IMG/VR virus record: IMGVR_UViG_3300050821_007139 | Span: 27,469-91,468 of that record | Direction: 5' to 3' (one strand) | Length of the DNA stretch: 64,000 nucleotides | Source of the DNA: a virus | Shown: piece by piece, positions 1 through 64,000 of the stretch | Layout: every line of letters begins with the position of its first letter | How positions within the stretch are numbered: the stretch's first letter is position 1 | Notes under the pieces: generated by a model | What the model was told of the DNA's origin: nothing | Seen by the model: only the letters and a program-made list of their open reading frames with translations | Databases searched by the model: none | Translations under genes and position numbers: made by a program

Positions 1-86
1 AGGTGCGATTCAAGTTCTACAAAACCATGAGATACTGATCTACTCTGGAAAAGATGGGTATTAATGAGCGAAAGTAAGCTATAGAT

Positions 87-1259
87 ATGCGAAGAGTCAG
101 CTTACTCTTACTTATTGTATCGCTTGCTACGACACTGATAGGGTTGTTGGTTTCGCTGCCAAATCGCGCAAATATGCTTTTTATGCCGTCAGGGTCAGGT
201 GGTGGGATTAGTCCAGATGGATCTTTTATTCAAGCTCCGGCAACTGGAGTCACGGGCGCTGCGGCGGGATCATTAAGGACCGTATATGGTACTTTCTCAT
301 TCGGGGATTTATACGCGCCTGTCCCGCATTATGGTGGCGGACAGCTTTACATCCCGTTGCTAAACGGCGTGCAGATGGAGCCGGGGCAGACGTTCGTATG
401 GGCGCAGTTCTTTTATGTCGGGTACGGCGGGAACGCTTTTGCAATGGTTACGGGTGATCAGCTACAAGCATCGTGGAGCAATAGTTCGTGGAACGGTGAT
501 AATGGTGGCACAGGGCCGGGACCATTTACCGGGTTTCCAGGCTTTGGCGGGGCTAATCAGATACCCGTTGGGACGCCGACCCCACCAACATTGCCGACAG
601 CTTGGGCCGGTCCTTACACACCATCAGCAGATGGTACAGCGATCTCAGGTGGAACAGGAACCTTAACCTCAGCACGGGGAGATGGTGGGATATGGACTTT
701 TGGTGCTGCTAGCGGCGGCGGATATATCATGCAGCGCCAGGGTATCACCGTATCGACGCCCAATTCAGGCTCGCTCACGCCTTATATCGTCACCGATATG
801 CAAATAAGCGCGTTTGGCTCGTTATTTTTTAAGACGGTAGATACAGTGTGGCACGTATGGAGCGGTCATCAGGCGAACGCCTCGACGGGGCCGCCCGGTA
901 CGGTGCCGATTCCAGTGGCGGTTAACTTCACGCCAAATGGATCGCTACCGCATGTGACGGTTGGCTCGGCGGATGGAACATTCGTCGCAGGCGTCGTGAC
1001 CACTATGAGTGATGGGGGCAGTTCTGTCGGCACGCTTTCTATCGGCCTCGACTTTAACACTGGTACGCGATTGTTGCGTAACTGGAATAGCGCCGATCCC
1101 TGTCCGTCTAGCTGTTCGGCAAATACGACGATAGTTGTGTGCGGCGTTGGCACTATAGGCACGGGGCTGGGATGCGTCGGCACTTATAATGGATCGAGTT
1201 CTCCGGTGACTGTAACGCAAAATGGAGCTTCGATCGTGTCAAAGATTAACGCGCAATGA
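87..1259 (+). CDS. Gly/Thr/Ser-rich fibre/spike-like protein with N-terminal signal/TM segment
   Basis: 390 aa ORF; MRR plus hydrophobic leader; G/T/S-rich beta-type composition with C-terminal Cys; late-region context. Confidence 0.55.
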   Translation: MRRVSLLLLIVSLATTLIGLLVSLPNRANMLFMPSGSGGGISPDGSFIQAPATGVTGAAAGSLRTVYGTFSFGDLYAPVPHYGGGQLYIPLLNGVQMEPGQTFVWAQFFYVGYGGNAFAMVTGDQLQASWSNSSWNGDNGGTGPGPFTGFPGFGGANQIPVGTPTPPTLPTAWAGPYTPSADGTAISGGTGTLTSARGDGGIWTFGAASGGGYIMQRQGITVSTPNSGSLTPYIVTDMQISAFGSLFFKTVDTVWHVWSGHQANASTGPPGTVPIPVAVNFTPNGSLPHVTVGSADGTFVAGVVTTMSDGGSSVGTLSIGLDFNTGTRLLRNWNSADPCPSSCSANTTIVVCGVGTIGTGLGCVGTYNGSSSPVTVTQNGASIVSKINAQ

Positions 1260-1409
1260 CCTAATGAGGATCTCCCTCGACTATCAGACGGGTAGCGAGC
1301 ATAAGCGCATGCGGCTTTGCCTGAGCTTCTATGGCAACGGCTGGCGCCGGAGCATCCCCGTCTGGTTTTGGACCAAATCGTTTTTCGTGTGAGGGAGTGA
1401 CCACACCTT

Positions 1410-1637
1410 ATGGGCTCGCTAAGTCTCGCTCATTGGCTGGTTGTTTTCGCGATCGTCACATTTCTATTCGGGGCTGGCAAAATCCCCCGACTTATGAGCG
1501 ACGCGGCGAAGGGTGTAAAAATTTGGAAGAAAGAAATTCACGCTCCGCTCGAAGATGTTGTTAGCAACGTGAACGAAACATCTGCAGAGGTAAGAGCACT
1601 TAATCCGTTACCCACAATTAAAAAGCTTGGATTATGA
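1410..1637 (+). CDS. tatA: Twin-arginine translocase TatA/TatE family subunit
   Basis: [41 protein letters not shown] matches the alphaproteobacterial TatA pattern (MGS..W..V...LFG.GKIP.LM.D.AKG.K.FK); GAGGGAG upstream. Confidence 0.9.
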
Positions 1638-1810
1638 TAATTCGCGCGTTTGTATGGATCTTAATATTACTGCTTGTAGCTCCGGCTTTCGCTAAGCCAA
1701 AACATGGTGGCGGCGGAGGCGGTGGGGCGCCGTCGAATTTTATACTGAATGACGCAGGAACTGCGATTCTCACCAATGACGCTGGCACACAGAGGTTAAC
1801 TCCGCCATGA
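1634..1810 (+). CDS. Small signal-peptide protein (58 aa, not in ORF track)
   Basis: Hand translation [58 protein letters not shown]; ATGA overlaps with both neighbours. Confidence 0.7.
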
Positions 1811-2760
1811 AACGATATCTTTGGTTTCTTTTAGTTTTTATATTTCCTGCATCGTCTATGGCCGATGTAACTTTTAGCTCGACTCGGGCGTATCAATCAG
1901 TATCGCTAACTGGCAGCGCATTTATTCCAAATGTTCTGCTTGGCTCAAACTTGACCCTAACTCTCGTTCACGGAACTTGTCCGTGTACATTGAATAATAT
2001 GACCAATATTTATCCTGGTCAGTTCGGTGTAGTTCATATTATAAATAGCTCTAGTGGTAGCGAGATTCTTACCCTATCAGGTAGTCAATATTCGTTGACT
2101 GTAACGCCTCCTTTTACACCAGATCCAGCATCTGAAAACGATTGGTTTTATACAGTCAACGCGGATAGCAAGGTATTATTTACATCAGCGGCATTACCAC
2201 CTTCGATCTCTAACACACAGGCGAATTTGCTCTCCGGCGCCGACGGAATGACAAGTGGCTGGACTGCACAAAACGCGACGCTTGCCACGGGCGCGACATG
2301 TACTAGCCCAATTGGCGGCACAAATACCTGTGCTTTATTGACTGAAGATACGACTACAAATACGCATTTCGCGTTTCAAAACACAACGCTACCGACATCC
2401 ACAAATACCGCGAGCGTGTTTGCCAAGATAAATTCCGGCACACGTTTTGTAGAGTTTCGAATAGCTGACAATTCTTTTGTCAATGTTGCTAGTGAGATAT
2501 TCGATCCGGTAACGTGCTCGGATACGATATCAGGTACTGGTGCTACCACGATTGGAACGGCGGTAATTATCGGTCATGGGACCATAGCGCGCTCAAACGG
2601 GTTTTGTGAGGGATGGATACAGGCGAATTTAGGCGGCGCTGTTCCGGTATTTGAGAATATCCAATTAGCAACACCGGCTGGTGATAATTATCTTGGAACG
2701 GGGCAGAGTAATTTATTGTGGCGTCCTGCAGTGAGGAATTGTGTATGCTCACCACCATGA
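1807..2760 (+). CDS. Fibre/head-spike-like protein with signal peptide
   Basis: Leader [19 protein letters not shown]; NLL...W...SPIGGTNTCALLTEDT motif typical of phage spike/fibre domains; paralogous to the C-terminal half of the next ORF. Confidence 0.6.
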   Translation: MKRYLWFLLVFIFPASSMADVTFSSTRAYQSVSLTGSAFIPNVLLGSNLTLTLVHGTCPCTLNNMTNIYPGQFGVVHIINSSSGSEILTLSGSQYSLTVTPPFTPDPASENDWFYTVNADSKVLFTSAALPPSISNTQANLLSGADGMTSGWTAQNATLATGATCTSPIGGTNTCALLTEDTTTNTHFAFQNTTLPTSTNTASVFAKINSGTRFVEFRIADNSFVNVASEIFDPVTCSDTISGTGATTIGTAVIIGHGTIARSNGFCEGWIQANLGGAVPVFENIQLATPAGDNYLGTGQSNLLWRPAVRNCVCSPP

Positions 2761-5012
2761 AACGAATTATTCTTACACTTGCTATTGCGATGGCGAGTGC
2801 ATTTCCGGCGCTTGCCCAAAATCAGGGAACTACTAGGCTTTTTCCTCCGATCGATGACTTGAGCCTGGTGAATCATCAGCCCTGGGCCTGCACTCAACTT
2901 ACTGCTGGCTGTGCGTTTAACGTAATCACGCCAAATCCAGGTATTGATCAGAGTGCCCAGATACAGGCTGCGCTTAATGGGTCGAAAACTTTGCCGGTAA
3001 TGTTAGTTGGCGGTCCATTCATTTCTTGCACACAGCTCCAGGTTCCCAACTATGGAACCTTTTTAAGCTATAATACCCTTGCTTATGATCCATTTTTTGG
3101 GACAGAAGCAAATACTTACCTGTCATGCAATAGTACATTTCATGGCACTAGTTTTGTTGCCTTTACTGGGTTACATGGCGGGTTGATTCGAGATATCGCT
3201 ATTGATGATAATTATACGCATCAAACAACTTTTGTGGGATCAATTTCGGGAACAACACTTTCTGTCGCTTCAATTACATCGAGCAATCTATCTCCAACGA
3301 TTACGGTCGGCCAAAGTTTGCAGGACGCGGCAGGTCATATTGCGATGACGACGCAGATAACCGCACTTGGTACTTGTGGAAATCCCGTTGTTCCGCCTTG
3401 TACTTTTTCTGTGTGGCCGTCACAGACAGTTGCAAGCGAAACTATGGGTGCTACAGTACACTGCTTTGAAAACATCCATAATGCTTCGTTCACCACTGCC
3501 TACGATATTCAAGGTGTCCGCTGTACGGGGGATGGATATCATGTTGTTGCCGATGGTAATCAGCCGGGTGGGCAGGGAATTGGTGGCGCTATCATCCGTC
3601 CATTAATTGGTGGCGCCCATACATATCTATCACTAAATGTTGGCGCTGGATTACGTGTCGATCAGGTAAATAACGGATTTGCCTCGGATCTTTCAGTGCA
3701 ATGCTGTCTCAATGCAGCAAGCAACTCGAATAACGGATTCTTCGGTCAATCAGTCGGGGATATTATACTGGCTGGGACAACTGGTCAATATGACAACCTT
3801 CGGACAGAGCAAGATGGAGCGTGTGGAGTTGTATTGCTTAATAGTGGCTACTTAACTCTTTCTAATTTACACGTTGACTCAAACTCATGCGTTGTTAAGG
3901 CGTTTAATTCATCGCTCAGTTTGATAGGTGGAGATGCGTTTAATAGGTTTACTGGGGTCACGGCGATTCAATTATTCAACTCCACTATGACTATGCAAGG
4001 ATTTTTTCTAGGCCCCGGATATTCATCTTCGATCCAAGCTGACGCCACGTCACATTTCTCCGGTTGGTTCGGCGGTACTAACCCTGGAATATCTTTTGCC
4101 GACCCCACAAGCGAACTTGTAGTGGGCCCAGGATTAATAAATTCAGTCGGCGGCAACCCGCCAGCTACCGTAACGCTTACCGGAGCCGCTTTTGCTGCAC
4201 CCGATTTATTACGCTCGGCCAACTCTATATTTGCCTTAAATCATGCGGGTTGTGCAGGTGGAACCGGCGGACATTGCTCTGTTCCGAACCCGACTTTTTT
4301 CACTAAGGGCACGAATGGCGTTTTTGAAATTCAGCAAAGTCTTACCGGCAATGATACAATTACTTGGGGTTCTGCATATGTTAATGCGCCAACACTCAGT
4401 ACGGGAGCTGGTGCGGTAGATTATGTACCGTGGTATGTAAATTCAGTCGGTCAGGTAGTGCTCGAAGCGCCTAATCAGAATCGGCTTGTTACAACTCCTG
4501 TTCCGGCCCAGCCTAACATTGTCACGCTACCATTGAGTTTTGCTGGTGGCGTATGGGGCGGTGGAACGCCTACGGCAGGTCAACTCGATCCAGAAGGCGG
4601 CACTACAGCAGTATTATTTACCGAAGATTCCAGCACCGGTTATCATGGCATATCAACTAATGTTACAGGTGCTGCTGGCACTTATACCGCCTCGTTCTTC
4701 TTCAAAGTTGGCGCTACCGGGGCGACGCGTTATGCAAACCTTCAGATCAATTCGACTACGACTAATGACCAGGTACAGTATCAGGTCAATCCCTGTAATA
4801 ATACAGGAGCGAGTGGCGGAGAAATAGTTGCAAGCGGGTGCATCATGTCACCAAATGGATATGGGCGGGTGTATTTGACTGTGGCAGCGCCGAGTGCATT
4901 ATCAAGCGTCATATTCTTTATGGGTGATTATAGTAATTATACCTATACGGGCGACGGCGTTTCTAATGGTTATTTCTGGGGGCCAATTATGCGTGCTGGG
5001 AATGCGCCATAA
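2757..5012 (+). CDS. Tailspike-like beta-helix protein with signal peptide and C-terminal spike domain
   Basis: Probable start ATG 2757 (ATGA overlap); MKRIILTLAIAMASAFPALAQ leader; DQSAQIQAALN beta-helix cap motif; C-terminal DPEGGTTAVLFTEDS...H domain. Confidence 0.65.
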   Translation: MKRIILTLAIAMASAFPALAQNQGTTRLFPPIDDLSLVNHQPWACTQLTAGCAFNVITPNPGIDQSAQIQAALNGSKTLPVMLVGGPFISCTQLQVPNYGTFLSYNTLAYDPFFGTEANTYLSCNSTFHGTSFVAFTGLHGGLIRDIAIDDNYTHQTTFVGSISGTTLSVASITSSNLSPTITVGQSLQDAAGHIAMTTQITALGTCGNPVVPPCTFSVWPSQTVASETMGATVHCFENIHNASFTTAYDIQGVRCTGDGYHVVADGNQPGGQGIGGAIIRPLIGGAHTYLSLNVGAGLRVDQVNNGFASDLSVQCCLNAASNSNNGFFGQSVGDIILAGTTGQYDNLRTEQDGACGVVLLNSGYLTLSNLHVDSNSCVVKAFNSSLSLIGGDAFNRFTGVTAIQLFNSTMTMQGFFLGPGYSSSIQADATSHFSGWFGGTNPGISFADPTSELVVGPGLINSVGGNPPATVTLTGAAFAAPDLLRSANSIFALNHAGCAGGTGGHCSVPNPTFFTKGTNGVFEIQQSLTGNDTITWGSAYVNAPTLSTGAGAVDYVPWYVNSVGQVVLEAPNQNRLVTTPVPAQPNIVTLPLSFAGGVWGGGTPTAGQLDPEGGTTAVLFTEDSSTGYHGISTNVTGAAGTYTASFFFKVGATGATRYANLQINSTTTNDQVQYQVNPCNNTGASGGEIVASGCIMSPNGYGRVYLTVAAPSALSSVIFFMGDYSNYTYTGDGVSNGYFWGPIMRAGNAP

Positions 5013-5058
5013 ATGAGCCTTAAGTGATATATTTGTTAGTTGGACATGGAAGATTCTA

Positions 5059-5292
5059 ATGAGCGAACAGGAAAAACCAACTCTCTGGTCTCGTATTCGC
5101 GAGTTCTTATATCCACCACGGCCTGACAAAACAGCCGTTGGTTACCTTGACTTTGCAGCTGGGGTTGATGACTGTGGTCGTTGCGCCCATTATCTTTCTA
5201 CTACACACCGCTGTAAACTTATCCGTGGTCGGGTATCTCCTAACGGATGGTGCCGGTACTTTGTAAACCCAGGGGAGAATCAGCCCTTTTAG
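5059..5292 (+). CDS. HiPIP-like [4Fe-4S] protein
   Basis: K-x2-VGY ... C-x2-C-x9-C-x2-I-x-G-x-V-x-P-x-G-W-C-x2-F matches short HiPIPs. Confidence 0.75.
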   Translation: MSEQEKPTLWSRIREFLYPPRPDKTAVGYLDFAAGVDDCGRCAHYLSTTHRCKLIRGRVSPNGWCRYFVNPGENQPF

Positions 5293-5325
5293 GTGTAAAT
5301 AATGAGCGACGAGCGAGAATTCTAA

Positions 5326-6123
5326 GTGGCTACAGATGATAACGGCATCTCCGAGTTAAGAAATGCGACTGATGAACTTAAACGCGTTATTGACTTAGTA
5401 CGGGACCGCTCCTCTATATGGACGCTCCCGCCTCAGTCGTCGGTGGGATTACCTATAGGTTCAGATAACTGGAATTTTACTACATTTGAGAAATATATTA
5501 ACCAGCGCTTTGGCGATCTTTCGTTACAGTTGCGCGAGCGCTATGAAGCGCAACAGACTGGCGTTATTGCTGCTTTGGCCGCTGCCGAGAAAGCGGTTAA
5601 CGCAGCGTTGATCGCCGCTGAGAAGGCAGTTGATAAAGCAGAAGGTGCCCAGCAGCTTCGTAACGAAGCGCAAAATGAGTTTCGTAAATCACTTTCCGAT
5701 CTTTCAGGATTGATGTGGACTAGTAAAGAAGGCTTGGCAGCGGTTGATTCAGTACGACGCGAGCTTAACGCCCTAGTAACAAATGCGGAAAATCGTATCG
5801 GCGTGATTGAAAAGTCTATTGCTGATAAGTGGAATTCTAAGGATGGCCAGTCAGCGGTAGATTCGGCGCGCCGTGAGAGGGTTGAAAGCTTTAGTCTTTT
5901 GGAAAAACGCACCGGAATATTAGAAACTGGTTACGCGAATCTTCAAGGGCGCATTTGGGCTGTGAGCGCATCATTTGCAATTATAGTTGTCATTGTTGAG
6001 ATTGCTATGCATTTCATACCTTCTTCTGTTTCTCCTACACCCATCCCTTCTATGTATAATAGTACGCCATCATCTCAGTGGCCGACGGCGGTTCCAACCG
6101 CACCCGGTGGTCCACAAAAATGA
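5326..6123 (+). CDS. Coiled-coil membrane protein adjacent to the endolysin
   Basis: AALAAAEKAV repeats, ..NEFR.. motif and a single C-terminal TM helix; upstream of the lysin. Confidence 0.55.
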   Translation: MATDDNGISELRNATDELKRVIDLVRDRSSIWTLPPQSSVGLPIGSDNWNFTTFEKYINQRFGDLSLQLRERYEAQQTGVIAALAAAEKAVNAALIAAEKAVDKAEGAQQLRNEAQNEFRKSLSDLSGLMWTSKEGLAAVDSVRRELNALVTNAENRIGVIEKSIADKWNSKDGQSAVDSARRERVESFSLLEKRTGILETGYANLQGRIWAVSASFAIIVVIVEIAMHFIPSSVSPTPIPSMYNSTPSSQWPTAVPTAPGGPQK

Positions 6124-6221
6124 ACGAAACCGATCCTATAGCAATAGCGCGATTCTTTTTAGAAATCTTTTTACTTATTGGCGCCATCGGAATTTTGCTT
6201 CTCCTTATAGATCATAGATAA
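6120..6221 (+). CDS. 33 aa single-TM peptide (holin/antiholin candidate; not in ORF track)
   Basis: MNETDPIAIARFFLEIFLLIGAIGILLLLIDHR; ATGA overlap with the previous gene; ends 4 nt before the lysin. Confidence 0.5.
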   Translation: MNETDPIAIARFFLEIFLLIGAIGILLLLIDHR

Positions 6222-6225
6222 AATT

Positions 6226-6867
6226 ATGCCCACACTTCCTTATCTTCCTAAAGTTACAACCGATACAGTAATCGATATAAGTCATTATGAAAAGATTAGT
6301 CAAGATTTTACACAAGTTGCAAAATCAGGCATCGTTGCAGTAATTATGAAGGCCACTCAAGGTGTTAACTTTGTCGATCCGACATTTCTTGAACGTGTAA
6401 GAGAGGCTAAAGCAGCCGGATTATTAGTCGGCGCTTACCATTTCTTAGATGGATCTAATCCGGCCGAACAAATAGCGCACTTTTTAACGGTTGCAGTAAG
6501 CGAAGGTGGAGTGGAATGGCTCGCGCTCGATTGGGAACCTTATCCAAATTCGCAAGCAACGGCAATGCAAGCGGCTACAGCAGCAGCGAGTATAGAAGCA
6601 GTACAAGATGTGTGGCCGACGTTATATACTATTCGTAGTATGCTTAATGGACCAAATAAGACACTCTTAAATTGTCCCCTATGGCTAGCTGAGTATGGCT
6701 CGAGACCAATACCGCCTCCAGGATTTACGGCTTGGAAGCTTTGGCAACATACGGATGGCCAAGTAGGAAGCAGTGTTAATCCCGTTCCTGGTATCGGGCC
6801 GTGCGATAGAAGTAAATTCGCTGGTACAGTAAGTGAGCTTAAAGCTTGGTGGGCGAACCCGGTTTAA
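6226..6867 (+). CDS. GH25 muramidase endolysin
   Basis: DISHY, KATQG, GAYHF, LDWE, WLAEY and LWQHT motifs of GH25. Confidence 0.92.
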   Translation: MPTLPYLPKVTTDTVIDISHYEKISQDFTQVAKSGIVAVIMKATQGVNFVDPTFLERVREAKAAGLLVGAYHFLDGSNPAEQIAHFLTVAVSEGGVEWLALDWEPYPNSQATAMQAATAAASIEAVQDVWPTLYTIRSMLNGPNKTLLNCPLWLAEYGSRPIPPPGFTAWKLWQHTDGQVGSSVNPVPGIGPCDRSKFAGTVSELKAWWANPV

Positions 6868-6884
6868 ATGAAAGGAATCTGGCT

Positions 6885-7109
6885 ATGAAATTGATCATGT
6901 TGGCGTTTCTCGGCATTTTGATGTACGCAACGACGGCGCAAGCCGCTAATTGCCGATGGACATACAATGGCTATGTATGCGCTCCGGGCTGGATGTGGCA
7001 GGATGGTCGCGAATGGAGCGAGTATGAGTGGCGCGAGCAGCACCGGCATCACGAGCGCGAGCGCGAGGGTGATTGGTCCCGTCATTATCACTACGATGAA
7101 AGGCATTAA
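6885..7109 (+). CDS. Small secreted protein with Trp/His/Arg/Glu-rich tail
   Basis: Start re-placed at ATG 6885 after AAAGGA; MKLIMLAFLGILMYATTAQA signal peptide; one Cys pair. Confidence 0.65.
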   Translation: MKLIMLAFLGILMYATTAQAANCRWTYNGYVCAPGWMWQDGREWSEYEWREQHRHHEREREGDWSRHYHYDERH

Positions 7110-7168
7110 TAATAAATTTTAACCATGCTTATCTTTAATAAGGCGTTATTTTGATGAAAATGACTTAG

Positions 7169-8281
7169 ATGCCATATATTGTTCCTGATAAAGTAGTTGA
7201 GCCGTTATATGCAATAGTGCCGTTGAGTAATCCGTGGAGATGGAAAGCTCGGTGGAAGCACGTAGAACGATCAATCAAGCATTTCATGGACTCCGGCGCA
7301 GTGGTTGTCCTTGTGGAAGTCGCTTTCAATCGCCGCGAGTTTGCCTTTGCTAATAGTGGCCTCGACGGAACACCAGCTAACTGTGGCGTGCTTGGCAGTG
7401 ACCATCGGTTCCGCCATCGCTATATCGGCCTTCGTAGCTCGCATGAGCTTTGGTTCAAAGAGAATCAGATAAACATAGCCGTCGCACAAGCGCTGCCCTA
7501 TGACTGGCAGAATATGTGCTGGTTGGATAGTGACCTATTATTTCTCCGACCGAATTGGGTAGGAGAATGTATCCACAAATTACAACACTACGATTTTCTA
7601 CAAATGTTTGACCATGCTAGAGATGTTGGGCCGAATTATAGAGTTTTACCGGGCGGATATCCTCACGCTGATGGAACAAGTTGGGTGAGATGGTGGCTTG
7701 ATGGAGAGCCCGATTTTAGCGAGATTGCAGTCCGAAAGGGCGAAGATTTAGCAATCGATCCCAAGCGTCGGCATAAGAAAAAGCATCATCCATATCCGCC
7801 TCGTGTTTGGCCGGGTTTAGCATGGGCCGCGACGCGCCGTGGTTTTGATGCTGTAGGAGGTTTGCTCGATTTCGCTATATGGGGTGGCGGAGATTATCAC
7901 ATGGCACATTGCTTGATTGAGCGCAAAGATGGCATGATGCGTAACGATCTTCATCCTAACTATAAGATGAAAGTAATGGAGTGGTTCGACCGCTGCCAGC
8001 GTCATATTAGGCGAAATGTTGGAGTTATGGAAGGTAGCGTTTTCCATTTTTGGCACGGGCGCAAGACTGATCGGGGTTATAATGCTAAACACGCAGCTCT
8101 CGCGCGGATCGGATTTGATCCATTACGGCACTTGAAGAGAGACTATCAAGGGCTCTATCAGCTCAATGACGACGGTAGCGAAGGCTTTGTGCAGATGCGT
8201 GATACGCTACGAAGAGTCGCAATAGAACGCGACGAGGACAGCAATGATACGCGGCTTGATCTTTGGGATCAGGGACACTGA
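7169..8281 (+). CDS. Glycosyltransferase-like protein (GT-A fold candidate)
   Basis: W.KEN.IN, WLDSD (DxD), GLAWA, GGGD and HFWHG motifs as in GT2/GT7-like viral proteins. Confidence 0.55.
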   Translation: MPYIVPDKVVEPLYAIVPLSNPWRWKARWKHVERSIKHFMDSGAVVVLVEVAFNRREFAFANSGLDGTPANCGVLGSDHRFRHRYIGLRSSHELWFKENQINIAVAQALPYDWQNMCWLDSDLLFLRPNWVGECIHKLQHYDFLQMFDHARDVGPNYRVLPGGYPHADGTSWVRWWLDGEPDFSEIAVRKGEDLAIDPKRRHKKKHHPYPPRVWPGLAWAATRRGFDAVGGLLDFAIWGGGDYHMAHCLIERKDGMMRNDLHPNYKMKVMEWFDRCQRHIRRNVGVMEGSVFHFWHGRKTDRGYNAKHAALARIGFDPLRHLKRDYQGLYQLNDDGSEGFVQMRDTLRRVAIERDEDSNDTRLDLWDQGH

Positions 8282-8432
8282 CAATGCGTGACTATTGGTA
8301 CGGCATAATTATATCTATTTGTTTCGCAGTCGTGGCTATTTGGTTTGGGGCATTTGAAATCATCAGATATCGGGAAGAAAAGAAGAAAAAGATATCTCAG
8401 CTATGATACAAGATTAGATTGGGACATTAAAC

Positions 8433-8639
8433 ATGAGGTTCAGATATCAGGGTGCAGACGTGCAGAGCGCACGGCATTCGATCTTCGATGGGCCACCGCC
8501 GCAAATGGTCGTGGAGGGAGAAGTTGTCGGGGTGTACTATGATCCCGATACAGAAGGACCGCAGCTATTACTGTGGGATGATAAGGCTGGCTGTATCAGA
8601 ACATGCCCCGCTCTTGAATCTAAGAAAATCTATCCATGA
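8433..8639 (+). CDS. Hypothetical protein
   Basis: 68 aa ORF; ATGA-coupled to the next gene. Confidence 0.5.
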   Translation: MRFRYQGADVQSARHSIFDGPPPQMVVEGEVVGVYYDPDTEGPQLLLWDDKAGCIRTCPALESKKIYP

Positions 8640-8983
8640 CTAAGATCATAACCCGAGTCATCTCGACGTTCGACACAAGTGGAAATGCGACATTGGTGAT
8701 TCCGAATCACGCCGAGAGCGTATCGCTAAAATTCTACGAGAATCCGCCGGACGATATTGGACAGCAGATTGCGGTAATCTTACTATTGGATGATCCGCCT
8801 ATCGTAGCTGGGACACACGAGCGTAAGTTTGTAATCGTACCAGACGGCCAGCCTGTGCCGGTAGAGTTTAAGAAGTATGTAGCTACTTTTCCTTACGGGC
8901 CGAATAAGATATTGGTTCATTGTATCGAAGTAGGGATACAGGAGATGGGAAGTTTTAATCCTGATACAGCAGTGATTTCATGA
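8636..8983 (+). CDS. Conserved phage hypothetical protein with C-terminal ExGxFNP motif
   Basis: Coupled on both sides; R.F.I...G...P...YV.T....VH..E pattern seen in small phage proteins. Confidence 0.6.
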   Translation: MTKIITRVISTFDTSGNATLVIPNHAESVSLKFYENPPDDIGQQIAVILLLDDPPIVAGTHERKFVIVPDGQPVPVEFKKYVATFPYGPNKILVHCIEVGIQEMGSFNPDTAVIS

Positions 8984-9489
8984 TGCGTTTAATCGCGGGC
9001 CTAGCTATACTAATCATCTCGTATATTCCAGTTTCGGCACAGATCACTAGCCTTTCGCCAGATTTGATAGTGAATTGTCCTAATGGAGCGCTCCCTTGCA
9101 CCATTGCTTCTCGCGCGCCTTTAGTTACTCATGGAGAGCAAAGTCTTAGTCTTGATCAAACCTTTATAGGAATGACTGTGGTGAGATCCTGCGCACCAGC
9201 GACTTGCCTGACAGGGATGAAAGACACTGTTGTTGATCCTTCAGTAATCGGTAAGAATAACTCCTTTGGCGTATGCACCGGCGCTGGATGGGATACCATA
9301 AGTGCAGTGACGCCTGTAATAAATGGCGCCAAATGGATATCGTTAACTCAGTGGCAATGCGCTGATTTCTTTTCGGACGGAACGAATTACCTGGTTGTAT
9401 TAAGTTGGCAGGCGGGAAATAATATGCAAAGGTGTCCGACAGGGCAACATATGACTTCGGCAGCGCCTTTCAGGTGCGGGCCGCCATAA
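8980..9489 (+). CDS. Cys-rich signal-peptide protein with fibre-type domain
   Basis: MMRLIAGLAILIISYIPVSAQ leader; ING...L.Q.Q....SDGTNY motif shared with the 50567, 52036 and 52630 ORFs. Confidence 0.6.
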   Translation: MMRLIAGLAILIISYIPVSAQITSLSPDLIVNCPNGALPCTIASRAPLVTHGEQSLSLDQTFIGMTVVRSCAPATCLTGMKDTVVDPSVIGKNNSFGVCTGAGWDTISAVTPVINGAKWISLTQWQCADFFSDGTNYLVVLSWQAGNNMQRCPTGQHMTSAAPFRCGPP

Positions 9490-9599
9490 TGACCAACTGG
9501 CAGGCTCAGTTGCTTGTAACCACCAGTATTATTCTCGCGATGATAGCAATCGTCATTTGGGGAATGTGGGATTATTTATAAACAAGGGCTAGGGCGTTC

Positions 9600-9926
9600 A
9601 TGATCGACAAGCAATATACTGTGGAAGAAATAGACCGCATGCGATCGGCGGTGCGTTATATAATATTTCCCGATGGCCATTTCTCTGACGATTTTCCTAT
9701 AGAAGAAAGGTATGTACAAAAGCAGACCGAAGATCAGCTTCGGACGTACATGATAAATGGGACACGCCCTGAAGAATTAGAAGAATTGGTAAGTGATAAA
9801 GAAGAATGGCTTAGATGGAGAAATAAAGAACGACAGAAATGTTGGGATACTGCTCCTCCTGATAGCACAGTAAAATACCCTGAAGAAATACAAGGCAATT
9901 GGCGTCCCGGACGGAAGGCAACATAA
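9600..9926 (+). CDS. Hypothetical protein
   Basis: 108 aa ORF in operon. Confidence 0.55.
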   Translation: MIDKQYTVEEIDRMRSAVRYIIFPDGHFSDDFPIEERYVQKQTEDQLRTYMINGTRPEELEELVSDKEEWLRWRNKERQKCWDTAPPDSTVKYPEEIQGNWRPGRKAT

Positions 9927-9939
9927 GGACTATAGTTAT

Positions 9940-11055
9940 ATGAGCATAATTACAACACAATCTATGCATTCTTATCTTAAATACCCAAGCGCCGACAATA
10001 TCTTAGTTGATATGCATGGGAATGATTTTCCTTGGCGAGTGCCCCAGCTTTGCGCTTCTTATAATTGGCCTACAAATGCGCCAGGTGGCGGAGTTATAGG
10101 TATAGTCGAATTAGGAGGCGCCTGGATTTGGAATGATATGGGGAAGTTCTTCACCGGCTTAAATCAGCCGGTTCCTAAAATTGGCGATTTCTCTGTTGAT
10201 GGAGCGATGAATAATGGAGATATCACAGACCCTGCTTCAGCAGAAGTAACGCTAGATATACAGATTGCTGGAGCATCTTATTTCGCAGCGACTGGAAAGC
10301 CAGCGATAATAAGGGTATATTGGGCCGGAAATACCGTCAATGCAATCTCGCAGTCTATCACGAGAGCAGCTGCTGACGGGTGTGATACGTGCTCGATATC
10401 TTGGGGCGCTGATGAGGCTAATTGGGGAAATGCTGCAGCAATGCAACTTGAAGCCGCTGCCGCTGCAGCAGTTGGAGCTGGGATGATAGTATTCGCCGCT
10501 GCCGGCGATAATGACTCTAGCGATGGCGGGCCGACTGCCGCTAATGTAGATCTTCCAGCATCGGCCCCACACGTTATTGGATGCGGAGGAACAACTAGAC
10601 CGCATAGCCCTAGTGCGGTTAAACCTGAAATAGTATGGAATCAATCGCCCGGTAACGCTAATGGCGAAGGTACGGGCGGCGGATTTTCTACTATCTTTCC
10701 TGTCTCACCTTGGATGGCAGGGGCGCCGTCTGGCCCAGGCAGGATGGTCCCTGATTTAGCCGCTAATGCAGATCCAAATACTGGCTATCATGTAACTCTT
10801 GGCGGCCGAGATGTTATTTTTGGCGGCACGTCGGCAGTAGCGCCTCTATATGCCGGATTATTCGCCTCGTTCGGCCTCAAGCTTGGATTTGTCGCACCCA
10901 AACTTTGGGCGAACCAGCTAGCGTTTAATGATATTACCAAGGGCGACAATGGCCAGTTTCGGGCGCTTGTGGGGCCAGACGCTGTGACTGGCTTGGGATC
11001 GCCTCGAGGAGCTCGCCTATCTGATCTATTCGCGCTCCGTCTATATATGAGGTAA
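9940..11055 (+). CDS. S53 (sedolisin/kumamolisin) peptidase, catalytic domain only
   Basis: EVTLD (Glu/Asp), SISWG, AAGDNDS (oxyanion Asp), GGTSAVAP (Ser) and NDITKGDN Ca-binding site. Confidence 0.92.
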   Translation: MSIITTQSMHSYLKYPSADNILVDMHGNDFPWRVPQLCASYNWPTNAPGGGVIGIVELGGAWIWNDMGKFFTGLNQPVPKIGDFSVDGAMNNGDITDPASAEVTLDIQIAGASYFAATGKPAIIRVYWAGNTVNAISQSITRAAADGCDTCSISWGADEANWGNAAAMQLEAAAAAAVGAGMIVFAAAGDNDSSDGGPTAANVDLPASAPHVIGCGGTTRPHSPSAVKPEIVWNQSPGNANGEGTGGGFSTIFPVSPWMAGAPSGPGRMVPDLAANADPNTGYHVTLGGRDVIFGGTSAVAPLYAGLFASFGLKLGFVAPKLWANQLAFNDITKGDNGQFRALVGPDAVTGLGSPRGARLSDLFALRLYMR

Positions 11056-11057
11056 AT

Positions 11058-11249
11058 ATGAATAAATGGGTTGATGTAGGGATTACAGCATTAACAGCAT
11101 TTATTATTACAGCTGGAGGAGCATATACGACTATTGTAACTGGAACAACTGCAAGTCCAGATACTGCTCAGATAGTGACGTGTATTGTTGCAGGAGTTAT
11201 GGCGGCCGCATTAGTCGTACAGAAACATTTAGCTCCGCCGCCGCAATAA
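11058..11249 (+). CDS. Small two-TM membrane protein (holin-like)
   Basis: 63 aa; two hydrophobic helices; GAGGT SD. Confidence 0.55.
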   Translation: MNKWVDVGITALTAFIITAGGAYTTIVTGTTASPDTAQIVTCIVAGVMAAALVVQKHLAPPPQ

Positions 11250-11254
11250 AGGAT

Positions 11255-11541
11255 ATCTTGTATTGGCGTTACACAGGGCGACGACCGTAAGGGAATATCT
11301 GCGTAGCGAGTTAAGTCTTGGCTTAGCTTCGCCCCTGGTATCCAAGTCCCTGCACTCTAAGCCCAAGGGACGGCGCACCGGCCTGGTCCTCCGGCAAGAT
11401 TATTCAATCTTGGGCATTTAATTGTATATTAACGTGCATTCTTGGTTAATATACTGGCGGCCGGAAAGAGCTGGGCAGCCATGTGTCAAATGCCAAACTT
11501 GATTGGAGCTACCTAGAGATGCACCTAGGTAGTAGCTCCAA
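11255..11541 (+). ncRNA. Putative structured ncRNA, copy A of 3
   Basis: Blocks TTGGCGT(11263), CGACCGTAAGG(11282), ACTCTAAGCC(11354), GGACGGC and CTGGTCC, plus a 3' bulged hairpin at 11503-11541; shared with 17956-18207(-) and 50855-51053(+). Confidence 0.7.
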
Positions 11542-11545
11542 GAGA

Positions 11546-11737
11546 TTAAATATTTGTCTCTTTAAGCTTAGCTTTGTAAGCTTGTTTTGCAGCTTCACGA
11601 GCTTTTGCTCTACGAAGAATTTGTTTGGCTCTTTCTACTACCATCCAATGGAGGTCACCCCAAATTGTGATTAATACTCCTATGAATACTCCTAGGCAAA
11701 AAATTCTAAAAGCCCAACTATTAAGTATGTCTGTCAT
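11546..11737 (-). CDS. Small single-TM protein with basic tail
   Basis: TM helix followed by a charged helix; GAGG/AAGG upstream; overlaps the start of the + strand lipoprotein. Confidence 0.5.
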   Translation of the reverse strand: MTDILNSWAFRIFCLGVFIGVLITIWGDLHWMVVERAKQILRRAKAREAAKQAYKAKLKETNI

Positions 11738-12563
11738 AGCCTTATTTCTTTCCTCTTGTTCTGGATCTTTAACTGCAACACCGCCAGCACAACCTACGCC
11801 AGAGGCTATTCAGGCTTTGAATATCAGACTATTAGCTATTTCTTCCGATCCAATAATGACTTGGCAAATAGGAAATTATTCTGTTCGGTCGGCTTGTCAT
11901 GCTTATCTTAATGCTATGGCGGCGCGAAGTGCCAATATTAATCTTGCATCTGGCTCCCTTGGTCTTGCTGGGCCGGCAGCTGCAGGGTTTTTAGTAGCCG
12001 GATCAAATCCTATGGGAGCGGCTGCTGCAGGAGCTATAGCGGCTCTTGGGCAAACATTCTTGAATCTATTTAATTCTAGCGGCTCAATTCCTTATACTGC
12101 TGAAACATCTGGCATCATCCAAGCCGCCCTTGATGCTTATGAGGGTGGAGTTAATCTTTCTCCACCCTCAAGTATTCCCCAAGCAATTTCTTATATTGAT
12201 GATCTCTGGTGGCAATGCTCAGCTGGTGGATATGCAATATTAGTTAGTAAGGCTATTAGTACGGCTAATATTGGCGTTCAGATGAATGGAATGTTTTCGT
12301 TCCGTTCACTTACACCGACAGGTCGGCCGGTGATTACTGTAAATCCACCGCCAACTACTACAAATTCAACATTCGAAGAAATGCCACTACCGCGACCCAG
12401 ATTGCACCGTAAAATAGCACCGCCACTAGCACGGCAACAAATAGCGTCACCAGAGGCGGCCAATTTACCTGCCAATTTACCTGACGATCTTGATAAGCTG
12501 GCTCGTCTGCGTTGGCTAAAGGCAACTTGGACTTGTGTTCGGATGTTAGATGGAACATGTTAG
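11683..12563 (+). CDS. Putative lipoprotein (start uncertain: 11625, 11683 or 11728)
   Basis: Lipobox-like LFLSSC after a hydrophobic stretch; Gly/Ala hydrophobic hairpin; paired Cys. Confidence 0.6.
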
Positions 12564-12590
12564 TACCATTTATTTCCTTTCCTATTGCAT

Positions 12591-12965
12591 TTATTCCCAG
12601 CTGACTTTACAAACTATCACTACGTTGTCTCCACAAATACCGGGAGTTACAGCTGCACATGGAGATATTTGAAATACGATCGGAGCTTGACTCAAGTCGC
12701 TTGCACTGATATTTCCCCAATTTGCTGCACCGCCAGCAGTCGTTAGATCGACGCCGTAAACAATTCCGTCATCTGAGCCGACTCCATATCTCCCGGTCGC
12801 AGGGGTACTCGCTGTTCCTGGCACCGCCGTATAAAACCAGCCGCAATCTGGATGATTTGGTCCATTTGCCGTTGATGAACCATGTAATACTGCATTACCC
12901 GATCCGGCATTAGCTACACTTGTGAGCAACAAAAATGCCGATGTAAACGCTAACAGCTTATTCAT
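12591..12965 (-). CDS. Small secreted Cys-containing protein
   Basis: MNKLLAFTSAFLLLTSVANA leader; AAGGAG SD. Confidence 0.7.
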   Translation of the reverse strand: MNKLLAFTSAFLLLTSVANAGSGNAVLHGSSTANGPNHPDCGWFYTAVPGTASTPATGRYGVGSDDGIVYGVDLTTAGGAANWGNISASDLSQAPIVFQISPCAAVTPGICGDNVVIVCKVSWE

Positions 12966-12980
12966 CTTACTTTCTCCTTT

Positions 12981-13604
12981 TTAAGGTCCTGGATAAAAGT
13001 GCAGTCCGCAACTACACTGACCCGTACACATATTTACTAGATATGCACATGCAGGGCCAGATAACCCACTTGGATTCCCTAGCAGAAATACTCCCTCTAA
13101 AGTTCCTACAAAACTATAATGCCCTCCTCCATCGCATATTCCTCCAGGTGATAGATTATTCAACTCTGCTCGTGGGCCGAATGATACTCCAGATACTCCT
13201 ATTGCTTGTACTAGTCTTACATGCGTTCCTAATATAGCTTGTGCTCCATTCATTGCCTTTAAATCGCAATCATTCGCGCTTAAACCCGTAAGCTTCTGCA
13301 ACCCTGCACCAAATGCAGGATTTCCTATATTTGGCACACAAGGAAATCCTCTTCCTCCTGGCACTTGACTACCCATTCTTGGGTTGCACGGACCTTGAGT
13401 CTGAAATCCAACCCAAACATTGTTATGTTCCGCTACATTGTCATTGCTAAAATTGTTTAGCAATCTTCCAATTATTAATTGCGCCGTGATATCTACCACC
13501 ACACCCGCAACAATATCGCTTATTGCTGGTTGCCCTGCTTTTGCTGGCCAACCATGAACCAATAACCATCCTAATATTAACGCTCCTATTCCTATTGATC
13601 TCAT
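12981..13604 (-). CDS. Secreted Cys/Gly-rich protein
   Basis: Signal peptide ending PAKA; 8 Cys; AAGG SD. Confidence 0.65.
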   Translation of the reverse strand: MRSIGIGALILGWLLVHGWPAKAGQPAISDIVAGVVVDITAQLIIGRLLNNFSNDNVAEHNNVWVGFQTQGPCNPRMGSQVPGGRGFPCVPNIGNPAFGAGLQKLTGLSANDCDLKAMNGAQAILGTHVRLVQAIGVSGVSFGPRAELNNLSPGGICDGGGHYSFVGTLEGVFLLGNPSGLSGPACAYLVNMCTGQCSCGLHFYPGP

Positions 13605-13621
13605 TCCTTTTTACTCCTTCT

Positions 13622-16570
13622 TTATCCACAGCCGGTGTTATTGCCACAGTTTGGGCATGTTAGACAAGTTCCAGTTTGGTTCATTTCAGAGCCGCATTCG
13701 GGACATAAAGTTCCTGAGCGATAAGAAATTAAATCTTCATGATTTTGATTTACATTTTCATTTTGATCTCCTATCAAATCTTTAGCAACTTGAACAAGAT
13801 TAGAATTACCCAGGTCGTTACGGGCTAAATATGTTATTCCAAGATCACGGAAGATTAGGTCCACAATGCTTGAACAAAGTTTAATCGTATCATGGCCTTG
13901 GACGATTCCGGAAGGCTCAAAGCGAGAATGTGTAAAGGCGTCTATATATTCCTCAAGTGGCACCCCGTATTGGATTCCAAGTGAAATTGCTTTTGAAAAA
14001 CATTCCATTAATGCTCGCGTGGTTGAACCTTCCTTAGATAGGTCTACAAAAATCTCACCTAGTGAACCATCAGAATAATTTCCGGTATGAAGGTACAATG
14101 TCTGACCGTTGATCTTATATTTATTTGTATATCCTCTGCGGCGTTCGGGTAAAGAAATTCTCTCGCCTCGGTAATGACCGTTAGGTTTAGTAGTAATATT
14201 CTGTAAATTTCCGTAATTCTCTTTATCTATTGATATAGATTCTTCTGTTAATGTCCATTTGTCTTGAGATTTAGTTTTACTATAAATAGAGCTGGTATAT
14301 AGTTCATTTGTTTCGCTTATGGCTTTATTAAGCAATTCTTCTTTAGCCCAAATCTCTTCTTTTGTATTTGAACTTAATGGCTGCGCTAACTTACATCCGT
14401 CTCGATAGATTGAGATTGATTTGAGGCCAAGTTTATGAGCCAATCTATAAATTTTATCTACATCTGCAACCGTAGCTTTATTTGGCATATTGACGGTTTT
14501 ACTGACTCCGCCGGATAAGAACGGCTGCACAGCCGCTACCATTTTAACATGGCCTTCAGGAGAAATACAATTTTCTCCGACCGCAGTTGCGAATACGGGC
14601 CAATGTTCTTCTTTTATCCATTTTCTAATATCAAATCCGGCTTCGACTTGTTTAACGATTTGGGTAGCTTTTGTAGAATCGTAGCCTAGTTCAAATAAAG
14701 CCCCGTATACGGATTGATTAATAAATTTCATGTTACCTCCCCCGGCTAGTTTCTTGGATTTAACTAGGGCAAAATCCGGCTCTATACCTGTAGTATCGCA
14801 ATCCATTAAGAGCGCTATTGTTCCAGTTGGCGCGATCAAAGTTACTTGAGCATTGCGAAAAATAATAGAATCACTTAAAAGAGTTTTCCAAACAAGATAT
14901 GCTTTACTGTCTATTACTGTCATTGGAGTAACTTGGGCTTTTCTGTAATGTTTATATATAATTTCGTGCATGAATTTACTATTTTCGCCGAATCTTAGAA
15001 ATGGACCTAGTTCGCCTGCTAGTTCAGCACTAGTTTTATAAGCAATGGCAGTCATTAGAGAAGTAATTGCGCCTGCTATACTTCTTCCTTCATCGCTATC
15101 ATAGGCTAAACCGTTGCGCATGATTAGTGCGCCAAGATTAGCATAACCGAGGCCCAAAGTACGGTAATTGTAACTTCCTAGAGCGATCTCCTTTGAGGGA
15201 AAACTAGCCATATAGACGCTGATTTCGAGTACTATGGTCCATAATCTTGTTGCGTGTTCAAAAGCTTCGATATCAAAATCTTTATTGGTTTTTAAAAATT
15301 TACATAAATTTAATGAAGCCAAATTACAAGCGGTATTATCTAAGTGGAGGTATTCCCCGCACGGGTTAGATGCATTGATATCACCATCAGCCTTGCAAGT
15401 GTGCCAGGATTGAATCGTATCATGAAATTGAACCCCTGGATCTCCGCACTCCCAAGCGGAGCTACAGATTTGATCCCATAATTCCTTTGCTTCAAGTACT
15501 TTAGTGACATGTCCTGTTGTACGTTCAGTCAGGAACCATGGTTTGTCTTCGCTAAGCGCATCGATAAAACTATCTGTAACTCGAACTGAGTTGTTAGAAT
15601 TTTGGCCTGATACTGTATCTAAAGCTTCATCGGGGCTCCAAGCTTCGGTAGCTGAAAGGACCTTTGCTTTCTCTTCTTCTTTAACTTTCCAATTTATAAA
15701 ATCTTCAATTTCAGGATGATCAAGATCACAAACTCTCATTAAGGCCGCACGGCGTGTTGTTCCGCCGGATTTAATGGCGCCAGCCGCCCGATCGCCGACA
15801 CGAAGGAAACTCATCATGCCGGAGCTAGTTCCGCCACCGGATAATAATTCTCCCTTGGCTCTCAACTTGCTTACATTTGTCCCTGAACCTGATCCGTATT
15901 TAAAGATCTTTGCTTCACGCAACCAAAGGTCCATAATTCCGCCGGGATTGACTAGATTATCATCTACTGGTTGAATAAAACAAGCGTGCGGAGTTGGATA
16001 TTCGTAAGAGTCCTTACATTCGACTTGATTTCCGTCCTCGTCGTTTCTCCATTGACCATTAACATTTCCGGTAATTCCATAGGCCCAATATAAGCCTGTG
16101 TTAAACCATTGTGGCGAATTGGGCGCTCCGATTTGCTTTGCGAGCATCAAGTAAAGCTCGTCATAGAATATTTGAGCATCATCGTGATTATCTAAGATTC
16201 CTTCGCGCCAGCCCCAATAAGTCCAACAACCTGCGAGCCGATGGAAGACTTGCTTGGCGGAGGTTTCGGAACCGAAAGTTAAGTTTATATCAGGTGCTGG
16301 AATGGATGGTAGGAGCCAAATTGGCATTTCGCCATGAAGTTCTTCGTCCCCTTTTAAATACCCTGTCTTATTTGGCATTCCGGCTTTACGAAAATATTTT
16401 TGCGCTAAGATATCTGTTGCAGTTTGACTCCAATGATCTGGGACTTCAATATCTTTCATCTCGAAGATTATATTTCCTTCGAGATCGGTTATTTGAGAGT
16501 CTACTCGTTTCCACGCGACTTGATCTTGAACTGGTGTATTGGGTAAAGAATAAAATCTCTCGAATTTCAT
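13622..16570 (-). CDS. nrdJ: Class II (adenosylcobalamin-dependent) ribonucleotide reductase
   Basis: NSPQWFN, HACFI, GGTTRRAA, NPCGE, ACNLAS, IAPTGT, GIEP and SKTVN motifs; C-terminal CxxC/CxxC/GCG. Confidence 0.96.
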   Translation of the reverse strand: MKFERFYSLPNTPVQDQVAWKRVDSQITDLEGNIIFEMKDIEVPDHWSQTATDILAQKYFRKAGMPNKTGYLKGDEELHGEMPIWLLPSIPAPDINLTFGSETSAKQVFHRLAGCWTYWGWREGILDNHDDAQIFYDELYLMLAKQIGAPNSPQWFNTGLYWAYGITGNVNGQWRNDEDGNQVECKDSYEYPTPHACFIQPVDDNLVNPGGIMDLWLREAKIFKYGSGSGTNVSKLRAKGELLSGGGTSSGMMSFLRVGDRAAGAIKSGGTTRRAALMRVCDLDHPEIEDFINWKVKEEEKAKVLSATEAWSPDEALDTVSGQNSNNSVRVTDSFIDALSEDKPWFLTERTTGHVTKVLEAKELWDQICSSAWECGDPGVQFHDTIQSWHTCKADGDINASNPCGEYLHLDNTACNLASLNLCKFLKTNKDFDIEAFEHATRLWTIVLEISVYMASFPSKEIALGSYNYRTLGLGYANLGALIMRNGLAYDSDEGRSIAGAITSLMTAIAYKTSAELAGELGPFLRFGENSKFMHEIIYKHYRKAQVTPMTVIDSKAYLVWKTLLSDSIIFRNAQVTLIAPTGTIALLMDCDTTGIEPDFALVKSKKLAGGGNMKFINQSVYGALFELGYDSTKATQIVKQVEAGFDIRKWIKEEHWPVFATAVGENCISPEGHVKMVAAVQPFLSGGVSKTVNMPNKATVADVDKIYRLAHKLGLKSISIYRDGCKLAQPLSSNTKEEIWAKEELLNKAISETNELYTSSIYSKTKSQDKWTLTEESISIDKENYGNLQNITTKPNGHYRGERISLPERRRGYTNKYKINGQTLYLHTGNYSDGSLGEIFVDLSKEGSTTRALMECFSKAISLGIQYGVPLEEYIDAFTHSRFEPSGIVQGHDTIKLCSSIVDLIFRDLGITYLARNDLGNSNLVQVAKDLIGDQNENVNQNHEDLISYRSGTLCPECGSEMNQTGTCLTCPNCGNNTGCG

Positions 16571-16845
16571 TAATTTAGCTCCTTTTCCCAGCTAAATGAA
16601 GGTATAATTCCACTCTCAGAGATAGCAAGTTCAGCATTTTCTGACAATAAGTGGGCAAGGGTATGCTTAGGCTTCCTTCCAGGGCGTTTGCAACGTGAGG
16701 AACCGAGTAAGATATTTAGGGCTTCTTTTTTATTCCTTCGCCACCTTTGTGTTCGCTCAATGTGCTTCTTTGGGTCTTCATTTATCTTTGCTACTAGCCA
16801 GGTCATAATGATATTACTTTCCGAATTGCAAATGGTGAATTGCAT
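16570..16845 (-). CDS. Hypothetical basic protein
   Basis: TAATG coupling to nrdJ; start uncertain. Confidence 0.45.
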   Translation of the reverse strand: MQFTICNSESNIIMTWLVAKINEDPKKHIERTQRWRRNKKEALNILLGSSRCKRPGRKPKHTLAHLLSENAELAISESGIIPSFSWEKELN

Positions 16846-17095
16846 CCGCTGCTTCTGATAATGCGTGTTTTGTTTCGATAGAATGAGGTAATATATCGCG
16901 AAGGCGGAGAACTATTAATTCTGCTTGATCCCTCATTTGTTCCACAGTTTTGGGCGGAGTAAAATGGGCCTTCCAAAGTGGATGGTTTGGATGCCATGCT
17001 AAACCACATACTTCTTGAGATAAGGGTTTTATAGATTTTGGCATATAGAAATTTTCTTTAGCTTTAATATGGTGATACATAAGTAGTATTGCCAT
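16814..17095 (-). CDS. Hypothetical protein
   Basis: ORF in operon; probable start at MPKS. Confidence 0.45.
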   Translation of the reverse strand: MAILLMYHHIKAKENFYMPKSIKPLSQEVCGLAWHPNHPLWKAHFTPPKTVEQMRDQAELIVLRLRDILPHSIETKHALSEAADAIHHLQFGK

Positions 17096-17306
17096 GTGGG
17101 TTTAATACTATATATCCACCATTATTATCGGGAAATGCGTAAGAAGTTCCTTTAGAATTTTGGATTATATAATTTGGTGGGTAAGCTGGAGCGATAGTTC
17201 TATTTGGCATTTGAAGTGGGTAGAACTGTAAAGGAGGAATTTGTGTATATTGCGCATGAGCAGAAAAAGAAATAAATACACAAGCTAAAATTATAATTGT
17301 TTTCAT
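17064..17306 (-). CDS. Small secreted protein
   Basis: MKTIIILACVFISFSAHAQ signal peptide; PPLQFYPL resembles QPLPFYPL in ORF 46878. Confidence 0.65.
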   Translation of the reverse strand: MKTIIILACVFISFSAHAQYTQIPPLQFYPLQMPNRTIAPAYPPNYIIQNSKGTSYAFPDNNGGYIVLNPHGNTTYVSPY

Positions 17307-17308
17307 AG

Positions 17309-17680
17309 TTAAAACTTCTTTCCATGTTCGGATTGTCTGTATTCTAAATCATGATCGATTCTGTCTTTATTGTATTTCATCTTAGCTTCAATTGCATGTT
17401 CAAGATCAATGTTTAATCGTCCTGCTAGATCGAAGATACGAATACATGCGTCTGCAAGTTCTACATTAATACCAGGTAGATATGGTATATGATCATCCAT
17501 TGTTCCTTTGCGAAAAGCTTCCATAGCTTCGCTAATCTCAGAATGGATTAGGGCGAATTTTGTTCCAATTATATACTTGCCGACATTCTCAGGTGTTAGA
17601 TTATCACTCCCAAAATCATTCCACCAGCCTCGATCATAACTTTCTTCAAAGCACTTCTCAACTAAATCATTTAAGTGCAT
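17309..17680 (-). CDS. MazG-like NTP pyrophosphohydrolase
   Basis: HSEISEAMEA.RK ... ELADACIRIFD ... KM.YN. Confidence 0.85.
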   Translation of the reverse strand: MHLNDLVEKCFEESYDRGWWNDFGSDNLTPENVGKYIIGTKFALIHSEISEAMEAFRKGTMDDHIPYLPGINVELADACIRIFDLAGRLNIDLEHAIEAKMKYNKDRIDHDLEYRQSEHGKKF

Positions 17681-17705
17681 TTTATAAATCTCCTATATAA
17701 ACTCT

Positions 17706-17930
17706 TTATTTATTTAAATGATTCGTCGCGCCTGAATCGGTGCTACACATTTCAGCTGCAGAACCAGTTAGAGAAAATTTCTCAGCATAAGGCCGAGCGA
17801 ATTTGACATATATTGGTTCTCGATTTGCTTCACTTAAATTATCTTCAAAGTGCATATCCCCTGGCCAGGGAATTAGTTCGTAGATTTTTTTATTATTATC
17901 AATTTCTCTATTATTAGCGGTAAGTGGCAT
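17706..17930 (-). CDS. Hypothetical protein
   Basis: AAAGGA SD; lies directly downstream of RNA copy B. Confidence 0.5.
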   Translation of the reverse strand: MPLTANNREIDNNKKIYELIPWPGDMHFEDNLSEANREPIYVKFARPYAEKFSLTGSAAEMCSTDSGATNHLNK

Positions 17931-17955
17931 AGGTTTAATCTTTCCTTTACTTTAG

Positions 17956-18207
17956 TTGGGTGTTGTCCTAAGATACACACGGTACTTTAGGACACCCAAA
18001 GGTTGTGGTGATTTACACTAGCGCGGGCCGAGAAATAATTAATCTTGAAAGGATAACTTTCTCTCGGCTTTGCTAAGGGGGACCAGACCTTCCTGCCGTC
18101 CTGAGGCTTAGAGTTAACCGGGCTTGAATGAGAGGATAAGAGAATTGATCCATCTTACGCGCACTCCTTTCCTTACGGTCGGGGGCCGGCAATCACGCCA
18201 ATGAGAG
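17956..18207 (-). ncRNA. Putative structured ncRNA, copy B of 3
   Basis: Reverse complement contains TTGGCGT, CGACCGTAAGG, GCGTA, ACTCTAAGCC, GGACGGC, CTGGTCC and a TTTGGGTG...CACCCAA bulged hairpin. Confidence 0.7.
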
Positions 18208-18588
18208 CTACGTTGTTTTTAGCCGTATGGCTTCAAGGATCGGTAAATTCGCTTCAGTTGGGACATAGATCGTCTCGCCTTTACGTTCTTCCATCATCTT
18301 AATCCATTGCCATCTCAGATAGAGATCGTGCTGTTTTAGGTTGTCACCAATTATCTCTATCTGCTTAGCAACTGCTTCTGCCTCAATGATAGCTGCGGCC
18401 TTATTCAAATCAGCAGCCTTTAGGCGCCCGTTGGCATGGGCGCCTTGAATCTGTTGCTCGTTCTGAGCCCGTGCAAGGTCCGCAAGTCCCTTCTGGTGGG
18501 CGAACCATACGCGATAGCGCGGAAATCCCCAAAGCCAGATAACTAAAATTGCCAAGATTATTATGGTGGGTAAAATTAAATTGTCCAT
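18208..18588 (-). CDS. Membrane-anchored protein, SPFH/band-7-like C-terminal coiled coil
   Basis: N-terminal TM; G.A.LA.A; YLRWQWI; IYVPTEANLPILEA. Confidence 0.65.
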   Translation of the reverse strand: MDNLILPTIIILAILVIWLWGFPRYRVWFAHQKGLADLARAQNEQQIQGAHANGRLKAADLNKAAAIIEAEAVAKQIEIIGDNLKQHDLYLRWQWIKMMEERKGETIYVPTEANLPILEAIRLKTT

Positions 18589-18602
18589 GTCAATAGAAGC
18601 TC

Positions 18603-18908
18603 TTATTTAGAGAAAATGTTGGGGTACACTTCGCGGACACCAGACAAAGCTGCATTCTGCTTAGCATAATCCGACATGGATATAGCACGAAGTTCATCGA
18701 ATGGCATAATAACCTTATTAAAAGATCCTTCTAACTCTAGTGTACTAGGTAAATCATTAGCCTTTTCATTCTTACGCCTGATTAGCTCGGCTATACGATT
18801 ATAGTTCGCTTGTGCTTGGTCAATATCCTCGAATCCAACATCGTGGAAAACGGGATTACCTATCATACCAAATGAAGCTTGAGTTAATCTTATTTCTGCC
18901 ACTAACAT
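18603..18908 (-). CDS. Hypothetical protein
   Basis: 101 aa ORF in operon. Confidence 0.55.
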   Translation of the reverse strand: MLVAEIRLTQASFGMIGNPVFHDVGFEDIDQAQANYNRIAELIRRKNEKANDLPSTLELEGSFNKVIMPFDELRAISMSDYAKQNAALSGVREVYPNIFSK

Positions 18909-18913
18909 ACCAT

Positions 18914-19120
18914 TTATTCCTTTAGTACTTGTAATCTATGTAAAGTTGTACTTGTTATGTCGCGGATTTTTATTAAGCTTGCGATCAGTTTATCTAAGTC
19001 GAAGTTAATTTTTTTAGTTCCTATATCAGATATGACCTGACAGGGATTTATTATCGGTTCGGCCCAAATTTTGGCCATTATATCTATTGTTTGTTTTTCG
19101 ATGGGATTTCTTTTAGACAT
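18914..19120 (-). CDS. Hypothetical protein
   Basis: 68 aa ORF overlapping the upstream gene stop. Confidence 0.5.
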   Translation of the reverse strand: MSKRNPIEKQTIDIMAKIWAEPIINPCQVISDIGTKKINFDLDKLIASLIKIRDITSTTLHRLQVLKE

Positions 19121-19511
19121 GCCATCTACTCACAAAACAGTGTAGTAATTCGTGTGCCCATGTTTCGTTGTTAGCCTCTTTTACCCATTTCGCCGACCAT
19201 TCATCTGTCGTTATCGCGTGTAATTTTTGTTTCGTTGGAAAGTGTATAGTACATGTGCCATCATTTCGTACTTGTGCATAAGCATATGCGCCAGGAACAC
19301 GTTTTGTTATGTCCTCTGCAGGATCAAAATAAATCGTGACTTTTCCAGGTAGTGTCTCTGCCGTTACAAATTGGTGGGCCTTTTCCTGTATAGTCAAATC
19401 TCTATTCCATCCAATATTACCTTTGTCGGTCCGAATAGTATTTGTAGTTATCAACCCGACTACTATGCCAACACATAAACCAAGAAGATAAACTATTATG
19501 TATTTCAGCAT
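19113..19511 (-). CDS. Membrane-anchored HExxH zincin-like protein
   Basis: N-terminal TM; HELLHC...WH. Confidence 0.6.
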   Translation of the reverse strand: MLKYIIVYLLGLCVGIVVGLITTNTIRTDKGNIGWNRDLTIQEKAHQFVTAETLPGKVTIYFDPAEDITKRVPGAYAYAQVRNDGTCTIHFPTKQKLHAITTDEWSAKWVKEANNETWAHELLHCFVSRWHV

Positions 19512-19860
19512 ATTGCTTATTTTTCAATTTTGGTTTTCATTTGAATCAACTTTTTCTTTAGGGAGACGATTCCATAACTCGTTCTCTATAGATTCTAATT
19601 TATCCCAGATAGAGTTTAATTTTTCACCAATTATCCATATACTACACCCTAATGCTAGCTGTATCAGGATAAAAAATATACCAATTCCAATTTCCATTTT
19701 ATAATTTGTCCATTCCTGAGCCTTTAATTTTACCACGATAATTATAAATTATATAGAATGGACCAAAATGTAAGCACCAAAAAGCTTTTTGCCTTTCTAA
19801 TAACCAGACCCAATTATGAGAATCATATCCGAATAGTAATGTTGATGGAAGCATTCTAAT

Positions 19861-20070
19861 TTACTCTATAGGAATTAATTTAAAGCCATATTTAGCAGCT
19901 TGTTTATATAAATCCTTTATTCGATCTTCACGCCATACTGCACAACATTCAGGGCAATCTTCTTTCCAGGTTTTTCCATGTCCGCACATTTTCAAATCAG
20001 CTGCTTCTTGTGCAATGCGTAATATGGCATGGTCTAGGTTACGTTTATGAACAGGAGTAGTAATTGACAT
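19861..20070 (-). CDS. Hypothetical protein with C-x-H...CxxC
   Basis: 69 aa ORF. Confidence 0.45.
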   Translation of the reverse strand: MSITTPVHKRNLDHAILRIAQEAADLKMCGHGKTWKEDCPECCAVWREDRIKDLYKQAAKYGFKLIPIE

Positions 20071-20074
20071 TGCT

Positions 20075-21283
20075 TTATACCCTTGTATGTTCGTTCATTG
20101 GCCTCGGTATCCAATGCGGTGATAGAGTATTAAATTTGGGATCTCGGCGTATCATTCCTGATCTTTCGGCAGTTTCTATGATTCGCGGTATCTGAGGACT
20201 AGGAACCCGATCTTTTAAGAATGTCCAAAGAAACTTATCTTCAATTGCGATTCTTTGTGTTGGAACATGACGGTTGTATTCGGTGTATATGAACTGCCAT
20301 AGGTCATGGATTAGCTGCGAATCACTTCTTTGGCCCATTGCACGGAATACATCGGGCATAACGCTCTCGGCTTCACTTAACCATTCATGGGCGCGCTCAT
20401 AATCTTCAATATCAATATAAAGATTTCTCCCTGCACTAACGCTTGATATCATCGCAAGTTTCATTATCTGAACGCCACGGCGTGAGGCGTAATGTTTTAA
20501 TCGCGAATGATCCGGGGCGCCTGGCTGATCTGCATCTAGCCAATTTATATGCGCCTCTTGTGCTTCTAGGCTCCACTCAAACTCCCCACCTAAGTTAAAC
20601 ATAAATTCTAGGCTTTTAACCAATCTTTCATTATCTCTTTCACTGCGCTTCTTAAAGTAATTTTTATTGTCAAACTTAGTTGCATCGCTATAAATGAAGA
20701 TTAACCGAGCTGTAAAACCTTGGCCCCAAGCAGTCTCAGGAAATAAATCTCCCATAAAGTCCGGCGTGATCCCGCATAACATATTAAAGTTTGGTTTATC
20801 TAAGTTTCGATCTTCTACTGTAGCTCGGGGCTCGGAATAAGTATCAGGATTATCGTAGATATGACTTAGGATGCTTAAAAATTCCATGTCCCATTTAGGA
20901 AAGAAGATGCCAAATTCTTCTACTGGAGCTACTAATGAGCTAAATATGTGCAAATCGCCGGTTCCGTTTAAGAATGCTCTTGTGCTGGTTTCAAATTCGG
21001 TTATAAAACTTGCGTGGGTGACGTTATCACTAGCGATGTATAATCCGTTTACTTTTGTCCATAATTTTCGGGTTTCTTTGATAATGATTGATTTTCCTGT
21101 AGCTGGGGCGCCGACTAAGGACACCCAAAGATTGGGACATAATGGGGCTGTACTAGCTTCGGTATAGGTATAAACGCGGCGTTGAAGCACTCCTGCTATA
21201 GTAACTAATCCGGCCCATAGGCGAAATATTGGAGGGGAGCGAATACCTTCTGTGCTTTGCATCCATGAGTCGATCCAGTCCAA
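20075..21283 (-). CDS. DUF3987-like P-loop ATPase (putative replicative helicase)
   Basis: GAPATGKS Walker A; EEFG; GF.AR arginine-finger-like motif; adjacent to the polymerase. Confidence 0.7.
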   Translation of the reverse strand: MDWIDSWMQSTEGIRSPPIFRLWAGLVTIAGVLQRRVYTYTEASTAPLCPNLWVSLVGAPATGKSIIIKETRKLWTKVNGLYIASDNVTHASFITEFETSTRAFLNGTGDLHIFSSLVAPVEEFGIFFPKWDMEFLSILSHIYDNPDTYSEPRATVEDRNLDKPNFNMLCGITPDFMGDLFPETAWGQGFTARLIFIYSDATKFDNKNYFKKRSERDNERLVKSLEFMFNLGGEFEWSLEAQEAHINWLDADQPGAPDHSRLKHYASRRGVQIMKLAMISSVSAGRNLYIDIEDYERAHEWLSEAESVMPDVFRAMGQRSDSQLIHDLWQFIYTEYNRHVPTQRIAIEDKFLWTFLKDRVPSPQIPRIIETAERSGMIRRDPKFNTLSPHWIPRPMNEHTRV

Positions 21284-21300
21284 GATAAGAGGTCCATACT

Positions 21301-21648
21301 CTATGAGATTTTATATTCTCGACAATCAAGTTTGCAATCGCCTTCTTTTAATGGACAATAACTACAAGTGTATCCTTGCGGATTTGGGTTTACTTTTTCA
21401 AAATAAGTGAATTTATCATTATCTATTTTAGATAACCAGCTTGGCGGACCCCCTTGTACTTCGCGTGCCCAGATCATTCTTCTATATAGTATAGTAGTCG
21501 CTATCTCGTACCATTCGTATATATTATATAATTCTCCAGTGGGAGAATAATTGAAAATATCTTCTGGACTAGTTGGATCAGGGTGACCATTTTTACCTTT
21601 GAGGTATTTGGATTCAAATATAACTTTACACATGTCTAATAGAGTCAT
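21301..21648 (-). CDS. Hypothetical protein
   Basis: 115 aa; C-terminal Cys cluster. Confidence 0.5.
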   Translation of the reverse strand: MTLLDMCKVIFESKYLKGKNGHPDPTSPEDIFNYSPTGELYNIYEWYEIATTILYRRMIWAREVQGGPPSWLSKIDNDKFTYFEKVNPNPQGYTCSYCPLKEGDCKLDCREYKIS

Positions 21649-21764
21649 ATTAGTTTTCCAAAATTGATTTCTCTAAGTTTCTTTTAAGGCTTCTATAAGC
21701 GTTTGGGCGTGCACCGCGACGGCCGAGTACAGCATCGTCGCGGCCAGCACGATTGGCCGTAGTC

Positions 21765-21992
21765 TCATCGGCTACGCCTCACGATCCGGATGCCACGGGG
21801 ACCGAATTGCATCGTCTGGATTTCGCCACCAACGAGTATGGCGCACTCGCCTGTTTCTTCATCAGCAGAGACGATCAACCCAGAGACCTCAGCGTAGCTG
21901 TCCGTCCGCACGAGCTTCCAGCGGGCCTTGTCCTCAGCGCTGTGCCACGTTTCGAGCTTCATCGTGGCTATCCAGTTGTCGATGGCGATCAT
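21765..21992 (-). CDS. Small beta-rich protein, paralog of 30983-31180
   Basis: KARWKLVRTDSY..V.G.I..ADE.TGE...FGP..IRIV shared. Confidence 0.7.
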   Translation of the reverse strand: MIAIDNWIATMKLETWHSAEDKARWKLVRTDSYAEVSGLIVSADEETGECAILVGGEIQTMQFGPRGIRIVRRSR

Positions 21993-22231
21993 GAATTCAT
22001 TCCCTTGTGCGGCGTCGGTTGTTTTCTATTTTCATCTGATAATTGCTTTATAAGATTTGCAAGAGTCAGCGCATCTGTTGTTGTCATTACCATTCCTGTA
22101 TGGGGCGTTTCGTTTCCATCAGGAGTTGTGTCGCAAAATGTTATTCTCGTAATGGTAGGGCTTACGCTAACATAAAACCTGTTCGCAAAAGCCGACGGTA
22201 CGAATCCCACAAACTCTTTGCTTTCACTCAT
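21989..22231 (-). CDS. Hypothetical protein
   Basis: ATGA coupling. Confidence 0.55.
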   Translation of the reverse strand: MSESKEFVGFVPSAFANRFYVSVSPTITRITFCDTTPDGNETPHTGMVMTTTDALTLANLIKQLSDENRKQPTPHKGMNS

Positions 22232-22517
22232 CGGAATATTCCTTTGGTGAATATGGACATGCTATCTCTTCGTCTAACTTCTTACCTTCAAACCAATCTT
22301 GATAAGTGATTGGTTTTCCTGATTTGTAATCGATATTTTCTTGTTTGCACCAAGTTACGAATCCAGCGCAGATTTGATTAGCGCTGTGACAGCTCCAATT
22401 AATGTTTTCATTATCTTTGAGAGACATTATCTCATATGGGTCTGGGACGCAACCATAGTTTATGGCGCGCTCGGAAGTTTCAGAGCCCATAAATGGGCAT
22501 GAGGAGCAAGCGGTCAT
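22224..22517 (-). CDS. Cys/His-rich hypothetical protein
   Basis: CxxCPF...GC.P...W.CH...CAG. Confidence 0.6.
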   Translation of the reverse strand: MTACSSCPFMGSETSERAINYGCVPDPYEIMSLKDNENINWSCHSANQICAGFVTWCKQENIDYKSGKPITYQDWFEGKKLDEEIACPYSPKEYSDE

Positions 22518-24079
22518 GCGACTAGCTCCAAGTTGTTATTTACTCTGGTTCTCTTATCGCCACTTGTGGTCCATTTGATTAATCCGTCGGGATGATCCTG
22601 ATTTGCATTGCCCCAACTCCAGCCTACTTTAGCTTCACTAGGAACAGTAAATCTCCGGCCTCGATAAGATAACGGAACATCTAAATGTTTTTGCATTTCG
22701 CTTATTATTTTAGCTTCATTAGTGTCAAATTCAAGTCTTTGCCCATAAACTGCGTCGTGTAATTGCGCTATAAGTTCTACGGGATGATTGCTATTTGGCC
22801 CCATGTATTTCCACATGCGCCATAAACCAAGATTAAGGCGCCTTGCTGTCGGAGCCTGGGACATGAAGGCAATGCCTTCTTTAATTGTATCATTTGAGTC
22901 TGCGCGGCCAAAAAAATCACGCCTTCCTCCGAAAGCATCTATTAAATAATGCTCGCGTTGAAGTTGTCCGGCTACCCAAGTAAAGAATTGATTTAAGCAG
23001 GGATAAGTAGCAAACATTCTTTCTTGGGCAGATTTAATGAGCTTATTTGGTACTCGAATTTGCCGGGCAATTTCTAAATAGCCGCCGAATTTTTCCGTTC
23101 CATGACGGACGCGTTTGGCAACTTCGCGATAGCTGTGTTGGCGGTAATATAATTGATCTGCAATTTTGCGATCATGTTTCAGATCCCCATTCCAATCTAG
23201 ATCGTTTTCCCAAATCTCGCGCGCTAAGATAGTATGAGGGTCGCCGGATTCGGCTGAGTCTAAGTAGCTTGAGTCGCCAAATAATACCCAACATAGCCAT
23301 CCGGTTTCTCTTGTTTCGGCTTGTTCTAAATCAGCGCCAAATAGCTTCTTATCTTTATTTGCTATGAACATATATCTTAATTCTTCTTCGATATTTTGAA
23401 AATTTCTCCCGGTTCCGGTTATTGATTTTGATGAACTAAAGCGCGATGTTGTTGTCATAGCGGGATTGAAACTGGTACGCATTCGCCAATCGGAATCAAT
23501 TTCGGTTTCTAAAACTTCAAGTTGTCCTTCATTGTCGCGATAAGATAGAATCGCAGCTATTATTGGCCTTGCTATAAAATAACCTTCGAGTTTTTCTAAG
23601 ATTTCCCTTTCCATTGGTTTTGTTAATTTGCCTTCTTTTTTTCTTATTATTGGTGGGATTTGCAGTATATCGTAGAAGAAAGTTGCTAATTGTGAGGTTG
23701 AGTTTGGGTTTAAGGTTTTTGGTTTCGGGTGGTCATTGGTGGCTTTGGTCGGCGAGCGTAAGTCACAAATGGCGCTGACGTAGCAATCAATTATATCGCT
23801 TAATCGTTCTAAGCGTTTTCTTAACTTAGCTATCCCATCTTCTCTTGCCCAAGGGTCAATTTTCCAGCCGCGTAAGTTCATCTCAATTGCGGGTGCCTGT
23901 AAAGCGCGCTCAAAGTCGTAGATTAGCTTTGGGCCTTGAAGCTCGATAGGAGAATTGTGACTTGGAAGCAGGGTTTTTAATTCGTTTAAAACCTCACAAG
24001 TCAACATGCTATCCATGGCATTATAGACTTGGATCGATCCGCAATCAGTATCAAGCTCGTGTGCGGCTATTAATGGCAT
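22514..24079 (-). CDS. polA: Family A DNA polymerase, polymerase subunit (starts with ExoIII motif)
   Basis: YNAMD (ExoIII), NPNS..QL, T.R.SS, NFQNI, ADLEQAE (motif A), R...K...HG (motif B), QLHDA (motif C). Confidence 0.9.
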   Translation of the reverse strand: MPLIAAHELDTDCGSIQVYNAMDSMLTCEVLNELKTLLPSHNSPIELQGPKLIYDFERALQAPAIEMNLRGWKIDPWAREDGIAKLRKRLERLSDIIDCYVSAICDLRSPTKATNDHPKPKTLNPNSTSQLATFFYDILQIPPIIRKKEGKLTKPMEREILEKLEGYFIARPIIAAILSYRDNEGQLEVLETEIDSDWRMRTSFNPAMTTTSRFSSSKSITGTGRNFQNIEEELRYMFIANKDKKLFGADLEQAETRETGWLCWVLFGDSSYLDSAESGDPHTILAREIWENDLDWNGDLKHDRKIADQLYYRQHSYREVAKRVRHGTEKFGGYLEIARQIRVPNKLIKSAQERMFATYPCLNQFFTWVAGQLQREHYLIDAFGGRRDFFGRADSNDTIKEGIAFMSQAPTARRLNLGLWRMWKYMGPNSNHPVELIAQLHDAVYGQRLEFDTNEAKIISEMQKHLDVPLSYRGRRFTVPSEAKVGWSWGNANQDHPDGLIKWTTSGDKRTRVNNNLELVA

Positions 24080-24156
24080 TATTTATGTTCTTCAGTAAGA
24101 AAAATTATTATAACTATTATGCATACAATGATAAATAGTGACCATGCTGGGTTCAT

Positions 24157-24753
24157 TTAAATTTCTATATCAGAGCCAGATTCGTTGTTATAAGAATAAT
24201 CAGCCCAATCGAACCAATCAAAGATGCGTTTTTGTTTAGCGCGCTCGTCCCAAATAAACCATGCGTAACAAGTATTGCTTGGCGCTTCAGGGCCGGTCCA
24301 ATTGTATCGGTGCATCATAGGCAATCGGCGTGAAGATATCCAAAGCCGTGCTGGTGGATGTTTGCGAAAGAAGGGGAGTCTATTACAGCTTTCTAAGAAA
24401 TTGGTTCTTAATAAGAACGCTACATAAGGAACTTCACTGATTGCTTTCTTGGCGAATTCGACTGCGAGCTTATAGGGTGGATTTGTTATTATACCCTCCC
24501 ATGACATTTTAACTGCTAGGAAAAAATCTACCATTGAAGACCCATATCCATAATCCATAATATCTGAACTAAAAACATCAAAATTATTATCTTTTAAAAC
24601 TTTACTTATTGCTCCGTCTCCACAAGCGGGTTCCCAAATGTAATGAGGAATAAATTCTTTTTCTATATTAATTAGTGATATTGTAGCCTCTGGTGGCGTG
24701 AAATATGCATCTAAACCTCGGTCTTCAAAATTATGCGAGCTTTGAATTAGCAT
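24157..24753 (-). CDS. SAM-dependent DNA amino-methyltransferase
   Basis: Y.TP, EPACGDG (motif I), ITNPPY (motif IV). Confidence 0.85.
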   Translation of the reverse strand: MLIQSSHNFEDRGLDAYFTPPEATISLINIEKEFIPHYIWEPACGDGAISKVLKDNNFDVFSSDIMDYGYGSSMVDFFLAVKMSWEGIITNPPYKLAVEFAKKAISEVPYVAFLLRTNFLESCNRLPFFRKHPPARLWISSRRLPMMHRYNWTGPEAPSNTCYAWFIWDERAKQKRIFDWFDWADYSYNNESGSDIEI

Positions 24754-24765
24754 AACTTTATCTTT

Positions 24766-25092
24766 TTAACGTATATTTCGTTCTGTAAACGGGATGATTA
24801 AGTTCTTTTCAAATAATCTTTCTTTTGCTTTTAACATCCCTGGCGACCATCCTAAGTCAATATAAAATGCTATTAATTCGGCACTTGACCACCAAGCATA
24901 TCCAGATTCTATCCCCATTTGCCTTTGTTCCGGTTTATTATCATCTAAAAATAATGGATATAATAGATGTGATCCAAATGGAGCCTCTCCGCGTTTTAAG
25001 CTATCTAATGCAGCTTCATAAGCATAAGCTTTATTTAAGGCTATATTGCCAGCAAAAGGAGATTCTATAATAACTCTACGACGTAATTGCAT
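24766..25092 (-). CDS. DUF4406/nucleoside deoxyribosyltransferase-like fold protein
   Basis: IESPFAG, RGEAPF.SHLLY, G.S.GM. Confidence 0.6.
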   Translation of the reverse strand: MQLRRRVIIESPFAGNIALNKAYAYEAALDSLKRGEAPFGSHLLYPLFLDDNKPEQRQMGIESGYAWWSSAELIAFYIDLGWSPGMLKAKERLFEKNLIIPFTERNIR

Positions 25093-25094
25093 TT

Positions 25095-26240
25095 TTATTC
25101 CTCGCGTTTTAAACTCTCGCCATGAGCAAGCATAGACTTCCAGGCAATTTCGTTGCTGTATATCGAAGCCAAGTAACCCAGCCCGCGCCGCTTTTCTGGC
25201 AACGTGGCGTGTTGTAAAATCATTGGATCATCGGCGCAATTATTAACTATGATACCTATTCGTAGAAAATGACTTATATCGAAGATGCCATTTTGAAAGG
25301 CTTTTGGAACTGGAGAGCGCAATGCGCCTATCAGTAATTCCCATGCTTGAATTTCCTCTTCTAAACTTTTCCAATAATTAAGCTCGGGATCTTCTCGGGT
25401 CATGAAAGGAATTACAAGCGATTCGTAAGGACTTCTGGCAAAACTTACCATAGATATAAGTTCGGATAAGATCCGCCGCATTGGAACTGGCATATTTTTG
25501 ATTTCAGACCGGGAGAACAGGGCATATCCGGTTTCGATGTCGATTGTATAAGATTCAGCAGGCTGAGCTAGCCAAGTTTTGATTTCACTTAGGGTTATCT
25601 TTTCTTTCGTTTTTGGATCTTCACAAGTTATCCAGCGTTTGATTCGTCTTATTTCGGGAAAGTTTGATTCGTAGGCGACCTTTTGTAGATCTGAAATAAT
25701 ATCTGTTCTTAGTTGTTCTTGGCGCAGTGCTGCAGGATGGAATGTTGGAAAGACCTTTTTATTAAATCTCAAGCTTAGCTTAGGCGTGCCTCGAATTGAG
25801 CTTATATTAGTTATGCCTAGTAACGCCCAACAGGCATAGTTTCCTAAAGCGACGATTACATTGGGATTATGATTCTCTATTTCTTTCCATAAGTTCTCGA
25901 TATGATAGCGATATTCGGATTTGACATAAAAGATGCGGTTATTGATCTTGATTGGGGGTAAACTTGTGTCTATATTTCCTTGTGTAGCGAAGAATAGTTC
26001 GGTCTTATCGCCTTCCGGGTGTTCGTTGAAGACATTTGTTACTGCAATTTGGTGCTCGTCTTTTAGCCATTTCCAATGAGAGATCATGTCTTCAAGGCTT
26101 GGATAAGGTACGCGCAGTTCAGGCGCAAGATTGGAGCTTCCTAGCATCTTTGCTAATTCTCGGCCTGACCAGCCGACTAATGGATGACCGACTAGGGCTT
26201 CATTTTTTCCTAAACTTTCGGCTACAAGAACTACTTTCAT
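25095..26240 (-). CDS. UDG-like domain fused to a partial 3'-5' exonuclease (N-terminal half of split polymerase)
   Basis: AESLG..E...G.PLVG.SG, ALGNYA and TFHPA (family 4 UDG-like); DIET (ExoI), QN..FD (ExoII); no ExoIII. Confidence 0.8.
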   Translation of the reverse strand: MKVVLVAESLGKNEALVGHPLVGWSGRELAKMLGSSNLAPELRVPYPSLEDMISHWKWLKDEHQIAVTNVFNEHPEGDKTELFFATQGNIDTSLPPIKINNRIFYVKSEYRYHIENLWKEIENHNPNVIVALGNYACWALLGITNISSIRGTPKLSLRFNKKVFPTFHPAALRQEQLRTDIISDLQKVAYESNFPEIRRIKRWITCEDPKTKEKITLSEIKTWLAQPAESYTIDIETGYALFSRSEIKNMPVPMRRILSELISMVSFARSPYESLVIPFMTREDPELNYWKSLEEEIQAWELLIGALRSPVPKAFQNGIFDISHFLRIGIIVNNCADDPMILQHATLPEKRRGLGYLASIYSNEIAWKSMLAHGESLKREE

Positions 26241-27622
26241 CTTACAGCTTCACTAGCTTTTCTTTTAGATCTTTCTTTTAGAGTTAATTCGTTAGCTTTG
26301 GCTGCGTATTCTTCATTAATTTCAATTCCCAGTACACTTCGGGCGCCTAGGCTTTCGGCAGCTCGAATTGCACTTCCGCTGCCGGAACATATATCTAAAA
26401 AATCTGTAGCGTTATCGACTAGCATTGATAGAAAATGTTTCAGCATTGATTCTGATTTTTGATTAGGAACGATTGGAGATGTAACTGCAGGGGCCGCGTA
26501 ACAGTCTGTCATTTTTTTAAATAAGGCTCGGTCGCCCCGGGTAACTAATAGACAACTTTCATAGCTTGGCTTAGGATGCAGTCCACGCACACCTGGAGCG
26601 CCGTTATTTGTGTCTGATTTGAACCAAATTAAAGGATAATCGGTAAGAAAGAATTGAGAATTGATAAATTTATTTATGATTGGCAGGGAATCTCCTTCAC
26701 GATCTAACCAAAACATTATATGACAACTGTAACTAGCAAAGTTGTCTATATTATCAATTAATGAATTTGGCAAAGCATAATACGAATTTTCATCATGTGT
26801 AAAATCACAATGAATCAGGTTAAATTTATCTCCGGAATAACTCTCGCTCCAAGATATAAAATCGGTAGTTATAATTGGAGGAGTAGCTTTATCCAAATTC
26901 GGCTTTGGTTTTACATCTGTAATAATAGTTTCAGTTTTTGAAATTGGCATTAATTGTTCATGATTTGTGTCAGTATAGATATCATGTGTATCTGAATAAC
27001 TAACTAATGTTGGAAGGACAGAATCGGCTAGTTTTGTTACTTGATCCTTATTTAAGGGGGCGCGTAGTAGTTCTTCGACTAAATCTGCGGCTTTTTTTTC
27101 CTCCTTTCGTTGTAAGATGCCTAGGGCTTGCGTAAAGTTATCAGCGTTAGATAATAGTGGTGAGTCTAATTCTTTAAAGACATTTAATATGTTTCCGATT
27201 TGTTGCGGGGTGTAATTTAAAGCTTCAGCTGTTTTGGAGTTTGTCCAAGAGATATCTTTGCTTGTTTTATTTTTATGAAAATCTCCTATGGCGCTGACAT
27301 GATCCTGCCAAGATAAGTTTTCGCGCTTGATATTTTCTTCAAGTTCGATAATTTGAAGCTCGTCTGGATCTAAGGTATCGTAATAACGTATGGGAACTTG
27401 GCTTAAGTTTAGTTCTAATGCACAAAGTAATCGTCTGTGTCCGGCGACTAAGGTTAGTTTGTCTAATCGCTCTAGCTTTTCTCTATGAACAATTATTGGG
27501 TTCCAGATTCCTCTGGATCTTATGGAATCTATTAAACCTTCTGTTGTCGCATTCTTTCGTTGGCGCTCGCCTATATTTATCTCGCCTGGATCAACAAAGT
27601 CGATTTCATTTGTTATTGGCAT
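26237..27622 (-). CDS. ParB-like domain fused to a degenerate methyltransferase domain
   Basis: RQR, SI...G...PI, LVAGHRR, ELEENIKR; C-terminal DICSGSGS; DPPY position reads DFTH. Confidence 0.75.
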   Translation of the reverse strand: MPITNEIDFVDPGEINIGERQRKNATTEGLIDSIRSRGIWNPIIVHREKLERLDKLTLVAGHRRLLCALELNLSQVPIRYYDTLDPDELQIIELEENIKRENLSWQDHVSAIGDFHKNKTSKDISWTNSKTAEALNYTPQQIGNILNVFKELDSPLLSNADNFTQALGILQRKEEKKAADLVEELLRAPLNKDQVTKLADSVLPTLVSYSDTHDIYTDTNHEQLMPISKTETIITDVKPKPNLDKATPPIITTDFISWSESYSGDKFNLIHCDFTHDENSYYALPNSLIDNIDNFASYSCHIMFWLDREGDSLPIINKFINSQFFLTDYPLIWFKSDTNNGAPGVRGLHPKPSYESCLLVTRGDRALFKKMTDCYAAPAVTSPIVPNQKSESMLKHFLSMLVDNATDFLDICSGSGSAIRAAESLGARSVLGIEINEEYAAKANELTLKERSKRKASEAVR

Positions 27623-27810
27623 GGGTTTGTTCCGGTCTCCTTTGGAGGCTGGATGCGCTCCCCGATTACACTAATGTCTGAATAGACAACCATCTCCTCT
27701 CCTTGAGCCAGGATAAACCATTCGTGGCCGGTCCATTCCGCAGGCTCCCATTTATTATGAGAACTAGGCTTGACCCAATAAAAACCTTCTTCTAGTTTGA
27801 TCTTTGGCAT
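27613..27810 (-). CDS. Hypothetical protein
   Basis: GFYWV...WEPAEW small phage domain. Confidence 0.55.
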   Translation of the reverse strand: MPKIKLEEGFYWVKPSSHNKWEPAEWTGHEWFILAQGEEMVVYSDISVIGERIQPPKETGTNPCQ

Positions 27811-27825
27811 AAGGAAATTAACTTA

Positions 27826-28206
27826 TTATCTGACGCCAATAGCATTGATTATTCCGACGATTTGTAAGGTTCCATCGGGTCCATTTCCGAAACAAGGCAC
27901 CATTGGGGCCGAATAAGGAAATACAGGTGTGTAGTCGAATACAGTTGCTACTTCGATAGGATCGTTAGCGAGGTATTTTGTATGTATTGTGGTCCAACGC
28001 ATTTGTGCGTCAGAGTCATGGACGTTAATGGCGAAGGTTTTACCGTTTACTACAAATTTTGCGCATAGCGGCCCGGCGGGTAAGAAGTCGCTTGGGACCC
28101 CTGCAGCACTCCAGGTTGCGTTGGATCTTATTGGCGGCGACTGTGCTAAAGTTGCATTGGTGATTGCGATGAGACTTGTAGTGGCGAATATGATTATTTT
28201 AAACAT
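27826..28206 (-). CDS. Small secreted protein, paralog of 28462-28812
   Basis: Signal peptide; AGPLCAK..V.G...AI; AAGGAG SD. Confidence 0.7.
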   Translation of the reverse strand: MFKIIIFATTSLIAITNATLAQSPPIRSNATWSAAGVPSDFLPAGPLCAKFVVNGKTFAINVHDSDAQMRWTTIHTKYLANDPIEVATVFDYTPVFPYSAPMVPCFGNGPDGTLQIVGIINAIGVR

Positions 28207-28461
28207 AGATTATCTCCTTAGGTTGATTTTTTGTTAGGTTTTTGAAGTGATTTTCGCGAGCTTTTGGCGCCTTTACGTTTCATAATAGCGCTTGACCGAC
28301 GGCGTTTGGCAGTTGGGGTTGTGGACATTTTAAATTTTCTTCCCTTATAACATGGGGCTCCCCTCGTCGTTACCCGAAGCTAAGCGTTCAAAATTAGTCT
28401 GCCGAGTAGGCACAGACTACAAAGCTCCGCCCATGTTATCTTGAGTTGAGTTGACTTTACT

Positions 28462-28812
28462 TTAGTTTACGAAGTCTACTCCTGGGAGAAGTACACCCCC
28501 ATCGTTGCAAAGGACTGTATTGGTGCTGCCGGTGCCGAGGGCCGGATAGGTGTTGATTTGCATGGGGAGGCCGCTAAGGGCACGGAAATCCATCGTTTGG
28601 AGGCGTGCGAGAGCTTGTGCGGCTGGCGTATGGACCAAATCGACCGCGACCTGGACGCCACCAACGGTGCGCTTGGCGCAGAACGCCCCCGCTGTCGCCT
28701 TGCTAGGGTCATTGGTTCCCGAAGCGGTTACTACCGCCTGAGCCGATGCGTAATTGCTGCTAAGCAAAACGGCGCCAAAAGCGACTGCGATAGCGAGATT
28801 AATTTTAGACAT
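28462..28812 (-). CDS. Small secreted protein
   Basis: Signal peptide ending ASA; AGAFCAK..V.G...AV. Confidence 0.7.
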   Translation of the reverse strand: MSKINLAIAVAFGAVLLSSNYASAQAVVTASGTNDPSKATAGAFCAKRTVGGVQVAVDLVHTPAAQALARLQTMDFRALSGLPMQINTYPALGTGSTNTVLCNDGGVLLPGVDFVN

Positions 28813-28890
28813 GATTTGATTCCTAGATTAGTTTGAGATTAGATTAGGGTTTGACTTGAGATTGACTTGACTTTAGCTTGACTTGACTTA
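28813..28890. repeat. Pentamer-periodic TTGAC/TTAGA tract
   Basis: ttgacttgagattgacttgactttagcttgacttgactta; shorter related tract at 28441-28465. Confidence 0.7.
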
Positions 28891-29382
28891 TCGTGGCGCC
28901 CCGACCATAAAGCTGATATTATTGAACACTCGTGGGGCCGCATCTTCTGGTTCACCTGGCCGTTTCTTGCCCGGCCTAGATGTAACGGTTAGCAATACCC
29001 GCTTTCCAATAACTTCATCTACCAACTGATCGGTGGATAGGTTTTGATTAAACTCTGGGAAGGACTTGAAGAGAATCTTAAAGGCGTGCATGCGATTTGT
29101 AGCAATTTCTAGTGCATAGGGGGGAAGGTTCATGCTTCGTAAATCAACGCCTTCTAGATCTTCCGTTGAAACATCTTCGGCTGGTTCAAGTAGTTGGCAA
29201 TGATAAAGAATAGCTTCGGTTTCGGGATTCCAAGGGGTCTGCCCTTTTTCTCGTCGGGTGACTACGCCGTAGTAATGGCCTGCTTTTAGTGTTGGCGGGC
29301 CGTCAGGCAGGGAAGAGACGGGCGCTGACATTGGATCTTCATGATAATCGCGCGCGTCGAAAGCTTTAGCTGTTTGAGCCAT
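28888..29382 (-). CDS. Putative ssDNA-binding protein
   Basis: P.LKAGHY start; OB-like pattern; follows the AAA ATPase as in Sak4-SSB modules. Confidence 0.5.
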   Translation of the reverse strand: MAQTAKAFDARDYHEDPMSAPVSSLPDGPPTLKAGHYYGVVTRREKGQTPWNPETEAILYHCQLLEPAEDVSTEDLEGVDLRSMNLPPYALEIATNRMHAFKILFKSFPEFNQNLSTDQLVDEVIGKRVLLTVTSRPGKKRPGEPEDAAPRVFNNISFMVGAPR

Positions 29383-29402
29383 AAAGTTGGGTTCCTATAA
29401 GG

Positions 29403-30434
29403 TTAGGTTAGGATAGGGTTTAGGGTTTGTTTGGGTTGTGTATAGTTCGGTTTTGGGTCCTCCTTCTTAAAGCTGGTTCGGTTTTGGATAGCTTCAATTA
29501 ACTCTTTTGGTTCAGGCTTCCCTTGAAGTTTGCAAAATATTTCAGCTAAACCAGTGCTTACATCGTAAGTTGGCTTTAGACTGAAGGGCGCGCTAGTTTT
29601 GACTGCTATTGCGCCTTGAGGAGTTGTATGGATTAGTCTTTTTGTATTTCTCCCGGTTCCTTCTATTCGCATTTCGACTACATTATTAAAGTATCTTCCG
29701 AATCTTGGACCCAAAGCGCGGCCAAGTGCACTTGGAAAGGCTTTTTCGGAGCCGAAAATATCGCTTGAATTGGAGCTTAGGACACGATTTTTTTGTCCGG
29801 TTTTATTATCCTCCATGAAGCTTTCACTTATGTAATTTATATGGGTGATTACTATTACATGGCACTTGACTGCATCGGAGTATAGAAATCGTAGTACATT
29901 TTCCATTTTTTCTTGTGCGGCGCCTATAAATCTTCGCCATTCGTTACCTAATGGTTCGGCGCCTAATTTACTATTCATTTGTTGAACGTAGCTTAAAGCT
30001 GCATAGCCAGAGAAAGTCGAAGAGTCGAGTACTATTACGCTATCTTCACTCCAAGATGTAATTGGGCCTAATTTGACTCCACAGGCTTCGTCCCAGGAGT
30101 TTAGTAATTTTTCTATCTTTGGCCAAACGGTAGCGCTTTGGGGTTGAATCCTGACCTTATCTCCGCCTAGATCCATTGTTATCATTTTATGATTAACAGT
30201 TTCGTATCGGAAGGATTCTTCGAGATCGAGACTTTGTGCAATTTTATAATATGGGCTTTCAGGATCATGGAGGCAATTTAAAATTATATCTAATCCGTTA
30301 TCGACATCAATAACACGCAATTTATGACCGTTTAGAATTAAGGAAACTATGGCGCCGCTTTTGCCGACACCGGAATCTCCGGCAATACAAATCTTGATTG
30401 GTTTCTTGCCTAAACCTTCAGCGCCGGAAGTCAT
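29403..30434 (-). CDS. Sak4-like/AAA_24 ATPase
   Basis: GDSGVGKS, D.DNG, VLDS, VI.H, RYFN. Confidence 0.75.
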   Translation of the reverse strand: MTSGAEGLGKKPIKICIAGDSGVGKSGAIVSLILNGHKLRVIDVDNGLDIILNCLHDPESPYYKIAQSLDLEESFRYETVNHKMITMDLGGDKVRIQPQSATVWPKIEKLLNSWDEACGVKLGPITSWSEDSVIVLDSSTFSGYAALSYVQQMNSKLGAEPLGNEWRRFIGAAQEKMENVLRFLYSDAVKCHVIVITHINYISESFMEDNKTGQKNRVLSSNSSDIFGSEKAFPSALGRALGPRFGRYFNNVVEMRIEGTGRNTKRLIHTTPQGAIAVKTSAPFSLKPTYDVSTGLAEIFCKLQGKPEPKELIEAIQNRTSFKKEDPKPNYTQPKQTLNPILT

Positions 30435-30535
30435 TTAGGATCTCTTCCAAAGTATGATATTAATACTACAAATAAACATGCTACAAAGCCGGAAATACAT
30501 ATACATTGCTCCCAAGTCATGATTCAAATTACTCC

Positions 30536-30733
30536 TTAACCATTCTCTGATTTTGTTTCTTCTACTTTTCCGTGATTAAAGTTCGGCCCTGCTTTTGGGT
30601 CAGGATCGATTCGCTCCCCGGGCGGGTGTTGATGTACGGTGCCATCAGGACGAATGTAAAGTGGTATTTGCAGATTATCACTTAATTGTTGAACTTTGGC
30701 TTTAGCTACAGGGTCGATTTCTTTTGTTTTCAC
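30536..30733 (-). CDS. Hypothetical protein
   Basis: GTGA coupling. Confidence 0.5.
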   Translation of the reverse strand: MKTKEIDPVAKAKVQQLSDNLQIPLYIRPDGTVHQHPPGERIDPDPKAGPNFNHGKVEETKSENG

Positions 30734-30978
30734 TTGTAGTGCTCATCATTATCTTTTACTAATTTTTCAGCTGCGGTTTTGGCTTGTTCTTTAGTTATGT
30801 ATTCGCCAAACCCCGCCCCGTTTTTATAAACACCCCACGGATTTGTGGTCTGTTTGGCGTGCATTACCATAACTAATACTTTGCCGGTACTTTCTTCAAC
30901 GAATCTCTCATATTCTTCAACGCTGTCGCTTGATGCAATCCACATCGCTGCCACTATGGCGATAATAGGCTTGTTCAT
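30730..30978 (-). CDS. Hypothetical protein
   Basis: 82 aa ORF in operon. Confidence 0.5.
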   Translation of the reverse strand: MNKPIIAIVAAMWIASSDSVEEYERFVEESTGKVLVMVMHAKQTTNPWGVYKNGAGFGEYITKEQAKTAAEKLVKDNDEHYK

Positions 30979-30982
30979 CTCT

Positions 30983-31180
30983 TTATTTCCGCTTTAGGAC
31001 TATTCTGATTGAGTGCGGCCCGAAATTTATTTGTTGCGTTTCGCCTTTAACTTGTAGAGTAACCTCGCCTGTTACTTCATCAGCGGCTATAATATCCCCG
31101 GGCACATCGCGATAACTATCGGTGCGGATTATCTTATATCTAGCTTTTTCTTCTGTGTTATCGCCGGATTCGAATTTCAT
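30983..31180 (-). CDS. Small beta-rich protein, paralog of 21765-21992
   Basis: Clear internal homology. Confidence 0.7.
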   Translation of the reverse strand: MKFESGDNTEEKARYKIIRTDSYRDVPGDIIAADEVTGEVTLQVKGETQQINFGPHSIRIVLKRK

Positions 31181-31350
31181 AATAAATCTTCCAACTTTGG
31201 TGGATTATAGCGATGACGGCACTGCTGACATTCGTATGGCTTATCATTGGCATTTAAATGAAAAATTTTGGTAGCTCTACCGCTGCATTTGGGGCAGACC
31301 CGTGGTGAAGTCCATTTTTTAGGAGCCTTTAATCTGTCCTCTATGATCAC
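31177..31350 (-). CDS. Zinc-ribbon protein (57 aa, not in ORF track)
   Basis: Hand translation ...VCPKCSG...YECQQCRHRY...; GTGA/ATGA coupling on both sides. Confidence 0.65.
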   Translation of the reverse strand: MIIEDRLKAPKKWTSPRVCPKCSGRATKIFHLNANDKPYECQQCRHRYNPPKLEDLL

Positions 31351-32546
31351 GGCTTTTCTCTACTTTTTAGGGGATCCCAGACTCGCTTATCATAGTTAGC
31401 TTTTAGCAGGGTTTCTCTTATTTCAGGCGCTTCAGCGCAGACTTTCCTGAACGGGCATTGATAGCTTAATTCGCCAGTTTGTGGATCTTCATAAACTTGT
31501 CCACACATTTTTTCGTTCATAGGCCAATGATTTCTTTCAGCGGCTACTTCTGCTAAGCTGATATAATATTCGGTATCTGTTATCCATTCAGCTAGGTAAC
31601 TTTCACTTCGGGCTATCTCTCTTCGTTCAAATTCAGTGCTTTCTACTTTGATTTGACTTGCGTCGATGATCACACCTTTTATTTCTTCACTGAAGACGAG
31701 TTTACCAGCGTAGGAGTAAAAGGAGACTTGATTATCAGGTGAGTATTTGGCAAAATAAGCGGAATTTAAGGTAAATTTGGTTGTCTTCGCATCGGGTATC
31801 CAAAGTGCTTCTTGAAACTCAGCTATACGATCGAAATGGCCGCATAAAATATATGTTTCGCCAACGGTTCCGGTGCCGTTACAATTTCTGCATTCTTCTA
31901 AGCCATCATCAATGTGATCTGGCAAATTTAGATTGAGTGGTTCTCTTAATATTTGTCCGTCGCCGAAACAAATTGGACATTCGACTTGAGTTATAGTTGT
32001 TTTCTTATCTAGTTCTAATCTAAAGCTTAGTTCGACTGCGGCTTTTCCATTAGCTAAGATATAAGTCTTAAAGCTGTCATTTTTAAAATTATCTAAATAA
32101 TCAATAATGGAACGGATTAAGGTGATTCGGTTTTTATTGGGATTATCACTTATCCAGGGACGATTAAGTTTATCATCCCAGGTTGATATTAGAGCATGCT
32201 TAACTGACTCTATTAAGGCGCTTTCGTGATCGTCGCCGGCTGCTAAGCGGTGTTGGTATAACTCTAATGCGGAATGATACTCTAGGCCAAAACGTAGGTG
32301 AACGGACTGTTCACGAGGAACCCAGCCGTCAATGATAGTATATTTGTAACGCCGTTGACAGCCTTTAAATTCTCCAAGCGATGTCGAATCCCAAGCTAAT
32401 TGAAGGGTAGGAAGGAGTTTAGAGAAGCTGGAATTAATGTACGGGCCTTCCACCCGCGCGCCAGTTCTAGCCTGGTTCTCCTGACCGGCCATATTTTCGG
32501 TTTCAGGCAGATTGGAATTATTGATTATTAGCTCTAATTGGTTCAT
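31347..32546 (-). CDS. PD-(D/E)XK (RecB/Cas4-like) exonuclease with inserted CxxCxGxG zinc finger
   Basis: STSL..F..C.RRY, FG..YH..LE, E..F, G.FDR, D.KTT, Q...Y; C-terminal Cys; insert CPICFGDG...CRNCNGTG. Confidence 0.8.
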   Translation of the reverse strand: MNQLELIINNSNLPETENMAGQENQARTGARVEGPYINSSFSKLLPTLQLAWDSTSLGEFKGCQRRYKYTIIDGWVPREQSVHLRFGLEYHSALELYQHRLAAGDDHESALIESVKHALISTWDDKLNRPWISDNPNKNRITLIRSIIDYLDNFKNDSFKTYILANGKAAVELSFRLELDKKTTITQVECPICFGDGQILREPLNLNLPDHIDDGLEECRNCNGTGTVGETYILCGHFDRIAEFQEALWIPDAKTTKFTLNSAYFAKYSPDNQVSFYSYAGKLVFSEEIKGVIIDASQIKVESTEFERREIARSESYLAEWITDTEYYISLAEVAAERNHWPMNEKMCGQVYEDPQTGELSYQCPFRKVCAEAPEIRETLLKANYDKRVWDPLKSREKP

Positions 32547-32715
32547 TTATTTGAATAATCTCATAAATTCAACTAACATAGCTACAAAAACAAATCCATT
32601 ACACCAAGCAAAGATGATTAAAAGTCCGTCATATTTTCCTAATCCAATACCGAGCGCCATCATTCCGCCAGTTAGAAGAAACATAAGAAACATGATTAAA
32701 ACAAACCAGCGCATT

Positions 32716-32919
32716 TCACTTATCTTGACTTAAGTGCTGAGCAGTTTTCAAATTACTTAATGCGATATGGATTTGCGTTTGTGCGTTATTTGAAAGCTTC
32801 TCTTCTAGAGCTTTGTTTAAATAAAGCTCTATATTGCTCATAAGGAACTTAATTGCTTTTAGCTCGCCGGAACTAAGCCGCTTCGAGCGTGAGCTTGGAT
32901 TTGTTTTTGTTTCGCTCAT
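32716..32919 (-). CDS. Hypothetical protein
   Basis: ATGA coupling. Confidence 0.5.
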   Translation of the reverse strand: MSETKTNPSSRSKRLSSGELKAIKFLMSNIELYLNKALEEKLSNNAQTQIHIALSNLKTAQHLSQDK

Positions 32920-33308
32920 ATCTCAATATCCTTGGCCATATCTAGGGCTTCGCTTATTGAAACTGTTTTCTTTCGGGTCTTTTTTGGTTCTAGTAGATCC
33001 TTTTCGATTTTTTCTTTGGCTAATTTGGCGAAATGAGATTTTTTATCGCGGACCCAACGAGCTAAGTAACGGACATTTGTAGTTAGATCCTCATTGCTTA
33101 ACGATAATGGGTTTGTATTAAAAGTAATCTGCGCTCGTTCCATAAGCTCGTCTAGCGATTTTGGATCGGCTTCGCTTAATGGCGAATTAGCACTGGCTTC
33201 TAAGAGAGCCTTTAGTGGCGATTGAGATTCTTCATTCATTTTGGACGGTCCGGGCAGTAATCGCACATTAATGGTGCGCCAATTAATATAAACGTTGCGC
33301 CGTGCCAA
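32916..33308 (-). CDS. Hypothetical protein ending DIEI (probable start MNEES ~33239)
   Basis: EADP.SLDEL motif; C-terminal DIEI. Confidence 0.6.
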   Translation of the reverse strand: MARRNVYINWRTINVRLLPGPSKMNEESQSPLKALLEASANSPLSEADPKSLDELMERAQITFNTNPLSLSNEDLTTNVRYLARWVRDKKSHFAKLAKEKIEKDLLEPKKTRKKTVSISEALDMAKDIEI

Positions 33309-33598
33309 TCTAGTTCGGGGTTCATTTCTTCTGGATTCTCTACTATGACATAGTGGAACAATGTCTTACGACTGTAAGGTCGTGCAACTTCCTCCAATTT
33401 AATATGGACATGGGATACATAGCTTATATTATTCATCTTGATATCCTTACTAATTATACATCCGAGCCTAATTTTCTCATAGCCTCTGAGCGTAGTTAAT
33501 TTGCGATCACGCAAATCTTGTGCTTCTTGAGAACGGTCATTGATATACAGCATGCCAATGAATTCATAACGCTTTGTATAGGCTGCATACCAAGTCAC
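33236..33598 (-). CDS. Hypothetical protein
   Basis: 120 aa ORF in operon. Confidence 0.5.
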   Translation of the reverse strand: MTWYAAYTKRYEFIGMLYINDRSQEAQDLRDRKLTTLRGYEKIRLGCIISKDIKMNNISYVSHVHIKLEEVARPYSRKTLFHYVIVENPEEMNPELDWHGATFILIGAPLMCDYCPDRPK

Positions 33599-33627
33599 GA
33601 TATTAGACCTGACTTGAGTTTCATTGC

Positions 33628-33825
33628 TTATTTGCTCTCTTCTTTATCTATCAGCCGCCTGGCTATATCTTCAGTTTCGATTAGAAATCGTCGAATTGCG
33701 ATTCGAACTGCTTTACTGACACCAATTTTTCCTTTACCCGCGAAAAGGAATTCTAACTTGGTATTGTCTTCCTTATCGACCATGTAGTGTTTTTTGATAA
33801 GGTTCTCTTGGCGAGCGGGAGGCAT
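33628..33825 (-). CDS. Ribbon-helix-helix-like DNA-binding protein
   Basis: Short strand followed by two helices, G.SKAVR.AIR.FL. Confidence 0.5.
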   Translation of the reverse strand: MPPARQENLIKKHYMVDKEDNTKLEFLFAGKGKIGVSKAVRIAIRRFLIETEDIARRLIDKEESK

Positions 33826-33831
33826 GAGAAT

Positions 33832-34188
33832 CTATCTCTTCTCTTTTTTTATCATTTCCAGTCCAGCTTTTAGCCTTGCTTCAACACGTTTTTGAGCCGA
33901 AGCTATAGTTATTTCGTCGTTTGATCCTTGGGCTTCTTTGGCTATCTCTTCGCTATGATCAAAGTCAGGGACTTCTAGTTTCATTTGGCTTGAGATTATG
34001 TCAGCTTCTATTTGGACCTGAAGATTAGTTAGGTTTGGATGATCAGCTATAAATTGAATTAGTCCTTCTAAGAGTTGATCTAGGAAGATTTTATTTAGAA
34101 TTTTGGCTTCAATAGTTCCTAATGAATCGCCAGGATTAAATCTTGGTTTAAGGGTTATAATCAGCTCGTCTATTATTACTAAACTCAC
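33832..34188 (-). CDS. Hypothetical protein, weakly related to 45967-46548
   Basis: PRFNPG...EAKILN versus PRFTPG...LARALN. Confidence 0.55.
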   Translation of the reverse strand: MSLVIIDELIITLKPRFNPGDSLGTIEAKILNKIFLDQLLEGLIQFIADHPNLTNLQVQIEADIISSQMKLEVPDFDHSEEIAKEAQGSNDEITIASAQKRVEARLKAGLEMIKKEKR

Positions 34189-34194
34189 TTTGCT

Positions 34195-34443
34195 TTAACT
34201 CACACGCTTGATTTCAAAGGTTGGGGTTCTTTTAATTAAAATGCAGGGTTTTGATTCATGCTGTTCTAAGATGAAACTTAAACCGATTCCGATTTTCTTC
34301 CGTCGGCGTAAGCTATAGCATGCGAAGCGGAAACTTTCGGCCTCAGAGATGTTATCGAATTTAATTAAAGCTTCAGCGCCGTTTAAGATTGGCATTAGAG
34401 CAGCTCTAATTTGCTCCTCGCTCCATTTATGTCTTAGGGACAA
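34195..34443 (-). CDS. Hypothetical protein
   Basis: 82 aa; A..FR...Y..RR resembles ORF 35757. Confidence 0.55.
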   Translation of the reverse strand: MSLRHKWSEEQIRAALMPILNGAEALIKFDNISEAESFRFACYSLRRRKKIGIGLSFILEQHESKPCILIKRTPTFEIKRVS

Positions 34444-34645
34444 TTTAACTTAGATCCTTATCTAAAATAAACCTGAAACCCACCAAAGCCAGGCTGCAAA
34501 GATAGTGCTTGTCGTTGCCCGAAGTGTATAAACATCTGCACCCTTGAACTGACCGCCATTCGCGGCAGCTACTAAGCAATATGGTATATCTAACACTAAT
34601 GAAAGCAATAGGAACCATTTCATGGGTTGGTCTTTATCACCTAAC

Positions 34646-35047
34646 TTAAGCTTTGAAGCTTACTTTGAGTTTATTGTTTAGATCAAATATTAATTCGCCT
34701 TCGATGTCTTCTGTTCCTATGTCCATTTTTTCGGCAAAGATGGCTGGGATATAGCCTAATTGGTGCTCGGTTAAATCGCAGACTTCATCTAAAGTAAATC
34801 CGGAACTAGCTAGGGCAGATATTAGCTCTCTTTTATCGACTTTTAAGAATTCTTCTGTTTTTATCCAAACGCCGATTGCATTGGCTCGTGTTTTGGGATG
34901 ATCGGGTTCTTGGCGTAGGATTAACTTTGCGCCGATTGGAAGGACTTCTAAGATTGCTTGAGCAGGTGGTCGGTAATGGGCGCCCACGATTTCATAGCTA
35001 TAGGCAGTTTTGAGACCTGAAGACATGAGTACCACGGTCTTGTTCAT
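34646..35047 (-). CDS. HIRAN-domain protein
   Basis: IVG.HYR, L.L..EPD.P...NAI.V, LGYIP. Confidence 0.75.
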   Translation of the reverse strand: MNKTVVLMSSGLKTAYSYEIVGAHYRPPAQAILEVLPIGAKLILRQEPDHPKTRANAIGVWIKTEEFLKVDKRELISALASSGFTLDEVCDLTEHQLGYIPAIFAEKMDIGTEDIEGELIFDLNNKLKVSFKA

Positions 35048-35049
35048 TG

Positions 35050-35418
35050 TTATATCTCTATTTCTCTTTCTAGCTCGAATTGGGTTTCTTGAAGTTTGTA
35101 GCTTCGCTTTAGATCCTTAGCAAATTCAACATCGCTGGGTTCATTGATTGAGCTTAGATTAATTTCAAATAAAGTCTCTAGGGTATTTTCTGGATCAAGC
35201 CGGTAAGAGTTGATAATCTCGCTTAGCTTTTCGTCGGGAATTATTCGTGTGACTTGGCGAGATAGATATCTTCCGGAACCGGAGTTTGGAATCATCGCAC
35301 TTATTGTTATTGTTTCGTCTTGATTTGGAAATAGGTTTAATCGCGGCACGACGACGCGTTTGCCGAGTAACTCGGGAATATCATTTATTCTTTTTCGATT
35401 GGGGTCAAAGAGGTTCAA
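35050..35418 (-). CDS. Hypothetical protein ending EIEI
   Basis: 122 aa; AAAGGA SD. Confidence 0.6.
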   Translation of the reverse strand: MNLFDPNRKRINDIPELLGKRVVVPRLNLFPNQDETITISAMIPNSGSGRYLSRQVTRIIPDEKLSEIINSYRLDPENTLETLFEINLSSINEPSDVEFAKDLKRSYKLQETQFELEREIEI

Positions 35419-35434
35419 GGGTTTAATTCCTTTT

Positions 35435-35752
35435 TCAAGTTCTTGCCTCGTTACGACTTCGCTTCATTGCCCTTGCTGCTCGAATGTTGCTTTTTTGCTT
35501 TAACCTGAAATGCTCTCGTTCGCGCGATAGAATCTCAATTGCTTCTGGACTTAATAAAGGTTCTGCTATGGCCGCATCTATGGCTTGGATGTAGGCTAGG
35601 AGCTTACTTGAGCTGGTTTCTTGATTTGAATAGAAAGCTTCTATGGCTTCTTGCGTATAGGTTTTTATCATTGATTTTAATTGTCTTTGGCTTGTGATTG
35701 CTTCATCTACAATTTGTATTAGGGCTAGTAGGCGGTCTTGAGTTATGGGCAT
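35435..35752 (-). CDS. Hypothetical protein
   Basis: 105 aa helical ORF with basic C-terminus. Confidence 0.55.
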   Translation of the reverse strand: MPITQDRLLALIQIVDEAITSQRQLKSMIKTYTQEAIEAFYSNQETSSSKLLAYIQAIDAAIAEPLLSPEAIEILSREREHFRLKQKSNIRAARAMKRSRNEART

Positions 35753-35756
35753 AAGA

Positions 35757-36035
35757 TTAGATTTTTATATCTTCTGAACTTATTTGTTCTTTATCTGAAT
35801 TTAGAATCCATAACTCATATTCGGGATTGTCTGGGCTTATTCGGATCTGCAAGTTGGCATATTTAGCGTTTGGGTATTTGGAGCGGAATTTGTAAAGTAA
35901 CATGCGGGCTTGAAAGGAGTCTTCGGTGCCGATTCTATAGCCGGTTTGGGCGTCAGCCCCGGCGCTTAGTGCAGCCTCACACATAATACCTAGAGGGGAA
36001 TCTAGGGTTAGATAATTGTATGAAGCCTCTGTCAT
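35757..36035 (-). CDS. Hypothetical protein ending DIKI
   Basis: 92 aa ORF in operon. Confidence 0.55.
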   Translation of the reverse strand: MTEASYNYLTLDSPLGIMCEAALSAGADAQTGYRIGTEDSFQARMLLYKFRSKYPNAKYANLQIRISPDNPEYELWILNSDKEQISSEDIKI

Positions 36036-36036
36036 T

Positions 36037-36216
36037 TTATTTCTTTTTCTTACTTTGACCGCTTTCGCTGAGCCCGATTGCTATTGCTTGAGCACGCGAT
36101 TTTACTTTAGGGCCGGACTTGGAGCCGGAATGAAGCGAGCCGGATTTGTATTCGTCCATGACTTGTTTCATTGCGGCGCGCTTTTGAGGCTTGGTTACGG
36201 GAGTTTTAGAGGGCAA
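36037..36216 (-). CDS. DUF6496-like small basic protein (not in ORF track)
   Basis: Hand translation ...MKQVMDEYKSGSLHSGSKSGPKVKSRAQAIAIGLSESGQSKKKK; AAAGGA SD, TTG start. Confidence 0.75.
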   Translation of the reverse strand: MPSKTPVTKPQKRAAMKQVMDEYKSGSLHSGSKSGPKVKSRAQAIAIGLSESGQSKKKK

Positions 36217-36600
36217 TTTTAAGTTCCTTTCTCATATGTTCATTGCAATAAAGAAAAATAAAATAGCAATGAGGAATAGTATATCTATAAATGGCTCTAG
36301 ATTCGCGATTATAAATCCGTTGCGCGTCGAAATCCAAAGCCTAGTTCCAATGAGCTTCATTTTTTTCTAAACCTTATCTTCCATACGCTTACTTGAAGAT
36401 TGGGTAGTTGATTTTAGTTTGGCTCAACTACCAAAAGCCAAGAAGATTTTAGTAGGGCTTTCTACCCTACTGTTTGCATTTTAAAATCTCCTTTAATGGA
36501 GGTATCGCCTGCCCAATGCGCCAATATCTTGCATCAAAGGGCAGGGGAAGTCAAGGGCTTTTTGCTAAGCATACTTTTGCCAAGCATGGTTTATCCTTCT

Positions 36601-36828
36601 TTACCTTTCTGGCATTGGCCGGACTGGCTTCACTTCTTTACTTTCATATGTTGTTAGATGCCTATGGTTTTTGTGTATTTTTGGCCAAGGTGTTTGCTGG
36701 CCGATTACATATTCGCTCATTGCTATTAGTCGGGTTGCTATTTCTTTTCTAGTTCGGAAGGAATCTGTTAAATAAAGCGCTCTTCCCATTAAGAAAAGTT
36801 CTCTATAGTCGTCTCGATTGAAGCTCAT
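36601..36828 (-). CDS. Hypothetical protein
   Basis: ATGA coupling. Confidence 0.5.
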   Translation of the reverse strand: MSFNRDDYRELFLMGRALYLTDSFRTRKEIATRLIAMSEYVIGQQTPWPKIHKNHRHLTTYESKEVKPVRPMPER

Positions 36829-37061
36829 TTCTCTTGATCTCTTGTTCTAATTGCATTTACACATCGTTTATAACTATCGCTTGGCCCTGGTTCAATGGGC
36901 CAAAACCATCCGACAGAACAAAAGGTGCATAAATAAGGGCTTCCGCTGTAATAATCATCATCTGAAGATTGCCATACAAAGCCTTTAGCACCGCAACATG
37001 GACAATAATATTGTGTCTTGGTCCAAGATTCTCCGTTAAAGTTAATACTCCTTTCACTCAT
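36825..37061 (-). CDS. Zinc-ribbon protein
   Basis: CPCCG...DYY.G..YLC..C. Confidence 0.6.
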   Translation of the reverse strand: MSERSINFNGESWTKTQYYCPCCGAKGFVWQSSDDDYYSGSPYLCTFCSVGWFWPIEPGPSDSYKRCVNAIRTRDQEK

Positions 37062-37333
37062 GATCTATGTTTCCTTCTTAAACTCCAGCGGACCTTGGCC
37101 GCATTGGAGGCTATGTTAGAGCGTTGGGTGGGATTTAATTTGTCGGCCCTTGCCTTTCCGCCTAGCTTACCGTTGGTGCTACGGATTTGGCTTATATGGG
37201 CTAGCTTGCGCTCGTGTTCGATTTGCTTTTCGTCGCTATGGGTTCCGTCAAATCGGGCCGGGCAGAGGAACTTGGATTCATCTACGTCCCAGAATAGCTC
37301 GAGGCCGCAGTAGCATTTGTTGAAATTGTTCAT
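37058..37333 (-). CDS. Small basic protein with GGKARA..L....RS.IA..AA..RW motif
   Basis: Recognisable basic repeat motif of small phage/bacterial proteins. Confidence 0.65.
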   Translation of the reverse strand: MNNFNKCYCGLELFWDVDESKFLCPARFDGTHSDEKQIEHERKLAHISQIRSTNGKLGGKARADKLNPTQRSNIASNAAKVRWSLRRKHRS

Positions 37334-37910
37334 GGAAGGTTTTCAGTGCGCAAGGGCGATTATGGCGCCCAATGACGCTACGAGCAGCGCAAGCAAAATC
37401 TGGGAGATCGCTGCGATCTTGTTTTCAGATGCGGTACGCTCGCCAGCGACGGGGGTTAGCGAGATCTGCATCTCGCCAGATTCGAGTTTCTCCCGAACCC
37501 CTGGTGGATAGACGAGCGCTCCATCAGGGCCTTTTTTTGCTCCGGTTTCTGCCATGTATTGATTAAGGATGGCAGAAAAGGCGGCTGAGCGTGAGTCTCG
37601 TTGGGCCATTTTCATTTTTCTCCTGTTGAAGTTGTTCATTTGTTTTCCTTTAGTTGCTCTAGGATCTTTTCTAGCGTCATATAAATACGCCATAATGCCA
37701 TGTTCACTGTTGCTGATGTTAGCACTAGAAGTAGTATTATAGTGGCCATCATTGGTTATATCTGCCCCGATTCTACATCGTAGCAATAATCCTCGCAGAT
37801 GTCTTGTAGAGCTTGAGCCAGGGATTTTATCGTATCTTCGGAAGCTTTAGAGTCTTGTAGGAAATATTGAGCCAATTCGTAGCATTTTTCATCATATGAA
37901 TATTTCCTAT

Positions 37911-38324
37911 TCATATCTCGATCTCCGATTCGGGTTTAGATATTTGTGATATTTCTTTTCGTAGTTTTGGTTCGGACTTAAATCTTGGTTTGTTACCTAA
38001 GCTTAGATTAGGAAAACCCCACCGATCGGTGTGCTCCAAAGCTCGCTTTAGATAATCTAGGGACATATCTCTTGTTATTAATATATCTCCGTCGTTATCG
38101 CAGAGATAACGGTAATTTTGAGCCCAGATTGGGAGGGTGAAATAAGTTGTGCTCTCGTTTTTCTTATTCCAATGCCAAGTTGTTACGTCAACGACCGCAT
38201 TTAAGGTGCCATGTTCGCTTAGAAATTGAGCTAGTGGGCAATAATTACGATCGCTTGCTTCGCCAATGATGGAATCTGGAGCGAAGCTTTCGTGCCAAGA
38301 TTGGAATTCGGTTGGATCTAGCAT
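37911..38324 (-). CDS. Hypothetical protein ending EIEI
   Basis: CPLA.FL...LP.WA motif. Confidence 0.65.
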   Translation of the reverse strand: MLDPTEFQSWHESFAPDSIIGEASDRNYCPLAQFLSEHGTLNAVVDVTTWHWNKKNESTTYFTLPIWAQNYRYLCDNDGDILITRDMSLDYLKRALEHTDRWGFPNLSLGNKPRFKSEPKLRKEISQISKPESEIEI

Positions 38325-38574
38325 GAGATTTATCGCCTATTTATAGTACATTCCTTGATTCGTTGTCGTCGTAGGTTACTTGTAAGTTGGATTCACATTC
38401 GGAGATTGTTTTTGGGAGCGTAAAGGCTACTCGGCCCCAATGATTAAGGTCCATTAGCCATTCAAGGGCCGATTCAAAAACAGATTCGGAAATTACATGA
38501 TTGTTGTTGATTAGCAACTTGGCGGTTTGATAAGTGAGCATAGTTAGGTTTCCTCTTCTTTTTGGGGGCAATCT

Positions 38575-38866
38575 TTATGCTGCGTCCTTAGCGGCTTGCT
38601 TGTGGGCGCAAACACCACTACTAAGCGAATAGAAATCGCCACGGGTGCGGAGTGCTTTATTAAGCAGGAGCTTTGTTTAGTTCAGAGCGAGCATCCCATA
38701 GGCCGAGCGGGATGGTGTTAAGATGCTCGTCTCCCTTTTCGAGGGCAGCCTTGATCACTGGCAACAGAGCGGAACCAACATAGCTAATGTGCGCGTCCTG
38801 ATAAACTCCGCGGTAATAGTCGGCGTGCGTCGCGCGACCATCCATGTAATCTTTGCGGGTAATCAT
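38575..38866 (-). pseudogene. Small gene apparently interrupted by a +1 frameshift near 38670
   Basis: Frame 1 reads MITRKDY...WDARSELNKAPA-stop; another frame continues LLNKALRTRGDFYSLSSGVCAHKQAAKDAA-stop; span is 292 nt (3n+1). Confidence 0.45.
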
Positions 38867-38990
38867 TTGTAGAATTCCTTTAAGCTGAAGTTTGTATATT
38901 TCTTTAGGATTTGTTTTTCTCTTTGTTTTAGTTTTAGTCTCGCATACCTTCGGGCTCGCATGCGGACTAGGATTGTAAGGCGTTCTAGGG

Positions 38991-39302
38991 TCATGAGATT
39001 TGATCCTTCTCCTTGTTGCGCTTGTCAGCCTTGCGTTGAAACCGAGAGCGTTTAGAGGGGCGATTGATTTTTTTGTGTAACTTGGGCGTCTCATCGACAA
39101 CTGACTCAGGCTCAGTTAGAAGGTCACGGCCAGCCATATCGCAACGTCGAACTTCTGTGAATCCTTCACGCATCTTCAATTCATGAGCAGTGATACCAAA
39201 CCAGTTTGAGCGATAAATCTTACCGTCAGCCACGTATAGGTAACTACCGTGAATCGGATAGTCGTCTGGTAAAACCGGCTCGTCTAATTCTTGATTGGGC
39301 AT
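38991..39302 (-). CDS. Hypothetical protein (start re-placed downstream of the tRNA)
   Basis: AAGGAG SD before MPNQELDEP. Confidence 0.6.
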   Translation of the reverse strand: MPNQELDEPVLPDDYPIHGSYLYVADGKIYRSNWFGITAHELKMREGFTEVRRCDMAGRDLLTEPESVVDETPKLHKKINRPSKRSRFQRKADKRNKEKDQIS

Positions 39303-39322
39303 GTTTTCACTCCTTTTGGTTT

Positions 39323-39409
39323 TGGTAGGTGTGGAGGGACTCGAACCCTCAAAGAGAACGGATTTTAAGTCCGCAAGTTGTGCCAGTTCACTATTATCTC
39401 CACACACCT
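39323..39409 (-). tRNA. tRNA-Leu(UAA), atypical
   Basis: Acceptor AGGTGTG/CACACCT-A-CCA; D arm AGT-GAACTGGCACA-ACT; anticodon arm GCGGA-CTTAAAA-TCCGT; T arm GAGGG-TTCGAGT-CCCTC. Confidence 0.85.
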
Positions 39410-39716
39410 AAAAGGGTTTTGCTAAAAGACTCCTGCTAGAGCTAGGATTGCGAAAGCTAAGATTGCACTTGCGCTTGGGCCGATGATATAGTCTATGATT
39501 TGTAGTGAGGTCATGGTTTAAATCCTTGCGGGTTGCGGTTTGCAGTCTACCTTTTGTTCGCCATTGGAGATTCCACTGAGTCCTAGCCCGATCGATACAC
39601 CTTCTGCGGCTGCCCTGCAGAGACTCTCGGTCGAGTAGCAAATGACGGTGCCCTGATGTGGTGGATTGAATATGAGCGCCCAACTCATTGTTGCTGCGTA
39701 GCATAGCTGCATTACT

Positions 39717-39917
39717 CTATCTCCAACCGATTGTAGCTGGAATATATGAAGCCAGTTCTTTAAGTTCTTCTTCGTTGAGCGTAAGTGTATATAGATTTTT
39801 ATTGTCTAACCCGGATAGCTCGAACACATATGAGCCAAAATCGGATCTTAGCCGGGATTTGATCTCGGCTTCTAATATGCATAGCCGACTAAAGGCTGAT
39901 GTTTTATGAATCTTCAT
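39717..39917 (-). CDS. Hypothetical protein
   Basis: ATGA coupling; AAGGAG SD. Confidence 0.5.
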   Translation of the reverse strand: MKIHKTSAFSRLCILEAEIKSRLRSDFGSYVFELSGLDNKNLYTLTLNEEELKELASYIPATIGWR

Positions 39918-40180
39918 GATATCGGGCTCCTTCCTTCAATATAGCAGTGCAAAACCCAACGATCCCACCACGGTTGAATTTTTGCTAGACGTATAACTTC
40001 GGCGTGTGTTAGATACTTGTGGTCAATTAAAGTTTGCATAGTAGCATTTTTACCTAGACATTTCTTGGCTAGTTTTAGCCTTGCTCTTACTGTTCCTGTA
40101 GAAATTATAATGTTATCATTAATTTGTCGAATGACATTCTGACTTTGTTTGTAGCTTTTCCATTGCTGTATTAGTTTCAT
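39914..40180 (-). CDS. Hypothetical protein
   Basis: AAAGGA SD. Confidence 0.5.
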   Translation of the reverse strand: MKLIQQWKSYKQSQNVIRQINDNIIISTGTVRARLKLAKKCLGKNATMQTLIDHKYLTHAEVIRLAKIQPWWDRWVLHCYIEGRSPIS

Positions 40181-40362
40181 GATTTATTTCCTTTCTTAGT
40201 TTTTGGCTTCCCGTTATACAAAACCCAGTCCGATTGAACTGAATCCATAGCACGTCGGGTTCTATCAGTCTCGCGAGCCAAATCTTCGATTAGCTCGTCT
40301 GTGAGCTTGAAAGCGCTTTCTTCGGGATCGTAAGAATCGGAATCTAGCTTTGACATTGTTTT

Positions 40363-40629
40363 TTACTCCTTTACACGAAGGAAGGGTGAGTTTAGGCTAT
40401 GATTGTTCGGCCCGCCCCATTCGGTTCCGAGGGTTCCGTAACTATATAGTCCAACTTTAAATGGAATCCTTATACGATCCTGGTTACGTTTTTGCTTCCA
40501 AAGCTTGGTAGCTCCGTTGCGCCGGATTGTCCACCATTTGCCATTTTGCATGGCAATTTCTAGGCGACCAGCGTCTAATAATTGATCTACGTTGTCTTTT
40601 GTTAATGGTGGTGCTTTTGATATTTTCAT
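40363..40629 (-). CDS. Conserved phage hypothetical protein
   Basis: W..RRNG.TK.WK...R.RIP.K.G motif. Confidence 0.65.
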   Translation of the reverse strand: MKISKAPPLTKDNVDQLLDAGRLEIAMQNGKWWTIRRNGATKLWKQKRNQDRIRIPFKVGLYSYGTLGTEWGGPNNHSLNSPFLRVKE

Positions 40630-40877
40630 CTTACTTGACTCCTAAAGTGTTAGAGAGTGTCATGGCGATTAAGATTAGTGTCATAATCACTAAGCCTACG
40701 CTAAGTATGTAAGCTGTTCTTTTCCACATTTTTGCGATTTTGTACCAGTAAGTGTAAAGTCGCACAAATTCTGCGAAATCATATTCTTGATTCATAGGTT
40801 TCACTTTTTCTCTGGTTAACAAGCCAGATATGATCCTATTTTTATTTCATATCTGGTATCTTAATCGGAGCCTAATT

Positions 40878-41627
40878 TTATCCTTGCCTGACTAGTTCGA
40901 ACTTTTGAATAGCTTGAATAATACTTGACTCGTCGAATTCTGGTGATTGCTTGCCAATACGAAGCACATCATTGAGAATTTGTATGGCTCCGTTCCATAT
41001 GGGAGCATCATCAGCAGTACAAAGAGCAGCATGAGCAGCAGCATCAGCAGTACAAAGAGCAGCATGAGCAGCAGCATGAGCAGTACAAAGAGCAGCATGA
41101 GCAGCAGCATGAGCAGCATGAGCAGCATGAGCAGCAGCATGAGCAGCAAGAGCAGCATAAGCAGCAGCATGAGCAGCAGCATCAGCAGCAAGAGCAGCAT
41201 AAGCAGCAGCATGAGCAGCATGAGCAGCATGAGCAGCAGCACAAATTATAGAATAGTTGGCGTTATCTGGTAAGCTACGAAGGTTAAGGGCGATCATTGG
41301 CAGAGTAGGATCAAGGATTAAGGGAACAATTTTTCTCAACGTTTCAAGAATTATAAAGTGTAGACGGGCTGCTTCAGCAGCAGGATCTCGATTTCCTACG
41401 ACCCGGAGAATGAAGGGCTTTAGAAGTTGGCGTTTTTTAGTAGGCATATAATCGTTCAGTGCGACCGCATAAGCTCGGATTATTGGACAAGAACAGGGCG
41501 GGTTATCGCCGATTTTACCGTAGACTAGCCACATACCCGCATCGAAAAGGCATGCGCCGTTACGTGGATGATCAGTAGAACCTTTACGAAGATCATAGCG
41601 CCAAAGATTAGAAATGTCGGTGGTCAT
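40878..41627 (-). CDS. Hypothetical protein with Ala/His tandem repeat
   Basis: GAC..DA...D.P.C.CP.I....LND N-terminal domain followed by AAHAAH repeats. Confidence 0.75.
   Translation of the reverse strand: MTTDISNLWRYDLRKGSTDHPRNGACLFDAGMWLVYGKIGDNPPCSCPIIRAYAVALNDYMPTKKRQLLKPFILRVVGNRDPAAEAARLHFIILETLRKIVPLILDPTLPMIALNLRSLPDNANYSIICAAAHAAHAAHAAAYAALAADAAAHAAAYAALAAHAAAHAAHAAHAAAHAALCTAHAAAHAALCTADAAAHAALCTADDAPIWNGAIQILNDVLRIGKQSPEFDESSIIQAIQKFELVRQG
41003..41240. repeat. Coding tandem repeat (GCAGCATGA)n and variants
   Basis: Directly visible; encodes AAH/AAY/ALCT units. Confidence 0.9.
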
Positions 41628-41649
41628 TTTGGAACTCCTGAAGAAAGTG

Positions 41650-41677
41650 AGTGGTAGGAGAGGATTCTCCTACCACT
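41650..41677. other. Perfect hairpin AGTGGTAGGAGA-ggat-TCTCCTACCACT
   Basis: 12 bp stem after the DUF932 gene stop; near-identical arms at 46559-46586. Confidence 0.7.
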
Positions 41678-41692
41678 AAAATAGTTTGAGGT

Positions 41693-42874
41693 TTAATTTA
41701 TCCTTACTAGTTCACGTTGTTTGGAGGGTGAGAAGGGGATAAGGAGCTTACCGGCTTCACGTTCAAGCTCGGTTCGAGCGTCTTGATGCGTCAGACTTTT
41801 GGCGTATGCCGTTGCGGCTGTTACCGCATCGAAGATTGTTTCGATTGGATGATCTTCCTCGACCATGTGTTGAGTCAGGAGGGCGCTAGTATTGATCTTG
41901 CCAAAGCGCTTGGATAGGAATTCTTCTACGTCGCCCTTGATCTTGGCGGCTTGTGCGGCTTTAAGAGTCTCCTCGAACGGTTTCGCGCTGATATCGGTCC
42001 GTGCCAATTGTGCTAGGATTGGTTTGACTTCTTCCTTCCACTTGTCGGGCGCGCCTTTAGTGTGCTTGAAGGATATTTCCACCTGCTCTTGTACGCCCCA
42101 AAGGATACGATTGCCGCAGGCGTAATCGAATAGAAAGGCGCCCAAGGTGTATTTCTTGAAGCCGACTTCAGAGTTGGAGATATAAAATCCTCGGGCAAAG
42201 CTTCCGGATTGACCATTGCGACGATTTGGTATCTCGACTCGATTGGTTTCGTCGGCTAAGAAAATCCACATATCGCGGTCGGAGCCGTAGATTGTGGTGT
42301 TTTCTTTGGTGATGTTAACGCGCTTACCAAACTCGCCTGGTACTCGCCAGTCGCCACTAACGCCGTCGCCGAATTGATGGACTAATTCGTCTGTTACATC
42401 GAAATCCCAGATTCGGCCGTAGTTGGGGCCGGTAGCGGCTGCAATGGAAGCCTGATTTGTATCGGGATCACGCCGGAGCAGGATACCGATTTCATCCACG
42501 CTCCGAGCCTGCTGTAGGCCCCAATTCATGCAATCGGCTACTAATGGGCCAGGAATACCGCTGCGCATATAACCCGCAGGAACGCTGGCTAGGGCGCTAA
42601 GTTGACTGAAGCTCCAATGGGTAAAATTGACCGGGATGCCGGTTTTTCCATTTTCTGTTCTTGTCAGTGCGATATCGAAAAGATCGGTTGTGGATGGTAC
42701 AACGGTTAAGCTACGATTTGTTGTTACTAGCTGTTTGCTATGCTCGCGTTGATAGCGGCGTTGGGCCGCAAGAGCAGTTAAGCTTGTATATCGTTCATCC
42801 GGTCCCCGCTTGAACCATTCTTTGCTTACTACACTATTGGTTCCATTGTTGATTTGGGTTACTTGGGCTGACAT
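41693..42874 (-). CDS. DUF932-like protein
   Basis: W..R..DERY.SL, HWSF.QL, YGRIWD, SDRDM.IFL, NSEVG, C.NR. Confidence 0.7.
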   Translation of the reverse strand: MSAQVTQINNGTNSVVSKEWFKRGPDERYTSLTALAAQRRYQREHSKQLVTTNRSLTVVPSTTDLFDIALTRTENGKTGIPVNFTHWSFSQLSALASVPAGYMRSGIPGPLVADCMNWGLQQARSVDEIGILLRRDPDTNQASIAAATGPNYGRIWDFDVTDELVHQFGDGVSGDWRVPGEFGKRVNITKENTTIYGSDRDMWIFLADETNRVEIPNRRNGQSGSFARGFYISNSEVGFKKYTLGAFLFDYACGNRILWGVQEQVEISFKHTKGAPDKWKEEVKPILAQLARTDISAKPFEETLKAAQAAKIKGDVEEFLSKRFGKINTSALLTQHMVEEDHPIETIFDAVTAATAYAKSLTHQDARTELEREAGKLLIPFSPSKQRELVRIN

Positions 42875-42877
42875 TGC

Positions 42878-43081
42878 TTAATTCCTTTCCATAGCGTGTT
42901 GAGCAAGTTGCACGTTAATTTTTCTTAATTCATCTTTATTTAATATAACACGATATGGAATATCTTGATATTTACCTCCACGAACGGCTAATACAATACT
43001 ATCTTCCTTAATTGTTATTAGAGGATAATCTAATTCTGCTCTTGTTATCCATATTCCCTTGACACTGTGTAGAATTTTCAT
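42878..43081 (-). CDS. Hypothetical protein
   Basis: GGAG SD; 67 aa. Confidence 0.5.
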   Translation of the reverse strand: MKILHSVKGIWITRAELDYPLITIKEDSIVLAVRGGKYQDIPYRVILNKDELRKINVQLAQHAMERN

Positions 43082-43207
43082 TTGATCTTTACTCCAGTTT
43101 GTGACTAAGAGTTATTCACGCTTAATCACGTTAGATATGCTCTGATGAACATACCAAGTTAAGGTAAGGTTGGTTTTATTATTCCTTACCTTAATTGTGC
43201 TATGTTC

Positions 43208-43855
43208 CTATTGCTCGGTCATCGTCAAGCATGATTTATATCTCCTCTTCATTTGTGTTTTTTTTTCCCAGATACAGAATGAGCAATCGAATTGGCCTAC
43301 TTGGTTAATTTGAAATAGGAGCCGCTTATGACCGTGTGCGATAAATTCGTTATAAATTTTCTCAGGATCATCATTTTGACCGGGATGCCAGCCGCTTTCG
43401 TATCCACATTTTAATTCACGGTAGCCATATTTACTTAGATCAATATTTGAAAGATTGATTGCTCGTTTTGGAGTATTTTCTAGTGTAGCAATATCATCTT
43501 CTGTCAGACATTCGAGACAGTAGCATTCGTCATTATTTTGTAGATACGATGGTTGCCAGCTATGACTATCTGGGGATATACGGAGAGCGTTACCACAACC
43601 ATTGCATATGGTCCATTCATCTTCCCATTCTATCTCGTATCCCGCCCGTTCTAAAATAGAAGATAGATCGCGTGGGAAATAATTCCAGTTGGAAAATAGA
43701 ATGCCGTGCTTTGGGTTTTTATATCCAGGTTCGGCATACTCATGGGCGCCTTGTAAATTTTCAATATAACGCTCTGCTGTTCTACGCCATCCGGGTTCGT
43801 TGGCGCAGGATGGTGCCCGGCATAAGCTCTTGCGCATGATATATTGCGGGGTCAT
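43208..43855 (-). CDS. Conserved phage hypothetical protein with CxxC pairs
   Basis: YAEPGY, .NWN, EW.DEW..C..C, ESGWHPGQNDDP, GQFD. Confidence 0.7.
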   Translation of the reverse strand: MTPQYIMRKSLCRAPSCANEPGWRRTAERYIENLQGAHEYAEPGYKNPKHGILFSNWNYFPRDLSSILERAGYEIEWEDEWTICNGCGNALRISPDSHSWQPSYLQNNDECYCLECLTEDDIATLENTPKRAINLSNIDLSKYGYRELKCGYESGWHPGQNDDPEKIYNEFIAHGHKRLLFQINQVGQFDCSFCIWEKKTQMKRRYKSCLTMTEQ

Positions 43856-43873
43856 TGTTTACATTCTCCTTGG

Positions 43874-44353
43874 CTAGATTTCGATTTCTAGATCGTCTTC
43901 GCTTGGGATTCGCTTTGTAGTGAAGAATCCGTAGCGCCCGACTAGTTCGCCGCTTTGGGCCATACGCTCGATTTCTGAATTGTTGAACCCTTCGCGGCGT
44001 AATTTGCGCACTACATTTTCGCTGGGTTGAAGGACTGTAGGATCGATGAATTTAAGAGCACTTGGATAATGTGCAGCGGTATATTCGATGGTGCGGATAT
44101 GGCGTTGGTGGGCCATGAACTTTTCGTGCTCGAGTCTCTTTTCTTGCTCTTTCTTGATCGCCTGCTCTTGCATTATTATTTGTTGAGCGAGAAGTAGGGC
44201 ATTCTCGCGGATTGTGTCTGCCAGCGATTCGGCGCTCGATACAAAGACCTCGATTTGATCTAATTCAATCTTCAGGCGCGAACCGTTCTTACCGGGAGCT
44301 TCAGCTCGTAATGTTTTAAAGTCGTTGCGGAATAAAGTGATTTGGGCAGTCAT
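43874..44353 (-). CDS. Hypothetical protein ending EIEI
   Basis: 159 aa; ATGA coupling. Confidence 0.6.
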   Translation of the reverse strand: MTAQITLFRNDFKTLRAEAPGKNGSRLKIELDQIEVFVSSAESLADTIRENALLLAQQIIMQEQAIKKEQEKRLEHEKFMAHQRHIRTIEYTAAHYPSALKFIDPTVLQPSENVVRKLRREGFNNSEIERMAQSGELVGRYGFFTTKRIPSEDDLEIEI

Positions 44354-44745
44354 ATCTCTATCTCCGTTGCATCTGCTTTGCGTTGCCTACAAGCTGCATA
44401 GTTGTGTGTTCTTTCTGGCACTTGACCTAATCGGATCATTTGTTCGAACCAGTTATATCCGTGCCCGTATTTCCATCCACCATATATCAAACCTTCCATT
44501 GCATGAGCGACCTCATGTAGAAAAGTTGATATTAGGGCTATTTTTCCTTGATCTCTTAGTCCTGGATGCAAGTGTATTTTGCTTGTGCTGCCGCGACCGG
44601 CGCACGATTTTAAGTTCCAATTAAACGCAACTGGAATTTGCTTTGTTTTTTCTAATCTTGGATCGAAACTTATAGCGCGGGATAATATATCTTGTAGGCC
44701 CAGTTCTCGTGCGAAACTCTCGACAGTTCCAAGATTTTCTAACAT
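44350..44745 (-). CDS. SprT-like zinc metalloprotease
   Basis: N.L...AGR, TFLHEVAH, HG..W...M..LG..P...H. Confidence 0.8.
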   Translation of the reverse strand: MLENLGTVESFARELGLQDILSRAISFDPRLEKTKQIPVAFNWNLKSCAGRGSTSKIHLHPGLRDQGKIALISTFLHEVAHAMEGLIYGGWKYGHGYNWFEQMIRLGQVPERTHNYAACRQRKADATEIEI

Positions 44746-44766
44746 AGCTCTGGTTCCTTCCTTTTC

Positions 44767-45063
44767 TTAATGATTTCCTAAGATGGAAATTTGACAATTA
44801 GAAGGAAGTATAGTATTTATATATCGTAGCGTTTCGCTATTTCCTGCGGAAATTTCTAACAAGGCGTAATTCGTGAGGTCGCGCGAGTCTTCTTTTGTTA
44901 TGGTGTTATCTAGCGTATAAAATGCTTTTGCGATTAAACACTCGATTGTTGTAGCGTCGTAGGTTTGGTTGTTTATAAGGAATTTTTCCATAGCGGGTGG
45001 CGCCTTTGGAAGAGAGGGTTGGATTGGAAGTGTAGCACAATGGGACAATGGGTTGTCAAACAT
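44767..45063 (-). CDS. Hypothetical protein (probable start MEKF ~44991)
   Basis: First gene of the leftward operon; TTGACA at 45054-45059 lies upstream of the shorter start. Confidence 0.45.
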   Translation of the reverse strand: MFDNPLSHCATLPIQPSLPKAPPAMEKFLINNQTYDATTIECLIAKAFYTLDNTITKEDSRDLTNYALLEISAGNSETLRYINTILPSNCQISILGNH

Positions 45064-45378
45064 TAATTGAGTTGAGGAAATAGAAGGATGCTCAACGCAG
45101 GGTTGTACTACTGACTAAGGCTCCACGAACTAATTATCGTGATTAGTCCAAAAAATATTAATCCGAATGCGCAAATTAATGTCTCAATTTCCCAGCGAAT
45201 CTCTGATGGAATAACGCGCATGGTGAATCTGTCACCTGGTCTGTGAAACTGGCGGTCTGCTGTTTAGCATAGATTTGTGACTTTTTGTAGAGGGTTTGGT
45301 AGGGGATGCTTGGCAAAGCAGGCTATGTTAACGCCGATGTTGACCTGTAATGTTAGGATGGCAGAGTGGGCGCGCCGT

Positions 45379-45724
45379 GGTTCGATGGGCATGATTGAGC
45401 TTAAAGTGATGTTAGCGTCGATGTTGTAGTATGATGTTTAAGCGACCCGGGGAGGGTGGTTGTGTGTGAGGGTATCTAGGGTTGTAAGAGGGTACAACCT
45501 AGGGTATACTTACTTAAAAATATATATAAAATTAACTAAAGAGAGAAAGACATTTTCAGTTCTAAGGACGGAAATTATAATATATATACTTATACCAATA
45601 CCCTTTTGGATCGATGGCCATCCGAAAGTACCTTTACCACCCCCACCTTACCCTGCCTTGCTTAAACATTATAGCCTAACATCAGCCCTAACATCGAATC
45701 TGACCTAATCGCGCCCATAGAACC
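45379..45724. repeat. Imperfect 65 bp inverted repeat with GATGTT-type iterons flanking an AT-rich core (origin candidate)
   Basis: Arms 45379-45443 and 45660-45724 align without gaps; AT-rich core at ~45505-45600; located at the strand switch. Confidence 0.75.
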
Positions 45725-45882
45725 TCCTCAAGATTTGAATTTTGTGCTTAGTATAGGCGAAATGGGAGCCGGGCCGGAGCGGGCTCGAGTCGCGTGAGAT
45801 AGTTCCCCGACGGGTTGTGCCCGACGACGCCGCAAGCGCCCCGCTCCTCCGAAAAAAAAACCATCAAACCCCAAAATAAAAT

Positions 45883-45911
45883 TTGACAACTCTCGCGCCA
45901 TATGAGATAAC
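45883..45911 (+). promoter_or_regulatory. Putative sigma70-type early promoter
   Basis: TTGACA preceded by A-tracts (UP-like); -10 only approximate. Confidence 0.45.
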
Positions 45912-45966
45912 TCTCTCGGTTAGTCGATACCGATTAGCTGGAACCAAAGCAAAGTGGAGTTTGAAA

Positions 45967-46548
45967 ATGTCTGAGAATCGTAAGCCGCGTGAAGTTCACG
46001 ATACGGTCGCAACCCGGCTGAGCAACCTGAGCAACCAGTATCTCGTGTATGTCAAGGACGAGGCTGCTGACGTTCATATCCCGGTCGCATACACCCCGCG
46101 CTTCACGCCAGGGGGTGCTGTGACACCTGAGCTCGCACGCGCTCTCAATTGGGCGCACGTCGAAAAGGCTTCCATGTCGGCCTCTATGGCGCTCCGGAAG
46201 CACTCGGATATGCCTGACAACTTGAAGGGTGAATTTGTCACCCGTCACGTTGCGGACTATAACTTTCCGAGTGACTTCGGCGACCTCGGCGGGAACATGC
46301 TCACGCGTGCGGCTATGGAAATCGCAATGGAGCTCGGCAAAGCGCAGCTGTCCGGCCTGACAGACGCCAAGCGCGCGGCAAAGGCGGCCAAGGCTGTGGA
46401 GGCAATCCTCAACACCCCGAGCGTCGCGGACAAGTACACTGACCGCGTTTCGCAAATTGCAGCCGGTATCCTCGCGACCCGTAAGCCAGTCTCGAAGCGC
46501 ACTAAGGGCAGCGATACCGAATCTGACGCAGGCGATATCGCCGTCTAA
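45967..46548 (+). CDS. GC-rich early protein ending DIAV
   Basis: GGAG SD before ATG 45967; G/C-ending codon bias unlike neighbouring genes. Confidence 0.75.
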   Translation: MSENRKPREVHDTVATRLSNLSNQYLVYVKDEAADVHIPVAYTPRFTPGGAVTPELARALNWAHVEKASMSASMALRKHSDMPDNLKGEFVTRHVADYNFPSDFGDLGGNMLTRAAMEIAMELGKAQLSGLTDAKRAAKAAKAVEAILNTPSVADKYTDRVSQIAAGILATRKPVSKRTKGSDTESDAGDIAV

Positions 46549-46594
46549 CCAAGAAAGGAAGTGGTAGGGCTGATCCCCTACCACTTAATTCCCC

Positions 46595-46870
46595 ATGTAT
46601 CATCTAGTGATCAAAGGAACCAAGCTTCAAGCGGAGCAGGCTGCTACCGAACGTGGTGTATCAGTAACATTCATAAGTTACTACCCACAGTGGGATCAAA
46701 CACTAGCCCATACCGATGCAGACCTTTCTACTCTTGCCGAGTGGTATCACGAATATGATGAAACTATGGATAAGACGACTAGTACTATAGTAGGAAGGTA
46801 TCCGCCCGGTAGCCTACTTGTATTCAGCTCTACACAAATAGAGACTACAATTTACAATAAAGAAGGATAA
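46595..46870 (+). CDS. Hypothetical protein
   Basis: A..RG...L..W..E...YPPGSLL motif. Confidence 0.6.
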   Translation: MYHLVIKGTKLQAEQAATERGVSVTFISYYPQWDQTLAHTDADLSTLAEWYHEYDETMDKTTSTIVGRYPPGSLLVFSSTQIETTIYNKEG

Positions 46871-46877
46871 ACATCTC

Positions 46878-47126
46878 ATGCGAATACCAGCCCTCATAGT
46901 TGTTGGCGCACTCGTTGCCTCTTGCGGGTCATTACCACAACTGGAAGATTACCCTTATCGCTCGTCTCAGATAGCAGTCATTAACGCCGCGCCAAGCTTT
47001 GCGCCTACGCAACCATTACCCTTCTATCCGCTATCATTGCCGACAGGATATAACTCTCGCTCGACTAACTTCACTTGCTTCTCATCCCGTCTTAGTGCTT
47101 CGATGGCATATACTAACTGCAATTGA
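46878..47126 (+). CDS. Small lipoprotein
   Basis: LVASC lipobox; C-terminal TC...YTNCN. Confidence 0.65.
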   Translation: MRIPALIVVGALVASCGSLPQLEDYPYRSSQIAVINAAPSFAPTQPLPFYPLSLPTGYNSRSTNFTCFSSRLSASMAYTNCN

Positions 47127-47145
47127 TAAAGAAAGAATTAACTTG

Positions 47146-47175
47146 AGGGGAGCTTAATTGCTCCCCTTTTTATTT
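47146..47175 (+). terminator. Rho-independent terminator
   Basis: AGGGGAGC-ttaatt-GCTCCCCT followed by a T tract. Confidence 0.85.
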
Positions 47176-47460
47176 GCCCTGAGTTACAACCCAAGCTTGT
47201 TCAACTCTTAATTTCAAATCTAATCTCAAGCTTAGTATTTATCTTATCTTAATCCATCCTTGGTTGTAAATCCCTTGTAGAAAAACGATATCCCTTTTAA
47301 TATCTCCTGCCACCCTTCGCCAGAACCAATCCCCAACATATCACATTTTTTCCCCCTGCAAGAAATTATTCAAAGAAGGTAAGCGCGAGTTAAAGGTCAA
47401 GTTTAAGCGCGGATAAAAGTGCCTAAAAAAGTGCCTAAAGGGCCTTGAAAGCTTGCGGCT

Positions 47461-47489
47461 CTTGACTATACGCGGGCGCCCGCATATAT
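47461..47489 (+). promoter_or_regulatory. Alphaproteobacterial sigma70-type promoter
   Basis: CTTGAC-N17-ATATAT versus consensus CTTGAC-N17-CTATAT. Confidence 0.65.
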
Positions 47490-47547
47490 ATAAAGCAAGG
47501 AGGGTAAGCGCGATCGGTCAGGAGCGCTCAGTAGAGGAACCCATATC

Positions 47548-48141
47548 ATGCCCATCAATCAAAACCTATCCTTAATCCCCCGGCGCGGCCTGAGCGCCCA
47601 AAATATCACCCTGACTCTCCTAGGCGAATTAACCCAAGCTGATCTAGCCCGGTTGCCATTAAAGCCGAAGACCTCCCCGCCGACCTTGCAAAAGGCCCGG
47701 GCGATCCACCACAAACAAGCCCAATTGATAGCGCAAGGTTTCAGCTTGGCTGAAATAGCGGCCCAAGTCGGCTCAACCGAATCCCGCCTAAGCTTGCTTA
47801 AAAGCGATCCTACCTTTGCACAGCTAATAGCTTTCTATGCAAACCAGCAAGATATAATTAATTACGAAGCCCATGCCCGGGTGCAAGAGACATTAGTTGA
47901 TGTCCTTGAGCTAAGCACTAATGAAATTCAAGAAAGATTAAGTGATGAAACGGTAAGGAAGAAAATTCCTATCCGTGAGTTGCGCCAGTTAGCCGAGTTC
48001 GCAGGTGATCGCAGTATAGCACCCCCGAAGGCAACCCAACAGGGAAGCATTAGCCCACCGCAAAAGATAACCCTAAATTTCGGCTTCGAAACAAAACTCA
48101 AGCCCGAGCCGCAAATTATTGATATGGATACGAATGACTAA
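47548..48141 (+). CDS. HTH protein (terminase small subunit or late regulator candidate)
   Basis: HH..A.LIA.G....EIA..VG....R.S.LK.DP.F; start of packaging region. Confidence 0.55.
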   Translation: MPINQNLSLIPRRGLSAQNITLTLLGELTQADLARLPLKPKTSPPTLQKARAIHHKQAQLIAQGFSLAEIAAQVGSTESRLSLLKSDPTFAQLIAFYANQQDIINYEAHARVQETLVDVLELSTNEIQERLSDETVRKKIPIRELRQLAEFAGDRSIAPPKATQQGSISPPQKITLNFGFETKLKPEPQIIDMDTND

Positions 48142-48143
48142 AG

Positions 48144-48590
48144 ATGCGCGTAGCTTTCGATCTCAAAGTCGCGTTTCCAAGCATCTCAAAGTATATTCCA
48201 GAGCCGACTTCAATTCACGCCAAGAACGGCCTAAGATACGAGCGAAAGGTAGTTAAAGCCCTAAGTAAAGCTTATTTATTATCACACAACCCTTGGTATT
48301 TCTTTGAAGATATGAACGGCCCGGGCCATATCGTCCCTGATGCTATAATTGAATATCAAGATCAGCTAATAATTATCGAAATAAAGCTGACCTACACCGC
48401 TGAAGCAATCTTCAAATTGCGAAACCTATACTGCCCCGTCATAAGCTATGCTACAAATAAGGAAACTTTACCTTTAGTTATAACCAAAAATCTAACTTCA
48501 GCGTCGCCAAATCCAGCCTTCAATGTCTCCTCAGCTTTAATTAACCCCGAGCCACTCTTACATTGGCTAGGGAAAGGGAATTTAGATTAA
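48144..48590 (+). CDS. PD-(D/E)XK nuclease-like protein
   Basis: G..YE, PD, IEIK. Confidence 0.65.
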   Translation: MRVAFDLKVAFPSISKYIPEPTSIHAKNGLRYERKVVKALSKAYLLSHNPWYFFEDMNGPGHIVPDAIIEYQDQLIIIEIKLTYTAEAIFKLRNLYCPVISYATNKETLPLVITKNLTSASPNPAFNVSSALINPEPLLHWLGKGNLD

Positions 48591-48600
48591 GAACCCTTTC

Positions 48601-48630
48601 AAGCCCCTATGGCTATCGTAGGGGCTTTTT
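48601..48630 (+). terminator. Rho-independent terminator
   Basis: AAGCCCCTA-N9-TAGGGGCTT followed by TTT. Confidence 0.8.
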
Positions 48631-48795
48631 GCGTTTCGGCCCGACATCTCCCATTGCCCCATGTACTTATCTTCTATAACCTCGCCTCGGATCAGTGTGT
48701 TTTAGTAGCCTGGCGTTCCCCCTGATGCAATTTTCCGCATAGCCATGCTTTCTCTTTAGAGCTAAGATACACTGATCCAAAGCAAAGGAAATTAA

Positions 48796-49029
48796 ATGTC
48801 TTGCTTCAGTGAACAGTTTTGCATTGAGTTAGTAATTCTCTTTGCACTAATCATGATTATAAGGTTGGTTGTTCCAGCACTTTTAAATTTCTTCGGCCTC
48901 GGCGGCGTCGTAGCTCAAGTTATATCTATAATCTTGTGGGCAATTATAACTATAGTTGGGATCAAAATACTGTGGGTGTTATTTAGTTGCTTATGGTCGT
49001 CTATGGGCGCAAGCGGGATGAAGTTCTAG
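48796..49029 (+). CDS. Small membrane protein
   Basis: Two hydrophobic helices; AAAGGA SD. Confidence 0.65.
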   Translation: MSCFSEQFCIELVILFALIMIIRLVVPALLNFFGLGGVVAQVISIILWAIITIVGIKILWVLFSCLWSSMGASGMKF

Positions 49030-49039
49030 TAAAGCTCCA

Positions 49040-49861
49040 ATGGCTATTGAATTCCCACGGCCCCAATTACCAGCCAAGATAGCCCTTGGTATGTTTTGCG
49101 ACGCCAAGTTAAGCTTATTCGAGTGGTGTTCACCCAAGTCAGCCCGGGTAGAGTCGGGTTTAGCTTGGCTAACTGAGCGCGCCTTTGCTGGCACTGTAGA
49201 TCAAAATTTCTGGTGGGTCGGCCCCGACTTTAGTGCTTGCGCTCAAGCACTAATAACTTTAAAGAACGCCCTAAGCCCCGGCTCATTTACTATCCCTTCC
49301 CGCACGCCTGCCCTGACTTTGCTCAACGGTGCGATGCTCCACTTCCGCCCGGCCGAAAACCCGAACGTGTTATACGGCGACTCTGTTTACGCCTGCGTAC
49401 TTGATCAAGCAGTTCATGTTAGCGAAAAAAGCTATCGGGCCTTGCAGGAAACCCTTGCTAATACTCGCGCGCCTTGGCGGATTACAAGTACAGTGGGCGG
49501 AAGAGCAAATTGGTTTAATGAGCTTGCGCGCGAATCTGAGGACGATCCGACTTCCGGTATCTTTTACACCCGGTTCAATGCTCTCGATGCGTGCGAAGCA
49601 GGGTTATTGGCTCAGGAGGATATAGATTACGCCCGGGCGACCTTACCTGACCATATGTTCCGGGCGCTATATCTAGCCCAGCCTTATGACGATAGAATCG
49701 AAGCCGCTTATAAAGCCTCCGATCCGAGAATCATGCGCGATGAAGAGCTGGCTATCATAGCCGGATTAAATCCCGAATCTATCAATTCTATTTCCGATGG
49801 TGAGCTTCTTAAACTCATTCATCCTAACCTGAACGAAAGTAATTCCACTCTCGTTCATTAA
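49040..49861 (+). CDS. Degenerate terminase large-subunit ATPase-domain paralog
   Basis: WWVGP, L.NGA...F..AE.P..LYG..V.A.VLDQA, G..NWF, LP...FR.LY.A; Walker A GKT absent; no nuclease domain. Confidence 0.75.
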   Translation: MAIEFPRPQLPAKIALGMFCDAKLSLFEWCSPKSARVESGLAWLTERAFAGTVDQNFWWVGPDFSACAQALITLKNALSPGSFTIPSRTPALTLLNGAMLHFRPAENPNVLYGDSVYACVLDQAVHVSEKSYRALQETLANTRAPWRITSTVGGRANWFNELARESEDDPTSGIFYTRFNALDACEAGLLAQEDIDYARATLPDHMFRALYLAQPYDDRIEAAYKASDPRIMRDEELAIIAGLNPESINSISDGELLKLIHPNLNESNSTLVH

Positions 49862-49881
49862 CTTGAAGGGAATTTAAGATC

Positions 49882-50076
49882 ATGCGTAATATGGGTAAAG
49901 AGGTTAACATCATTAGCGATTCGCCGCATATGCCGCAAGAGCACGGCGATAGTGCGATGCAGAATACCAGCGTTGGTTCCGGCTCCCGGCCGACTCCAAG
50001 CAAGTTCAAGATCGATACTTCGGCCCCGGAAGATCCACACACCCTGGGCCGTGATGTGCCCGGCAGCTTAAAATAA
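49882..50076 (+). CDS. Small disordered protein
   Basis: GAAGGG SD; 64 aa. Confidence 0.55.
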   Translation: MRNMGKEVNIISDSPHMPQEHGDSAMQNTSVGSGSRPTPSKFKIDTSAPEDPHTLGRDVPGSLK

Positions 50077-50085
50077 AGCCCTAAT

Positions 50086-50325
50086 ATGCCAGACGCTAAT
50101 AAATATGGGGGCAATGATTCCTGGGATGATTATGATAACACCAATACCCAAATAGCGCGTGATCATCCTAAGATTCCTATGCCTAAAATGCCTACTAAGA
50201 AAGACTTTACAAAATCCTTCGCCAAATCAAATCCTCCTATGACCGATGCTGAATTAAAGGAGGATTATGAAGGCATTCGAGCTGACAGAACTAGTGACAC
50301 CATAGCTCGTAAAGGAGGAACTTAA
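50086..50325 (+). CDS. Small protein, tandem paralog 1
   Basis: ANKYGGNDSWDDYDNTNTQ. Confidence 0.65.
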   Translation: MPDANKYGGNDSWDDYDNTNTQIARDHPKIPMPKMPTKKDFTKSFAKSNPPMTDAELKEDYEGIRADRTSDTIARKGGT

Positions 50326-50329
50326 TTCT

Positions 50330-50548
50330 ATGAATAGTAATGGCGCCAATAATTACGGTGGCAAAGACTCTTGGGACGACTACGACAATTCCAATACACA
50401 GTTGATCAAAGATCAAAAAAAATCAAAGCCTAAAAGTAAAGATTTGCCGATCTGGAACGATCCTAAAGATTCAAAATTGCCTCCGCCTAAGCAAGACCCC
50501 AATGCTTATGATTGGGGCCCGCCATTCGGGAAAAATTGGCCACTTTAA
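50330..50548 (+). CDS. Small protein, tandem paralog 2
   Basis: ANNYGGKDSWDDYDNSNTQ; AGGAGG SD. Confidence 0.65.
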   Translation: MNSNGANNYGGKDSWDDYDNSNTQLIKDQKKSKPKSKDLPIWNDPKDSKLPPPKQDPNAYDWGPPFGKNWPL

Positions 50549-50566
50549 TTCAAGGAGCCACTTAAA

Positions 50567-50842
50567 TTGTCAACCCAATATGCAACTAGTTATCTCAACC
50601 AACTGATATTTGCTGATAGAGATACTTCAATTCAGCTTCCTGATCCGACTAAAACTGGCGGCCCACTAGCTATCGGCGCCAAATTTACAGTTGAAGATAA
50701 TCTTGGAAGGGCCGGGGCCGCTAATATCGCCATTGTCGGCCCGATTAACGGCGGGACTACTGGGGTTTCAATTACTACTGCGTACAGTTCTATCGAATTC
50801 ACCTGGGTCGGCTCAACTTATACGCAAATTAACGGGCCGTAA
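50567..50842 (+). CDS. Small structural/fibre-type domain protein
   Basis: I.LP...G..F.VED..G.A...NI.I...ING motif; AAGGAG SD. Confidence 0.6.
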   Translation: MSTQYATSYLNQLIFADRDTSIQLPDPTKTGGPLAIGAKFTVEDNLGRAGAANIAIVGPINGGTTGVSITTAYSSIEFTWVGSTYTQINGP

Positions 50843-50854
50843 GTTGGGCCCGGA

Positions 50855-51053
50855 GTTGTTGGCGTTTGTGAGGGTTATCGTCCGTAAGGGGAATCCTGCA
50901 TGGTCGGTGGAGTATCGCCCGGCTTCTGATCCTAAACCCTCTTTCTCTGTGCCCACGTATTCCTGCGTTCTCAGGGAGCGATGAGCGTAGTCCATCACGC
51001 GAGCATCGTATTTGGGTGCCATACGGCTTCCACCCCCGTATGGCCGCACCCAA
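50855..51053 (+). ncRNA. Putative structured ncRNA, copy C of 3 (most divergent)
   Basis: TTGGCGT(50859), CGTCCGTAAGG(50879), GAGGG/CCCTC stem, CTCTGTGCC, TAGTCC and a TTTGGGTG...CACCCAA bulged hairpin at 51011-51053. Confidence 0.6.
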
Positions 51054-51085
51054 GGTTTTAATTAAACCTTTATGGAACTTAAATC

Positions 51086-51388
51086 TTGTCCACACTTTAT
51101 ATAGCTGAATTTAATAAACTCTTAGTTGATGCTGATGCGCAATCAGTCCTTGCGCCGAATTATCCAGCCTTGCGTGAACAAGTTGTAGCTATAGGCGGCG
51201 CTTCAACTCAATCAGTTATGATGGGCTCTGAGACTAGATTTGTCCAATTATCTACTGATGTTGTATGTTCCTTTGTAGTCGGAGTAAATCCTACAGCTAC
51301 TACTACTAACTCTCGTATGGCTGCTAATGAGACTCGATTTATTGGTATAGTTCCTGGTCTAAAAATTGCTGTAATTAGTAATTCATAG
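51086..51388 (+). CDS. Putative virion structural protein
   Basis: S.QS...TRFV...D..C....G.NPTA...E...I.PG.KIAVI pattern of small phage structural proteins. Confidence 0.6.
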   Translation: MSTLYIAEFNKLLVDADAQSVLAPNYPALREQVVAIGGASTQSVMMGSETRFVQLSTDVVCSFVVGVNPTATTTNSRMAANETRFIGIVPGLKIAVISNS

Positions 51389-51399
51389 AGATCCTAGCT

Positions 51400-52032
51400 A
51401 TGATGGGCTCACCACCACCACCAATTTCATCTAATGTCCAAGCTTTATCTGTATTGACTGAAATTGTTGATCTATTACGCAATGGGCCGAAAGACATTAA
51501 AGATCAAATTAAATCTCTTCAAGACTTACATAAAAGTGTTTCTGAAGAAGTGATAGCGCTAGATAAAGTTAAAATAGAACATTTAGCTTTAGCTAATACT
51601 AATACTAAAGCTAGCGAATCTTTATCTTCTCGTGAAGTAGAGATTAATAATAAAATCTCTTTGAATAACGAAAGAGAAGTTAAATTAAATAAATTTAATG
51701 AAGACTTACATACTCGTCAGCAGAAATTGAATAATGATACTAAAGAATTTGAAGCTTTAAAGAAGACCACTGCATCTGATCTTTCACAAAAACTTAAAGC
51801 TGCTGAACAAGAGATTGCTACTAAACTTCAAGTTTGTGATAAAGAAATTAAAGCCAAGCAAACCAAAGCTGATCAAGAAATAAAAACTAAACAAGAAGCT
51901 TTTAATGCCTCTTTAGAGACTCAGAGAGCCGAACTTGCTCAACAAGCAGCCAGAATAAGCTCTTCCGAATCTCAACTTCGCTCCCGAATGGAACAACTCC
52001 GTGCTGTATTGCCGAATTTCAATGGTGCGTAA
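51400..52032 (+). CDS. Coiled-coil protein
   Basis: Heptad K/E/Q/L-rich. Confidence 0.65.
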   Translation: MMGSPPPPISSNVQALSVLTEIVDLLRNGPKDIKDQIKSLQDLHKSVSEEVIALDKVKIEHLALANTNTKASESLSSREVEINNKISLNNEREVKLNKFNEDLHTRQQKLNNDTKEFEALKKTTASDLSQKLKAAEQEIATKLQVCDKEIKAKQTKADQEIKTKQEAFNASLETQRAELAQQAARISSSESQLRSRMEQLRAVLPNFNGA

Positions 52033-52035
52033 TAG

Positions 52036-52413
52036 GTGGCCAGTGAAAAAATCAGCGCAATGCCAGATGCGGGCGCGCTTACTGGTGCCGAACTTGTTCC
52101 CGTTGTTAGATTTGGTTCTCCAAATTTAAATCTTAGCACGACTGTAGCTGATATTGCCAATTCAGGGTCTTCTCTTGGTATAATTGAATACATCAATAAT
52201 ACTTCTGGTCTCCCTATAACATTCACTCTTCCATCAAGTCATGTTACAACTACAATCAAAGATGACGGATTTAATGCAACTTTATTCCATATTACTGTTG
52301 TAGACCCGGTGGGAAGCTTAATTGATAATAGCTCTAGCTTTGTTATTAACCAATCTGGGGCTGCTTTTACTTTTGTGTGGCAAAATGCGCGAAGCAAATG
52401 GAACGTATTTTAG
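52036..52413 (+). CDS. Fibre-type structural protein
   Basis: KISAMP.A..LTG.ELVP N-terminus plus TLP...IKD.G.NA...ITV...ID domain. Confidence 0.6.
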   Translation: MASEKISAMPDAGALTGAELVPVVRFGSPNLNLSTTVADIANSGSSLGIIEYINNTSGLPITFTLPSSHVTTTIKDDGFNATLFHITVVDPVGSLIDNSSSFVINQSGAAFTFVWQNARSKWNVF

Positions 52414-52691
52414 GTTTAAGTTTAGCTTTCAGTTTAATTATTGTCCACTTTTCTTATGCTGACGGGCCACAAGCTTGTAATGAGAAAGAAGATCCTGTTG
52501 TATGTATGCTTAAAGTCGAGCGTAATAATTCGCAAGATGAATTAGCTATTGCCCAAGGTACTATTATACGAACCTTGGATAAGGAGAAAGATCGTGCAGA
52601 GTATTGGAAGAAATGGGTGGAAGGGGATATTGAAAAGTCTGTCTGGTGGAATAGTTTCGTTCACGGTTTGCCTACTATATTCCGTAAGTAG
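52398..52691 (+). CDS. Signal-peptide protein
   Basis: MERILGLSLAFSLIIVHFSYA leader; Cys pair. Confidence 0.5.
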   Translation: MERILGLSLAFSLIIVHFSYADGPQACNEKEDPVVCMLKVERNNSQDELAIAQGTIIRTLDKEKDRAEYWKKWVEGDIEKSVWWNSFVHGLPTIFRK

Positions 52692-53322
52692 TTTTGCAGC
52701 TTATACAGGATCACCGCCGCTACTTGTAGCTAATGGTGGAACGGGTGCGCAAACATTTACTGCACATGGCGTGCTGTTAGGTGAAGGCACTAATCCGCTT
52801 GTTCCAACTGCAGTTGGCACGAACGGCCAAATGTTTCTTGGTGCTACTGCCGCTGATCCTGGGTGGCAGACAATGGGTGGCGATGCGACTCTAGGAACTA
52901 CAGGTACTTTGACTTTAGCTACCGTCAATGGTGCGGGCGGTAGTTGTACGCTTTGCAGTATTACCTCGAATGCTAAGGGATTAATTACTAGCTTTTCTAG
53001 TGGTGCGGCTACTATTCCAACACTTGCGACTGCCTCTGGTGCTTCGCCAATTACTATCACTGCAACTAATTTGCTTACTACGATTGTTTCTATGGGAACT
53101 CCTGCGGCATCAACAATCAATCTTCCTACTGCTGTCCAAACGGCCGGGTTCCGGCTGTGTGTTAAGGATGGAACTACGAATTTTGCTACAAATAATGCTA
53201 CGGTTAAAAGCCCAACTGCCGGCACAATTGATGGAGTTGCTGGTGCAACTGGTATAGTAATGAACCAAGCCCATCAAGAATTATGCTTCATCAGCGATGC
53301 TAGCAATTGGTTTATAGAATAA
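52630..53322 (+). CDS. Tail-fibre-like protein with signal peptide
   Basis: Probable TTG start 52630 after AAGGGG (MKSLSGGIVSFTVCLLYSVSSFA); VANGGTGA repeat; GDATL; NAKGLIT; C-terminal VKDG...IDG domain. Confidence 0.65.
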   Translation: MKSLSGGIVSFTVCLLYSVSSFAAYTGSPPLLVANGGTGAQTFTAHGVLLGEGTNPLVPTAVGTNGQMFLGATAADPGWQTMGGDATLGTTGTLTLATVNGAGGSCTLCSITSNAKGLITSFSSGAATIPTLATASGASPITITATNLLTTIVSMGTPAASTINLPTAVQTAGFRLCVKDGTTNFATNNATVKSPTAGTIDGVAGATGIVMNQAHQELCFISDASNWFIE

Positions 53323-53349
53323 TTTTCGTAATTCTTTAATTGCTACAAG

Positions 53350-53784
53350 ATGTCGCTAAATTTACGATGGGGACTTATTATTGGCGCTATTGTTTGTACT
53401 TTGTCATTATCAGTTCGTGCGGCTTATTTAGGAACTCCAACTTATATTATACCATGCGCCAATTGTTTATCTGGGACAGCAGATGTTACAACTACAACAT
53501 CAACAAGTCTTATTGCGGCGCCGGGAGCTAGTTTATTTATATATGTTACCCATATTAGTTGTTTTAACAGTAGTGTGACTAATACAACAGTAGTTCTACA
53601 AAATGGTAGTGCCGGGACAACTATTTGGAAAGGAATTGCATATGCGGGAAGTGGTTTTGTTGCTGACTTTTCCACTCCGCTTGGTGGATCGGTTAATATG
53701 ACTGCTAATACAGCACTCTTTTTTGCAGCAGGGACTGGCGTTACAACGTTAACCTGTAGTGCTGTTGGATATAAATCGTCTTAA
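53350..53784 (+). CDS. Signal-peptide structural-like protein
   Basis: Leader ending VRA; IAAPGA...YVT.I...N...ANTAL....GY. Confidence 0.6.
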   Translation: MSLNLRWGLIIGAIVCTLSLSVRAAYLGTPTYIIPCANCLSGTADVTTTTSTSLIAAPGASLFIYVTHISCFNSSVTNTTVVLQNGSAGTTIWKGIAYAGSGFVADFSTPLGGSVNMTANTALFFAAGTGVTTLTCSAVGYKSS

Positions 53785-53799
53785 TATGGAGATCAGGTT

Positions 53800-54156
53800 A
53801 TGAAAGGTTCAGTTACAGTATTTAGTGCTGCGACTTTGCTTATGATTGGTATTGCTGCGGCACAGGGTGCTTCAGTAAGTGGTAATCTATCAATTACAGT
53901 TCAACCTGGTGCTTTAGCACTAGTATTAAATCCTGCTACAGTTACGCTGACTTGTAATACAGCGGCCGGGACTCTAGTCAGCCAAGCGTCAACTACTGGT
54001 GGCGATGGAAACACGGTGACTTTTTCTATGACGGGGAACGTCACGGATTTTGCGATAAATTCTTCAACAGGTGCTATTACAGTAGTCGCCGGAGGTATTC
54101 ACCCCGCAGATTGTAATATGTCTTTTACAAATGTCGTTACTGCAACGCAACCATAA
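53800..54156 (+). CDS. Cadherin/Ig-like domain protein with signal peptide
   Basis: Leader ending AAA; TFS....DFAINSSTGAITV. Confidence 0.65.
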   Translation: MKGSVTVFSAATLLMIGIAAAQGASVSGNLSITVQPGALALVLNPATVTLTCNTAAGTLVSQASTTGGDGNTVTFSMTGNVTDFAINSSTGAITVVAGGIHPADCNMSFTNVVTATQP

Positions 54157-54166
54157 GATATTAATT

Positions 54167-55300
54167 ATGTATAGGCGCTTACATTTTTATGTAATCCCTC
54201 TGCTTGTATCTTTATGCTTTAATACACCTGCACATGCTGTAACGTATGTATTCTTTGCAACCGGAACAAATGCCAACTGGTGCCCTGGCGGCGCTACTAC
54301 TTGTTTTGGTGTTGGCGATACGATAACTGCGGAGTGTGTTGGGGGCGGCGGCGGAGGCGATGTCAATAGTAGCAGCACCAGTGGTTCAGGTGGCGGTGGC
54401 GCGGCCTACGCCCATACGGGAGCAACACCAGCAACAGTTGCCCAACGCACAGTTACATCTGGCGATATTGCTAATGGGATTCGATATACGGTCGGCCCTG
54501 GCGGCACGGGTGGTTCAACTGGAAGCGCAGGAACGGCAAGCACAGTTCTGGCTACAACTAGCACGTCTTTTGATACGACGATTTGCAATGCGGGCGGTGG
54601 CGGCGCAGGGTCAGTAACAGGGGCTGCTGGAACAGTTGGAACCTGCACGGGCTGCTCGGGATTTGCTGGCGGGGCCGCTGGTGGAGATGCTACAGGTTTT
54701 GGCGCGTCCGGAGGAGGCGGATCAGCTGGACCGCATGGAGTAGGTAAAAACGGTGGTATTGGTAATGCCGGAAGTGCTGTTGCCGGTTCCGGCGGGGGTG
54801 GAGGCGGCGCCGATGATACTTCCGCTACAGTCGGGAGTGCCGGTGCTAATGTTTCATCAAATATCGCTACGGGTGGGGCTGGAGGCGCTAATTCTGCTGG
54901 CTCAGGTGGCGGCGCTGGAGGTAACACAACAGGTGCGGGCGGCGCTGGTGGTTCAGGAACCAACGGTGGCGGCGGTGGCGGCGGTGGCGTAGGTTCCAGC
55001 ACAGGTATTAAAGGCGCTGGTGGTTCAGGCTCGGCTAGTAATTTGGATTGGGATGCTACACATGGAGTCAGCGGTGGCGGTGGAGGCGGGGCTGGAAATG
55101 CAGCTTCAGCTGTAACGGGTGGGGCTGGTGGAACGCCACCATGTTGTGGTGGTGGCGGAGGCGGGGGCGGTTCGGGAAATTTATCATCGATTGCTAATGG
55201 CGGGGCTGGCGGGGCCGGTGCTGCTGGCCTCATTATCTTCACCCGGACTTTAGCAGCAGCTGGTGTTCATCAACTTCTAATGCTCCATGTAGGAAACTAA
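54167..55300 (+). CDS. Glycine-rich fibre-like protein with signal peptide
   Basis: Probable start MYRRLHF...PAHA; ECVGGGGGG, YTVG.GG and GAAGLII glycine-rich domain motifs. Confidence 0.7.
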   Translation: MYRRLHFYVIPLLVSLCFNTPAHAVTYVFFATGTNANWCPGGATTCFGVGDTITAECVGGGGGGDVNSSSTSGSGGGGAAYAHTGATPATVAQRTVTSGDIANGIRYTVGPGGTGGSTGSAGTASTVLATTSTSFDTTICNAGGGGAGSVTGAAGTVGTCTGCSGFAGGAAGGDATGFGASGGGGSAGPHGVGKNGGIGNAGSAVAGSGGGGGGADDTSATVGSAGANVSSNIATGGAGGANSAGSGGGAGGNTTGAGGAGGSGTNGGGGGGGGVGSSTGIKGAGGSGSASNLDWDATHGVSGGGGGGAGNAASAVTGGAGGTPPCCGGGGGGGGSGNLSSIANGGAGGAGAAGLIIFTRTLAAAGVHQLLMLHVGN

Positions 55301-55305
55301 TTTCT

Positions 55306-56439
55306 ATGCGGTATGTAATAATATTATTATTTCTAATTTTGGTTGTCCTGGCTGGTGCTGCCGTTGCCGCTACGGTTCACGCTAATCTATTCATGACTGT
55401 GACGAGTGGGGGTGGGGGCGCATGCCCGAGGGGCAATAGCTTCGCGGATGGGTGTCCTGGCGCTCCGGTTCCGGCTACAGCTATTCAATATCCGAATATT
55501 CTAACGTCATATGGTGCTAACCGCCCGCCCTGGAATGTTGCGGGCGTCGATTACTATGTAGGGAAGCCGAATGATGGTCTAACACTAACAGATTGGCGAA
55601 CGATCCAGACGGACCCAAACTGGTCAAGTTGTGGTGGCGGGTGTTGGCGCTTCAACGGGACCACGCTTGTTATGGATCATTACGACTTCACGACGGGCAC
55701 GGCTGGTGAATGGAGCATATACACTACTAGTGCAGCCAGTATCACCATAACGAATAGCGTCATTGGCTGTAATGGCCCTACTGGCGGCTATGACGGAATT
55801 AACAGCCAGAGTAGTCCATTCGCCTTTGTATTTAAAAACAATACCGTCGATTTTACCAATTGTCAAGGACACGGTACTGGTATCGTCGGTATGGGTGGTC
55901 TCGGCTGCAGCGATTGTAGTATGGACTTCGAGTATAATTTTCTTAAATATATATATGCAGATCCATTTGGTATTGGCGGTACAATTACGAGTGTAATATA
56001 TAAGTACAACCTTATCGACACACCTGCGATATCCGATCCGACTTGCGGTAGTTGCATTCACATGAACAGTTTGAGCTTTCTTAACGGCCCATCGTATTCA
56101 AACGTCGTCGTAGCGTTCAATACCGTTTTCGCGAGTAAGAGTTACACGGGCGGCGAGTTCATGCAATTCTATTTCAATGCCGGCGGGACGGCTAATTCAC
56201 CAGTTCTCTCGAACAACACATTCCCATTCAGCGCTTGCGGATGTGTGTCGTATAATATTCACGGTACTGGAGGATATAGCCCAACCACCACGCTAGTTGG
56301 CGGTGGGACCAACAGCCAGAATTACTTTGATATTACCGGCAATGGCGGCTCGAATCCGTACTACCCAACTTCTATGATAGGTTGGACCAATACGGGTAAT
56401 ATAAATATGGTCACAGGTGCAACTATCACGCCGCCGTGA
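55306..56439 (+). CDS. Beta-helix-like protein with signal peptide
   Basis: Leader ending AVA; PPWNVAGVDYYVG; repeated YN/FN/NN rungs; many Cys. Confidence 0.65.
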   Translation: MRYVIILLFLILVVLAGAAVAATVHANLFMTVTSGGGGACPRGNSFADGCPGAPVPATAIQYPNILTSYGANRPPWNVAGVDYYVGKPNDGLTLTDWRTIQTDPNWSSCGGGCWRFNGTTLVMDHYDFTTGTAGEWSIYTTSAASITITNSVIGCNGPTGGYDGINSQSSPFAFVFKNNTVDFTNCQGHGTGIVGMGGLGCSDCSMDFEYNFLKYIYADPFGIGGTITSVIYKYNLIDTPAISDPTCGSCIHMNSLSFLNGPSYSNVVVAFNTVFASKSYTGGEFMQFYFNAGGTANSPVLSNNTFPFSACGCVSYNIHGTGGYSPTTTLVGGGTNSQNYFDITGNGGSNPYYPTSMIGWTNTGNINMVTGATITPP

Positions 56440-56499
56440 GCGAGTAGTGCCATTGGTGTTGGTAGTGCCACCTGCAATGCATATGCCGGGTCTTGTTAA

Positions 56500-56676
56500 T
56501 TGAGTGAAGATGTAATTTTACTAGAGCTTAGTGGCGATCCAATTTTACTGGAAGATTCTAGTGGAGATATTTTACTTGAGGTTCAACCTAGTCCTGGTCC
56601 TGGCGGTGAAATTATTTGGCCCACAGATTTCATAGCTAATATGGCTCGTTTTATGGGTAGAATGGGGTCAAGTTAA
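56500..56676 (+). CDS. Small protein with three ILLE repeats (not in ORF track)
   Basis: Hand translation MSEDVILLELSGDPILLEDSSGDILLEVQP... Confidence 0.55.
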   Translation: MSEDVILLELSGDPILLEDSSGDILLEVQPSPGPGGEIIWPTDFIANMARFMGRMGSS

Positions 56677-56750
56677 GTGAGAGTTAAATTGGCTCAAGTC
56701 TTGATTTGTGTTTATATTCTATTTCTTAGACGTTACTTGGGGCTTTAATT

Positions 56751-57416
56751 TTGTTACAAGATTTTGACCAATCTTTTGGAACAACATGGAACCCGACTGA
56801 CAATTCGGATGCGTTGTTAAGCAACGGTAACTTGACGGCGCTTTTTGGCGCCTCAGTTAATGTTTTCCACTCGATTCGATCTAATAGTTCTAAGACCTCT
56901 GGCAAGTTTATGTTTGTTACACAAATGGATAAGGTGGATTCAGTCGGCGGTTGGGTGATTGGGGTTGGATCGTTATTTGAATCTTTATTTGTCAAACCTG
57001 GTGATACACCTTTGAGTGTAGGAGCCTTATTTGGCGCTCCAATTAACAATTTATATATCTATGCAAATCAATTTAAATCTCTTAACTTGACCTCTCGTAT
57101 GCGCAATCATATTGCAACTTGTGTTGATGTAGATAACAAATTGGTTTGGTGGAATAATTTAGATCAAGGCTTTGGTTGGACAAATATAAGCACGGGCGAC
57201 TTTAGTGGCGATCCAACTCAAGGTATTGGAGGCACTGAATTTAGCTTTGATACTTCCTTGGGCTTGTTTATTATTGGCTCTGGATATAATTATCTTAATG
57301 AAGGCGATTCTTTAATCCTTAATCCCCAATGCTTCGGTTACACAGACTTTATTCCGGATGAATTTCAATCTTGGGATTTATTAACTAAAGGCTTTACAGT
57401 AGCTGAGCAATGTTAG
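56751..57416 (+). CDS. SPRY/ConA-like domain protein
   Basis: TWNP.D...LSNGNLTA...R...KTSGK.. and VD.DNKL.W motifs. Confidence 0.65.
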   Translation: MLQDFDQSFGTTWNPTDNSDALLSNGNLTALFGASVNVFHSIRSNSSKTSGKFMFVTQMDKVDSVGGWVIGVGSLFESLFVKPGDTPLSVGALFGAPINNLYIYANQFKSLNLTSRMRNHIATCVDVDNKLVWWNNLDQGFGWTNISTGDFSGDPTQGIGGTEFSFDTSLGLFIIGSGYNYLNEGDSLILNPQCFGYTDFIPDEFQSWDLLTKGFTVAEQC

Positions 57417-57425
57417 AAAATAATT

Positions 57426-58865
57426 ATGGCAAACCTTATAACTCCAAGTGAAGCTGCAGAATTAATCTTAGCTCGACGTAAAGCTCGAGCTTCTATGGTT
57501 GAGTATGTTAAATATCTTGACTTGGGTTTTGTTCCTGCTAAGCATCATGAACTTATGTGCGCCAAGCTTGATGCGGTCGAACGTGGCGAAATAGATCGCT
57601 TAATGCTTTTCCTTCCTCCAGGATCAGGCAAATCAAAGTATGGATCAGAATTATTCCCAGCGTACTATTTGGGAAAAAATCCAACAAAATCAATTATCGC
57701 TTGTTCACATACTCAACCTCTCGCAGATCGGTTCGGGCGTCGAGTTCGTAACTTGTTTATGCAACCAGAACATAACGCCCTGTTTGGAATTGGACTCGCA
57801 AGTGATTCTAAGGCCGCTTCGTATTGGAGCACTGAGCGCGATGGAGAATATTTCGCTGCTGGTGTAGGTGTTGCTATCTCAGGCCGCCGGGCTGATATTG
57901 GCTTGATCGATGACCCCGTAAAGAATCGTGAAGATGCAGATTCGATTACCTCTCAAGAGCGAGTATGGGATTGGTATATAAATGACTTCTATCCTCGCTT
58001 AAAACCTAATGCCTCACAGATAATTATCTCCACACGTTGGCACGAGCGAGACTTGTCTGGCCGAGTTATTGAACGTGAAGGCTCTCGTTGGGATATAGTT
58101 GAGATTCCTTTTCTTGCTCGTGAGAATGATTTACTCGAACGTGAAATTAATGAACGTCTTTGGCCTGAATGGTTTACACAAGATCAGGTCGATACGGCCC
58201 AGTTAGATGCTCGTAGCTTCAGTGCTTTATATCAGCAACGCCCGGTTTCAGACGAAGGAGAATATTTTAAGCTGAATTGGTTCTCCGAATACGATCAAAT
58301 TCCTGAAAATGCGCATAGATATGGGGCGAGTGATTATGCCGTTACTGAAGGACATGGAGACTTCACGGAACATGGAATTTTTGCCTTAGATAGTTTTGGA
58401 AATTTATATATTGAAGATTGGTGGCGAAAGCAAGCTACAAGTGATGTATGGATTGAGGCACAGTGTGATTTGATTCAAGAATACGAACCCTTACGCTGGT
58501 TTGGCGAATCTGGGCCAATTCGTCGTTCAGTCGAGCCTTACCTTGCCCTCCGTATGACCGAACGCAATGCAGGCTGTTATATTGAATGGCTTCCTTCGCT
58601 TCATGATAAAGCCACACGTTGCCGATCTTTCCAAGCCTTAGCTTCTCGTGGTAAAGTCTTTCTTCCTCATAATGCCTCTTGGAAAGCTGAGCTATTAACT
58701 CAACTTACTCACTTTCCGGCTGGGCATCATGACGATGGTGTTGATGTGTGCTCGCTATTAGGCCGTGGGTTAGATCAGGTAGCGGCGCCAAGGATGAAAA
58801 AATGGAACCGAAATGAAAATCTAACTACTCGTGAACCTAGTGAACATGGTTGGATGGTAAGTTAA
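57426..58865 (+). CDS. terL: Terminase large subunit
   Basis: PPGSGKS, IDDP.K, TRWH..D, YQQ.P, ASD.A, HDD.VD. Confidence 0.95.
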   Translation: MANLITPSEAAELILARRKARASMVEYVKYLDLGFVPAKHHELMCAKLDAVERGEIDRLMLFLPPGSGKSKYGSELFPAYYLGKNPTKSIIACSHTQPLADRFGRRVRNLFMQPEHNALFGIGLASDSKAASYWSTERDGEYFAAGVGVAISGRRADIGLIDDPVKNREDADSITSQERVWDWYINDFYPRLKPNASQIIISTRWHERDLSGRVIEREGSRWDIVEIPFLARENDLLEREINERLWPEWFTQDQVDTAQLDARSFSALYQQRPVSDEGEYFKLNWFSEYDQIPENAHRYGASDYAVTEGHGDFTEHGIFALDSFGNLYIEDWWRKQATSDVWIEAQCDLIQEYEPLRWFGESGPIRRSVEPYLALRMTERNAGCYIEWLPSLHDKATRCRSFQALASRGKVFLPHNASWKAELLTQLTHFPAGHHDDGVDVCSLLGRGLDQVAAPRMKKWNRNENLTTREPSEHGWMVS

Positions 58866-58874
58866 CTCAGGAGT

Positions 58875-59360
58875 GTGGAAATGGACGAGCGTTTGAAATT
58901 ATTCTCAGATCGGATTATAACTAAAGATAAGCTTATATATGGTGTAACTACGCCAGAAGAAGTTAGTAATAATTTTGCTGAAATTGCAGAAATAGTCAAT
59001 AAATTATTAATTGAAGAAATTAAAAAAACTGAATTAATACTTATACATTATCCTGATTTTGTTAAACATGGCACAATGGTAGGGGATGGCTATAAAGCTA
59101 TTCAGCTCAATTGTTGTACTGATCATTGGATGGAATCAGGCTATATGCAAAACTTTTGTTCAAGATTAAAAAAAATCCTACCAGCAATGGTAGAGAGTCT
59201 TGTTGCTGGAGTAAAAGATCACAAATTTACAAGAATATATACTCTTGAACTTCCGATGGGGGTTATAGACTCCCGTCATGCAGGAATCTCCCGTCTAGTT
59301 ACTGCTTACAATATTAATATTGACGATTATTTTACTAGAATTGATATAATTGGAGCTTAA
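58875..59360 (+). CDS. Hypothetical protein
   Basis: 161 aa AT-rich ORF. Confidence 0.55.
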   Translation: MEMDERLKLFSDRIITKDKLIYGVTTPEEVSNNFAEIAEIVNKLLIEEIKKTELILIHYPDFVKHGTMVGDGYKAIQLNCCTDHWMESGYMQNFCSRLKKILPAMVESLVAGVKDHKFTRIYTLELPMGVIDSRHAGISRLVTAYNINIDDYFTRIDIIGA

Positions 59361-59363
59361 TTT

Positions 59364-59765
59364 ATGGCTAACAGTCCCGATCCGCATTCACAAACACTTT
59401 TAGATGATTATAATGCTCAATTGGTAATTTTGGTACAAGAAGTTCGTGGCCTTAAAATTATAGCAAGTGATCCAAATATAACTCCGGATGAATTAAATAT
59501 TGTAAATATACAAATTGGTGCTCGACAACTACGTGCTGATCTGATTAATGCATCAATTGTGGCAATTAATGCTTTGGCTGTGGATGATTATCCTGATCTT
59601 CTTCCTGTTGTTATCCCTCCAGATATACTTAAAGCAATTCAACAAGAGGTCTCTGATGTAACAATTGCAGCTGCTATATTTGCTTCTCCTCCTGCTGAAA
59701 CAGGGGATTTTAACCCAGAACTAGCAACGATTACACCAAATAATCCTATTCAAACGGCGCGGTAA
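59364..59765 (+). CDS. Helical protein with C-terminal ExGxFNP motif
   Basis: GGAG SD; ETGDFNPELATIT. Confidence 0.6.
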   Translation: MANSPDPHSQTLLDDYNAQLVILVQEVRGLKIIASDPNITPDELNIVNIQIGARQLRADLINASIVAINALAVDDYPDLLPVVIPPDILKAIQQEVSDVTIAAAIFASPPAETGDFNPELATITPNNPIQTAR

Positions 59766-59822
59766 CGCTCGAAGCCGCAAATTAACGATCATTCATCGAG
59801 CATTATGTAAGGAACTAAATTT

Positions 59823-60146
59823 ATGGCTACCCCAGTTGTACTTGCTACTATGACTCCAGGCCAAACAGCTGTTGGAGTTCTTACTTTTGACGAAGCACCG
59901 CCCACTGATGGTGCTGTTACAAGCGACAACACTGCAGTTATGACTATTAGTCTTGCTCCAGATCATATCACTTGGACAGCTATTGCAGTTGCTGTTGGGA
60001 CTTGTAATTTTAATTATACTGGTACTTCTCTTCCACCTGATGTTGGACCGGTTGTAGTTGCAACTATGGTCGGCACTGTTGAGGCTGTACCTGCTGCAGA
60101 GGTAGGGAATTTTAATCCGGCCACTGCAGTTATTACTGGACCTTAA
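59823..60146 (+). CDS. Ig-like (Big-type) structural protein with C-terminal ExGxFNP motif
   Basis: TSDNTAVMTI...AVAVGT; EVGNFNPATAVIT. Confidence 0.6.
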   Translation: MATPVVLATMTPGQTAVGVLTFDEAPPTDGAVTSDNTAVMTISLAPDHITWTAIAVAVGTCNFNYTGTSLPPDVGPVVVATMVGTVEAVPAAEVGNFNPATAVITGP

Positions 60147-60282
60147 TTAAATCTCTGGACAAGACGGTGAGTGTCCTTGGTAGACCTAAATAACCCCGTC
60201 CGCCAATGGAATCCCAGGTTATGTTTGGCCACACGACTTAATCATGGTTCGCGATTGGCAACTTTAAGAGAGGAACTTAATT

Positions 60283-60480
60283 ATGCCTGCACCAAGTGAA
60301 GAGAAGTTATTTAAGTATTATCCGGGCCGTGCACGTAAACGCGAGATTGAGGATAGGCTTGAAGATAAGGAAGGCCGGAGTCTGGTCCGTCAACATGATG
60401 CCCAGCCTGATTGGGGCCGAGAAACTGAGAATAAACTTGCTAAGAAACGCAACATGAATGGCCCGCAAGGAATCTTTTAA
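60283..60480 (+). CDS. Hypothetical protein
   Basis: GAGG SD. Confidence 0.55.
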   Translation: MPAPSEEKLFKYYPGRARKREIEDRLEDKEGRSLVRQHDAQPDWGRETENKLAKKRNMNGPQGIF

Positions 60481-60717
60481 TTGGTTAATTCCTATTCCGA
60501 ATTTGAATTTTATTCGCCAATTTTAGATTCTGTTTGCCTCCGTGTCTCTGTCTCCGATGGCCATATTGGGGAATTTTTTGCAATTGTCCCGAAACCTTCA
60601 CAAGGTTCCTCGTTGCGTGAATTGAGAAACCGTGTTCTTAATGCTATAGAGGCCGCAATGGAAGCTAACCTGCTGCCTGGTGAGGTCAAGATAGATTTGG
60701 ATAAGATATCTCCATGA
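60481..60717 (+). CDS. Hypothetical protein
   Basis: Abuts the previous stop; ATGA coupling to the next gene. Confidence 0.55.
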   Translation: MVNSYSEFEFYSPILDSVCLRVSVSDGHIGEFFAIVPKPSQGSSLRELRNRVLNAIEAAMEANLLPGEVKIDLDKISP

Positions 60718-60869
60718 AACAAATCAAATCTGAAATCAAGCCGGTTAAATTAAAGGCTGATAAAGTACCTGCACTTAAAGGTTCTACACTTAAAGTATCT
60801 AAGCTTAAAGGACCAAAGCTAACCAAACCCCGGCTTTCTATGGGTTCAGGTGTTAGTAGAAAGCGCTAG
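60714..60869 (+). CDS. Small Lys-rich protein (not in ORF track)
   Basis: MKQIKSEIKPVKLKADKVPALKG...; fills the gap before the portal. Confidence 0.5.
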   Translation: MKQIKSEIKPVKLKADKVPALKGSTLKVSKLKGPKLTKPRLSMGSGVSRKR

Positions 60870-60871
60870 TT

Positions 60872-63091
60872 TTGCAAGACCCTCTTAAGCCTTTAAACGA
60901 CGGTAAGATCGGCTTACCCACGGTTGATGCTGGGCATAATAAAATTGCGCCGAATTCTCTTAATGACTCTAATGATGGTAAAGTAAGACCGCTTCGGGCC
61001 GAACAAGTTTCTTCTGAAGAGGAAGACAATGAAATCTTGACTCGCGCCCGTAAACGCTTTGAGCGGGCGATCCAAACCTCGGCTGATAATCGCCGTGATG
61101 GTTTAGATGACGATAAGTTTTACTCTGGAGATCAATGGAGCGCGGATGTTCGCGCAAGGAGAAACGCTGAAAAACGGCCTTGCCTAACTTTAAATAAGTT
61201 TCCGACTCTGGTTAAACAAGTCACTAATGATCAAAGACAAAATCGCCCTACAATTGATATCCATCCGGTTGGCGATAAAGGAGATGTAACTTCTGCAAAG
61301 ATTTATCGAGGCTTGATACGCGAAATCGAACGGGAGTCTTATGCAGATCGTGCTTATGATACCGGATTTGAATCTGCGGCCCGTAAAGGTTGGGGTTATT
61401 GGCGTATAGTTCCGGAATACGAATCTCCTGATACTTTTGATCAAGTCTTACGGATTCGTCGTATTCGTAATACATTCTCTGTTTATGATGATCCTGATTC
61501 GATAGAAATTGATGGTGGTGACTCTACTTGGTGGTTCATTACTGAAATGATGGATCGGGACGATTTCAAACTTAAATATCCCGATAAAGATCCAATGCCG
61601 TTTACAGCAGCCGGTTATGGCGATGCTTATAGAAACTGGCTAGATCAGTATAACATCCGTGTCGCGGAATATTATGAGACTATATTAAAATCTCGTGAGC
61701 TTGTTATGCTCAACAATGGTTTTGAGGGGTGGAGGGACGAATTAAGCAAGGAAGCTTTGGATCAATTTGAGATTGTTCAAAAAAGAAAATCTCTTGTTCC
61801 TACAATTTGGTGGTATAAGATTACAGGAAAACAAATACTAGAGCGCTCAAAATGGCTCGGACAATTTATGCCAGTGATTCGCGTAATCGGCGACGAGATT
61901 GATATTGAAGGTAAGGTTAAATATTCTGGCATAGTTCGCCATGCTAAGGATGCCCAAAGGAGCTACAATTATTTTCGTACTGCTGAGGTAGAACGAATAG
62001 CGCTTATGCCTAAAGCGCCTTATTTAATTGCTGAAGGCCAGCTTGAGGGCTATGAAGGGGTGTGGAAAGAGGCAAATACCAAGTCGCATCCGTATTTGCC
62101 ATATCGAGTTGCTGAGTTACATGGACACTTAGTCCCGCCTCCACGCCGTGAACCTCCTATTTCTCCTGATGCTGGCGATGCAGCTATAGCGGCTAATGCT
62201 GCCCAAGATATGTTGACAACAACAGGGATTCGCTTCGACGCTACACTTAATGAACGTACTTATGACGAGTCTGGTAGAGCACTTCGTGAACTTCGCCGCT
62301 CGGGTGATATTGGCTCTTTCAATCTTGTGGATAACCTTATGCACTCCCTCCGCCATACTGGCGAAGTTTTAGTTGATGCAATTCCGAAGTATTACACCCG
62401 TCCGGGCCGAGTGCTTACAATTATCCGTGAGGATAATACAGAAGAGATGATTAAAGTCTCTGTTGGCGGGAACCAAAGTCCAGTTTCTGAAAGTACTGAT
62501 CCTGATACACAAAAAATCATTCGCGCTTTTGATCCCAAGGTCGGCAAGTATGGCGTGACTGTTACTATCGGCCCAAGTTACGCCACGCGACGGATTGAGA
62601 CTGCAGAATCTATGATGGATTTCCTACGGGCGATTCCGACTGCAGCACCAGTAATTGCTGATCTTGTTGCTAAAAATCAAGATTGGGAAGGCTCGGAAGA
62701 AATTGCTGCGAGGTTGGCTACCTTGCTTCCGCCTGGCCTTAATAAACCTGAGCTACGCGATGTCCCGCCGCAAATTCGCGCAGTTATTAATCAACTTGAA
62801 CAACAAGTTCAACAACTTACCCAAGAACGGCAAATGCTTACGGCTCAGATTAATGATCGTAATGCCGATCGGCAGCTTGCCCGCGAACGTATTAATCGCA
62901 CTTTTGAGGTCCAGCTTCTTAATGTCGTTCAGAAAGCGCAAACAGCGGCGCAAAAAGTTGAGGCTGAAGATAAGCGCACTGCAGCTGCAAACATGCATCA
63001 ACTTGCGGGCGACGTGTTAGATCTTTATGCTGATTTAACTAAGGCTGCCGATAAACCAGAGAAAGAGTCTAAGGGTGGTAAAGGGACTTAA
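60872..63091 (+). CDS. P22-like portal protein
   Basis: DD.FY.GDQW, RPCLT.N, G.GYWR, KDAQR.YNY, G.Y.V.V..GPSY.TRR; C-terminal coiled-coil barrel. Confidence 0.92.
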   Translation: MQDPLKPLNDGKIGLPTVDAGHNKIAPNSLNDSNDGKVRPLRAEQVSSEEEDNEILTRARKRFERAIQTSADNRRDGLDDDKFYSGDQWSADVRARRNAEKRPCLTLNKFPTLVKQVTNDQRQNRPTIDIHPVGDKGDVTSAKIYRGLIREIERESYADRAYDTGFESAARKGWGYWRIVPEYESPDTFDQVLRIRRIRNTFSVYDDPDSIEIDGGDSTWWFITEMMDRDDFKLKYPDKDPMPFTAAGYGDAYRNWLDQYNIRVAEYYETILKSRELVMLNNGFEGWRDELSKEALDQFEIVQKRKSLVPTIWWYKITGKQILERSKWLGQFMPVIRVIGDEIDIEGKVKYSGIVRHAKDAQRSYNYFRTAEVERIALMPKAPYLIAEGQLEGYEGVWKEANTKSHPYLPYRVAELHGHLVPPPRREPPISPDAGDAAIAANAAQDMLTTTGIRFDATLNERTYDESGRALRELRRSGDIGSFNLVDNLMHSLRHTGEVLVDAIPKYYTRPGRVLTIIREDNTEEMIKVSVGGNQSPVSESTDPDTQKIIRAFDPKVGKYGVTVTIGPSYATRRIETAESMMDFLRAIPTAAPVIADLVAKNQDWEGSEEIAARLATLLPPGLNKPELRDVPPQIRAVINQLEQQVQQLTQERQMLTAQINDRNADRQLARERINRTFEVQLLNVVQKAQTAAQKVEAEDKRTAAANMHQLAGDVLDLYADLTKAADKPEKESKGGKGT

Positions 63092-63094
63092 ATC

Positions 63095-64000
63095 ATGCCA
63101 GATGTGATTGTTAATAATGCTCCAGCACTTAGTGCTACCAGTGATCTTCCGCAACCAGCCCCTGTAGATACTAATGCTGCTACTACTCCGCCGGTGGCTC
63201 CGAGCGCGGAAACTATACCGACTGAAACTACAGCGCCGGCTGCGCCACCAGAACAAGTAACTACACCACCCAGTGATAGAACTATTACTGGTAGGTTTTC
63301 TGAACTTGCAGGTCAGCGGCGCGAAGCAGAGCTTAGAGCGCAAAGGCTGGAAGCCCTAGCGGCCCAACAGGGCGAGCAAATCTCACGCTTGTTAGATACA
63401 GTTGGGAAGTTAGCAGCTCCAGTAGCACCTAGTGGTCCTGAACCAACGCAAATATCTACTTTTTCTGAGCCTCGGCCTTCTCGTGAGGCTTTTGAGGATT
63501 CTGAAGTTTACGAATCTGAGCTTGTATCTTGGGCGGGCCGAGAAGCGGCCTCTAAAGCTGCTGCAGAAATGCAACGTCTTCAAGTCGAGGCTGATGCTGC
63601 TAAAGCCGAACATGAACGCGTAGCTGGTGAGACTAAAGCTCGCGAAGAATCTGAAGCCAAAGCCCGTGAAGACTCTAATAAACTTCAAGCCTCTTGGCAA
63701 GAACGGCGCGAGTCTGCTGCTAAGAAATATGAAGATTTTGATGAAGTAACTCAAAATCCTGATCTGCCATTTGTTCCTGGCTCTCCTATGGCCCACGCGA
63801 TTCTTAACCGCGAAGATGGGGCCGAGCTAGCTTATTATCTTGGCAAACATCCAGAAGAAGCAAATAAAATTGCTCGGATGGTTATCCCAGGTCAGGTTTT
63901 CCCGCCTGGTTCGCCTCAAGCCGGCTTGCCTATGTGGGATTTTATGGGACAGGCACTTGAATTAGGAAAAATTATAACTAAGCTTGATCTGACTCCAGCT
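63095..64000 (+). CDS. Head scaffolding protein (truncated by window end)
   Basis: Open to the window end; P/A/T-rich start, RF.EL..QRR, P....F...Y, Y.DF.EV, YYLGK.PEEA; follows the portal. Confidence 0.8.
   Translation, partial: MPDVIVNNAPALSATSDLPQPAPVDTNAATTPPVAPSAETIPTETTAPAAPPEQVTTPPSDRTITGRFSELAGQRREAELRAQRLEALAAQQGEQISRLLDTVGKLAAPVAPSGPEPTQISTFSEPRPSREAFEDSEVYESELVSWAGREAASKAAAEMQRLQVEADAAKAEHERVAGETKAREESEAKAREDSNKLQASWQERRESAAKKYEDFDEVTQNPDLPFVPGSPMAHAILNREDGAELAYYLGKHPEEANKIARMVIPGQVFPPGSPQAGLPMWDFMGQALELGKIITKLDLTPA

Follow-up and report, generated by a model that had tools for sequence, protein, structure and literature searches.

Assembly of tailed phages is, by the textbook, confined entirely to the cytoplasm, and the locus described here raises the question of why a lytic tailed phage should furnish so many of its proteins with export leaders. 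The window, the whole 64,000-nucleotide stretch that was analysed, belongs to the complete, 91-kb genome of a short-tailed soil phage with ~150 genes, a lytic tailed phage that encodes a P22-like coat protein, terminase, portal and endolysin. Leaders are encoded by 25 of these genes, 19 in the window and six immediately upstream (genome 18051, 18570, 18824, 19318, 22429 and 23031), and for a sixth of the genes of a lytic phage to encode secreted proteins is unusual, even on a conservative reading.

We classed leaders as Sec (signal peptidase I) where a basic n-region preceded an uncharged, hydrophobic h-region of 8–18 residues and small residues stood at −3 and −1, as lipoprotein leaders (signal peptidase II) where they ended in [LVI][ASTVI][GAS]C, and as Tat leaders where an S/T-R-R-x-F-L-K-like motif was combined with a basic c-region and with an h-region that was mildly hydrophobic and 12 or more residues long. 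The Sec pattern was found in 17 window ORFs, whose leaders, 18–28 residues long, run from a basic start through a hydrophobic core free of charges to a small-x-small end, and in three to four upstream ORFs; two lipoboxes bring the window to the 19 leaders claimed in a preliminary description, all of which translate as described, although one lipoprotein begins at the ATG at 11682 and not at 11683. The leader at 52398 is weak with a net-neutral start, that at 87 (21-residue core) could by its sequence be a signal anchor, and the ORF at 52630 begins with TTG, a start position kept in close homologues. A home-made leader rule, from which alternative starts were excluded, called 15 leaders in the genome against a mean of 0.98 (maximum 4) in 50 composition-preserving shuffles, and one in 70 internal control windows; in the related phage G003 it called one leader against 0.78 expected. 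The late leader genes lie in two blocks (Table 1), the first rightward from genome 18051 to window 12563, the second comprising six leader genes at 52398–56439. A subtilase is encoded in the same block as the endolysin.

Table 1. Leader-bearing proteins, TatA and endolysin encoded in the window (window positions unless marked as genome).
Feature	Position	Strand	Observations
390-aa protein	87..1259	+	28-residue very hydrophobic leader containing RR; mature part Gly-rich, 4 Cys, its start N-M-L-F-M-P..GGG resembling the Tat-leader protein at genome 22429
TatA, 75 aa	1410..1637	+	PF02416, 27.3 bits, E 2e-7
58-aa protein	1634..1810	+	Sec leader; mature 38 aa, start KPKHGGGG the same as a tag of the 1427-aa protein at genome 23031
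317-aa protein	1807..2760	+	Sec leader, 8 Cys
751-aa protein	2757..5012	+	Sec leader, 16 Cys
GH25 endolysin	6226..6867	+	PF01183, E 3.7e-32; N-terminus without leader
74-aa protein	6885..7109	+	Sec leader, 2 Cys, His/Glu/Arg-rich tail; gene directly 3' of endolysin gene
169-aa protein	8980..9489	+	Sec leader, 8 Cys
293-aa lipoprotein	11682..12563	+	lipobox L-S-S-C, 4 further Cys; gene closes rightward fibre block
124-aa protein	12591..12965	-	Sec leader, 4 Cys; end of leftward arm
207-aa protein	12981..13604	-	Sec leader, 8 Cys; adjoins ribonucleotide reductase gene
80-aa Pro/Tyr-rich protein	17064..17306	-	Sec leader, 0 Cys; replication arm
126-aa protein	27826..28206	-	Sec leader, 2 Cys; replication arm
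116-aa protein	28462..28812	-	Sec leader, 2 Cys; replication arm
82-aa Pro-rich lipoprotein	46878..47126	+	lipobox V-A-S-C, 2 further Cys
97-aa protein	52398..52691	+	weak net-neutral leader, 2 Cys; homologue in a relative (P0207) likewise has leader
230-aa fibre/adaptor protein	52630..53322	+	Sec leader, mature AY..VANGGTGA, 4 Cys
144-aa protein	53350..53784	+	Sec leader, 4 Cys; mature start AYLGTP, resembling neighbour
118-aa protein	53800..54156	+	Sec leader, 2 Cys
377-aa protein	54167..55300	+	leader containing RR; mature part 34% Gly, 8 Cys
377-aa protein	55306..56439	+	Sec leader, 12 Cys

Cysteine content sets these proteins apart, as an even count was found in 21 of the 22 Cys-containing mature parts (binomial p 5.5e-6) against 32 of 58 other proteins, the sole odd mature part being that of the protein with the clear Tat leader. 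The leaders are canonical and their kind is conserved while their sequence drifts: the −1 and +1 Ala are invariant across 47 aligned family members (alignment A3), diverged leaders are kept in homologues of three proteins, and for example three full-length homologues of the 751-aa protein retain theirs with an A-x-A end preceding Q. Leader-bearing homologues occur in this family and in the GGTG-fibre and head-binding families. The latter two are known in versions with and without leader, a clean natural experiment, and in both the predicted cleavage restores the N-terminus of the leaderless version and leader-bearing members have gained Cys pairs. Within the GGTG-fibre family the mature N-termini are in register, the 54 leader-bearing homologues having an A/AY junction with cleavage 12 residues before GGTG and the 18 leaderless ones an M-AYKR start 13 residues before it. 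The head-binding domain has 8354 relatives, and 41 of the 115 classified top homologues bear a leader; the distance to a landmark has a median of 32 residues from the predicted cleavage site in leader forms and of 31 from the N-terminus in leaderless forms, whilst a CxxC inside the domain is present in 26 of 41 leader forms versus 2 of 74 leaderless ones (Fisher 4e-13). Even-to-odd Cys ratios, which overstate independence because related sequences share cysteines, were 53:1 with leader versus 6:9 without in the GGTG-fibre family, and 33:7 versus 26:32 in the head-binding family. Export and oxidative folding of the leader proteins, as predicted from these patterns, are thus strongly supported.

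The proposal that many mature parts carry fibre or spike domains held for three kinds of domain (head-binding, RcGTA head-spike and gp9/gp10-like); many leader proteins are small, have no fold that we could recognise or are encoded in the replication arm. The head-binding domain, which matches the tail spike N-terminus of PDB 9vyg (1.7e-5) and 9vyh and the head-binding domain of 7eeq (0.009), starts 3–6 residues past the predicted cleavage site, at the mature N-terminus. A profile search found a single gene with this domain in each of three complete genomes, those of this phage and of two 60-kb relatives; in every case it is leader-bearing, and in one relative it lies between the tail-tube and ejection-protein genes. 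Both the docking domain and this genomic slot are shared with the P22 gp9-type podovirus tailspikes; the known tailspikes, however, fold in the cytoplasm, whereas in this phage, as in roughly one in three of the nearest metagenomic homologues, a predicted cleavable signal peptide precedes the domain, which has also gained a CxxC pair. Residues 561–748 of the 751-aa protein match the RcGTA fibre Rcc01080 (PDB 6tb9, chain residues 67–256, E 5.7e-13), and the 317-aa protein is a paralogue of the same C-terminal part (blastp 1.9e-13), yet the likeness is confined to this domain, the phage protein having in addition a leader, 16 Cys and an unrelated 540-residue N-terminal part. In the model of the 230-aa protein (pLDDT 76) the C-terminal 120 residues exceed pLDDT 90, and Foldseek matched this domain at fold level only (rmsd ~3 Å across ~100 columns) to KP1 baseplate, CBA120 TSP4 and T4 gp9/gp10 (E 5e-5 to 3e-3). 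A right-handed beta-helix in the body of the protein at 55306 (Atlas feature score 0.94, structure TM 0.62, no Pfam match) is a lead only, and the supposed cadherin-like protein at 53800, Ig- or cadherin-like in sequence appearance, gave no match in a family search.

We propose that ~25 proteins are synthesised as precursors whose export signals are functional and mostly of Sec type, with two lipoproteins and one clear twin-arginine protein, and that these would cross the inner membrane of the host (a diderm, probably proteobacterial), be trimmed at A-x-A and be disulfide-bonded in the periplasm. The late-operon subset formed by the two blocks would be the receptor-binding gear: an adaptor for docking to the tail, fibres, bodies resembling lectins or spikes, and small partners. 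It would mature outside the cytoplasm and meet DNA-filled, spike-less particles once the holin opens the inner membrane or once the cell has lysed. Podoviruses normally add their spikes last in assembly, independently of the cell, and in P22 this is a late, self-contained step. As the endolysin lacks a leader, large holin holes are needed for lysis; were joining confined to the time after lysis, the fibre concentration would drop sharply, which counts against the proposal. Sequence statistics on leaders, cleavage register, Cys pairing, virion-type domains and tatA identity support the proposal, and the leaders, paired cysteines and tatA together make it very probable that the host-recognition gear folds outside the cytoplasm. 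From the genome of an uncultured phage we infer that the proteins are indeed exported and join particles, and what tatA does; the proposal in its entirety we put at slightly below an even chance.

Joining to particles is made more credible by the leader on the only head-binding gene in three complete genomes and by the leader-bearing virion proteins of a cultured short-tailed phage, Cellulophaga phage phi18:3 (NC_021794). According to its record MS/MS identified gp085–gp087 in virions. Each of the three begins with a leader, which nine other virion proteins detected by mass spectrometry do not; the record is silent on the leaders and their cleavage, and the phage differs from ours in its host phylum (Bacteroidota), its unrelated sequences and its few Cys. 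The filamentous phage Ff likewise makes its coat proteins (pIII, pVIII) with signal peptides; the host exports them and they enter the particle outside the cytoplasm, but Ff is extruded through the envelope without lysis, whereas this phage is lytic with a P22-like coat. The mosaic adhesive trimer fibres of Bdellovibrio are tailspike-like trimers with secretion signals, used outside the cytoplasm; they are encoded by the bacterium and displayed on its own surface, with no virus particle. We found no paper describing leader-bearing phage fibres, and the export route is not described for tailed phages.

The claim of a phage TatA withstood scrutiny: as in bacterial TatA, an N-terminal membrane helix, FG hinge and amphipathic helix are present, the profile score lies above the curated cut-off (21 bits), and the intact ORF has a ribosome site (GAGGGAG). 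Here, however, the gene is phage-encoded and sits in the fibre operon without tatB or tatC, among RR-leader genes and 5.9 kb downstream of where the Tat-leader genes begin. By itself TatA cannot translocate proteins, and tatC was not found anywhere in the phage genome, so that the host would have to supply it; the phage TatA would add pore-forming subunits to the host TatBC receptor, so that late in infection the Tat-leader fibre proteins encoded just upstream could be exported in folded form. Only the leader at genome 22429 (T-R-R-R-L-I, with R in the c-region) passes the strict Tat rule, whereas at genome 23031 (R-R-R-D-L-L-K) a K breaks the h-region, and the leaders at 87 and 54167 contain RR and have Sec-like cores; judged by their motifs, up to three further leaders are possibly of Tat type. 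The idea that TatA supports the export of appendage proteins is plausible, if thin, with one strict Tat leader and no tatC. The gene could instead be a membrane-weakening lysis or timing factor, or a passenger acquired from a host, as its block also holds the endolysin and, contrary to the idea that leaders and tatA co-occur, it was not found in nine relatives although these have leader-bearing fibres. We consider this unlikely given the intact reading frame, the strong ribosome site and the RR-leader genes around and just upstream; moreover, TatA stands apart from all database sequences found (59% identity at best; up to 65% across 43 residues to TatA of alphaproteobacteria), a divergence that points to residence in phage genomes rather than fresh capture. 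No paper on a phage tatA was found in the literature, and such a gene would represent a novel type of auxiliary gene.

The exported proteins might instead never join the particle and act on the envelope of the infected cell, masking or destroying receptors and surface polysaccharide and thereby blocking superinfection, keeping progeny from sticking to debris and helping release, with their fibre-like domains as recycled binding modules. Phage-exported proteins that act on the envelope are known (T5 Llp, lambda Bor), five leader proteins here belong to the replication arm, one beta-helix-like body has no docking domain, and the late block combines a subtilase with the endolysin. In the relative G001, moreover, the docking tailspike is leaderless and its neighbours bear leaders, so that exported and cytoplasmic parts can coexist and the exported ones need not be virion parts. 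This reading is nevertheless doubtful, though far from negligible, since the sole particle-docking domain in the three complete genomes sits on a leader-bearing protein, which in this phage consists of the adaptor alone and lacks a binding body, since cleavage would restore the exact N-terminus of leaderless virion homologues, and since the genes fill the canonical tail-fibre slot. It is very improbable, on the other hand, that the hydrophobic N-termini serve no export at all and that the proteins stay cytoplasmic, with the leader kept, otherwise removed or bypassed by internal starts. The textbook rule of cytoplasmic assembly and an internal Met at residue 12 of the docking protein speak for it, but internal starts are not general, and neither the conservation of the leaders with their invariant −1/+1 Ala nor the even Cys counts and CxxC gain that track the leader would be expected.

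Extending periplasmic assembly of the receptor-binding gear beyond this phage, which would go furthest with ~20 such late proteins and a tatA of its own, we suggest with some reserve that a sizeable group of lytic, short-tailed and uncultured phages assembles its receptor-binding apparatus in the periplasm. If so, tailed-phage assembly would have a second compartment, and host range, disulfide-based particle stability and the moment at which particles become infectious would all hinge on host Sec, Tat and Dsb and on the order of lysis steps. The periplasm could also be a site of defence and counter-defence, and receptor-binding proteins of this sort, if expressed for diagnostics or engineering, would need secretion rather than cytoplasmic folding.

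The 19 window proteins are a mixed set and not the single system first envisaged: the leftward replication arm encodes five of them, all small, and another, the small lipoprotein at 46878, is encoded outside the two late blocks. These six probably have their action at the envelope and no place in the virion. Two-component spanins pair a small outer-membrane lipoprotein with an adjoining inner-membrane partner that has an N-terminal membrane helix; the 46878 lipoprotein resembles an o-spanin, but the 91-aa protein upstream has no membrane helix, which speaks against that assignment. The replication-arm proteins at 27826 and 28462 have a C-A-K motif region in common.

All 19 leaders (predicted N-terminal export signals) that the preliminary description had marked in the window are present, although the lipobox ORF placed at 11683 has its ATG start at 11682; ORF 52630 uses a TTG start codon, at the same start position as in close homologues, and the leader at 87, whose core spans 21 residues, could be a signal anchor. 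The same operon contains six extra leader genes directly ahead of the window (see table), so that leaders are found on 25 of the roughly 150 genes. With a simple rule, 15 leaders are predicted where shuffles lead one to expect 0.98 (shuffle maximum 4); in the relative G003 the same rule gave 1, with 0.78 expected. Leader genes occupy two late blocks (genome 18051 to window 12563, and window 52398-56439), and five of the 19 window leader proteins are small and sit in the replication arm. Two of these predicted secreted proteins, with 2 Cys each, have in common a motif region that surrounds a conserved Cys-Ala-Lys, and may be early factors that act on the envelope. The 46878 lipoprotein lies apart from both late blocks; it was rejected as a canonical spanin, the inner-membrane partner being absent. 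Predicted cleavage also gives two mature N-terminal tags, N-(L/M)-L-(M/F)-M-P..GGG common to the 22429 (genome) and 87 products, and (R/K)-P-K-H-G-G-G-G common to the 23031 (genome) and 1634 products. The proteins of each pair are otherwise different, and the tags may be docking peptides bared by leader removal.

The 91,468-bp IMG/VR virus record (window, bases 27469-91468) has direct terminal repeats, is rated complete and is present in two soil metagenome studies. By its backbone genes it is a large short-tailed phage. Cultured phages are all distant, with coat protein identity peaking at 41% and no DNA match by megablast; IMG/VR contains 150 relatives or more when judged by the coat protein. 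A conserved gene, its N-terminus ATP-grasp-like in look, follows the ejection-protein genes across the phage group, mostly directly ahead of the tailspike gene, in genomes with and without leaders, and has no Pfam match. Between the 1427-aa fibre gene and ORF 87 lies a 66-aa ORF which reads like a Phd/YefM-type antitoxin, with no toxin partner seen beside it.

Coordinates of features in the phage genome and in relatives' records (L numbers)
Feature	Position
P22-like coat protein	genome 541-1740
Head-closure/tail-tube protein and ejection proteins	genome 6627-15585
Conserved 430-470-aa gene	genome 16641-18050; L128 19040-20335; L130 8555-9880; L158 6944-8284; L135 6076-7398
Six extra leader genes	genome 18051 (168-aa docking protein), 18570, 18824, 19318, 22429 (197-aa protein), 23031 (1427-aa protein)
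66-aa ORF	window 1-64 (genome 27332-27532)
751-aa protein	window 2757-5012
265-aa coiled-coil protein	window 5326-6123
Endolysin (GH25)	window 6226-6867
Subtilase	window 9940-11055
Small predicted secreted proteins	window 27826-28206; 28462-28812
Replication arm, leftward (ribonucleotide reductase, split DNA polymerase, primase)	
GGTG fibre protein	window 52630-53322
Large terminase	window 57426-58865
Portal	window 60872-63091
Gene after docking tailspike, relative G009	L176 11181-12047

The Cys content of the mature proteins argues for export. After predicted cleavage, 21 of the 22 Cys-containing mature parts hold an even number of Cys (p 5.5e-6), against 32 of 58 among the other proteins of the phage, and the sole odd one belongs to the protein whose leader is clearly of twin-arginine type and which would be exported already folded. 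The leader-linked pattern is found in two unrelated families as well as across unrelated proteins of the phage genome. In the first family, the phage product is a 168-aa protein in which a leader is followed by a tailspike N-terminal head-binding (docking) domain, matching PDB 9vyg/9vyh and 7eeq ('tailspike head-binding domain'). An exhaustive search returned 8354 relatives, and the comparison covers those 115 among the best 149 that could be classified. Domain landmark positions in these sequences are bimodal, 41 of the 115 carry a canonical leader of ~20 residues, and the median distance to the landmark is 32 from the predicted cleavage site and 31 from the N-terminus of leaderless forms. 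A CxxC pair replaces the usual L-x-G-G within the domain in 26 of 41 leader forms but only 2 of 74 leaderless forms (Fisher 4e-13, inflated, as are all these family statistics, by relatedness of the sequences), one of the two in fact being a leader form whose start was called wrongly, and even to odd Cys counts are 33:7 with a leader and 26:32 without. Leaders cluster on the domain tree (21 changes versus 35 in shuffles); because its branching is unresolved, we give no number of leader gains. All 27 docking-domain matches in species-representative genomes are leaderless, so that no cultured leader-bearing example is among them, which is no proof of absence; the leader-bearing family gave one match to cultured phages, a leaderless one.

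The second family, that of the 230-aa GGTG fibre protein, has 54 homologues with a leader and an A|A(Y/F) junction, which stands 12 residues before GGTG in 46 of them, whilst 18 leaderless homologues start M-A-Y-K-R, 13 residues ahead of this motif. Leader cleavage would thus restore the N-terminus of the cytoplasmic forms after Met removal. The alanines at -1 and +1 are invariant across 47 aligned sequences, and even to odd Cys counts are 53:1 with a leader and 6:9 without. Homologues of the 751-aa protein also keep their leaders: all three full-length ones, of four in the databases, carry a leader of diverged sequence with an A-x-A end before Q.

Many of the mature regions had been described as carrying fibre- or spike-type domains. 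Such domains are found in the docking protein and at the C-termini of the 751-aa and GGTG proteins; most others have no family. At the 751-aa C-terminus there is a match to the RcGTA head-spike fibre Rcc01080 (6tb9, E 5.7e-13), and the 317-aa protein at 1807 is a paralogue of this part; an AlphaFold model built for the 751-aa protein on five sequences reached only pLDDT 44, too low to be used for searching. The GGTG C-terminus was modelled with pLDDT above 90 and has matches in the Klebsiella phage KP1 baseplate, the CBA120 TSP4 adaptor region and T4 gp9/gp10. A beta-helix in the 377-aa protein at 55306 is a lead only, from an Atlas match, and Pfam gave none. Pfam and PHROGs gave no family for the ten largest leader proteins (the sole match was a weak PHROG of unknown function), nor did Pfam for nine further ones in the window and upstream. 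A leaderless subtilase within the fibre block (Peptidase_S8, E 1.4e-10) could process fibre proteins or their partners.

That the predicted exported proteins join the particle is possible, at a little short of an even chance, and is inferred from the sole docking gene, the in-register N-termini and the record of a cultured phage. A single head-binding-domain gene is present in the phage and in each of two complete 60-kb relatives, and in all three it is leader-bearing. One relative has the docking gene flanked by tail-tube and ejection-protein genes; elsewhere, past the ejection proteins, it comes after a conserved 440-aa gene and is accompanied by further leader genes. In this phage the docking protein is a bare adaptor without a binding body, and as such is difficult to account for as an envelope-acting factor. 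The endolysin has no leader, so lysis would need large holin holes, which would mix the two compartments. In the cultured Cellulophaga phage phi18:3, gp085-087 are recorded as virion proteins by MS/MS and all three have leaders, whilst nine other MS-detected virion proteins lack them. Against virion membership, the docking tailspike of the relative G001 is leaderless, though neighbouring genes carry leaders, and the case is weakened by the leader proteins of the replication arm and the isolated lipoprotein. A 265-aa coiled-coil protein is encoded directly ahead of the endolysin gene; it has one membrane helix, at the C-terminus, and may serve in lysis or in membrane tethering.

The phage tatA proposed earlier is a genuine gene; no tatC was found in the phage genome. 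In nine relatives tatA was not found, and neither TatA nor the 751-aa protein has relatives in IMG/VR. Phage TatA is diverged from all databases searched (best match 59% identical), shares up to 65% identity over 43 residues with alphaproteobacterial TatA and matches 220 of 401 Alphaproteobacteria, the only class sampled, so that the host is left unnamed. A metagenome scan matched only a high-GC bacterial tatA. Shortly upstream of tatA are the 197-aa protein, which has a textbook Tat leader, and the 1427-aa paralogue-containing protein, which has an R-R-R-D-L-L-K start and a short hydrophobic core. The natural reading is that phage TatA helps export folded fibre proteins, with one firm substrate. 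In the IMG/VR relative G009, the gene after the leader-bearing docking tailspike starts with a Tat-type motif, D-R-R-S-F-V-A-S-L-L; tatA was not found in this roughly half-complete record. A full-text literature search found no paper on a phage tatA or on exported tail fibres. On phages, the main text of a 2026 Tat review has only PhiX174 lysis protein E hijacking SlyD, and its reference list the phage shock protein and T4 antiholin RI. An identical TatA protein is also encoded on a 91,512-bp contig, which is therefore a near-twin genome assembled elsewhere.

Follow-up and report, generated by a model that had tools for sequence, protein, structure and literature searches.

A virus-borne TatA-family gene in a block of predicted exported proteins of a soil phage

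What could a phage gain from a TatA gene of its own when its genome encodes neither TatB nor TatC? TatA makes the membrane passable for folded proteins by a means that is still debated, and it is the Tat subunit required in many copies per transport event. The gene that raises this question lies in a stretch of 64,000 nucleotides (the window) comprising bases 27469-91468 of the 91,468-bp IMG/VR record IMGVR_UViG_3300050821_007139. The window start corresponds to genome position 27469, and positions below are those of the window unless given as genome positions. The record has a G+C content of 43.9%, 97-bp direct terminal repeats and a completeness rating of 100%. Its genes include those for a large terminase, a portal, a GH25 endolysin, replication, the capsid and the tail, and from this gene set we conclude that it is the genome of a tailed phage. 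DNA of this phage is present in soil metagenome runs from two studies, where the region is letter-identical; in one soil run, contigs are identical over 1143-1875, a segment that includes the entire TatA gene.

Identity and sequence features of the phage TatA

The gene and its presumed ribosome-binding signal are as follows.

1391..1397, + strand: Shine-Dalgarno-like GAGGGAG, read from the sequence, 12 nt 5′ of the TatA ATG
1410..1637, + strand: phage TatA-family gene, 75 aa, assigned by PF02416, the TatA/E NCBIfam models and the conserved core

The original prediction took the ORF at 1410-1637 for a TatA, and the search with PF02416 bore this out: the TatA_B_E model matched residues 4-44 with 27.4 bits vs. 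a GA of 21, and a six-frame search of the genome agreed. All 15 NCBIfam rows listed for the protein are TatA/E or Sec-independent translocase models, none of them above its cut-off; the curated thresholds were not reached by NF001940 (63.6 bits vs. 83) or TIGR01411 (48.8 vs. 53.9). The profile built from the relatives of the protein matches the solved TatA structures 2mn7, 2lzr and 9e07. The lack of tatB and tatC, originally stated for the window, extends to the entire 91,468-bp genome, in which PF02416 has a single match (TatA itself) and the TatC family PF00902 has none at E <= 1. A 77-aa ORF in another frame (1331-1564) was rejected, as it is devoid of the supporting signals that the TatA ORF has.

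An exhaustive phmmer search of 1.84 billion representatives yielded 546 relatives of the phage protein, 151 of which were aligned. The features that define TatA are a polar residue, a short helix ending in Phe-Gly and an amphipathic helix (PMC9527704). In the phage protein, the N-terminal MGSLSLA precedes the polar His8; residues W9-F20 form a membrane helix of 12 residues, G21 is the hinge, and an amphipathic helix (about 24-44) is followed by a C-tail. It thus has the 7-10 N-terminal residues, the polar residue and the helix of about 12 residues ending in Phe and followed by Gly that are expected of a TatA. His8, Phe20 and Gly21 are common to 150, 148 and 148 of the 151 aligned homologues, respectively, and the core retained in the alignment includes His8, Trp9, the 12-residue helix, Phe20-Gly21-x-Gly23, Met29, Asp31, Ala33 and Gly35. 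In alignment A3, 13 of the 14 columns conserved in at least 90% of sequences are kept, the sole exception being F39, which is W here. The hydrophobic moment of residues 24-44 reaches a maximum of 0.57, compared to 0.44 for E. coli TatA computed with the same script.

The protein differs from its 151 nearest homologues by L17T, G30S, F39W and G42E, and of the changed positions 30, 39 and 42 are nearly invariant. Phe39, found in 144 of the 151 homologues, is a residue that we take to be important from the mutagenesis of E. coli TatA. Furthermore, the contiguous acidic patch is missing: residues 45-47 are APL where the homologues have D/E, and acidic residues occur just at 48-49. Work on E. coli treats this patch as a contributor to TatA activity (PMC9527704).

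A typical relative is 50-65% identical across the first 43-48 residues, and the identity of cellular homologues does not go beyond about 65% over 44 residues. A small clade of three proteins (P0002, P0003 and P0154; 57-64% identical), all from NCBI contigs of 2.6 kb or less, has in common with the phage protein a conserved C-terminal tail, NP[LS]P[TV][IL]KKLG, which the other aligned relatives do not have, as well as Thr17 and Trp39. Among 401 sampled Pseudomonadota genomes, 233 gave a match; the best listed were 44-60% identical, and none among the matches listed had the C-tail. One genome in this sample, G414, is unpublished and underlies none of our claims. The GC content of the gene (46.5%) and its GC3 (44.7%) are within one standard deviation of the phage gene averages, so the gene is not a fresh host fragment. 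The original prediction had reckoned with a missing PF02416 match, or with a sporadic and decaying piece of host DNA; PF02416 matches, and the gene is intact, adapted in composition and joined by a small clade of relatives sharing its tail. As judged from these sequence features, the ORF is confirmed as a real, intact, virus-borne TatA-family gene in a block of apparently exported phage proteins.

The surrounding block and its twin-arginine leaders

The + strand block of exported proteins that contains TatA starts well upstream of the window and is located between the virion genes and the GH25 endolysin gene, and its members are fibre- or spike-like in appearance. In this respect the designation "late fibre operon", given to it originally, is apt as to position and look, whereas no member is a proven virion protein. 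Signal-like N-termini were found on about 20 of the ~160 ORFs of the phage. A scan for promoters and terminators gave counts not above those in shuffled sequence, and the folding of the 150-nt spacer 5′ of TatA did not surpass that of its shuffles (z = -1.1). The features of the block are listed below, where RR denotes a twin-arginine leader and a slash marks the predicted end of a leader.

Genome 22429-23022, + strand: 197-aa RR-leader protein, begins ITRRRLIASALAAPAIIRPASA, leader TRRRLIASALAAPAIIRPASA; ends 5.9 kb 5′ of TatA
Genome 23031-27314, + strand: 1427-aa RR-leader protein, leader MRRRDLLKISPGLLVPKIALA; ends 1.6 kb 5′ of TatA
Genome 27332-27532 (3′ end at window 1..64), + strand: Phd/YefM-like ORF, 66 aa, PF02604 30.3 bits vs. 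a GA of 29.8
87..1259, + strand: 390-aa protein directly 5′ of TatA; leader MRRVSLLLL, a long, very hydrophobic stretch, then NRA/NMLFMPSGSGGG
1634..1810, + strand: 58-aa signal-peptide protein, its start overlapping the TatA stop (ATGA)
1807..2760, + strand: 317-aa signal-peptide protein, ATGA-coupled to the 58-aa ORF
2757..5012, + strand: 751-aa signal-peptide protein, leader MKRIILTLAIAMASAFPALA/QN, ATGA-coupled
6078..6221, + strand: small one-helix membrane ORF directly 5′ of the endolysin gene, a presumed conventional holin candidate, no PHROG match
6226..6867, + strand: GH25 endolysin without a signal peptide; PF01183 112.6 bits, phrog_291 endolysin E 8e-32

The translational coupling of TatA to three signal-peptide genes, claimed from the outset, is borne out by ATGA stop/start overlaps at 1634-1637 (TatA and the 58-aa ORF), 1807-1810 (the 58-aa and 317-aa ORFs) and 2757-2760 (the 317-aa ORF and the 751-aa form of a 764-aa ORF). 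The leaders of the three coupled proteins are of the Sec type with AxA-like ends. The leader of the 390-aa protein has a twin arginine, yet by its sequence its hydrophobicity appears more Sec-like or anchor-like. The 317-aa protein and the C-terminal part of the 751-aa protein are paralogous (blastp, 28% identity over 300 aa, E 7e-8). For the 751-aa protein, Atlas feature matches to PF12708/PF13229 clusters (score 0.86) serve as a lead only, towards a possible spike or depolymerase with a pectate-lyase-like beta-helix, and its AF2 single-sequence model (pLDDT 38) gave no usable fold. Searches of Pfam and PHROGs gave no match for the 390-, 58-, 317-, 751-, 1032-, 197- and 1427-aa proteins.

The TatA gene is 4.6 kb upstream of the GH25 endolysin gene, with five ORFs between them. 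Just 5′ of the small membrane ORF and the endolysin gene, window 5326-6123 encodes a coiled-coil protein of 265 aa, which has its only membrane helix at the C-terminus and no family match and may be part of the lysis system. The Phd/YefM-type antitoxin-like ORF sits inside the exported-protein block, between the genes for the 1427-aa RR protein and the 390-aa protein, with no toxin partner visible. Between the virion genes and the signal-peptide block (L166:1004-3048, genome 16003-18050) a gene for an Asp/Glu racemase (PF01177, E 5e-13) is accompanied by an orphan of 469 aa, a pair suggestive of a chemistry of the cell wall or of D-amino acids. A second cluster of signal-peptide proteins (144, 118, 377 and 377 aa) precedes the terminase gene at window 51086-57416. 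Since the corresponding interval is 7.5 kb here vs. 2.8 kb in the nearest relative, G001, this second cluster is variable cargo.

The original prediction saw no canonical twin-arginine leader. This is correct within the window, but two ORFs of the same + strand block, located upstream and outside the window, begin with TRRRLI and RRRDLLK leaders. Read from the ORFs, the motifs are TRRRLI..RPASA in the 197-aa protein and MRRRDLLK..IALA in the 1427-aa protein, and both leaders show an S/T-R-R-x-F-L-K-like motif, a moderately hydrophobic h-region and an AxA site. The h-regions are short, with an uncharged stretch of 12 residues in the former and of 8 plus KIALA in the latter, and in a rule-based leader scan the 197-aa leader passed and the 1427-aa leader failed the rule of 12 uncharged residues. 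The start of the 1427-aa ORF is 8 nt past the previous stop, and its leader must therefore be translated and is no spacer. The Tat-signal HMMs TIGR01409 and PF10518 matched neither leader at E <= 10 within the first 40 residues; as the HMMER filters drop most weak matches, this null result is weak negative evidence.

Residues 233-403 of the 1427-aa protein have a paralogue in the 197-aa protein (36% identity, E 7e-27). Conservation between paralogues starts exactly at the predicted AxA site, as seen in ALA/RPKHGGGG of the 1427-aa protein vs. AFA/KPKHGGGG of the 58-aa protein, so that the mature N-terminus of the latter matches the residues that follow the leader of the former. A second set of tags comprises ASA/NLLMMPAAGGG (197 aa), NRA/NMLFMPSGSGGG (NMLFMP..GGG; 390 aa) and VHA/NLFMTVTSGGGG (NLFMTV..GGGG; 377 aa, window 55306-56439). 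This onset of conservation at the AxA sites speaks for a cleavage of the leaders and for the relevance of the N-termini thus created. The mature N-terminal tags, PKHGGGG and N-L/M-L/F-M..GGG, are common to Tat-type and Sec-type precursors (window 87-1259, 1634-1810 and 55306-56439; L166:7430-12312).

Three homologues of the 197-aa protein (P0163, P0165 and P0166; 41-46% identical) are leaderless, and their first residues are the tag motif; one 197-aa homologue carries PF13313/DUF4082. Because the homologues elsewhere lack a leader, the leader is an addition made in this phage. An AlphaFold model of the 197-aa protein, built on a small alignment, is a beta-sandwich with a mean pLDDT of 79, about 90 in the core and most blocks, and disordered residues 1-33. 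Its best PDB matches are baseplate chains of phage phi812 (E 1e-4), a mycobacteriophage central fibre, and CBM6 and PHR beta-sandwiches. By the model and these matches, the presumed Tat cargo is a beta-sandwich that resembles a binding module, as known from phage baseplates. In the Atlas, no usable match was found for the 1427-aa protein.

TatA genes in other phages

The nearest phage kin by TerL (76% identity), G001 and G002, are both fragments that end before the TatA region. No match to the phage TatA was found by tblastn among 50,697 cultured or deposited phage records, either at E 1e-3 or at E 10, or among the PHROG families, and megablast of the first 8.3 kb against the phage records was likewise without a match. 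Scans of IMG/VR with TatA alone, with an alignment of the five-member clade, or with the 1427-, 751- and 370-aa neighbours found nothing, and scans of genome and metagenome contigs returned ordinary TatAs only. A broad alignment recovered six more viral records in IMG/VR, all with a TatA above the Pfam cut-off and without TatC, three of them 98-100% complete. These phages, with a G+C content ranging from 39% to 73%, are not close relatives of the phage studied here: apart from TatA, a few genes are common with it in L175/G030 and L171/G026 (28-45% identity), and none in the other four.

In L175/G030 (60.9 kb; L175:6001-6712), the stop of a 70-aa TatA overlaps the start of a 168-aa ORF with a textbook RR leader, SRRGIIGALGALFAAPAIVRA. 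The genes that follow this pair are 35-38% identical to replication-module genes of our phage. In L170/G025, a 45-aa TatA gene stands among neck and tail genes, directly 5′ of a neck-terminator gene (PF23961) and a DUF3383 gene, and a mini-ORF starting MRRRDFLTGSAALAAFA is located 1.9 kb upstream of it. In the other four phages, the gene 3′ of TatA encodes a winged-helix protein, a QueD-like protein, an aldolase or an unknown product. In one of the contigs (L173:8626-9171, minus strand), an Rz-like ORF with an N-terminal membrane helix and a coiled coil contains in another frame a lipoprotein ORF whose leader is VSRRFAFAIALSSLAMSAC; the two form an embedded spanin pair of the classic kind at a distance of 2.5 kb from the TatA of that phage.

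A rule-based scan of whole genomes, partly judged by eye, revealed a convincing RR leader in four of the six TatA phages vs. one of seven TatA-less phages, a suggestive enrichment that is not significant at these small counts. The TatA-less phage G012 (58 kb) encodes a 1130-aa ORF (23799-27299, minus strand; L203) with a textbook NRRDFI leader, NRRDFIHAGCTAAAVSLAP, and RR cargo therefore does not need a phage TatA. As a control, 382 kb around the terminase genes of 80 TatA-less phages contained no convincing N-terminal RR leader.

Possible roles of the phage TatA and comparison with known systems

The presence of the phage's own TatA together with twin-arginine-tagged proteins nearby suggests that the phage probably tops up the host exporter for fibre-like proteins. 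We put at about 0.5 the probability that it supplies additional TatA to host TatBC for the export of its own folded proteins. According to this explanation, the phage protein would be a working TatA-type subunit, made late along with the exported fibre- and spike-like proteins. Because the phage is devoid of TatB and TatC, its TatA would have to enter the inner membrane of the host, where host TatBC would recruit it, presumably after TatBC has bound a twin-arginine leader. The added protomers would then raise the capacity of the host translocase, and this capacity would be used for phage cargo, namely the 197-aa DUF4082-like beta-sandwich and the 1427-aa protein with the same domain. Pairing with host TatBC, Tat-specific cleaved leaders and an export limited by the TatA supply are what we infer here.

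The idea of a boosted or retuned host Tat export, one of those offered originally, gained from the RR proteins in the block and from the adjacency of TatA and an RR leader in L175/G030, while the holin-like option gained nothing. Several observations weigh against the extra-TatA explanation: the null result with the Tat HMMs, the short h-regions, the Sec-type leaders of the coupled genes, and the F39W, G42E and G30S changes together with the loss of the acidic patch. In E. coli, co-overexpression of tatABC relieves Tat saturation; we know of no case in which an excess of TatA alone does so.

An alternative that is plausible in principle (PMC9527704) but improbable here is that the protein serves as a holin-like helper in lysis timing, with late TatA clusters thinning and weakening the inner membrane so as to dissipate the proton motive force or aid the endolysin in crossing. 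The short TatA helix and the amphipathic helix behind it have a membrane-weakening effect, and TpeE/BhlA-type holins have the same layout (PMC9527704), which the phage protein retains with an amphipathic moment exceeding that of E. coli TatA (0.57 vs. 0.44); the gene is in a late + strand block upstream of a signal-less endolysin, and the lost acidic patch and F39W could mark a move away from cyclic transport. However, TatA does not adjoin the endolysin gene, a place taken by the separate small membrane ORF at 6078-6221, nor does it lie in a lysis cassette, and it has no PHROG match of any sort, hence none to a lysis or holin family. In other phages, the neighbours of TatA are winged-helix regulator, QueD/QueE-like, neck/tail or RR-cargo genes and not lysis cassettes. 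Moreover, His8, which serves TatC binding (PMC9527704), is kept.

We regard as distinctly improbable that the variant TatA interferes with the host system by competing at TatBC, thereby shutting down host export or biasing the translocase to phage cargo. Such a role would fit the clade-specific F39W, G42E and G30S changes and the missing acidic patch, at positions nearly invariant in the 151 homologues, and the conserved extra C-terminal motif could bind a phage partner. The change of F to W is nevertheless conservative, the C-tail of E. coli TatA is dispensable (PMC9527704), and a pure poison would leave the co-located cargo with RR leaders unexplained. The phage TatA may also have diverged towards a new role.

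It is very unlikely that the gene is a captured host tatA, a merely tolerated passenger of little or no function beside coincidental RR leaders: although the nearest kin, G001 and G002, end before the TatA region, just six further IMG/VR contigs have this type of TatA and none of the 50,697 phage records matched, the reading frame is unbroken, is preceded by a good ribosome-binding site and overlaps the next gene in ATGA, its composition is phage-adapted, its cellular homologues do not exceed about 65% over 44 residues, a clade has its conserved tail, and TatA again adjoins RR cargo in the unrelated phage L175/G030.

Beyond the supply of extra TatA to host TatBC, we consider a wider possibility, which is doubtful, that much of the fibre- and spike-like set of this phage crosses the inner membrane, the folded proteins through Tat and some others through Sec, that the phage carries its own TatA for that purpose and that the exported proteins have their place of action beyond the cytoplasm. 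Their task might be to strip or mask the infected cell's receptor or envelope polysaccharide; more radically, they might mature in the periplasm and join particles only at lysis. If this export does occur, the PKHGGGG and N-L/M-L/F-M..GGG tags would be docking peptides exposed by signal-peptidase cleavage.

A virus-borne TatA beside its cargo is a compact natural experiment on which features a TatA needs to plug into a foreign TatBC. It would show whether very large substrates, the 1427-aa protein among them, are limited in their export by the TatA supply, and would show tailed phages sending folded proteins out before lysis. If confirmed, it would add Tat to the host machines that phages reinforce and would raise the question of what a lytic soil phage gains from exporting fibre-like proteins of a carbohydrate-binding type. 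In addition, the short phage TatAs (45-88 aa) and the leaders could help in tuning Tat-based recombinant secretion.

Just as E. coli TatE and B. subtilis TatAc, the phage protein is a small stand-alone TatA-family member with a helix-hinge-amphipathic-helix layout that needs a TatC encoded elsewhere. Unlike them, it is viral and encoded amid genes with export leaders, and it is set apart by F39W, by a conserved tail and by the lack of a contiguous acidic patch. The phoD-tatAd-tatCd genes of Bacillus subtilis resemble the phage locus in that the genes of a Tat component and of its presumed cargo are neighbours and are expressed together; in contrast, the phage has TatA alone without TatC, its cargo is fibre-like or a beta-sandwich, and the coupled genes have Sec-type leaders. 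With the TpeE/BhlA-type holins the phage protein has in common a short membrane helix followed by an amphipathic helix and the same proposed principle of membrane weakening (PMC9527704). These holins have no sequence kinship to TatA (PMC9527704), whereas the phage protein truly belongs to PF02416, retains the polar residue for TatC binding and is not encoded beside the endolysin.

A literature search found no paper on a phage-encoded TatA and no published case of a Tat-pathway top-up, and in a 2026 review of Tat evolution phages appear solely for SlyD/phiX174 and T4 RI, with no phage TatA. The phage protein differs from the known members of the TatA/TatE family in its viral origin, the occurrence of TatA only, the tail motif and the changes at position 39 and in the acidic patch. 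If the phage does supply extra TatA to host TatBC, its gene would be like the auxiliary genes by which phages top up host machines, a single limiting subunit of a host complex being carried by the virus.

Follow-up and report, generated by a model that had tools for sequence, protein, structure and literature searches.

A multi-copy structured RNA element in the intercistronic regions of uncultured soil phages

The T7-like phages carry RNase III sites (e.g., R1.1) in the form of irregular intercistronic hairpins of approximately 50–60 nt with an internal loop, several of which are present per genome. The put RNAs of phage HK022 (putL and putR) are cis-acting antiterminators of approximately 70 nt, which closely follow promoters and precede terminators. 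The loops of guanidine-II (mini-ykkC) RNAs are ACGR. The intergenic RNA of phages is otherwise poorly charted, and that of uncultured soil phages least of all. The viral structured-RNA catalogue of Fremin, Bhatt and Kyrpides (2023) comprises 10,006 candidates from IMG/VR phage contigs (PMC10690425). As described there, its motifs are similar to the element presented here in being intergenic and covarying, many of them cis-regulatory upstream of genes, and no candidate is characterised as the present fold, the comparison being one of descriptions and not of sequences (PMC10690425).

The analysed window, a 64-kb stretch of a 91,468-bp phage genome, contains three copies (A, B and C) of an element of 200–290 nt with a core of about 60 nt. 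The element resembles the T7 RNase III hairpins in that an irregular hairpin, interrupted on its 3' side, recurs in several copies in early and late polycistronic mRNAs, with the structure conserved rather than the sequence. In contrast to the T7 sites, the hairpin makes up the last 35–60 nt of a much longer element that also contains a core and a 5' helix stack. With the HK022 put RNAs the copies share stacked hairpins in a structured phage RNA, here presumably cis-acting, that is present in more than one operon, but they are 3–4 times longer and no promoter or terminator context was found around them. The guanidine-II RNAs likewise consist of two small adjacent hairpins with conserved loops proposed to pair; the loops of the present element are, however, GGAC and GUCC, the element is much larger, and neither an Rfam match nor an association with guanidine genes was found. 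The phage-dispersed ribozymes (hammerhead, twister, twister-sister, pistol, hatchet and HDV-like/theta) are similar in their short core, invariant unpaired bases, covarying stems and (here putative) loop-loop or pseudoknot contacts, as well as in their scattered intergenic copies without gene association.

An earlier note on this DNA had described three loci sharing ordered sequence blocks, and these were present at A, B and C as reported. The copies are diverged (approximately 60% identity), and a search of the whole genome with the three-copy core (nhmmer) returned just these three (E-values of 1e-29 to 1e-33, the next match having E = 6). The pattern TTGGCGT-N10-16-CGWCCGTAAGG occurred three times in the window, against 0.00 expected from 100 shuffles. 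As the note had stated, the copies start just after stop codons. The TTGGCGT block follows the stop at 13 nt (A), 6 nt (B) and 16 nt (C), and the copies are found in both transcription arms, A and C on the plus strand and B in the minus-strand arm. The orientation of each copy, B included, equals the sense of its flanking genes. The downstream genes are mutually unrelated and encode small ORFs or a lipoprotein. A scan detected no sense-strand sigma-70-like promoter in or around the copies and no sense-strand U-tract (intrinsic) terminator at any of them, a short TTTT being present just after C; having no promoter or terminator of their own that could be found, the copies are probably co-transcribed with their operons. 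Two DNA runs yielded only this same phage, with an identical sequence in a second soil sample, and no variants, joints or empty sites were observed. The coordinates of the features are collected in Table 1.

Table 1. Coordinates of the element copies, their structural parts and the neighbouring genes in the window
Feature	Position	Strand	Basis
Copy A, whole element	11263..11541	+	R2 model, 130 bits
A, 5' domain	11263..11364	+	
A, TTGGCGT block	11263-11269	+	
A, helix S1 (CAGGG/CCCTG)	11274-78 with 11348-52	+	covarying stem
A, conserved strand CGACCGTAAGG	11282-92	+	
A, helix S2	11292-99 with 11337-43	+	
A, variable hairpin S3	11306-32	+	
A, CTCTAA linker	11355-60	+	
A, 3' core	11361..11394	+	
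A, H3 GCC/GGC, loop CAAGGGAC	11361-63 with 11372-74	+	
A, H4 CCGG/CCGG, loop CCTGGTCCT	11378-81 with 11391-94	+	
A, terminal two-part hairpin, 3-nt 3' bulge TAG	11503..11541	+	folding
Gene upstream of A: 63-aa two-TM ORF	stop 13 nt before A	+	
Gene downstream of A: putative lipoprotein ORF	start about 11682, ~140 nt past A	+	
Copy B, whole element	17956..18201	-	R2 model, 117 bits
B, linker and 3' core	18075..18113	-	
B, CTCTAA linker	18113-08	-	
B, H3, loop TCAGGAC	18107-05 with 18097-95	-	
B, H4 AAGG/CCTT, loop TCTGGTCCC	18091-88 with 18078-75	-	
B, terminal two-part hairpin, 3-nt 3' bulge	17956..17999	-	folding
Gene upstream of B: 126-aa protease-like ORF	stop 6 nt before B	-	
Gene downstream of B: 74-aa ORF	start 25 nt past terminal hairpin	-	
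Copy C, whole element	50859..51053	+	R2 model, 112 bits; missed by core model R3
C, S1 (GAGGG/CCCTC)	50870-74 with 50937-41	+	conserved 5' domain
C, conserved CTCTGTGCC	50945-53	+	
C, H4-like GCGT/ACGC, loop AGTCCATC	50985-88 with 50997-51000	+	diverged 3' half
C, terminal two-part hairpin, 3-nt 3' bulge GCC	51012..51053	+	folding

The consensus of the linker between the 5' domain and the core was C(T/C)CT(A/G)(A/T), followed by H3 and H4 as adjacent hairpins. The proposed GCC...GGC hairpin with GGAC in its loop was recovered in A and B; copy C has no GGACGGC block, its 5' domain being conserved and its 3' half diverged. Variable hairpins lie between the core and the terminal hairpin. For the latter, the note's description as a TTGG...CCAA stem whose 3' side carries a 3-nt bulge holds for all three copies. 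Including the two homologues D and E described below, folding gave a terminal hairpin of 35–60 nt with a one-sided 3' bulge of 3–4 nt in five of five copies, whose sequences are unrelated; in A its energy was −18.7 kcal/mol against a shuffle mean of −6.5. The next start codon follows the end of this hairpin after 4–32 nt in four of the five (B, C, D and E) and after about 140 nt in A. The 5' block and each of the two terminal-hairpin arms contain TTGG...CCAA words. A long-range helix closing the 5' and 3' ends was predicted in A, B and E, and an invariant GCC has two possible partners, both of them invariant GGC triplets.

Not every part of the initially proposed fold was retained. The GNRA-capped hairpin is probably wrong, as CC-GUAA-GG would form just 2 bp; the G's of this stretch more likely have the T(C/T)C block farther downstream as their partner, forming helix S2. 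As for the pseudoknot between GGAC and GTCC, a contact is plausible, but GTCC forms part of the loop of a separate hairpin, H4, and the bases concerned are invariant. A GGAC/GUCC loop-loop contact between H3 and H4 is therefore a plausible, unproven element of the model to which covariation, the core loops being invariant, lends no support.

The helices themselves are supported by compensatory changes. The flanking stem that the note had reported as differing in sequence and still pairing was verified as CAGGG/CCCTG (A), GCCGG/CCGGT (B) and GAGGG/CCCTC (C), and S1 as a whole exists in four sequence versions with its pairing kept. Pairing is also kept in S2 while its sequence changes, in the 3' bulged hairpin (five sequence versions) and in the 4 bp of H4, which read CCGG/CCGG, AAGG/CCTT, GGAG/CTCC, AGGG/CCCT and GCGT/ACGC around a GUCC-containing loop. 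In alignment A7, which was fitted to the structure, 95% of the cells were paired and 17 of the 27 pairs had changed on both sides, with none of 500 shuffles reaching as high; slid controls were at most 56% paired. The covariation is drawn from five sequence types in three phage lineages. RNAalifold, run on an unfitted MAFFT alignment of the core, recovered both H3 and H4 with three covarying pairs. The fold energies were modestly better than those of shuffles (z = −2.7, −2.0 and −1.1). The helices contain several G-U pairs, which on the opposite strand would give C-A mismatches; since such pairs work on the sense strand only, the fold belongs to the transcribed strand. Comparison of the sequences establishes the family, its helices and its strand, and bears out the suggestion of a conserved structured RNA, with homologues in two more lineages, compensatory changes and G-U pairs confined to the sense strand.

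These homologues, D and E, belong to two further lineages of uncultured phages and were identified with models R2 and R3 and the core pattern. The position of D is orthologous to that of copy C, and D is devoid of the 5' blocks; E is situated in an unrelated GC-rich replication module (64% G+C). In both, the core carries very different peripheral domains. Two records of the D lineage differ in their upstream genes; starting at a single sharp left boundary, they have the element and the downstream gene in common. The part of the element that carries the function is ambiguous, because C is without the GGACGGC block and D without the 5' blocks. D and E originate from a single metagenome series, the family being confined to few uncultured soil phages, and it is very rare, with five sequence types. 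In the viral contig collection, the 5' two-block pattern matched 11 loci, all coding or chance. A three-block pattern returned a single chance match, and a strict A/B core pattern returned none. The relaxed core pattern found the D lineage alone plus two coding chance matches in viral contigs, five matches, all chance, in genome contigs, and D, E and chance matches in metagenome contigs. Among GenBank phages (INPHARED) there was no core match, and A gave one 38-nt chance match. A search of viral contigs with a 91-aa protein yielded no match. No element was present downstream in 80 loci with homologues of the 126-aa gene located upstream of B, or in TerL relatives at ≤54% identity; closer TerL relatives exist (P0003-P0009, 65–72% identity, contigs up to 85 kb). 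A covariance-model match in a 134-kb relative (G003) was dismissed as chance, as it fell within a TPR-protein ORF. The weak R2 matches at L008 and L010 were set aside because these loci had been pre-selected by the pattern itself, and the match at L008 is the reverse strand of a coding frame and thus due to chance.

The note's failure to place the RNA in a family was followed up with Rfam 15. At the gathering threshold there were no matches in the 64-kb window, and at E ≤ 10 chance matches of the snoRNA/lncRNA type were all that came back from the regions of A/B and of C and from shorter slices of A (311 nt) and E (391 nt). On this evidence, the element matches no Rfam 15 family and is previously uncatalogued, the 2023 viral catalogue having been compared by description only. 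Group I and group II introns were rejected, as no Rfam intron match was obtained and the neighbours are separate genes with their own stops and starts. Identity as a tRNA or tmRNA was rejected, as was identity as a promoter or as an intrinsic terminator, no sigma-70-like promoter and no hairpin with a U tract having been found on the sense strand at the copies. The known self-cleaving ribozyme classes (hammerhead, twister, twister-sister, pistol, hatchet, HDV, glmS, hairpin and VS) gave no match at E ≤ 10. Manual reading, which is weaker evidence, likewise argues against the hammerhead, whose core words are absent, and against HDV, as the order H3-then-H4 is incompatible with P1-P2-P3-P1'-P4-P2'. 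For the bulged hairpin, a tRNA-like minihelix and a K-turn were discarded on reading, since G-A pairs are absent and the bulge interrupts the wrong strand. A guide or scaffold RNA (of TnpB, IscB, IS110, a retron or a defence RT, including ωRNA and bridge RNA) was rejected for want of a partner gene: a Pfam survey of the 90 ORFs of at least 90 aa in the whole genome found, within the sensitivity of its profiles, no reverse transcriptase, TnpB/IscB, integrase, transposase or RNase III.

The element most likely acts on the mRNA that carries it. Our leading, still tentative, interpretation is that the copies form a new RNA family whose members act in cis, as intercistronic modules, on the processing, stability or translation of flanking cistrons. 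As part of phage polycistronic mRNAs, the element would present a 5' stack of helices (S1, S2 and the variable S3) with a conserved unpaired strand, from which the linker would lead to the two-hairpin core, whose GGAC and GUCC loops probably touch. The folded core and the bulged hairpin may direct cleavage and/or block nucleases, and in this way could set the stability and translation of the downstream, perhaps also the upstream, cistron. As the downstream genes are unrelated, a generic expression module fits better than a ligand-specific regulon. The architecture of the bulged hairpin appears compatible with a processing signal of the T7 RNase III type. If the element does self-cleave, sense a signal or block nucleases, it would represent a new RNA fold and a new way of tuning expression within long phage operons, with possible use as an insulator or processing element in synthetic operons; should it prove to be a processing or stability signal and no more, it would be a modest addition to a known theme. 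In either case, this multi-copy RNA has a modular periphery around a compact conserved core, and the core of approximately 60 nt with five natural variants offers a small, clean target for in vitro tests.

It is doubtful that the element constitutes a new catalytic or ligand-sensing class (ribozyme or riboswitch), built on kissing GGAC/GUCC mini-hairpins and the CUCUAA linker and perhaps spread as a mobile intercistronic cassette. In its catalytic form, a new small self-cleaving ribozyme whose linker and kissing H3/H4 core cut the polycistronic RNA while the flanking hairpins protect the products, this explanation is unlikely. Dispersed copies at non-homologous intergenic sites with unrelated neighbours are the typical profile of phage ribozymes, as are a short core, unpaired bases in it that never vary, and variable stems that covary; D and E, in which quite different peripheral domains surround the core, also agree with this. 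However, the 311-nt slice has no Rfam ribozyme match even at E ≤ 10, manual reading found neither hammerhead core words nor an HDV-like strand order, and half of the core is lost in C with the rest kept.

A riboswitch-like or protein-responsive leader is rather unlikely. Here, binding of a small molecule, or of a protein from the phage or its host, to the 5' domain and core would switch pairings (e.g., GCC with the 5' or the 3' GGC) and control downstream translation. The short distance from terminal hairpin to start codon in B, C, D and E, the two alternative partners of GCC, the closing helix predicted in A, B and E, and, in the D lineage, the linkage of the element to its downstream gene are in line with such a leader. 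On the other hand, there is no common regulon downstream, the known classes are unmatched, the alternative pairings involve invariant bases only, the Shine-Dalgarno sequence is left uncovered by the hairpin in B and D, and there is no U-tract terminator.

Release from the operon transcript of a trans-acting RNA, which would be common to phages of the same soil hosts and act on a host factor or defence system as its decoy or sponge, is improbable. The restriction to few uncultured soil phages, with D and E in one metagenome series, and the several copies in both arms would suit it, and the closing helix of A and B would delimit a discrete RNA body. Nevertheless, neither an own promoter nor an own terminator was detected, the copies are packed tightly from stop to start codon, they are very different outside the short blocks, and no partner protein is recognisable.

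Quite improbable is a DNA-level feature, be it a non-autonomous mobile element, a 'linker' for recombination where modules meet, or a set of sites bound by protein. The absence of the element from the 80 related viral loci makes B look like an insertion, and the non-homologous sites in different phages and the TTGG...CCAA words at the 5' block and the hairpin arms agree with this; but the compensatory changes, together with the G-U pairs, indicate that the sense strand folds in single-stranded form, the borders read without target-site duplications or long terminal inverted repeats, the surveyed ORFs include none of the transposition or reverse-transcription proteins named above, and the second soil sample is identical with no empty site.

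A small protein-coding gene, in which one reading frame of the core of A, B, D and E would encode a peptide of the form (S/K)P(K/R/Q)DG-x3-WS(P/S), has an 85-codon frame in E (from a TAATG start to an ATGA end, with overlapping stop and start signals) and a 50-codon ATG ORF in D to speak for it, but it is highly improbable and was rejected for its missing starts, frame changes and invariant third positions: A and B have no in-frame ATG, GTG or TTG upstream of the motif and C has no motif, the invariant CTAAGCC block is in a different frame in B than in A, D and E, variant D3 has an indel that shifts the frame after it, the GAC, GGC and TCC codons are free of synonymous changes in four sequences that otherwise defy alignment, the three 'variable' codons before TGG TCC are always complementary to the three after it, and at the 64% G+C of E chance yields long open frames.

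With respect to the surroundings of copy A, the gene that follows it is probably the plus-strand lipoprotein gene listed in Table 1 and not a convergent gene.

The sequence at all three loci was as the earlier note had described. The combination TTGGCGT-N10-16-CGWCCGTAAGG occurred three times, compared with none in 100 shuffles, and a profile of the three cores matched only copies A, B and C across the whole genome. As also claimed, a stop codon lies just upstream of each copy in the sense direction (the copy starts 6-16 nt past it), and the copies run in the same sense as the neighbouring genes. The gene downstream of A is most likely a plus-strand lipoprotein gene (start near 11682, signal peptide ending LSSC), which places A, B and C each between two same-strand genes.

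Coordinates of the element copies and associated features (window positions unless a locus is named)
Feature	Position	Strand	Remark
Copy A	11263-11541	+
Copy B	18201-17956	-
Copy C	50859-51053	+
TTGGCTTAG in helix S3 of A	11318-11326		present in A only
63-aa two-TM ORF	11058-11249
63-aa ORF	11546-11737	-	TM segment and basic tail; overlaps start of next ORF
Plus-strand ORF	11625-12563	+	N-terminus a clear lipoprotein signal (…ALFLSSC)
ORF on one side of C	50567-50842		TTG start; begins (M/L)ST-x-Y...
ORF on other side of C	51086-51388		TTG start; begins (M/L)ST-x-Y...
Replication arm	about 12.6-45 kb	-	crude gene call
Identical in second soil run	11000-18400		zero differences
Other intergenic gaps	47127-47547, 28207-28461, 39101-39407, 48591-48795
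Other intergenic gap	45064-45276		divergent region separating the two transcription arms
Extra 196-aa ORF, D lineage (L179)	869-1459
E locus (L199)	1386-2012 and 2766-2894		GC-rich phage fragment

A covariance model built on copy A alone, with its structure drawn by hand, recovered both B (48.9 bits) and C (28.8 bits) and aligned them by structure. The 5' domain consists of stacked helices. Helix S1 (5 bp) reads CAGGG/CCCTG in A, GCCGG/CCGGT in B and GAGGG/CCCTC in C, and corresponds to the stem previously singled out for changing in sequence while retaining its pairing. The domain further contains an asymmetric internal loop, with the invariant CG(A/T)CCGTAAG as its 5' strand; helix S2, in which the 9 nt following GTAA pair with a stretch ending in T(C/T)C (three double changes between A and B); and a variable hairpin, S3. 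The S3 segment TTGGCTTAG exactly matches 9 nt of the GTPase-associated-centre hairpin in 23S rRNA, probably by coincidence. The GNRA-capped hairpin of the earlier note (CC-GTAA-GG) is doubtful, since it has only two pairs and competes with S2. On the 3' side of S1, the conserved linker CTCT(AA/GT) precedes GCC, which can pair with either of two GGC triplets, one in the 5' block (H1) and one behind GGAC (H3); as all bases concerned are invariant, the data agree equally with H1 and H3. The downstream GTCC, proposed as complementary to GGAC, is present but is located in the 9-nt loop of its own 4-bp hairpin, H4.

Homologous variants were recovered from two other uncultured phage lineages. When the closest relatives by terminase (76% identity) were searched over their whole records, the covariance model of A, B and C (R2) gave one match in each, variant D. 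It lies directly 3' of a gene homologous to the 91-aa gene upstream of C, and is thus positionally orthologous to C. Variant D retains CCCTAAGCC-CAAA-GGACGGC-AGA-[GGAG]-A(A/G)TGGTCCC-[CTCC] and a terminal hairpin (GTTGGCGT.../...ACGCCAAC) bulged by 3 nt on the 3' side; the 5' domain takes the form of a simpler stem. Two records of this lineage differ in their upstream gene; starting at a sharp left border, both the element and the downstream gene are common to them. When JGI metagenomes were scanned with a core pattern, D reappeared and a further variant, E, came to light; E is carried by two short contigs whose G+C content is about 64% and which have no protein similarity to our phage. Variant E has a DEDD (DnaQ-like) exonuclease ORF on one side and a small ORF on the other, beyond which a family A DNA polymerase gene begins; it is crossed by two long open frames, as expected at this G+C content. 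It has the H4 stem AGGG/CCCT, S1 as CACACC/GGTGTG, an R2 score of 34.7 bits and a 5' end (TGGCCCTACACA) alignable with that of A (TGGCGTTACACA). All five variants share a stem, the C(T/C)CT(A/G)(A/T)GCC block, a 4-bp hairpin whose loop contains GTCC, and the bulged terminal hairpin. The positional orthologues retain different halves: C has the 5' blocks without GGACGGC, whereas D has the core without the 5' blocks. TTGGCGT makes up the 5' block of A, B and C, but in D it serves as the 5' arm of the terminal hairpin. Linking the 5' block to the segment just before the terminal hairpin, a long-range helix was predicted for A, B and E, with none predicted for C.

In a seven-row alignment, which was fitted to the model and is therefore biased toward the structure, 95% of cells were standard pairs and 17 of the 27 pairs changed on both sides; none of 500 shuffles reached any of five measures, and sliding the partners by 1-3 columns reduced pairing to 33-56%. 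As an independent check, RNAalifold was applied to a MAFFT alignment of the 52-nt core that had not been fitted; it predicted H3 and H4, the latter with three covarying pairs. The five terminal hairpins, unrelated in sequence, all comprise a lower stem, a 3-4-nt 3'-side bulge, an upper stem and a loop, and their energies were -18 to -21 kcal/mol (-6 to -13 for shuffles).

Phages are well known to carry orphan structured RNA motifs, as a kind, in their intergenic regions. In line with the earlier note, which could assign no known family, no family of Rfam 15 matched at the gathering threshold, or even at E<=10 when short slices were searched with lax filters. By this test the element is a new RNA family, in a comparison that excludes the 10,006 unnamed candidates of one catalogue (PMC10690425). 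It is unlikely to represent a new catalytic or sensing class. No further homologue was found by pattern scans of IMG/VR and 185,579 GTDB species genomes, by BLAST of GenBank phages, or by covariance model in 50 whole records and about 180 loci of relatives; a weak hit in a 134-kb relative fell inside a TPR gene and was attributed to chance. The family is thus real but rare.

Beyond the fold, we infer function. All copies are sense-oriented and packed between stop and start, with 4-32 nt from the bulged hairpin to the next start in B, C, D and E. Together with the element and downstream gene shared within the D lineage and the mutually unrelated downstream genes, this is more in keeping with a generic cis-acting intercistronic module than with a riboswitch for a specific regulon or a stand-alone sRNA gene. 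We tentatively favour a cis-acting processing, stability or translation module. Its closest functional analogy would be the RNase III processing hairpins between T7 genes, which end the upstream RNA in a protective 3' hairpin and make the downstream ribosome-binding site accessible. The additional conserved core might act as a self-cleaving centre, dock a nuclease or ribosomal factor, or form a knot that resists nucleases.

A new self-cleaving ribozyme is rather unlikely, and a riboswitch-like leader, given the unrelated genes downstream, slightly more so. A trans-acting decoy is improbable; no sense-strand promoter-like or terminator-like sites were found at the copies. An element acting as DNA is quite improbable: G-U pairs occur in S1, S2 and S3 and would be C-A mismatches on the opposite strand, which assigns the fold to the transcribed strand. 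In A, B, D and E the core translates into similar peptides, yet a small ORF is scarcely credible, as the start codon is missing in A and B, the invariant CTAAGCC block is in another frame in B, an indel shifts the frame in a D variant, third codon positions are invariant and the 'variable codons' on either side of TGG TCC invariably complement one another. These six readings carry nearly all of the weight that we assign. No tRNA or tmRNA genes were found, and an intron was rejected, there being no split host gene at the copies. Reverse transcriptase, TnpB/IscB, integrase, RNase III and RNA polymerase were not found in the 90 ORFs that were 90 aa or longer, which argues against guide or scaffold RNAs and an autonomous mobile element.

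The parent record is a 91,468-bp IMG/VR phage of soil origin with direct terminal repeats, and the window spans its bases 27469-91468. Contigs from a soil run of a different study matched part of the window without differences, which indicates the same phage genotype at two sampling efforts. The genome encodes a P22-type coat and portal, a T4-type large terminase, a family A DNA polymerase, a class II ribonucleotide reductase, a GH25 lysozyme and several methyltransferases. According to a crude gene call, the coding fraction is 94%, with structural and packaging genes on a plus-strand arm and replication genes on a minus-strand arm. The five other gaps of 200-420 nt yielded zero Rfam hits and zero matches to R2 or to the core covariance model (R3). 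Copy A may lie inside a lysis cassette that includes the two-TM ORF, and just one of the overlapping ORFs on its 3' side is likely to be real. The ORFs flanking C look like paralogues by sequence; homologues of the first (47-49% identity) lie just upstream of D in the related lineage. Relative to L180 and L184, the D-lineage locus L179 carries its extra ORF between the 91-aa-gene homologue and D, and similarity resumes exactly at ...CAGTAACATGAATTTCGCC, the left border of D.

Follow-up and report, generated by a model that had tools for sequence, protein, structure and literature searches.

A shared C-terminal [DE]IEI tail on six unrelated early proteins of an uncultured soil phage

Six unrelated early proteins of a 91-kb uncultured soil phage were found to have a common four-residue C-terminus, [D/E]-I-E-I. 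Comparison of their codons and of related loci indicates that [D/E]-I-E-I-COOH is a true short linear motif at the level of the protein. We estimate at roughly 55% the probability that this tail is a docking peptide, which would tether enzymes of DNA metabolism to one hub. Positions refer to the window, the whole stretch of 64,000 nucleotides that was analyzed.

The complete genome (91,468 bp, about 150 ORF products) was scanned for the motif. [DE]IEI occurs six times, always at the C-terminus of a minus-strand ORF (6/6) and never internally, against 0.003 terminal occurrences expected (Poisson P about 1e-18). When the last 20 residues were shuffled in 20,000 rounds, the terminal count never exceeded 1, compared with the six real tags, in support of the common tag described in the initial annotation; a chance origin was rejected on these statistics. 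No spurious ORF of at least 30 aa in the complete genome ends in [DE]IEI, and neither does any plus-strand (structural/late) ORF, in agreement with the earlier remark that the tag is not seen on late-region proteins. All eight termini quoted in that annotation, near-variants included, were located (table 1). Its description of a phage-wide code is too strong, as the tail is carried by just 6–8 of about 150 proteins, all of them in the early/DNA-metabolism arm. The carriers with known function are proteins acting on DNA.

Table 1. Tail-bearing proteins and candidate readers in the window (C-terminal residues are given for the carriers)
Feature	Length (aa)	C-terminus	Position	Strand	Basis
DNA methyltransferase	198	SGSDIEI	24157..24753	-	phrog_799 match, 3e-55
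Helical protein	107	AKDIEI	32916..33239	-	Homologues begin at M24
Protein	122	EREIEI	35050..35418	-	ORF list
Protein (probable variant tag)	92	SEDIKI	35757..36035	-	Homologue in L092 (13-177) ends EVEIDL
Protein	137	ESEIEI	37911..38324	-	ORF list
Protein	159	DDLEIEI	43874..44353	-	ORF list
SprT-like metalloprotease	131	ATEIEI	44350..44745	-	PF10263 match, 3.6e-10
Putative ORF (doubtful variant)	221	AGDIAV	45883..46548	+	Divergent junction
Family A DNA polymerase (candidate reader)	521		22514..24079	-	PF00476 match
OB-fold SSB-like protein (candidate reader)	164		28888..29382	-	AF2 and Foldseek

Among the carriers, the tail of the methyltransferase comprises residues 188–198, and both the conserved domain and the homologue alignments stop at about residue 187. 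The 150 best-matching homologues of the methyltransferase (representatives) all lack it. The closest homologue of the SprT-like protein (P0002, 53% identity) also lacks the tag and ends in ...VDIQKFIGSS. The mechanical ORF of the protein at 32916 extends to 33308 with a TTG start; its true start is probably M24 at 33239, hence the length of 107 aa. Distant homologues of the 35050 protein (L088, L110, L122, and L086) have different acidic/hydrophobic tails in place of the tag. The 37911 protein, whose TGA stop overlaps the start codon (ATG) of a 52-aa ORF (37756–37914), has no family match and no PDB match, and more generally the carriers without assigned function gave no match in Pfam, PHROGs, NCBIfam, or PDB sequences.

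Two near-variants had also been proposed. SEDIKI is a probable seventh tag: lysine at position -1 recurs in a bona fide tail of the 107-aa family (P0130, ...SEIKF). AGDIAV, a D-I-x-V form, is doubtful as a variant of the tag; it lies on the opposite strand, on a putative ORF with no homologues among the fetched loci.

The tag had been described as following a charged, flexible linker, which our analysis mildly supports. The K/R content of the 20 residues preceding it is 4.3, compared with 2.7 for early proteins that lack the tag (P = 0.03), and these residues are enriched in K/R, not in D/E alone. The methyltransferase tail, as noted, lies outside the domain. In the AF2 model of the 107-aa protein, which is predicted to be helical, the linker is a basic coil and the last residues have low confidence; between members of this family both linker length and sequence vary.

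The six tags differ at wobble positions, and every position that determines an amino acid is fixed. The Ile codons ATA, ATT, and ATC and the Glu codons GAA and GAG are all represented, and the stop codons are TAA, TGA, TAA, TGA, TAG, and TGA. Across relatives, the hydrophobic positions are encoded by ATN, CTN, GTG, and TTY codons. Together with the gain, loss, and conservation of the tail in relatives described below and its absence from distant methyltransferase homologues, this wobble-only variation supports the earlier claim that selection acts at the protein level. A nucleotide repeat or recombination boundary was considered and rejected: the likeness is confined to 12 coding nucleotides with wobble variation, and none of the eight further genomic copies of GANATNGANATN coincides with the end of a gene or precedes a gene start.

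A different nucleotide-level explanation is that GGAG-AUN-GAR-AUA-UGA serves the downstream gene as a re-initiation cassette, made up of a Shine-Dalgarno sequence, a spacer, and the ATGA overlap, and that the peptide is merely its in-frame reading. A start codon indeed lies -4 to +2 nt from the stop codon in five of the six tags, if a 25-aa ORF is counted, and the three tags with ATGA coupling have GGAG or AAGGA 8–9 nt ahead of the downstream ATG. In these three of the six tags, the first acidic codon and the Shine-Dalgarno sequence of the gene that is translationally coupled overlap, which the initial annotation had not mentioned, so that the nucleotides are in part under double constraint. 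The same overlap was observed in the tags of L002 and L003, where 13–15 identical nucleotides are in common, and in the GDLF and GDMF tails found in relatives the G-D is encoded by GGAGA(Y). However, a Shine-Dalgarno sequence could account for the acidic residue at position -4 but not for I-E-I, and about ten other ATGA-coupled early genes terminate in unrelated residues. The tags at 24157 (GAT ATA GAA ATT TAA) and 43874 (GAA ATC GAA ATC TAG) contain a GAA codon and no Shine-Dalgarno-like sequence, yet they still read [DE]IEI; the gene after the 43874 ORF begins 18 nt downstream and has its own AAGGAG. Moreover, the degeneracy falls exactly at wobble positions, and GANATNGANATN is upstream of no other start codon. 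A purely translational origin is thus very unlikely.

To analyze the distribution of the tail, relatives were fetched with the family A DNA polymerase as query. No cultured close relative was found, a megablast search with 15 kb gave no match, and the best tblastn match of the polymerase was a Caulobacter phage (31% identity). The 107-aa protein had no phage match; viral-contig scans with single proteins and with the 107-aa family alignment, and a genome-contig scan, found nothing. Among 2,163 unique ORF products of the polymerase-related loci, [DE][IV][DE][ILF]-COOH occurs seven times versus 0.6 expected.

The hydrophobic tip is kept in the 107-aa family: all 13 members, at 24–65% identity, end in hydrophobic-x-hydrophobic or D-hydrophobic-F (IEI, IEL in four, IQL, VEL, VEF in two, IKF, DLDL, DLF, and DMF). 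Tails ending in F include those of P0129, P0130, and L047. In the sister clade, the ParB-methylase orthologues have a 13-residue extension ending in TTEIDL or TTEIEL, which is absent from the orthologue of this phage, and E-I-[DE]-L is found on both the ParB-methylase and a deaminase-like protein (L003). Similar tails also occur on a HIRAN homologue (L086) and on the 92-aa-family member of L092. A more distant ParB-methylase orthologue (L021) ends in EDLDL. In the wider group the tail system is patchy, since 67 of the 70 distinct ParB-methylase tails are untagged. Where a genome has at least two tags, the last letter is uniform (I in six here, L in two in L003, and F in two in L047). Such a tip, uniform within a genome and different between genomes, fits one shared reader and may reflect it.

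Based on these observations, we infer that the tails dock, that they share a single reader, and that this reader is located at the replication fork. The tail would be appended via variable polar, slightly basic linkers to the methyltransferase, the SprT-like protease, and four or five small unannotated proteins, and in relatives to the ParB-methylase, the deaminase-like protein, and the HIRAN protein. Its two aliphatic side chains and free carboxylate would fit a pocket of the common partner, by which DNA-modifying and DNA-repair enzymes may be held at the same hub. The hub is probably at the replication fork and could be either the host sliding clamp or a replisome protein of the phage, such as the family A polymerase, the tail-less OB-fold SSB-like protein, or the primase-helicase.

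Known systems offer partial parallels. In T4, the hydrophobic-acidic C-termini of gp43, gp33, and gp55 bind gp45 and are interchangeable, on divergent unstructured linkers (PMC2988020). As in T4/RB69, several functionally different phage proteins here have a common short hydrophobic-acidic extreme C-terminus, which in T4 is read by one hub. In contrast, no gp45-type clamp (PF09116) was matched in the complete genome of this phage, the four-residue motif alternates acid with Ile and lacks aromatics, and the 6–7 carriers are modification/repair enzymes and unannotated proteins instead of polymerase and sigma factors.

In T7, the gp2.5 tail, which is acidic and has Phe as its last residue, binds the polymerase at a basic patch (PMC12339929). 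The gp2.5 and gp4 tails on the gp5 polymerase resemble the present case in that the phage has a family A polymerase and the tail is acidic with a C-terminal hydrophobic residue; T7 tails attach accessory proteins to the replisome, and those described here are proposed to do likewise. On the other hand, in T7 it is the SSB and the helicase that bear the tails, which are long acidic stretches with a final Phe, whereas only 2–4 acidic residues follow basic ones here and the tip is Ile.

The bacterial beta-clamp-binding motif is QL[S/D]LF, with the variant ...LGL-COOH in Pol IV (PMC3716654). This motif is also often at the extreme C-terminus and common to many DNA enzymes, and its two hydrophobic residues are placed in one pocket of the clamp. 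The hydrophobic residues of I-E-I and I-E-L are spaced as in L-G-L, with a charged residue between them, and GDLF or GDMF is the C-terminus of two distant orthologues in the 107-aa family. The conserved Gln, however, is present in none of the six tags (in the 107-aa family it is found at position -3 of 2 of the 13 tails, SQIEL and AQVEL), and Glu occupies the middle position in place of Gly, Ser, or Asp followed by L-F.

Candidate readers within the phage were searched for as well. Neither the bacterial beta-clamp family (DNA_pol3_beta, PF00712) was matched in the complete genome nor any clamp family in a Pfam scan of 60 early proteins. Two early proteins were tried as clamps and rejected, one of 393 aa (DUF932-like) and one of 249 aa (of a fold family of no known kind). 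The OB-fold SSB-like protein is encoded downstream of a Sak4-like ATPase and is conserved in 13 other loci; its AF2 model has a mean pLDDT of 86.5, and the best Foldseek matches are PrgE, RPA, SSB, and PriB. It ends in ...FMVGAPR, without an acidic tail, and the primase-helicase does not bear the tail either. A co-variation screen of polymerase, UDG-like, DUF3987, Sak4-like, and PD-(D/E)XK orthologues gave a single column that tracks the tip, polymerase residue 141, which is marginal in 8 genomes with only one I/L switch between this phage and the sister clade. In the window, the UDG-like protein is encoded at 25095–26240, the DUF3987 protein at 20075–21283, and the Sak4-like protein at 29403–30434.

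The tip of bacterial SSB (D-D-D-I-P-F-COOH) is another docking peptide in DNA metabolism with an acidic residue, Ile, x, and a hydrophobic residue with free carboxylate. It is therefore conceivable that the tail mimics that of host SSB, such that each carrier enters the pockets of host SSB-interacting proteins or competes with host SSB. The acid-Ile-x-hydrophobic-COOH pattern resembles D-I-P-F-COOH, some family members (P0129, P0130, and L047) do end in Phe, and the phage's own OB-fold protein is tail-less. Such mimicry nevertheless appears very improbable: the penultimate Pro and the acidic run are missing, the residues ahead of the tag are basic and not acidic, and the last residue in this phage is Ile (Pro and Phe are found in 0/6 tags). 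The arrangement also differs, as SSB is one carrier with many readers and here there are many carriers and presumably one reader; the SSB tip sits on an OB-fold SSB, whereas the annotated carriers here are a methyltransferase and a SprT-like protein.

The initial annotation had also suggested timed degradation, in which a host or phage protease or unfoldase would read the tail and clear the early proteins together once they are no longer needed. Degrons of the ssrA type are read via C-terminal residues and the free carboxylate; the tail likewise lies at the exposed far end of its carriers, on a linker that is probably flexible, it is confined to the early arm, and its uniform tip within a genome fits a degron as well as docking. 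Known bacterial C-degrons, however, are non-polar (LAA-like), and acidic residues beside the terminus block ClpX recognition, while all six tags have Glu at position -1, in contrast to the non-polar last three residues of the ssrA/ClpX type. In addition, the Pfam scan of the 60 early proteins revealed no recognizable protease or unfoldase of the phage, and methyltransferases and a repair protease are expected to be useful all through replication. We consider a degron unlikely.

Sorting to a compartment or particle, for example capsid loading or membrane targeting, is extremely unlikely. HK97-fold encapsulins do use C-terminal cargo-loading peptides and phage P1 is known to co-inject methyltransferases, but the carriers here are encoded in the earliest part of the early arm and not among late genes, no structural protein has the tail, and no supporting feature was found. 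The last-four-residue pattern also fits class II/III PDZ ligands (hydrophobic-x-hydrophobic-COOH and [DE]-x-hydrophobic-COOH); on the other hand, no PDZ domain (PF13180) was matched in the phage, and bacterial PDZ proteins are mostly periplasmic.

From the clamp-binding ends of T4 and the acidic tails of T7, the principle of shared docking C-termini is already known; a literature search for an [DE]IEI tail or for shared tails on early proteins revealed no direct precedent. A bolder extension of the docking reading, which we regard as rather unlikely, holds that the lineage has its own C-terminal "address code" and that the last residue (I, L, or F) and the one reader evolve together. This would represent a widespread, undescribed organization of early infection, inverted relative to cellular SSB, with a tail-less SSB-like hub and tail-bearing clients (methylases, deaminase, SprT, and HIRAN proteins). 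Should all tails bind one reader, early genes that cannot be annotated otherwise would be grouped into a functional module by a peptide of four residues, and four or five unannotated proteins would be linked to DNA methylation, repair, and replication. The tail would then also be a portable handle for discovery of the hub by pull-down.

The complete 91,468-bp virus record, of which the window covers bases 27469-91468, bears direct terminal repeats. No cultured close relative was found (0 megablast matches for 15 kb in the phage collection), and the best tblastn match of the DNA polymerase was from a Caulobacter phage (31% identity). The closest relatives, with 59–69% polymerase identity, are metagenome and Logan contigs only. 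Replication and nucleotide-metabolism genes form a minus-strand block, and structural genes lie in plus-strand blocks.

Features in the minus-strand block of early genes (~12.6-45.9 kb; window positions)
Feature	Position	Strand
Class II ribonucleotide reductase		-
Family A DNA polymerase (pol A)	22514-24079	-
25-codon ORF	24079-24156	-
ParB-N6/N4 methylase	26237-27622	-
164-aa OB-fold protein	28888-29382	-
107-aa helical protein	32916-33239	-
ORF following the 52-aa ORF	37343-37786	
52-aa ORF	37756-37914	-
393-aa DUF932-like protein	41693-42874	-
DUF3987 primase-helicase-like protein		-
UDG-like protein		-
Sak4-like AAA_24 ATPase		-
PD-(D/E)XK nuclease		-
HIRAN-like protein		-
SprT-like protease		-

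The motif [DE]IEI was found at the C-terminal end of six proteins in a mechanical set of 150 non-overlapping ORFs (at least 40 aa): the 198-aa DNA methyltransferase (24157), the SprT-like protease (44350), the 107-aa protein (32916) and the proteins at 35050, 37911 and 43874. All six are encoded on the minus strand. The C-termini quoted in the initial annotation were all reproduced in this set, and the tag is, as claimed there, absent from late-region proteins, with no plus-strand ORF carrying it; internal occurrences in the 150 products were also zero. Only 0.003 terminal occurrences were expected from composition (Poisson P about 1e-18), and in 20,000 rounds of shuffling the terminal 20 residues of every early protein the count did not exceed one. 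Codons and stop codons indeed differ between copies: all three stop codons are used and variation is confined to third positions, the twelve tag-coding bases reading GAN ATH GAR ATH (Ile ATA, ATT or ATC; Glu GAA or GAG; first position GAT, GAA or GAG). Such wobble-only degeneracy indicates that the peptide is under selection. The degenerate string GANATNGANATN has 14 copies in the genome, and a stop codon adjoins only the six tag copies. It is very likely that the tail has a function at the peptide level.

Coupling among the early genes is tight, and we therefore weighed with care the alternative that the tag is purely a by-product of translation signals. At 32916, 37911 and 44350 the TGA of the tag and the following ATG overlap; a GGAG or AAGGA is placed 8–9 nt before this ATG, in overlap with the first acidic codon. 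In the tag at 35050 the second GAG is equally spaced from an ATG lying 2 nt past the stop. The same layout of Shine-Dalgarno (SD) sequence and tag is present in the related contigs L002 and L003, and the G-D of two distant tails is encoded over GGAGAY. However, about ten further ATGA-coupled early genes have unrelated C-terminal residues, and the tags at 24157 and 43874 encode the same peptide with GAA codons and no SD-like sequence; the gene after 43874 is served by a separate AAGGAG, located 18 nt downstream. Moreover, hydrophobic positions are retained across relatives with ATN, CTN, GTG and TTY codons, and the degeneracy coincides exactly with wobble positions. A pure by-product appears improbable; the SD requirement probably helps to fix the acidic residue at position -4, but it cannot account for the remainder of the tail.

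Two small ORFs were observed among these coupled genes. The 25-codon ORF encodes a strongly hydrophobic peptide (MNPAWSLFIIVCIIVIIIFLTEEHK) and spans precisely the methyltransferase-polymerase gap, beginning at the methyltransferase stop (TAAATG) and finishing at the polymerase start (TAATG). Its product could be a membrane micro-peptide made by translational coupling, or the ORF could serve as a coupling leader. The 52-aa ORF and the tagged 137-aa gene are joined by an ATGA overlap, where the ORF begins; the ORF also overlaps the next called ORF by 31 nt, so that gene calls there need checking.

The 107-aa protein belongs to no database family, and its own family is the most telling one for tail conservation. 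Comparison of the window protein with eight metagenomic homologs (50–63% identity) and four from fetched loci showed that every member ends in a hydrophobic tip, preceded by a basic linker that varies (DIEI, QIEL, EIEL in three, EIQL, QVEL, NVEF, EIKF, DVEF, DLDL, GDLF, GDMF). The four closest homologs have a Leu tip, as in L002 and L003. Also nearly invariant in the family (including P0124-P0131) is an N-terminal peptide, LLEASANSPL(S/T)EA(D/E)..S.DEL, possibly a second linear motif.

Homologs of two other carriers lack the tail: none of the best 150 of 7,840 methyltransferase homologs in a representative library, whose alignments end near residue 187, carries the motif at its C-terminus, and the nearest SprT homolog (53% identity) is untagged. 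In three sister JGI soil contigs (L001-L003, 63% polymerase identity), which have no ortholog of the 198-aa methyltransferase, the ParB-methylase extends 13 residues beyond the end of the tailless window protein and finishes TTEIDL or TTEIEL. L003 has a second tag, on a cytidine/dCMP-deaminase-family protein (FREIDL). More distant polymerase-related phages carry single tags: a HIRAN homolog in L086 (VEIEI; the window HIRAN protein is untagged), a homolog of the window's SEDIKI protein in L092 (EIDL), the ParB-methylase of L021 (EDLDL) and a protein of no assigned function in L047 (EIEF). Among 2,163 unique ORF products of polymerase-related loci, terminal [DE][IV][DE][ILF] was observed seven times against 0.6 expected from internal frequency. 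Nevertheless, 67 of the 70 distinct ParB-methylase tails in this group are untagged. Since tags are scattered among relatives, yet most ParB-methylase tails lack them, the tail is a mobile, patchily distributed appendage, expanded in this genome. As a separate observation, the pol A ortholog of L157 (9320-11932; record G001, a complete 56.5-kb relative) has 870 aa versus 521 in the window; an insertion of ~300 residues, possibly an intein or additional domain, separates its matches to residues 1-328 and 337-502.

Shared C-terminal docking tails are, as a principle, already in print. In T7, the polymerase offers a basic patch as docking site for the acidic gp2.5 tail, which ends in Phe (PMC12339929), and QL[S/D]LF is common to bacterial clamp ligands, often C-terminally, Pol IV using L-G-L (PMC3716654). 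The window tail would work like these tails but belong to none of their families, because the defining features fail: the phage lacks the gp45 of T4-type clamp-binding tails, and the tail lacks the Gln of bacterial clamp ligands, the Pro-Phe of the SSB tail and the long acidic run of the T7 type. A degron, an SSB-tail mimic and a sorting signal are further rivals. We consider docking to one shared partner the best reading (probability roughly 0.55). A uniform tip within a phage is expected if all carriers answer to one reader, and in all three genomes or contigs with at least two tags non-orthologous carriers share one tip residue (Ile in six window proteins, seven with DIKI; Leu in two of L003; Phe in two of L047), although this reflects few genomes and, in essence, a single change between I and L that separates the sister lineages.

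Regarding the reader of such a docking tail, the complete phage genome was found to encode neither a PDZ domain nor a clamp of the beta or gp45 type. Two early proteins considered as clamps were rejected: language-model features and structure (TM 0.86) mark the 393-aa protein as DUF932-like, although it has no direct Pfam match, and the 249-aa protein is a member of an unnamed family. One candidate is a conserved protein of 164 aa, encoded downstream of the Sak4-like gene and not recognized by Pfam, PHROGs or NCBIfam, which has a confidently predicted OB fold (pLDDT 86.5; best matches PrgE, RPA, SSB and PriB) and no acidic C-terminal tail; it probably serves as the SSB in this phage group. Pol A, the DUF3987 protein and, possibly, a host clamp are further candidates. 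Pol A residue 141, in the motif FFYDxMx[I/L/F]PP, equals the tag tip in eight of eight genomes, a marginal match because this crude co-variation screen covered several proteins and 44 variable aliphatic columns in the polymerase alone.

Every annotated carrier acts on DNA: methylases of two kinds, SprT, HIRAN and a deaminase-like protein. The eukaryotic proteins DNMT1, SPRTN and HLTF are all PCNA-associated. Purely by this analogy, we favor a hub at the replication fork, to which the tails would recruit their carriers.
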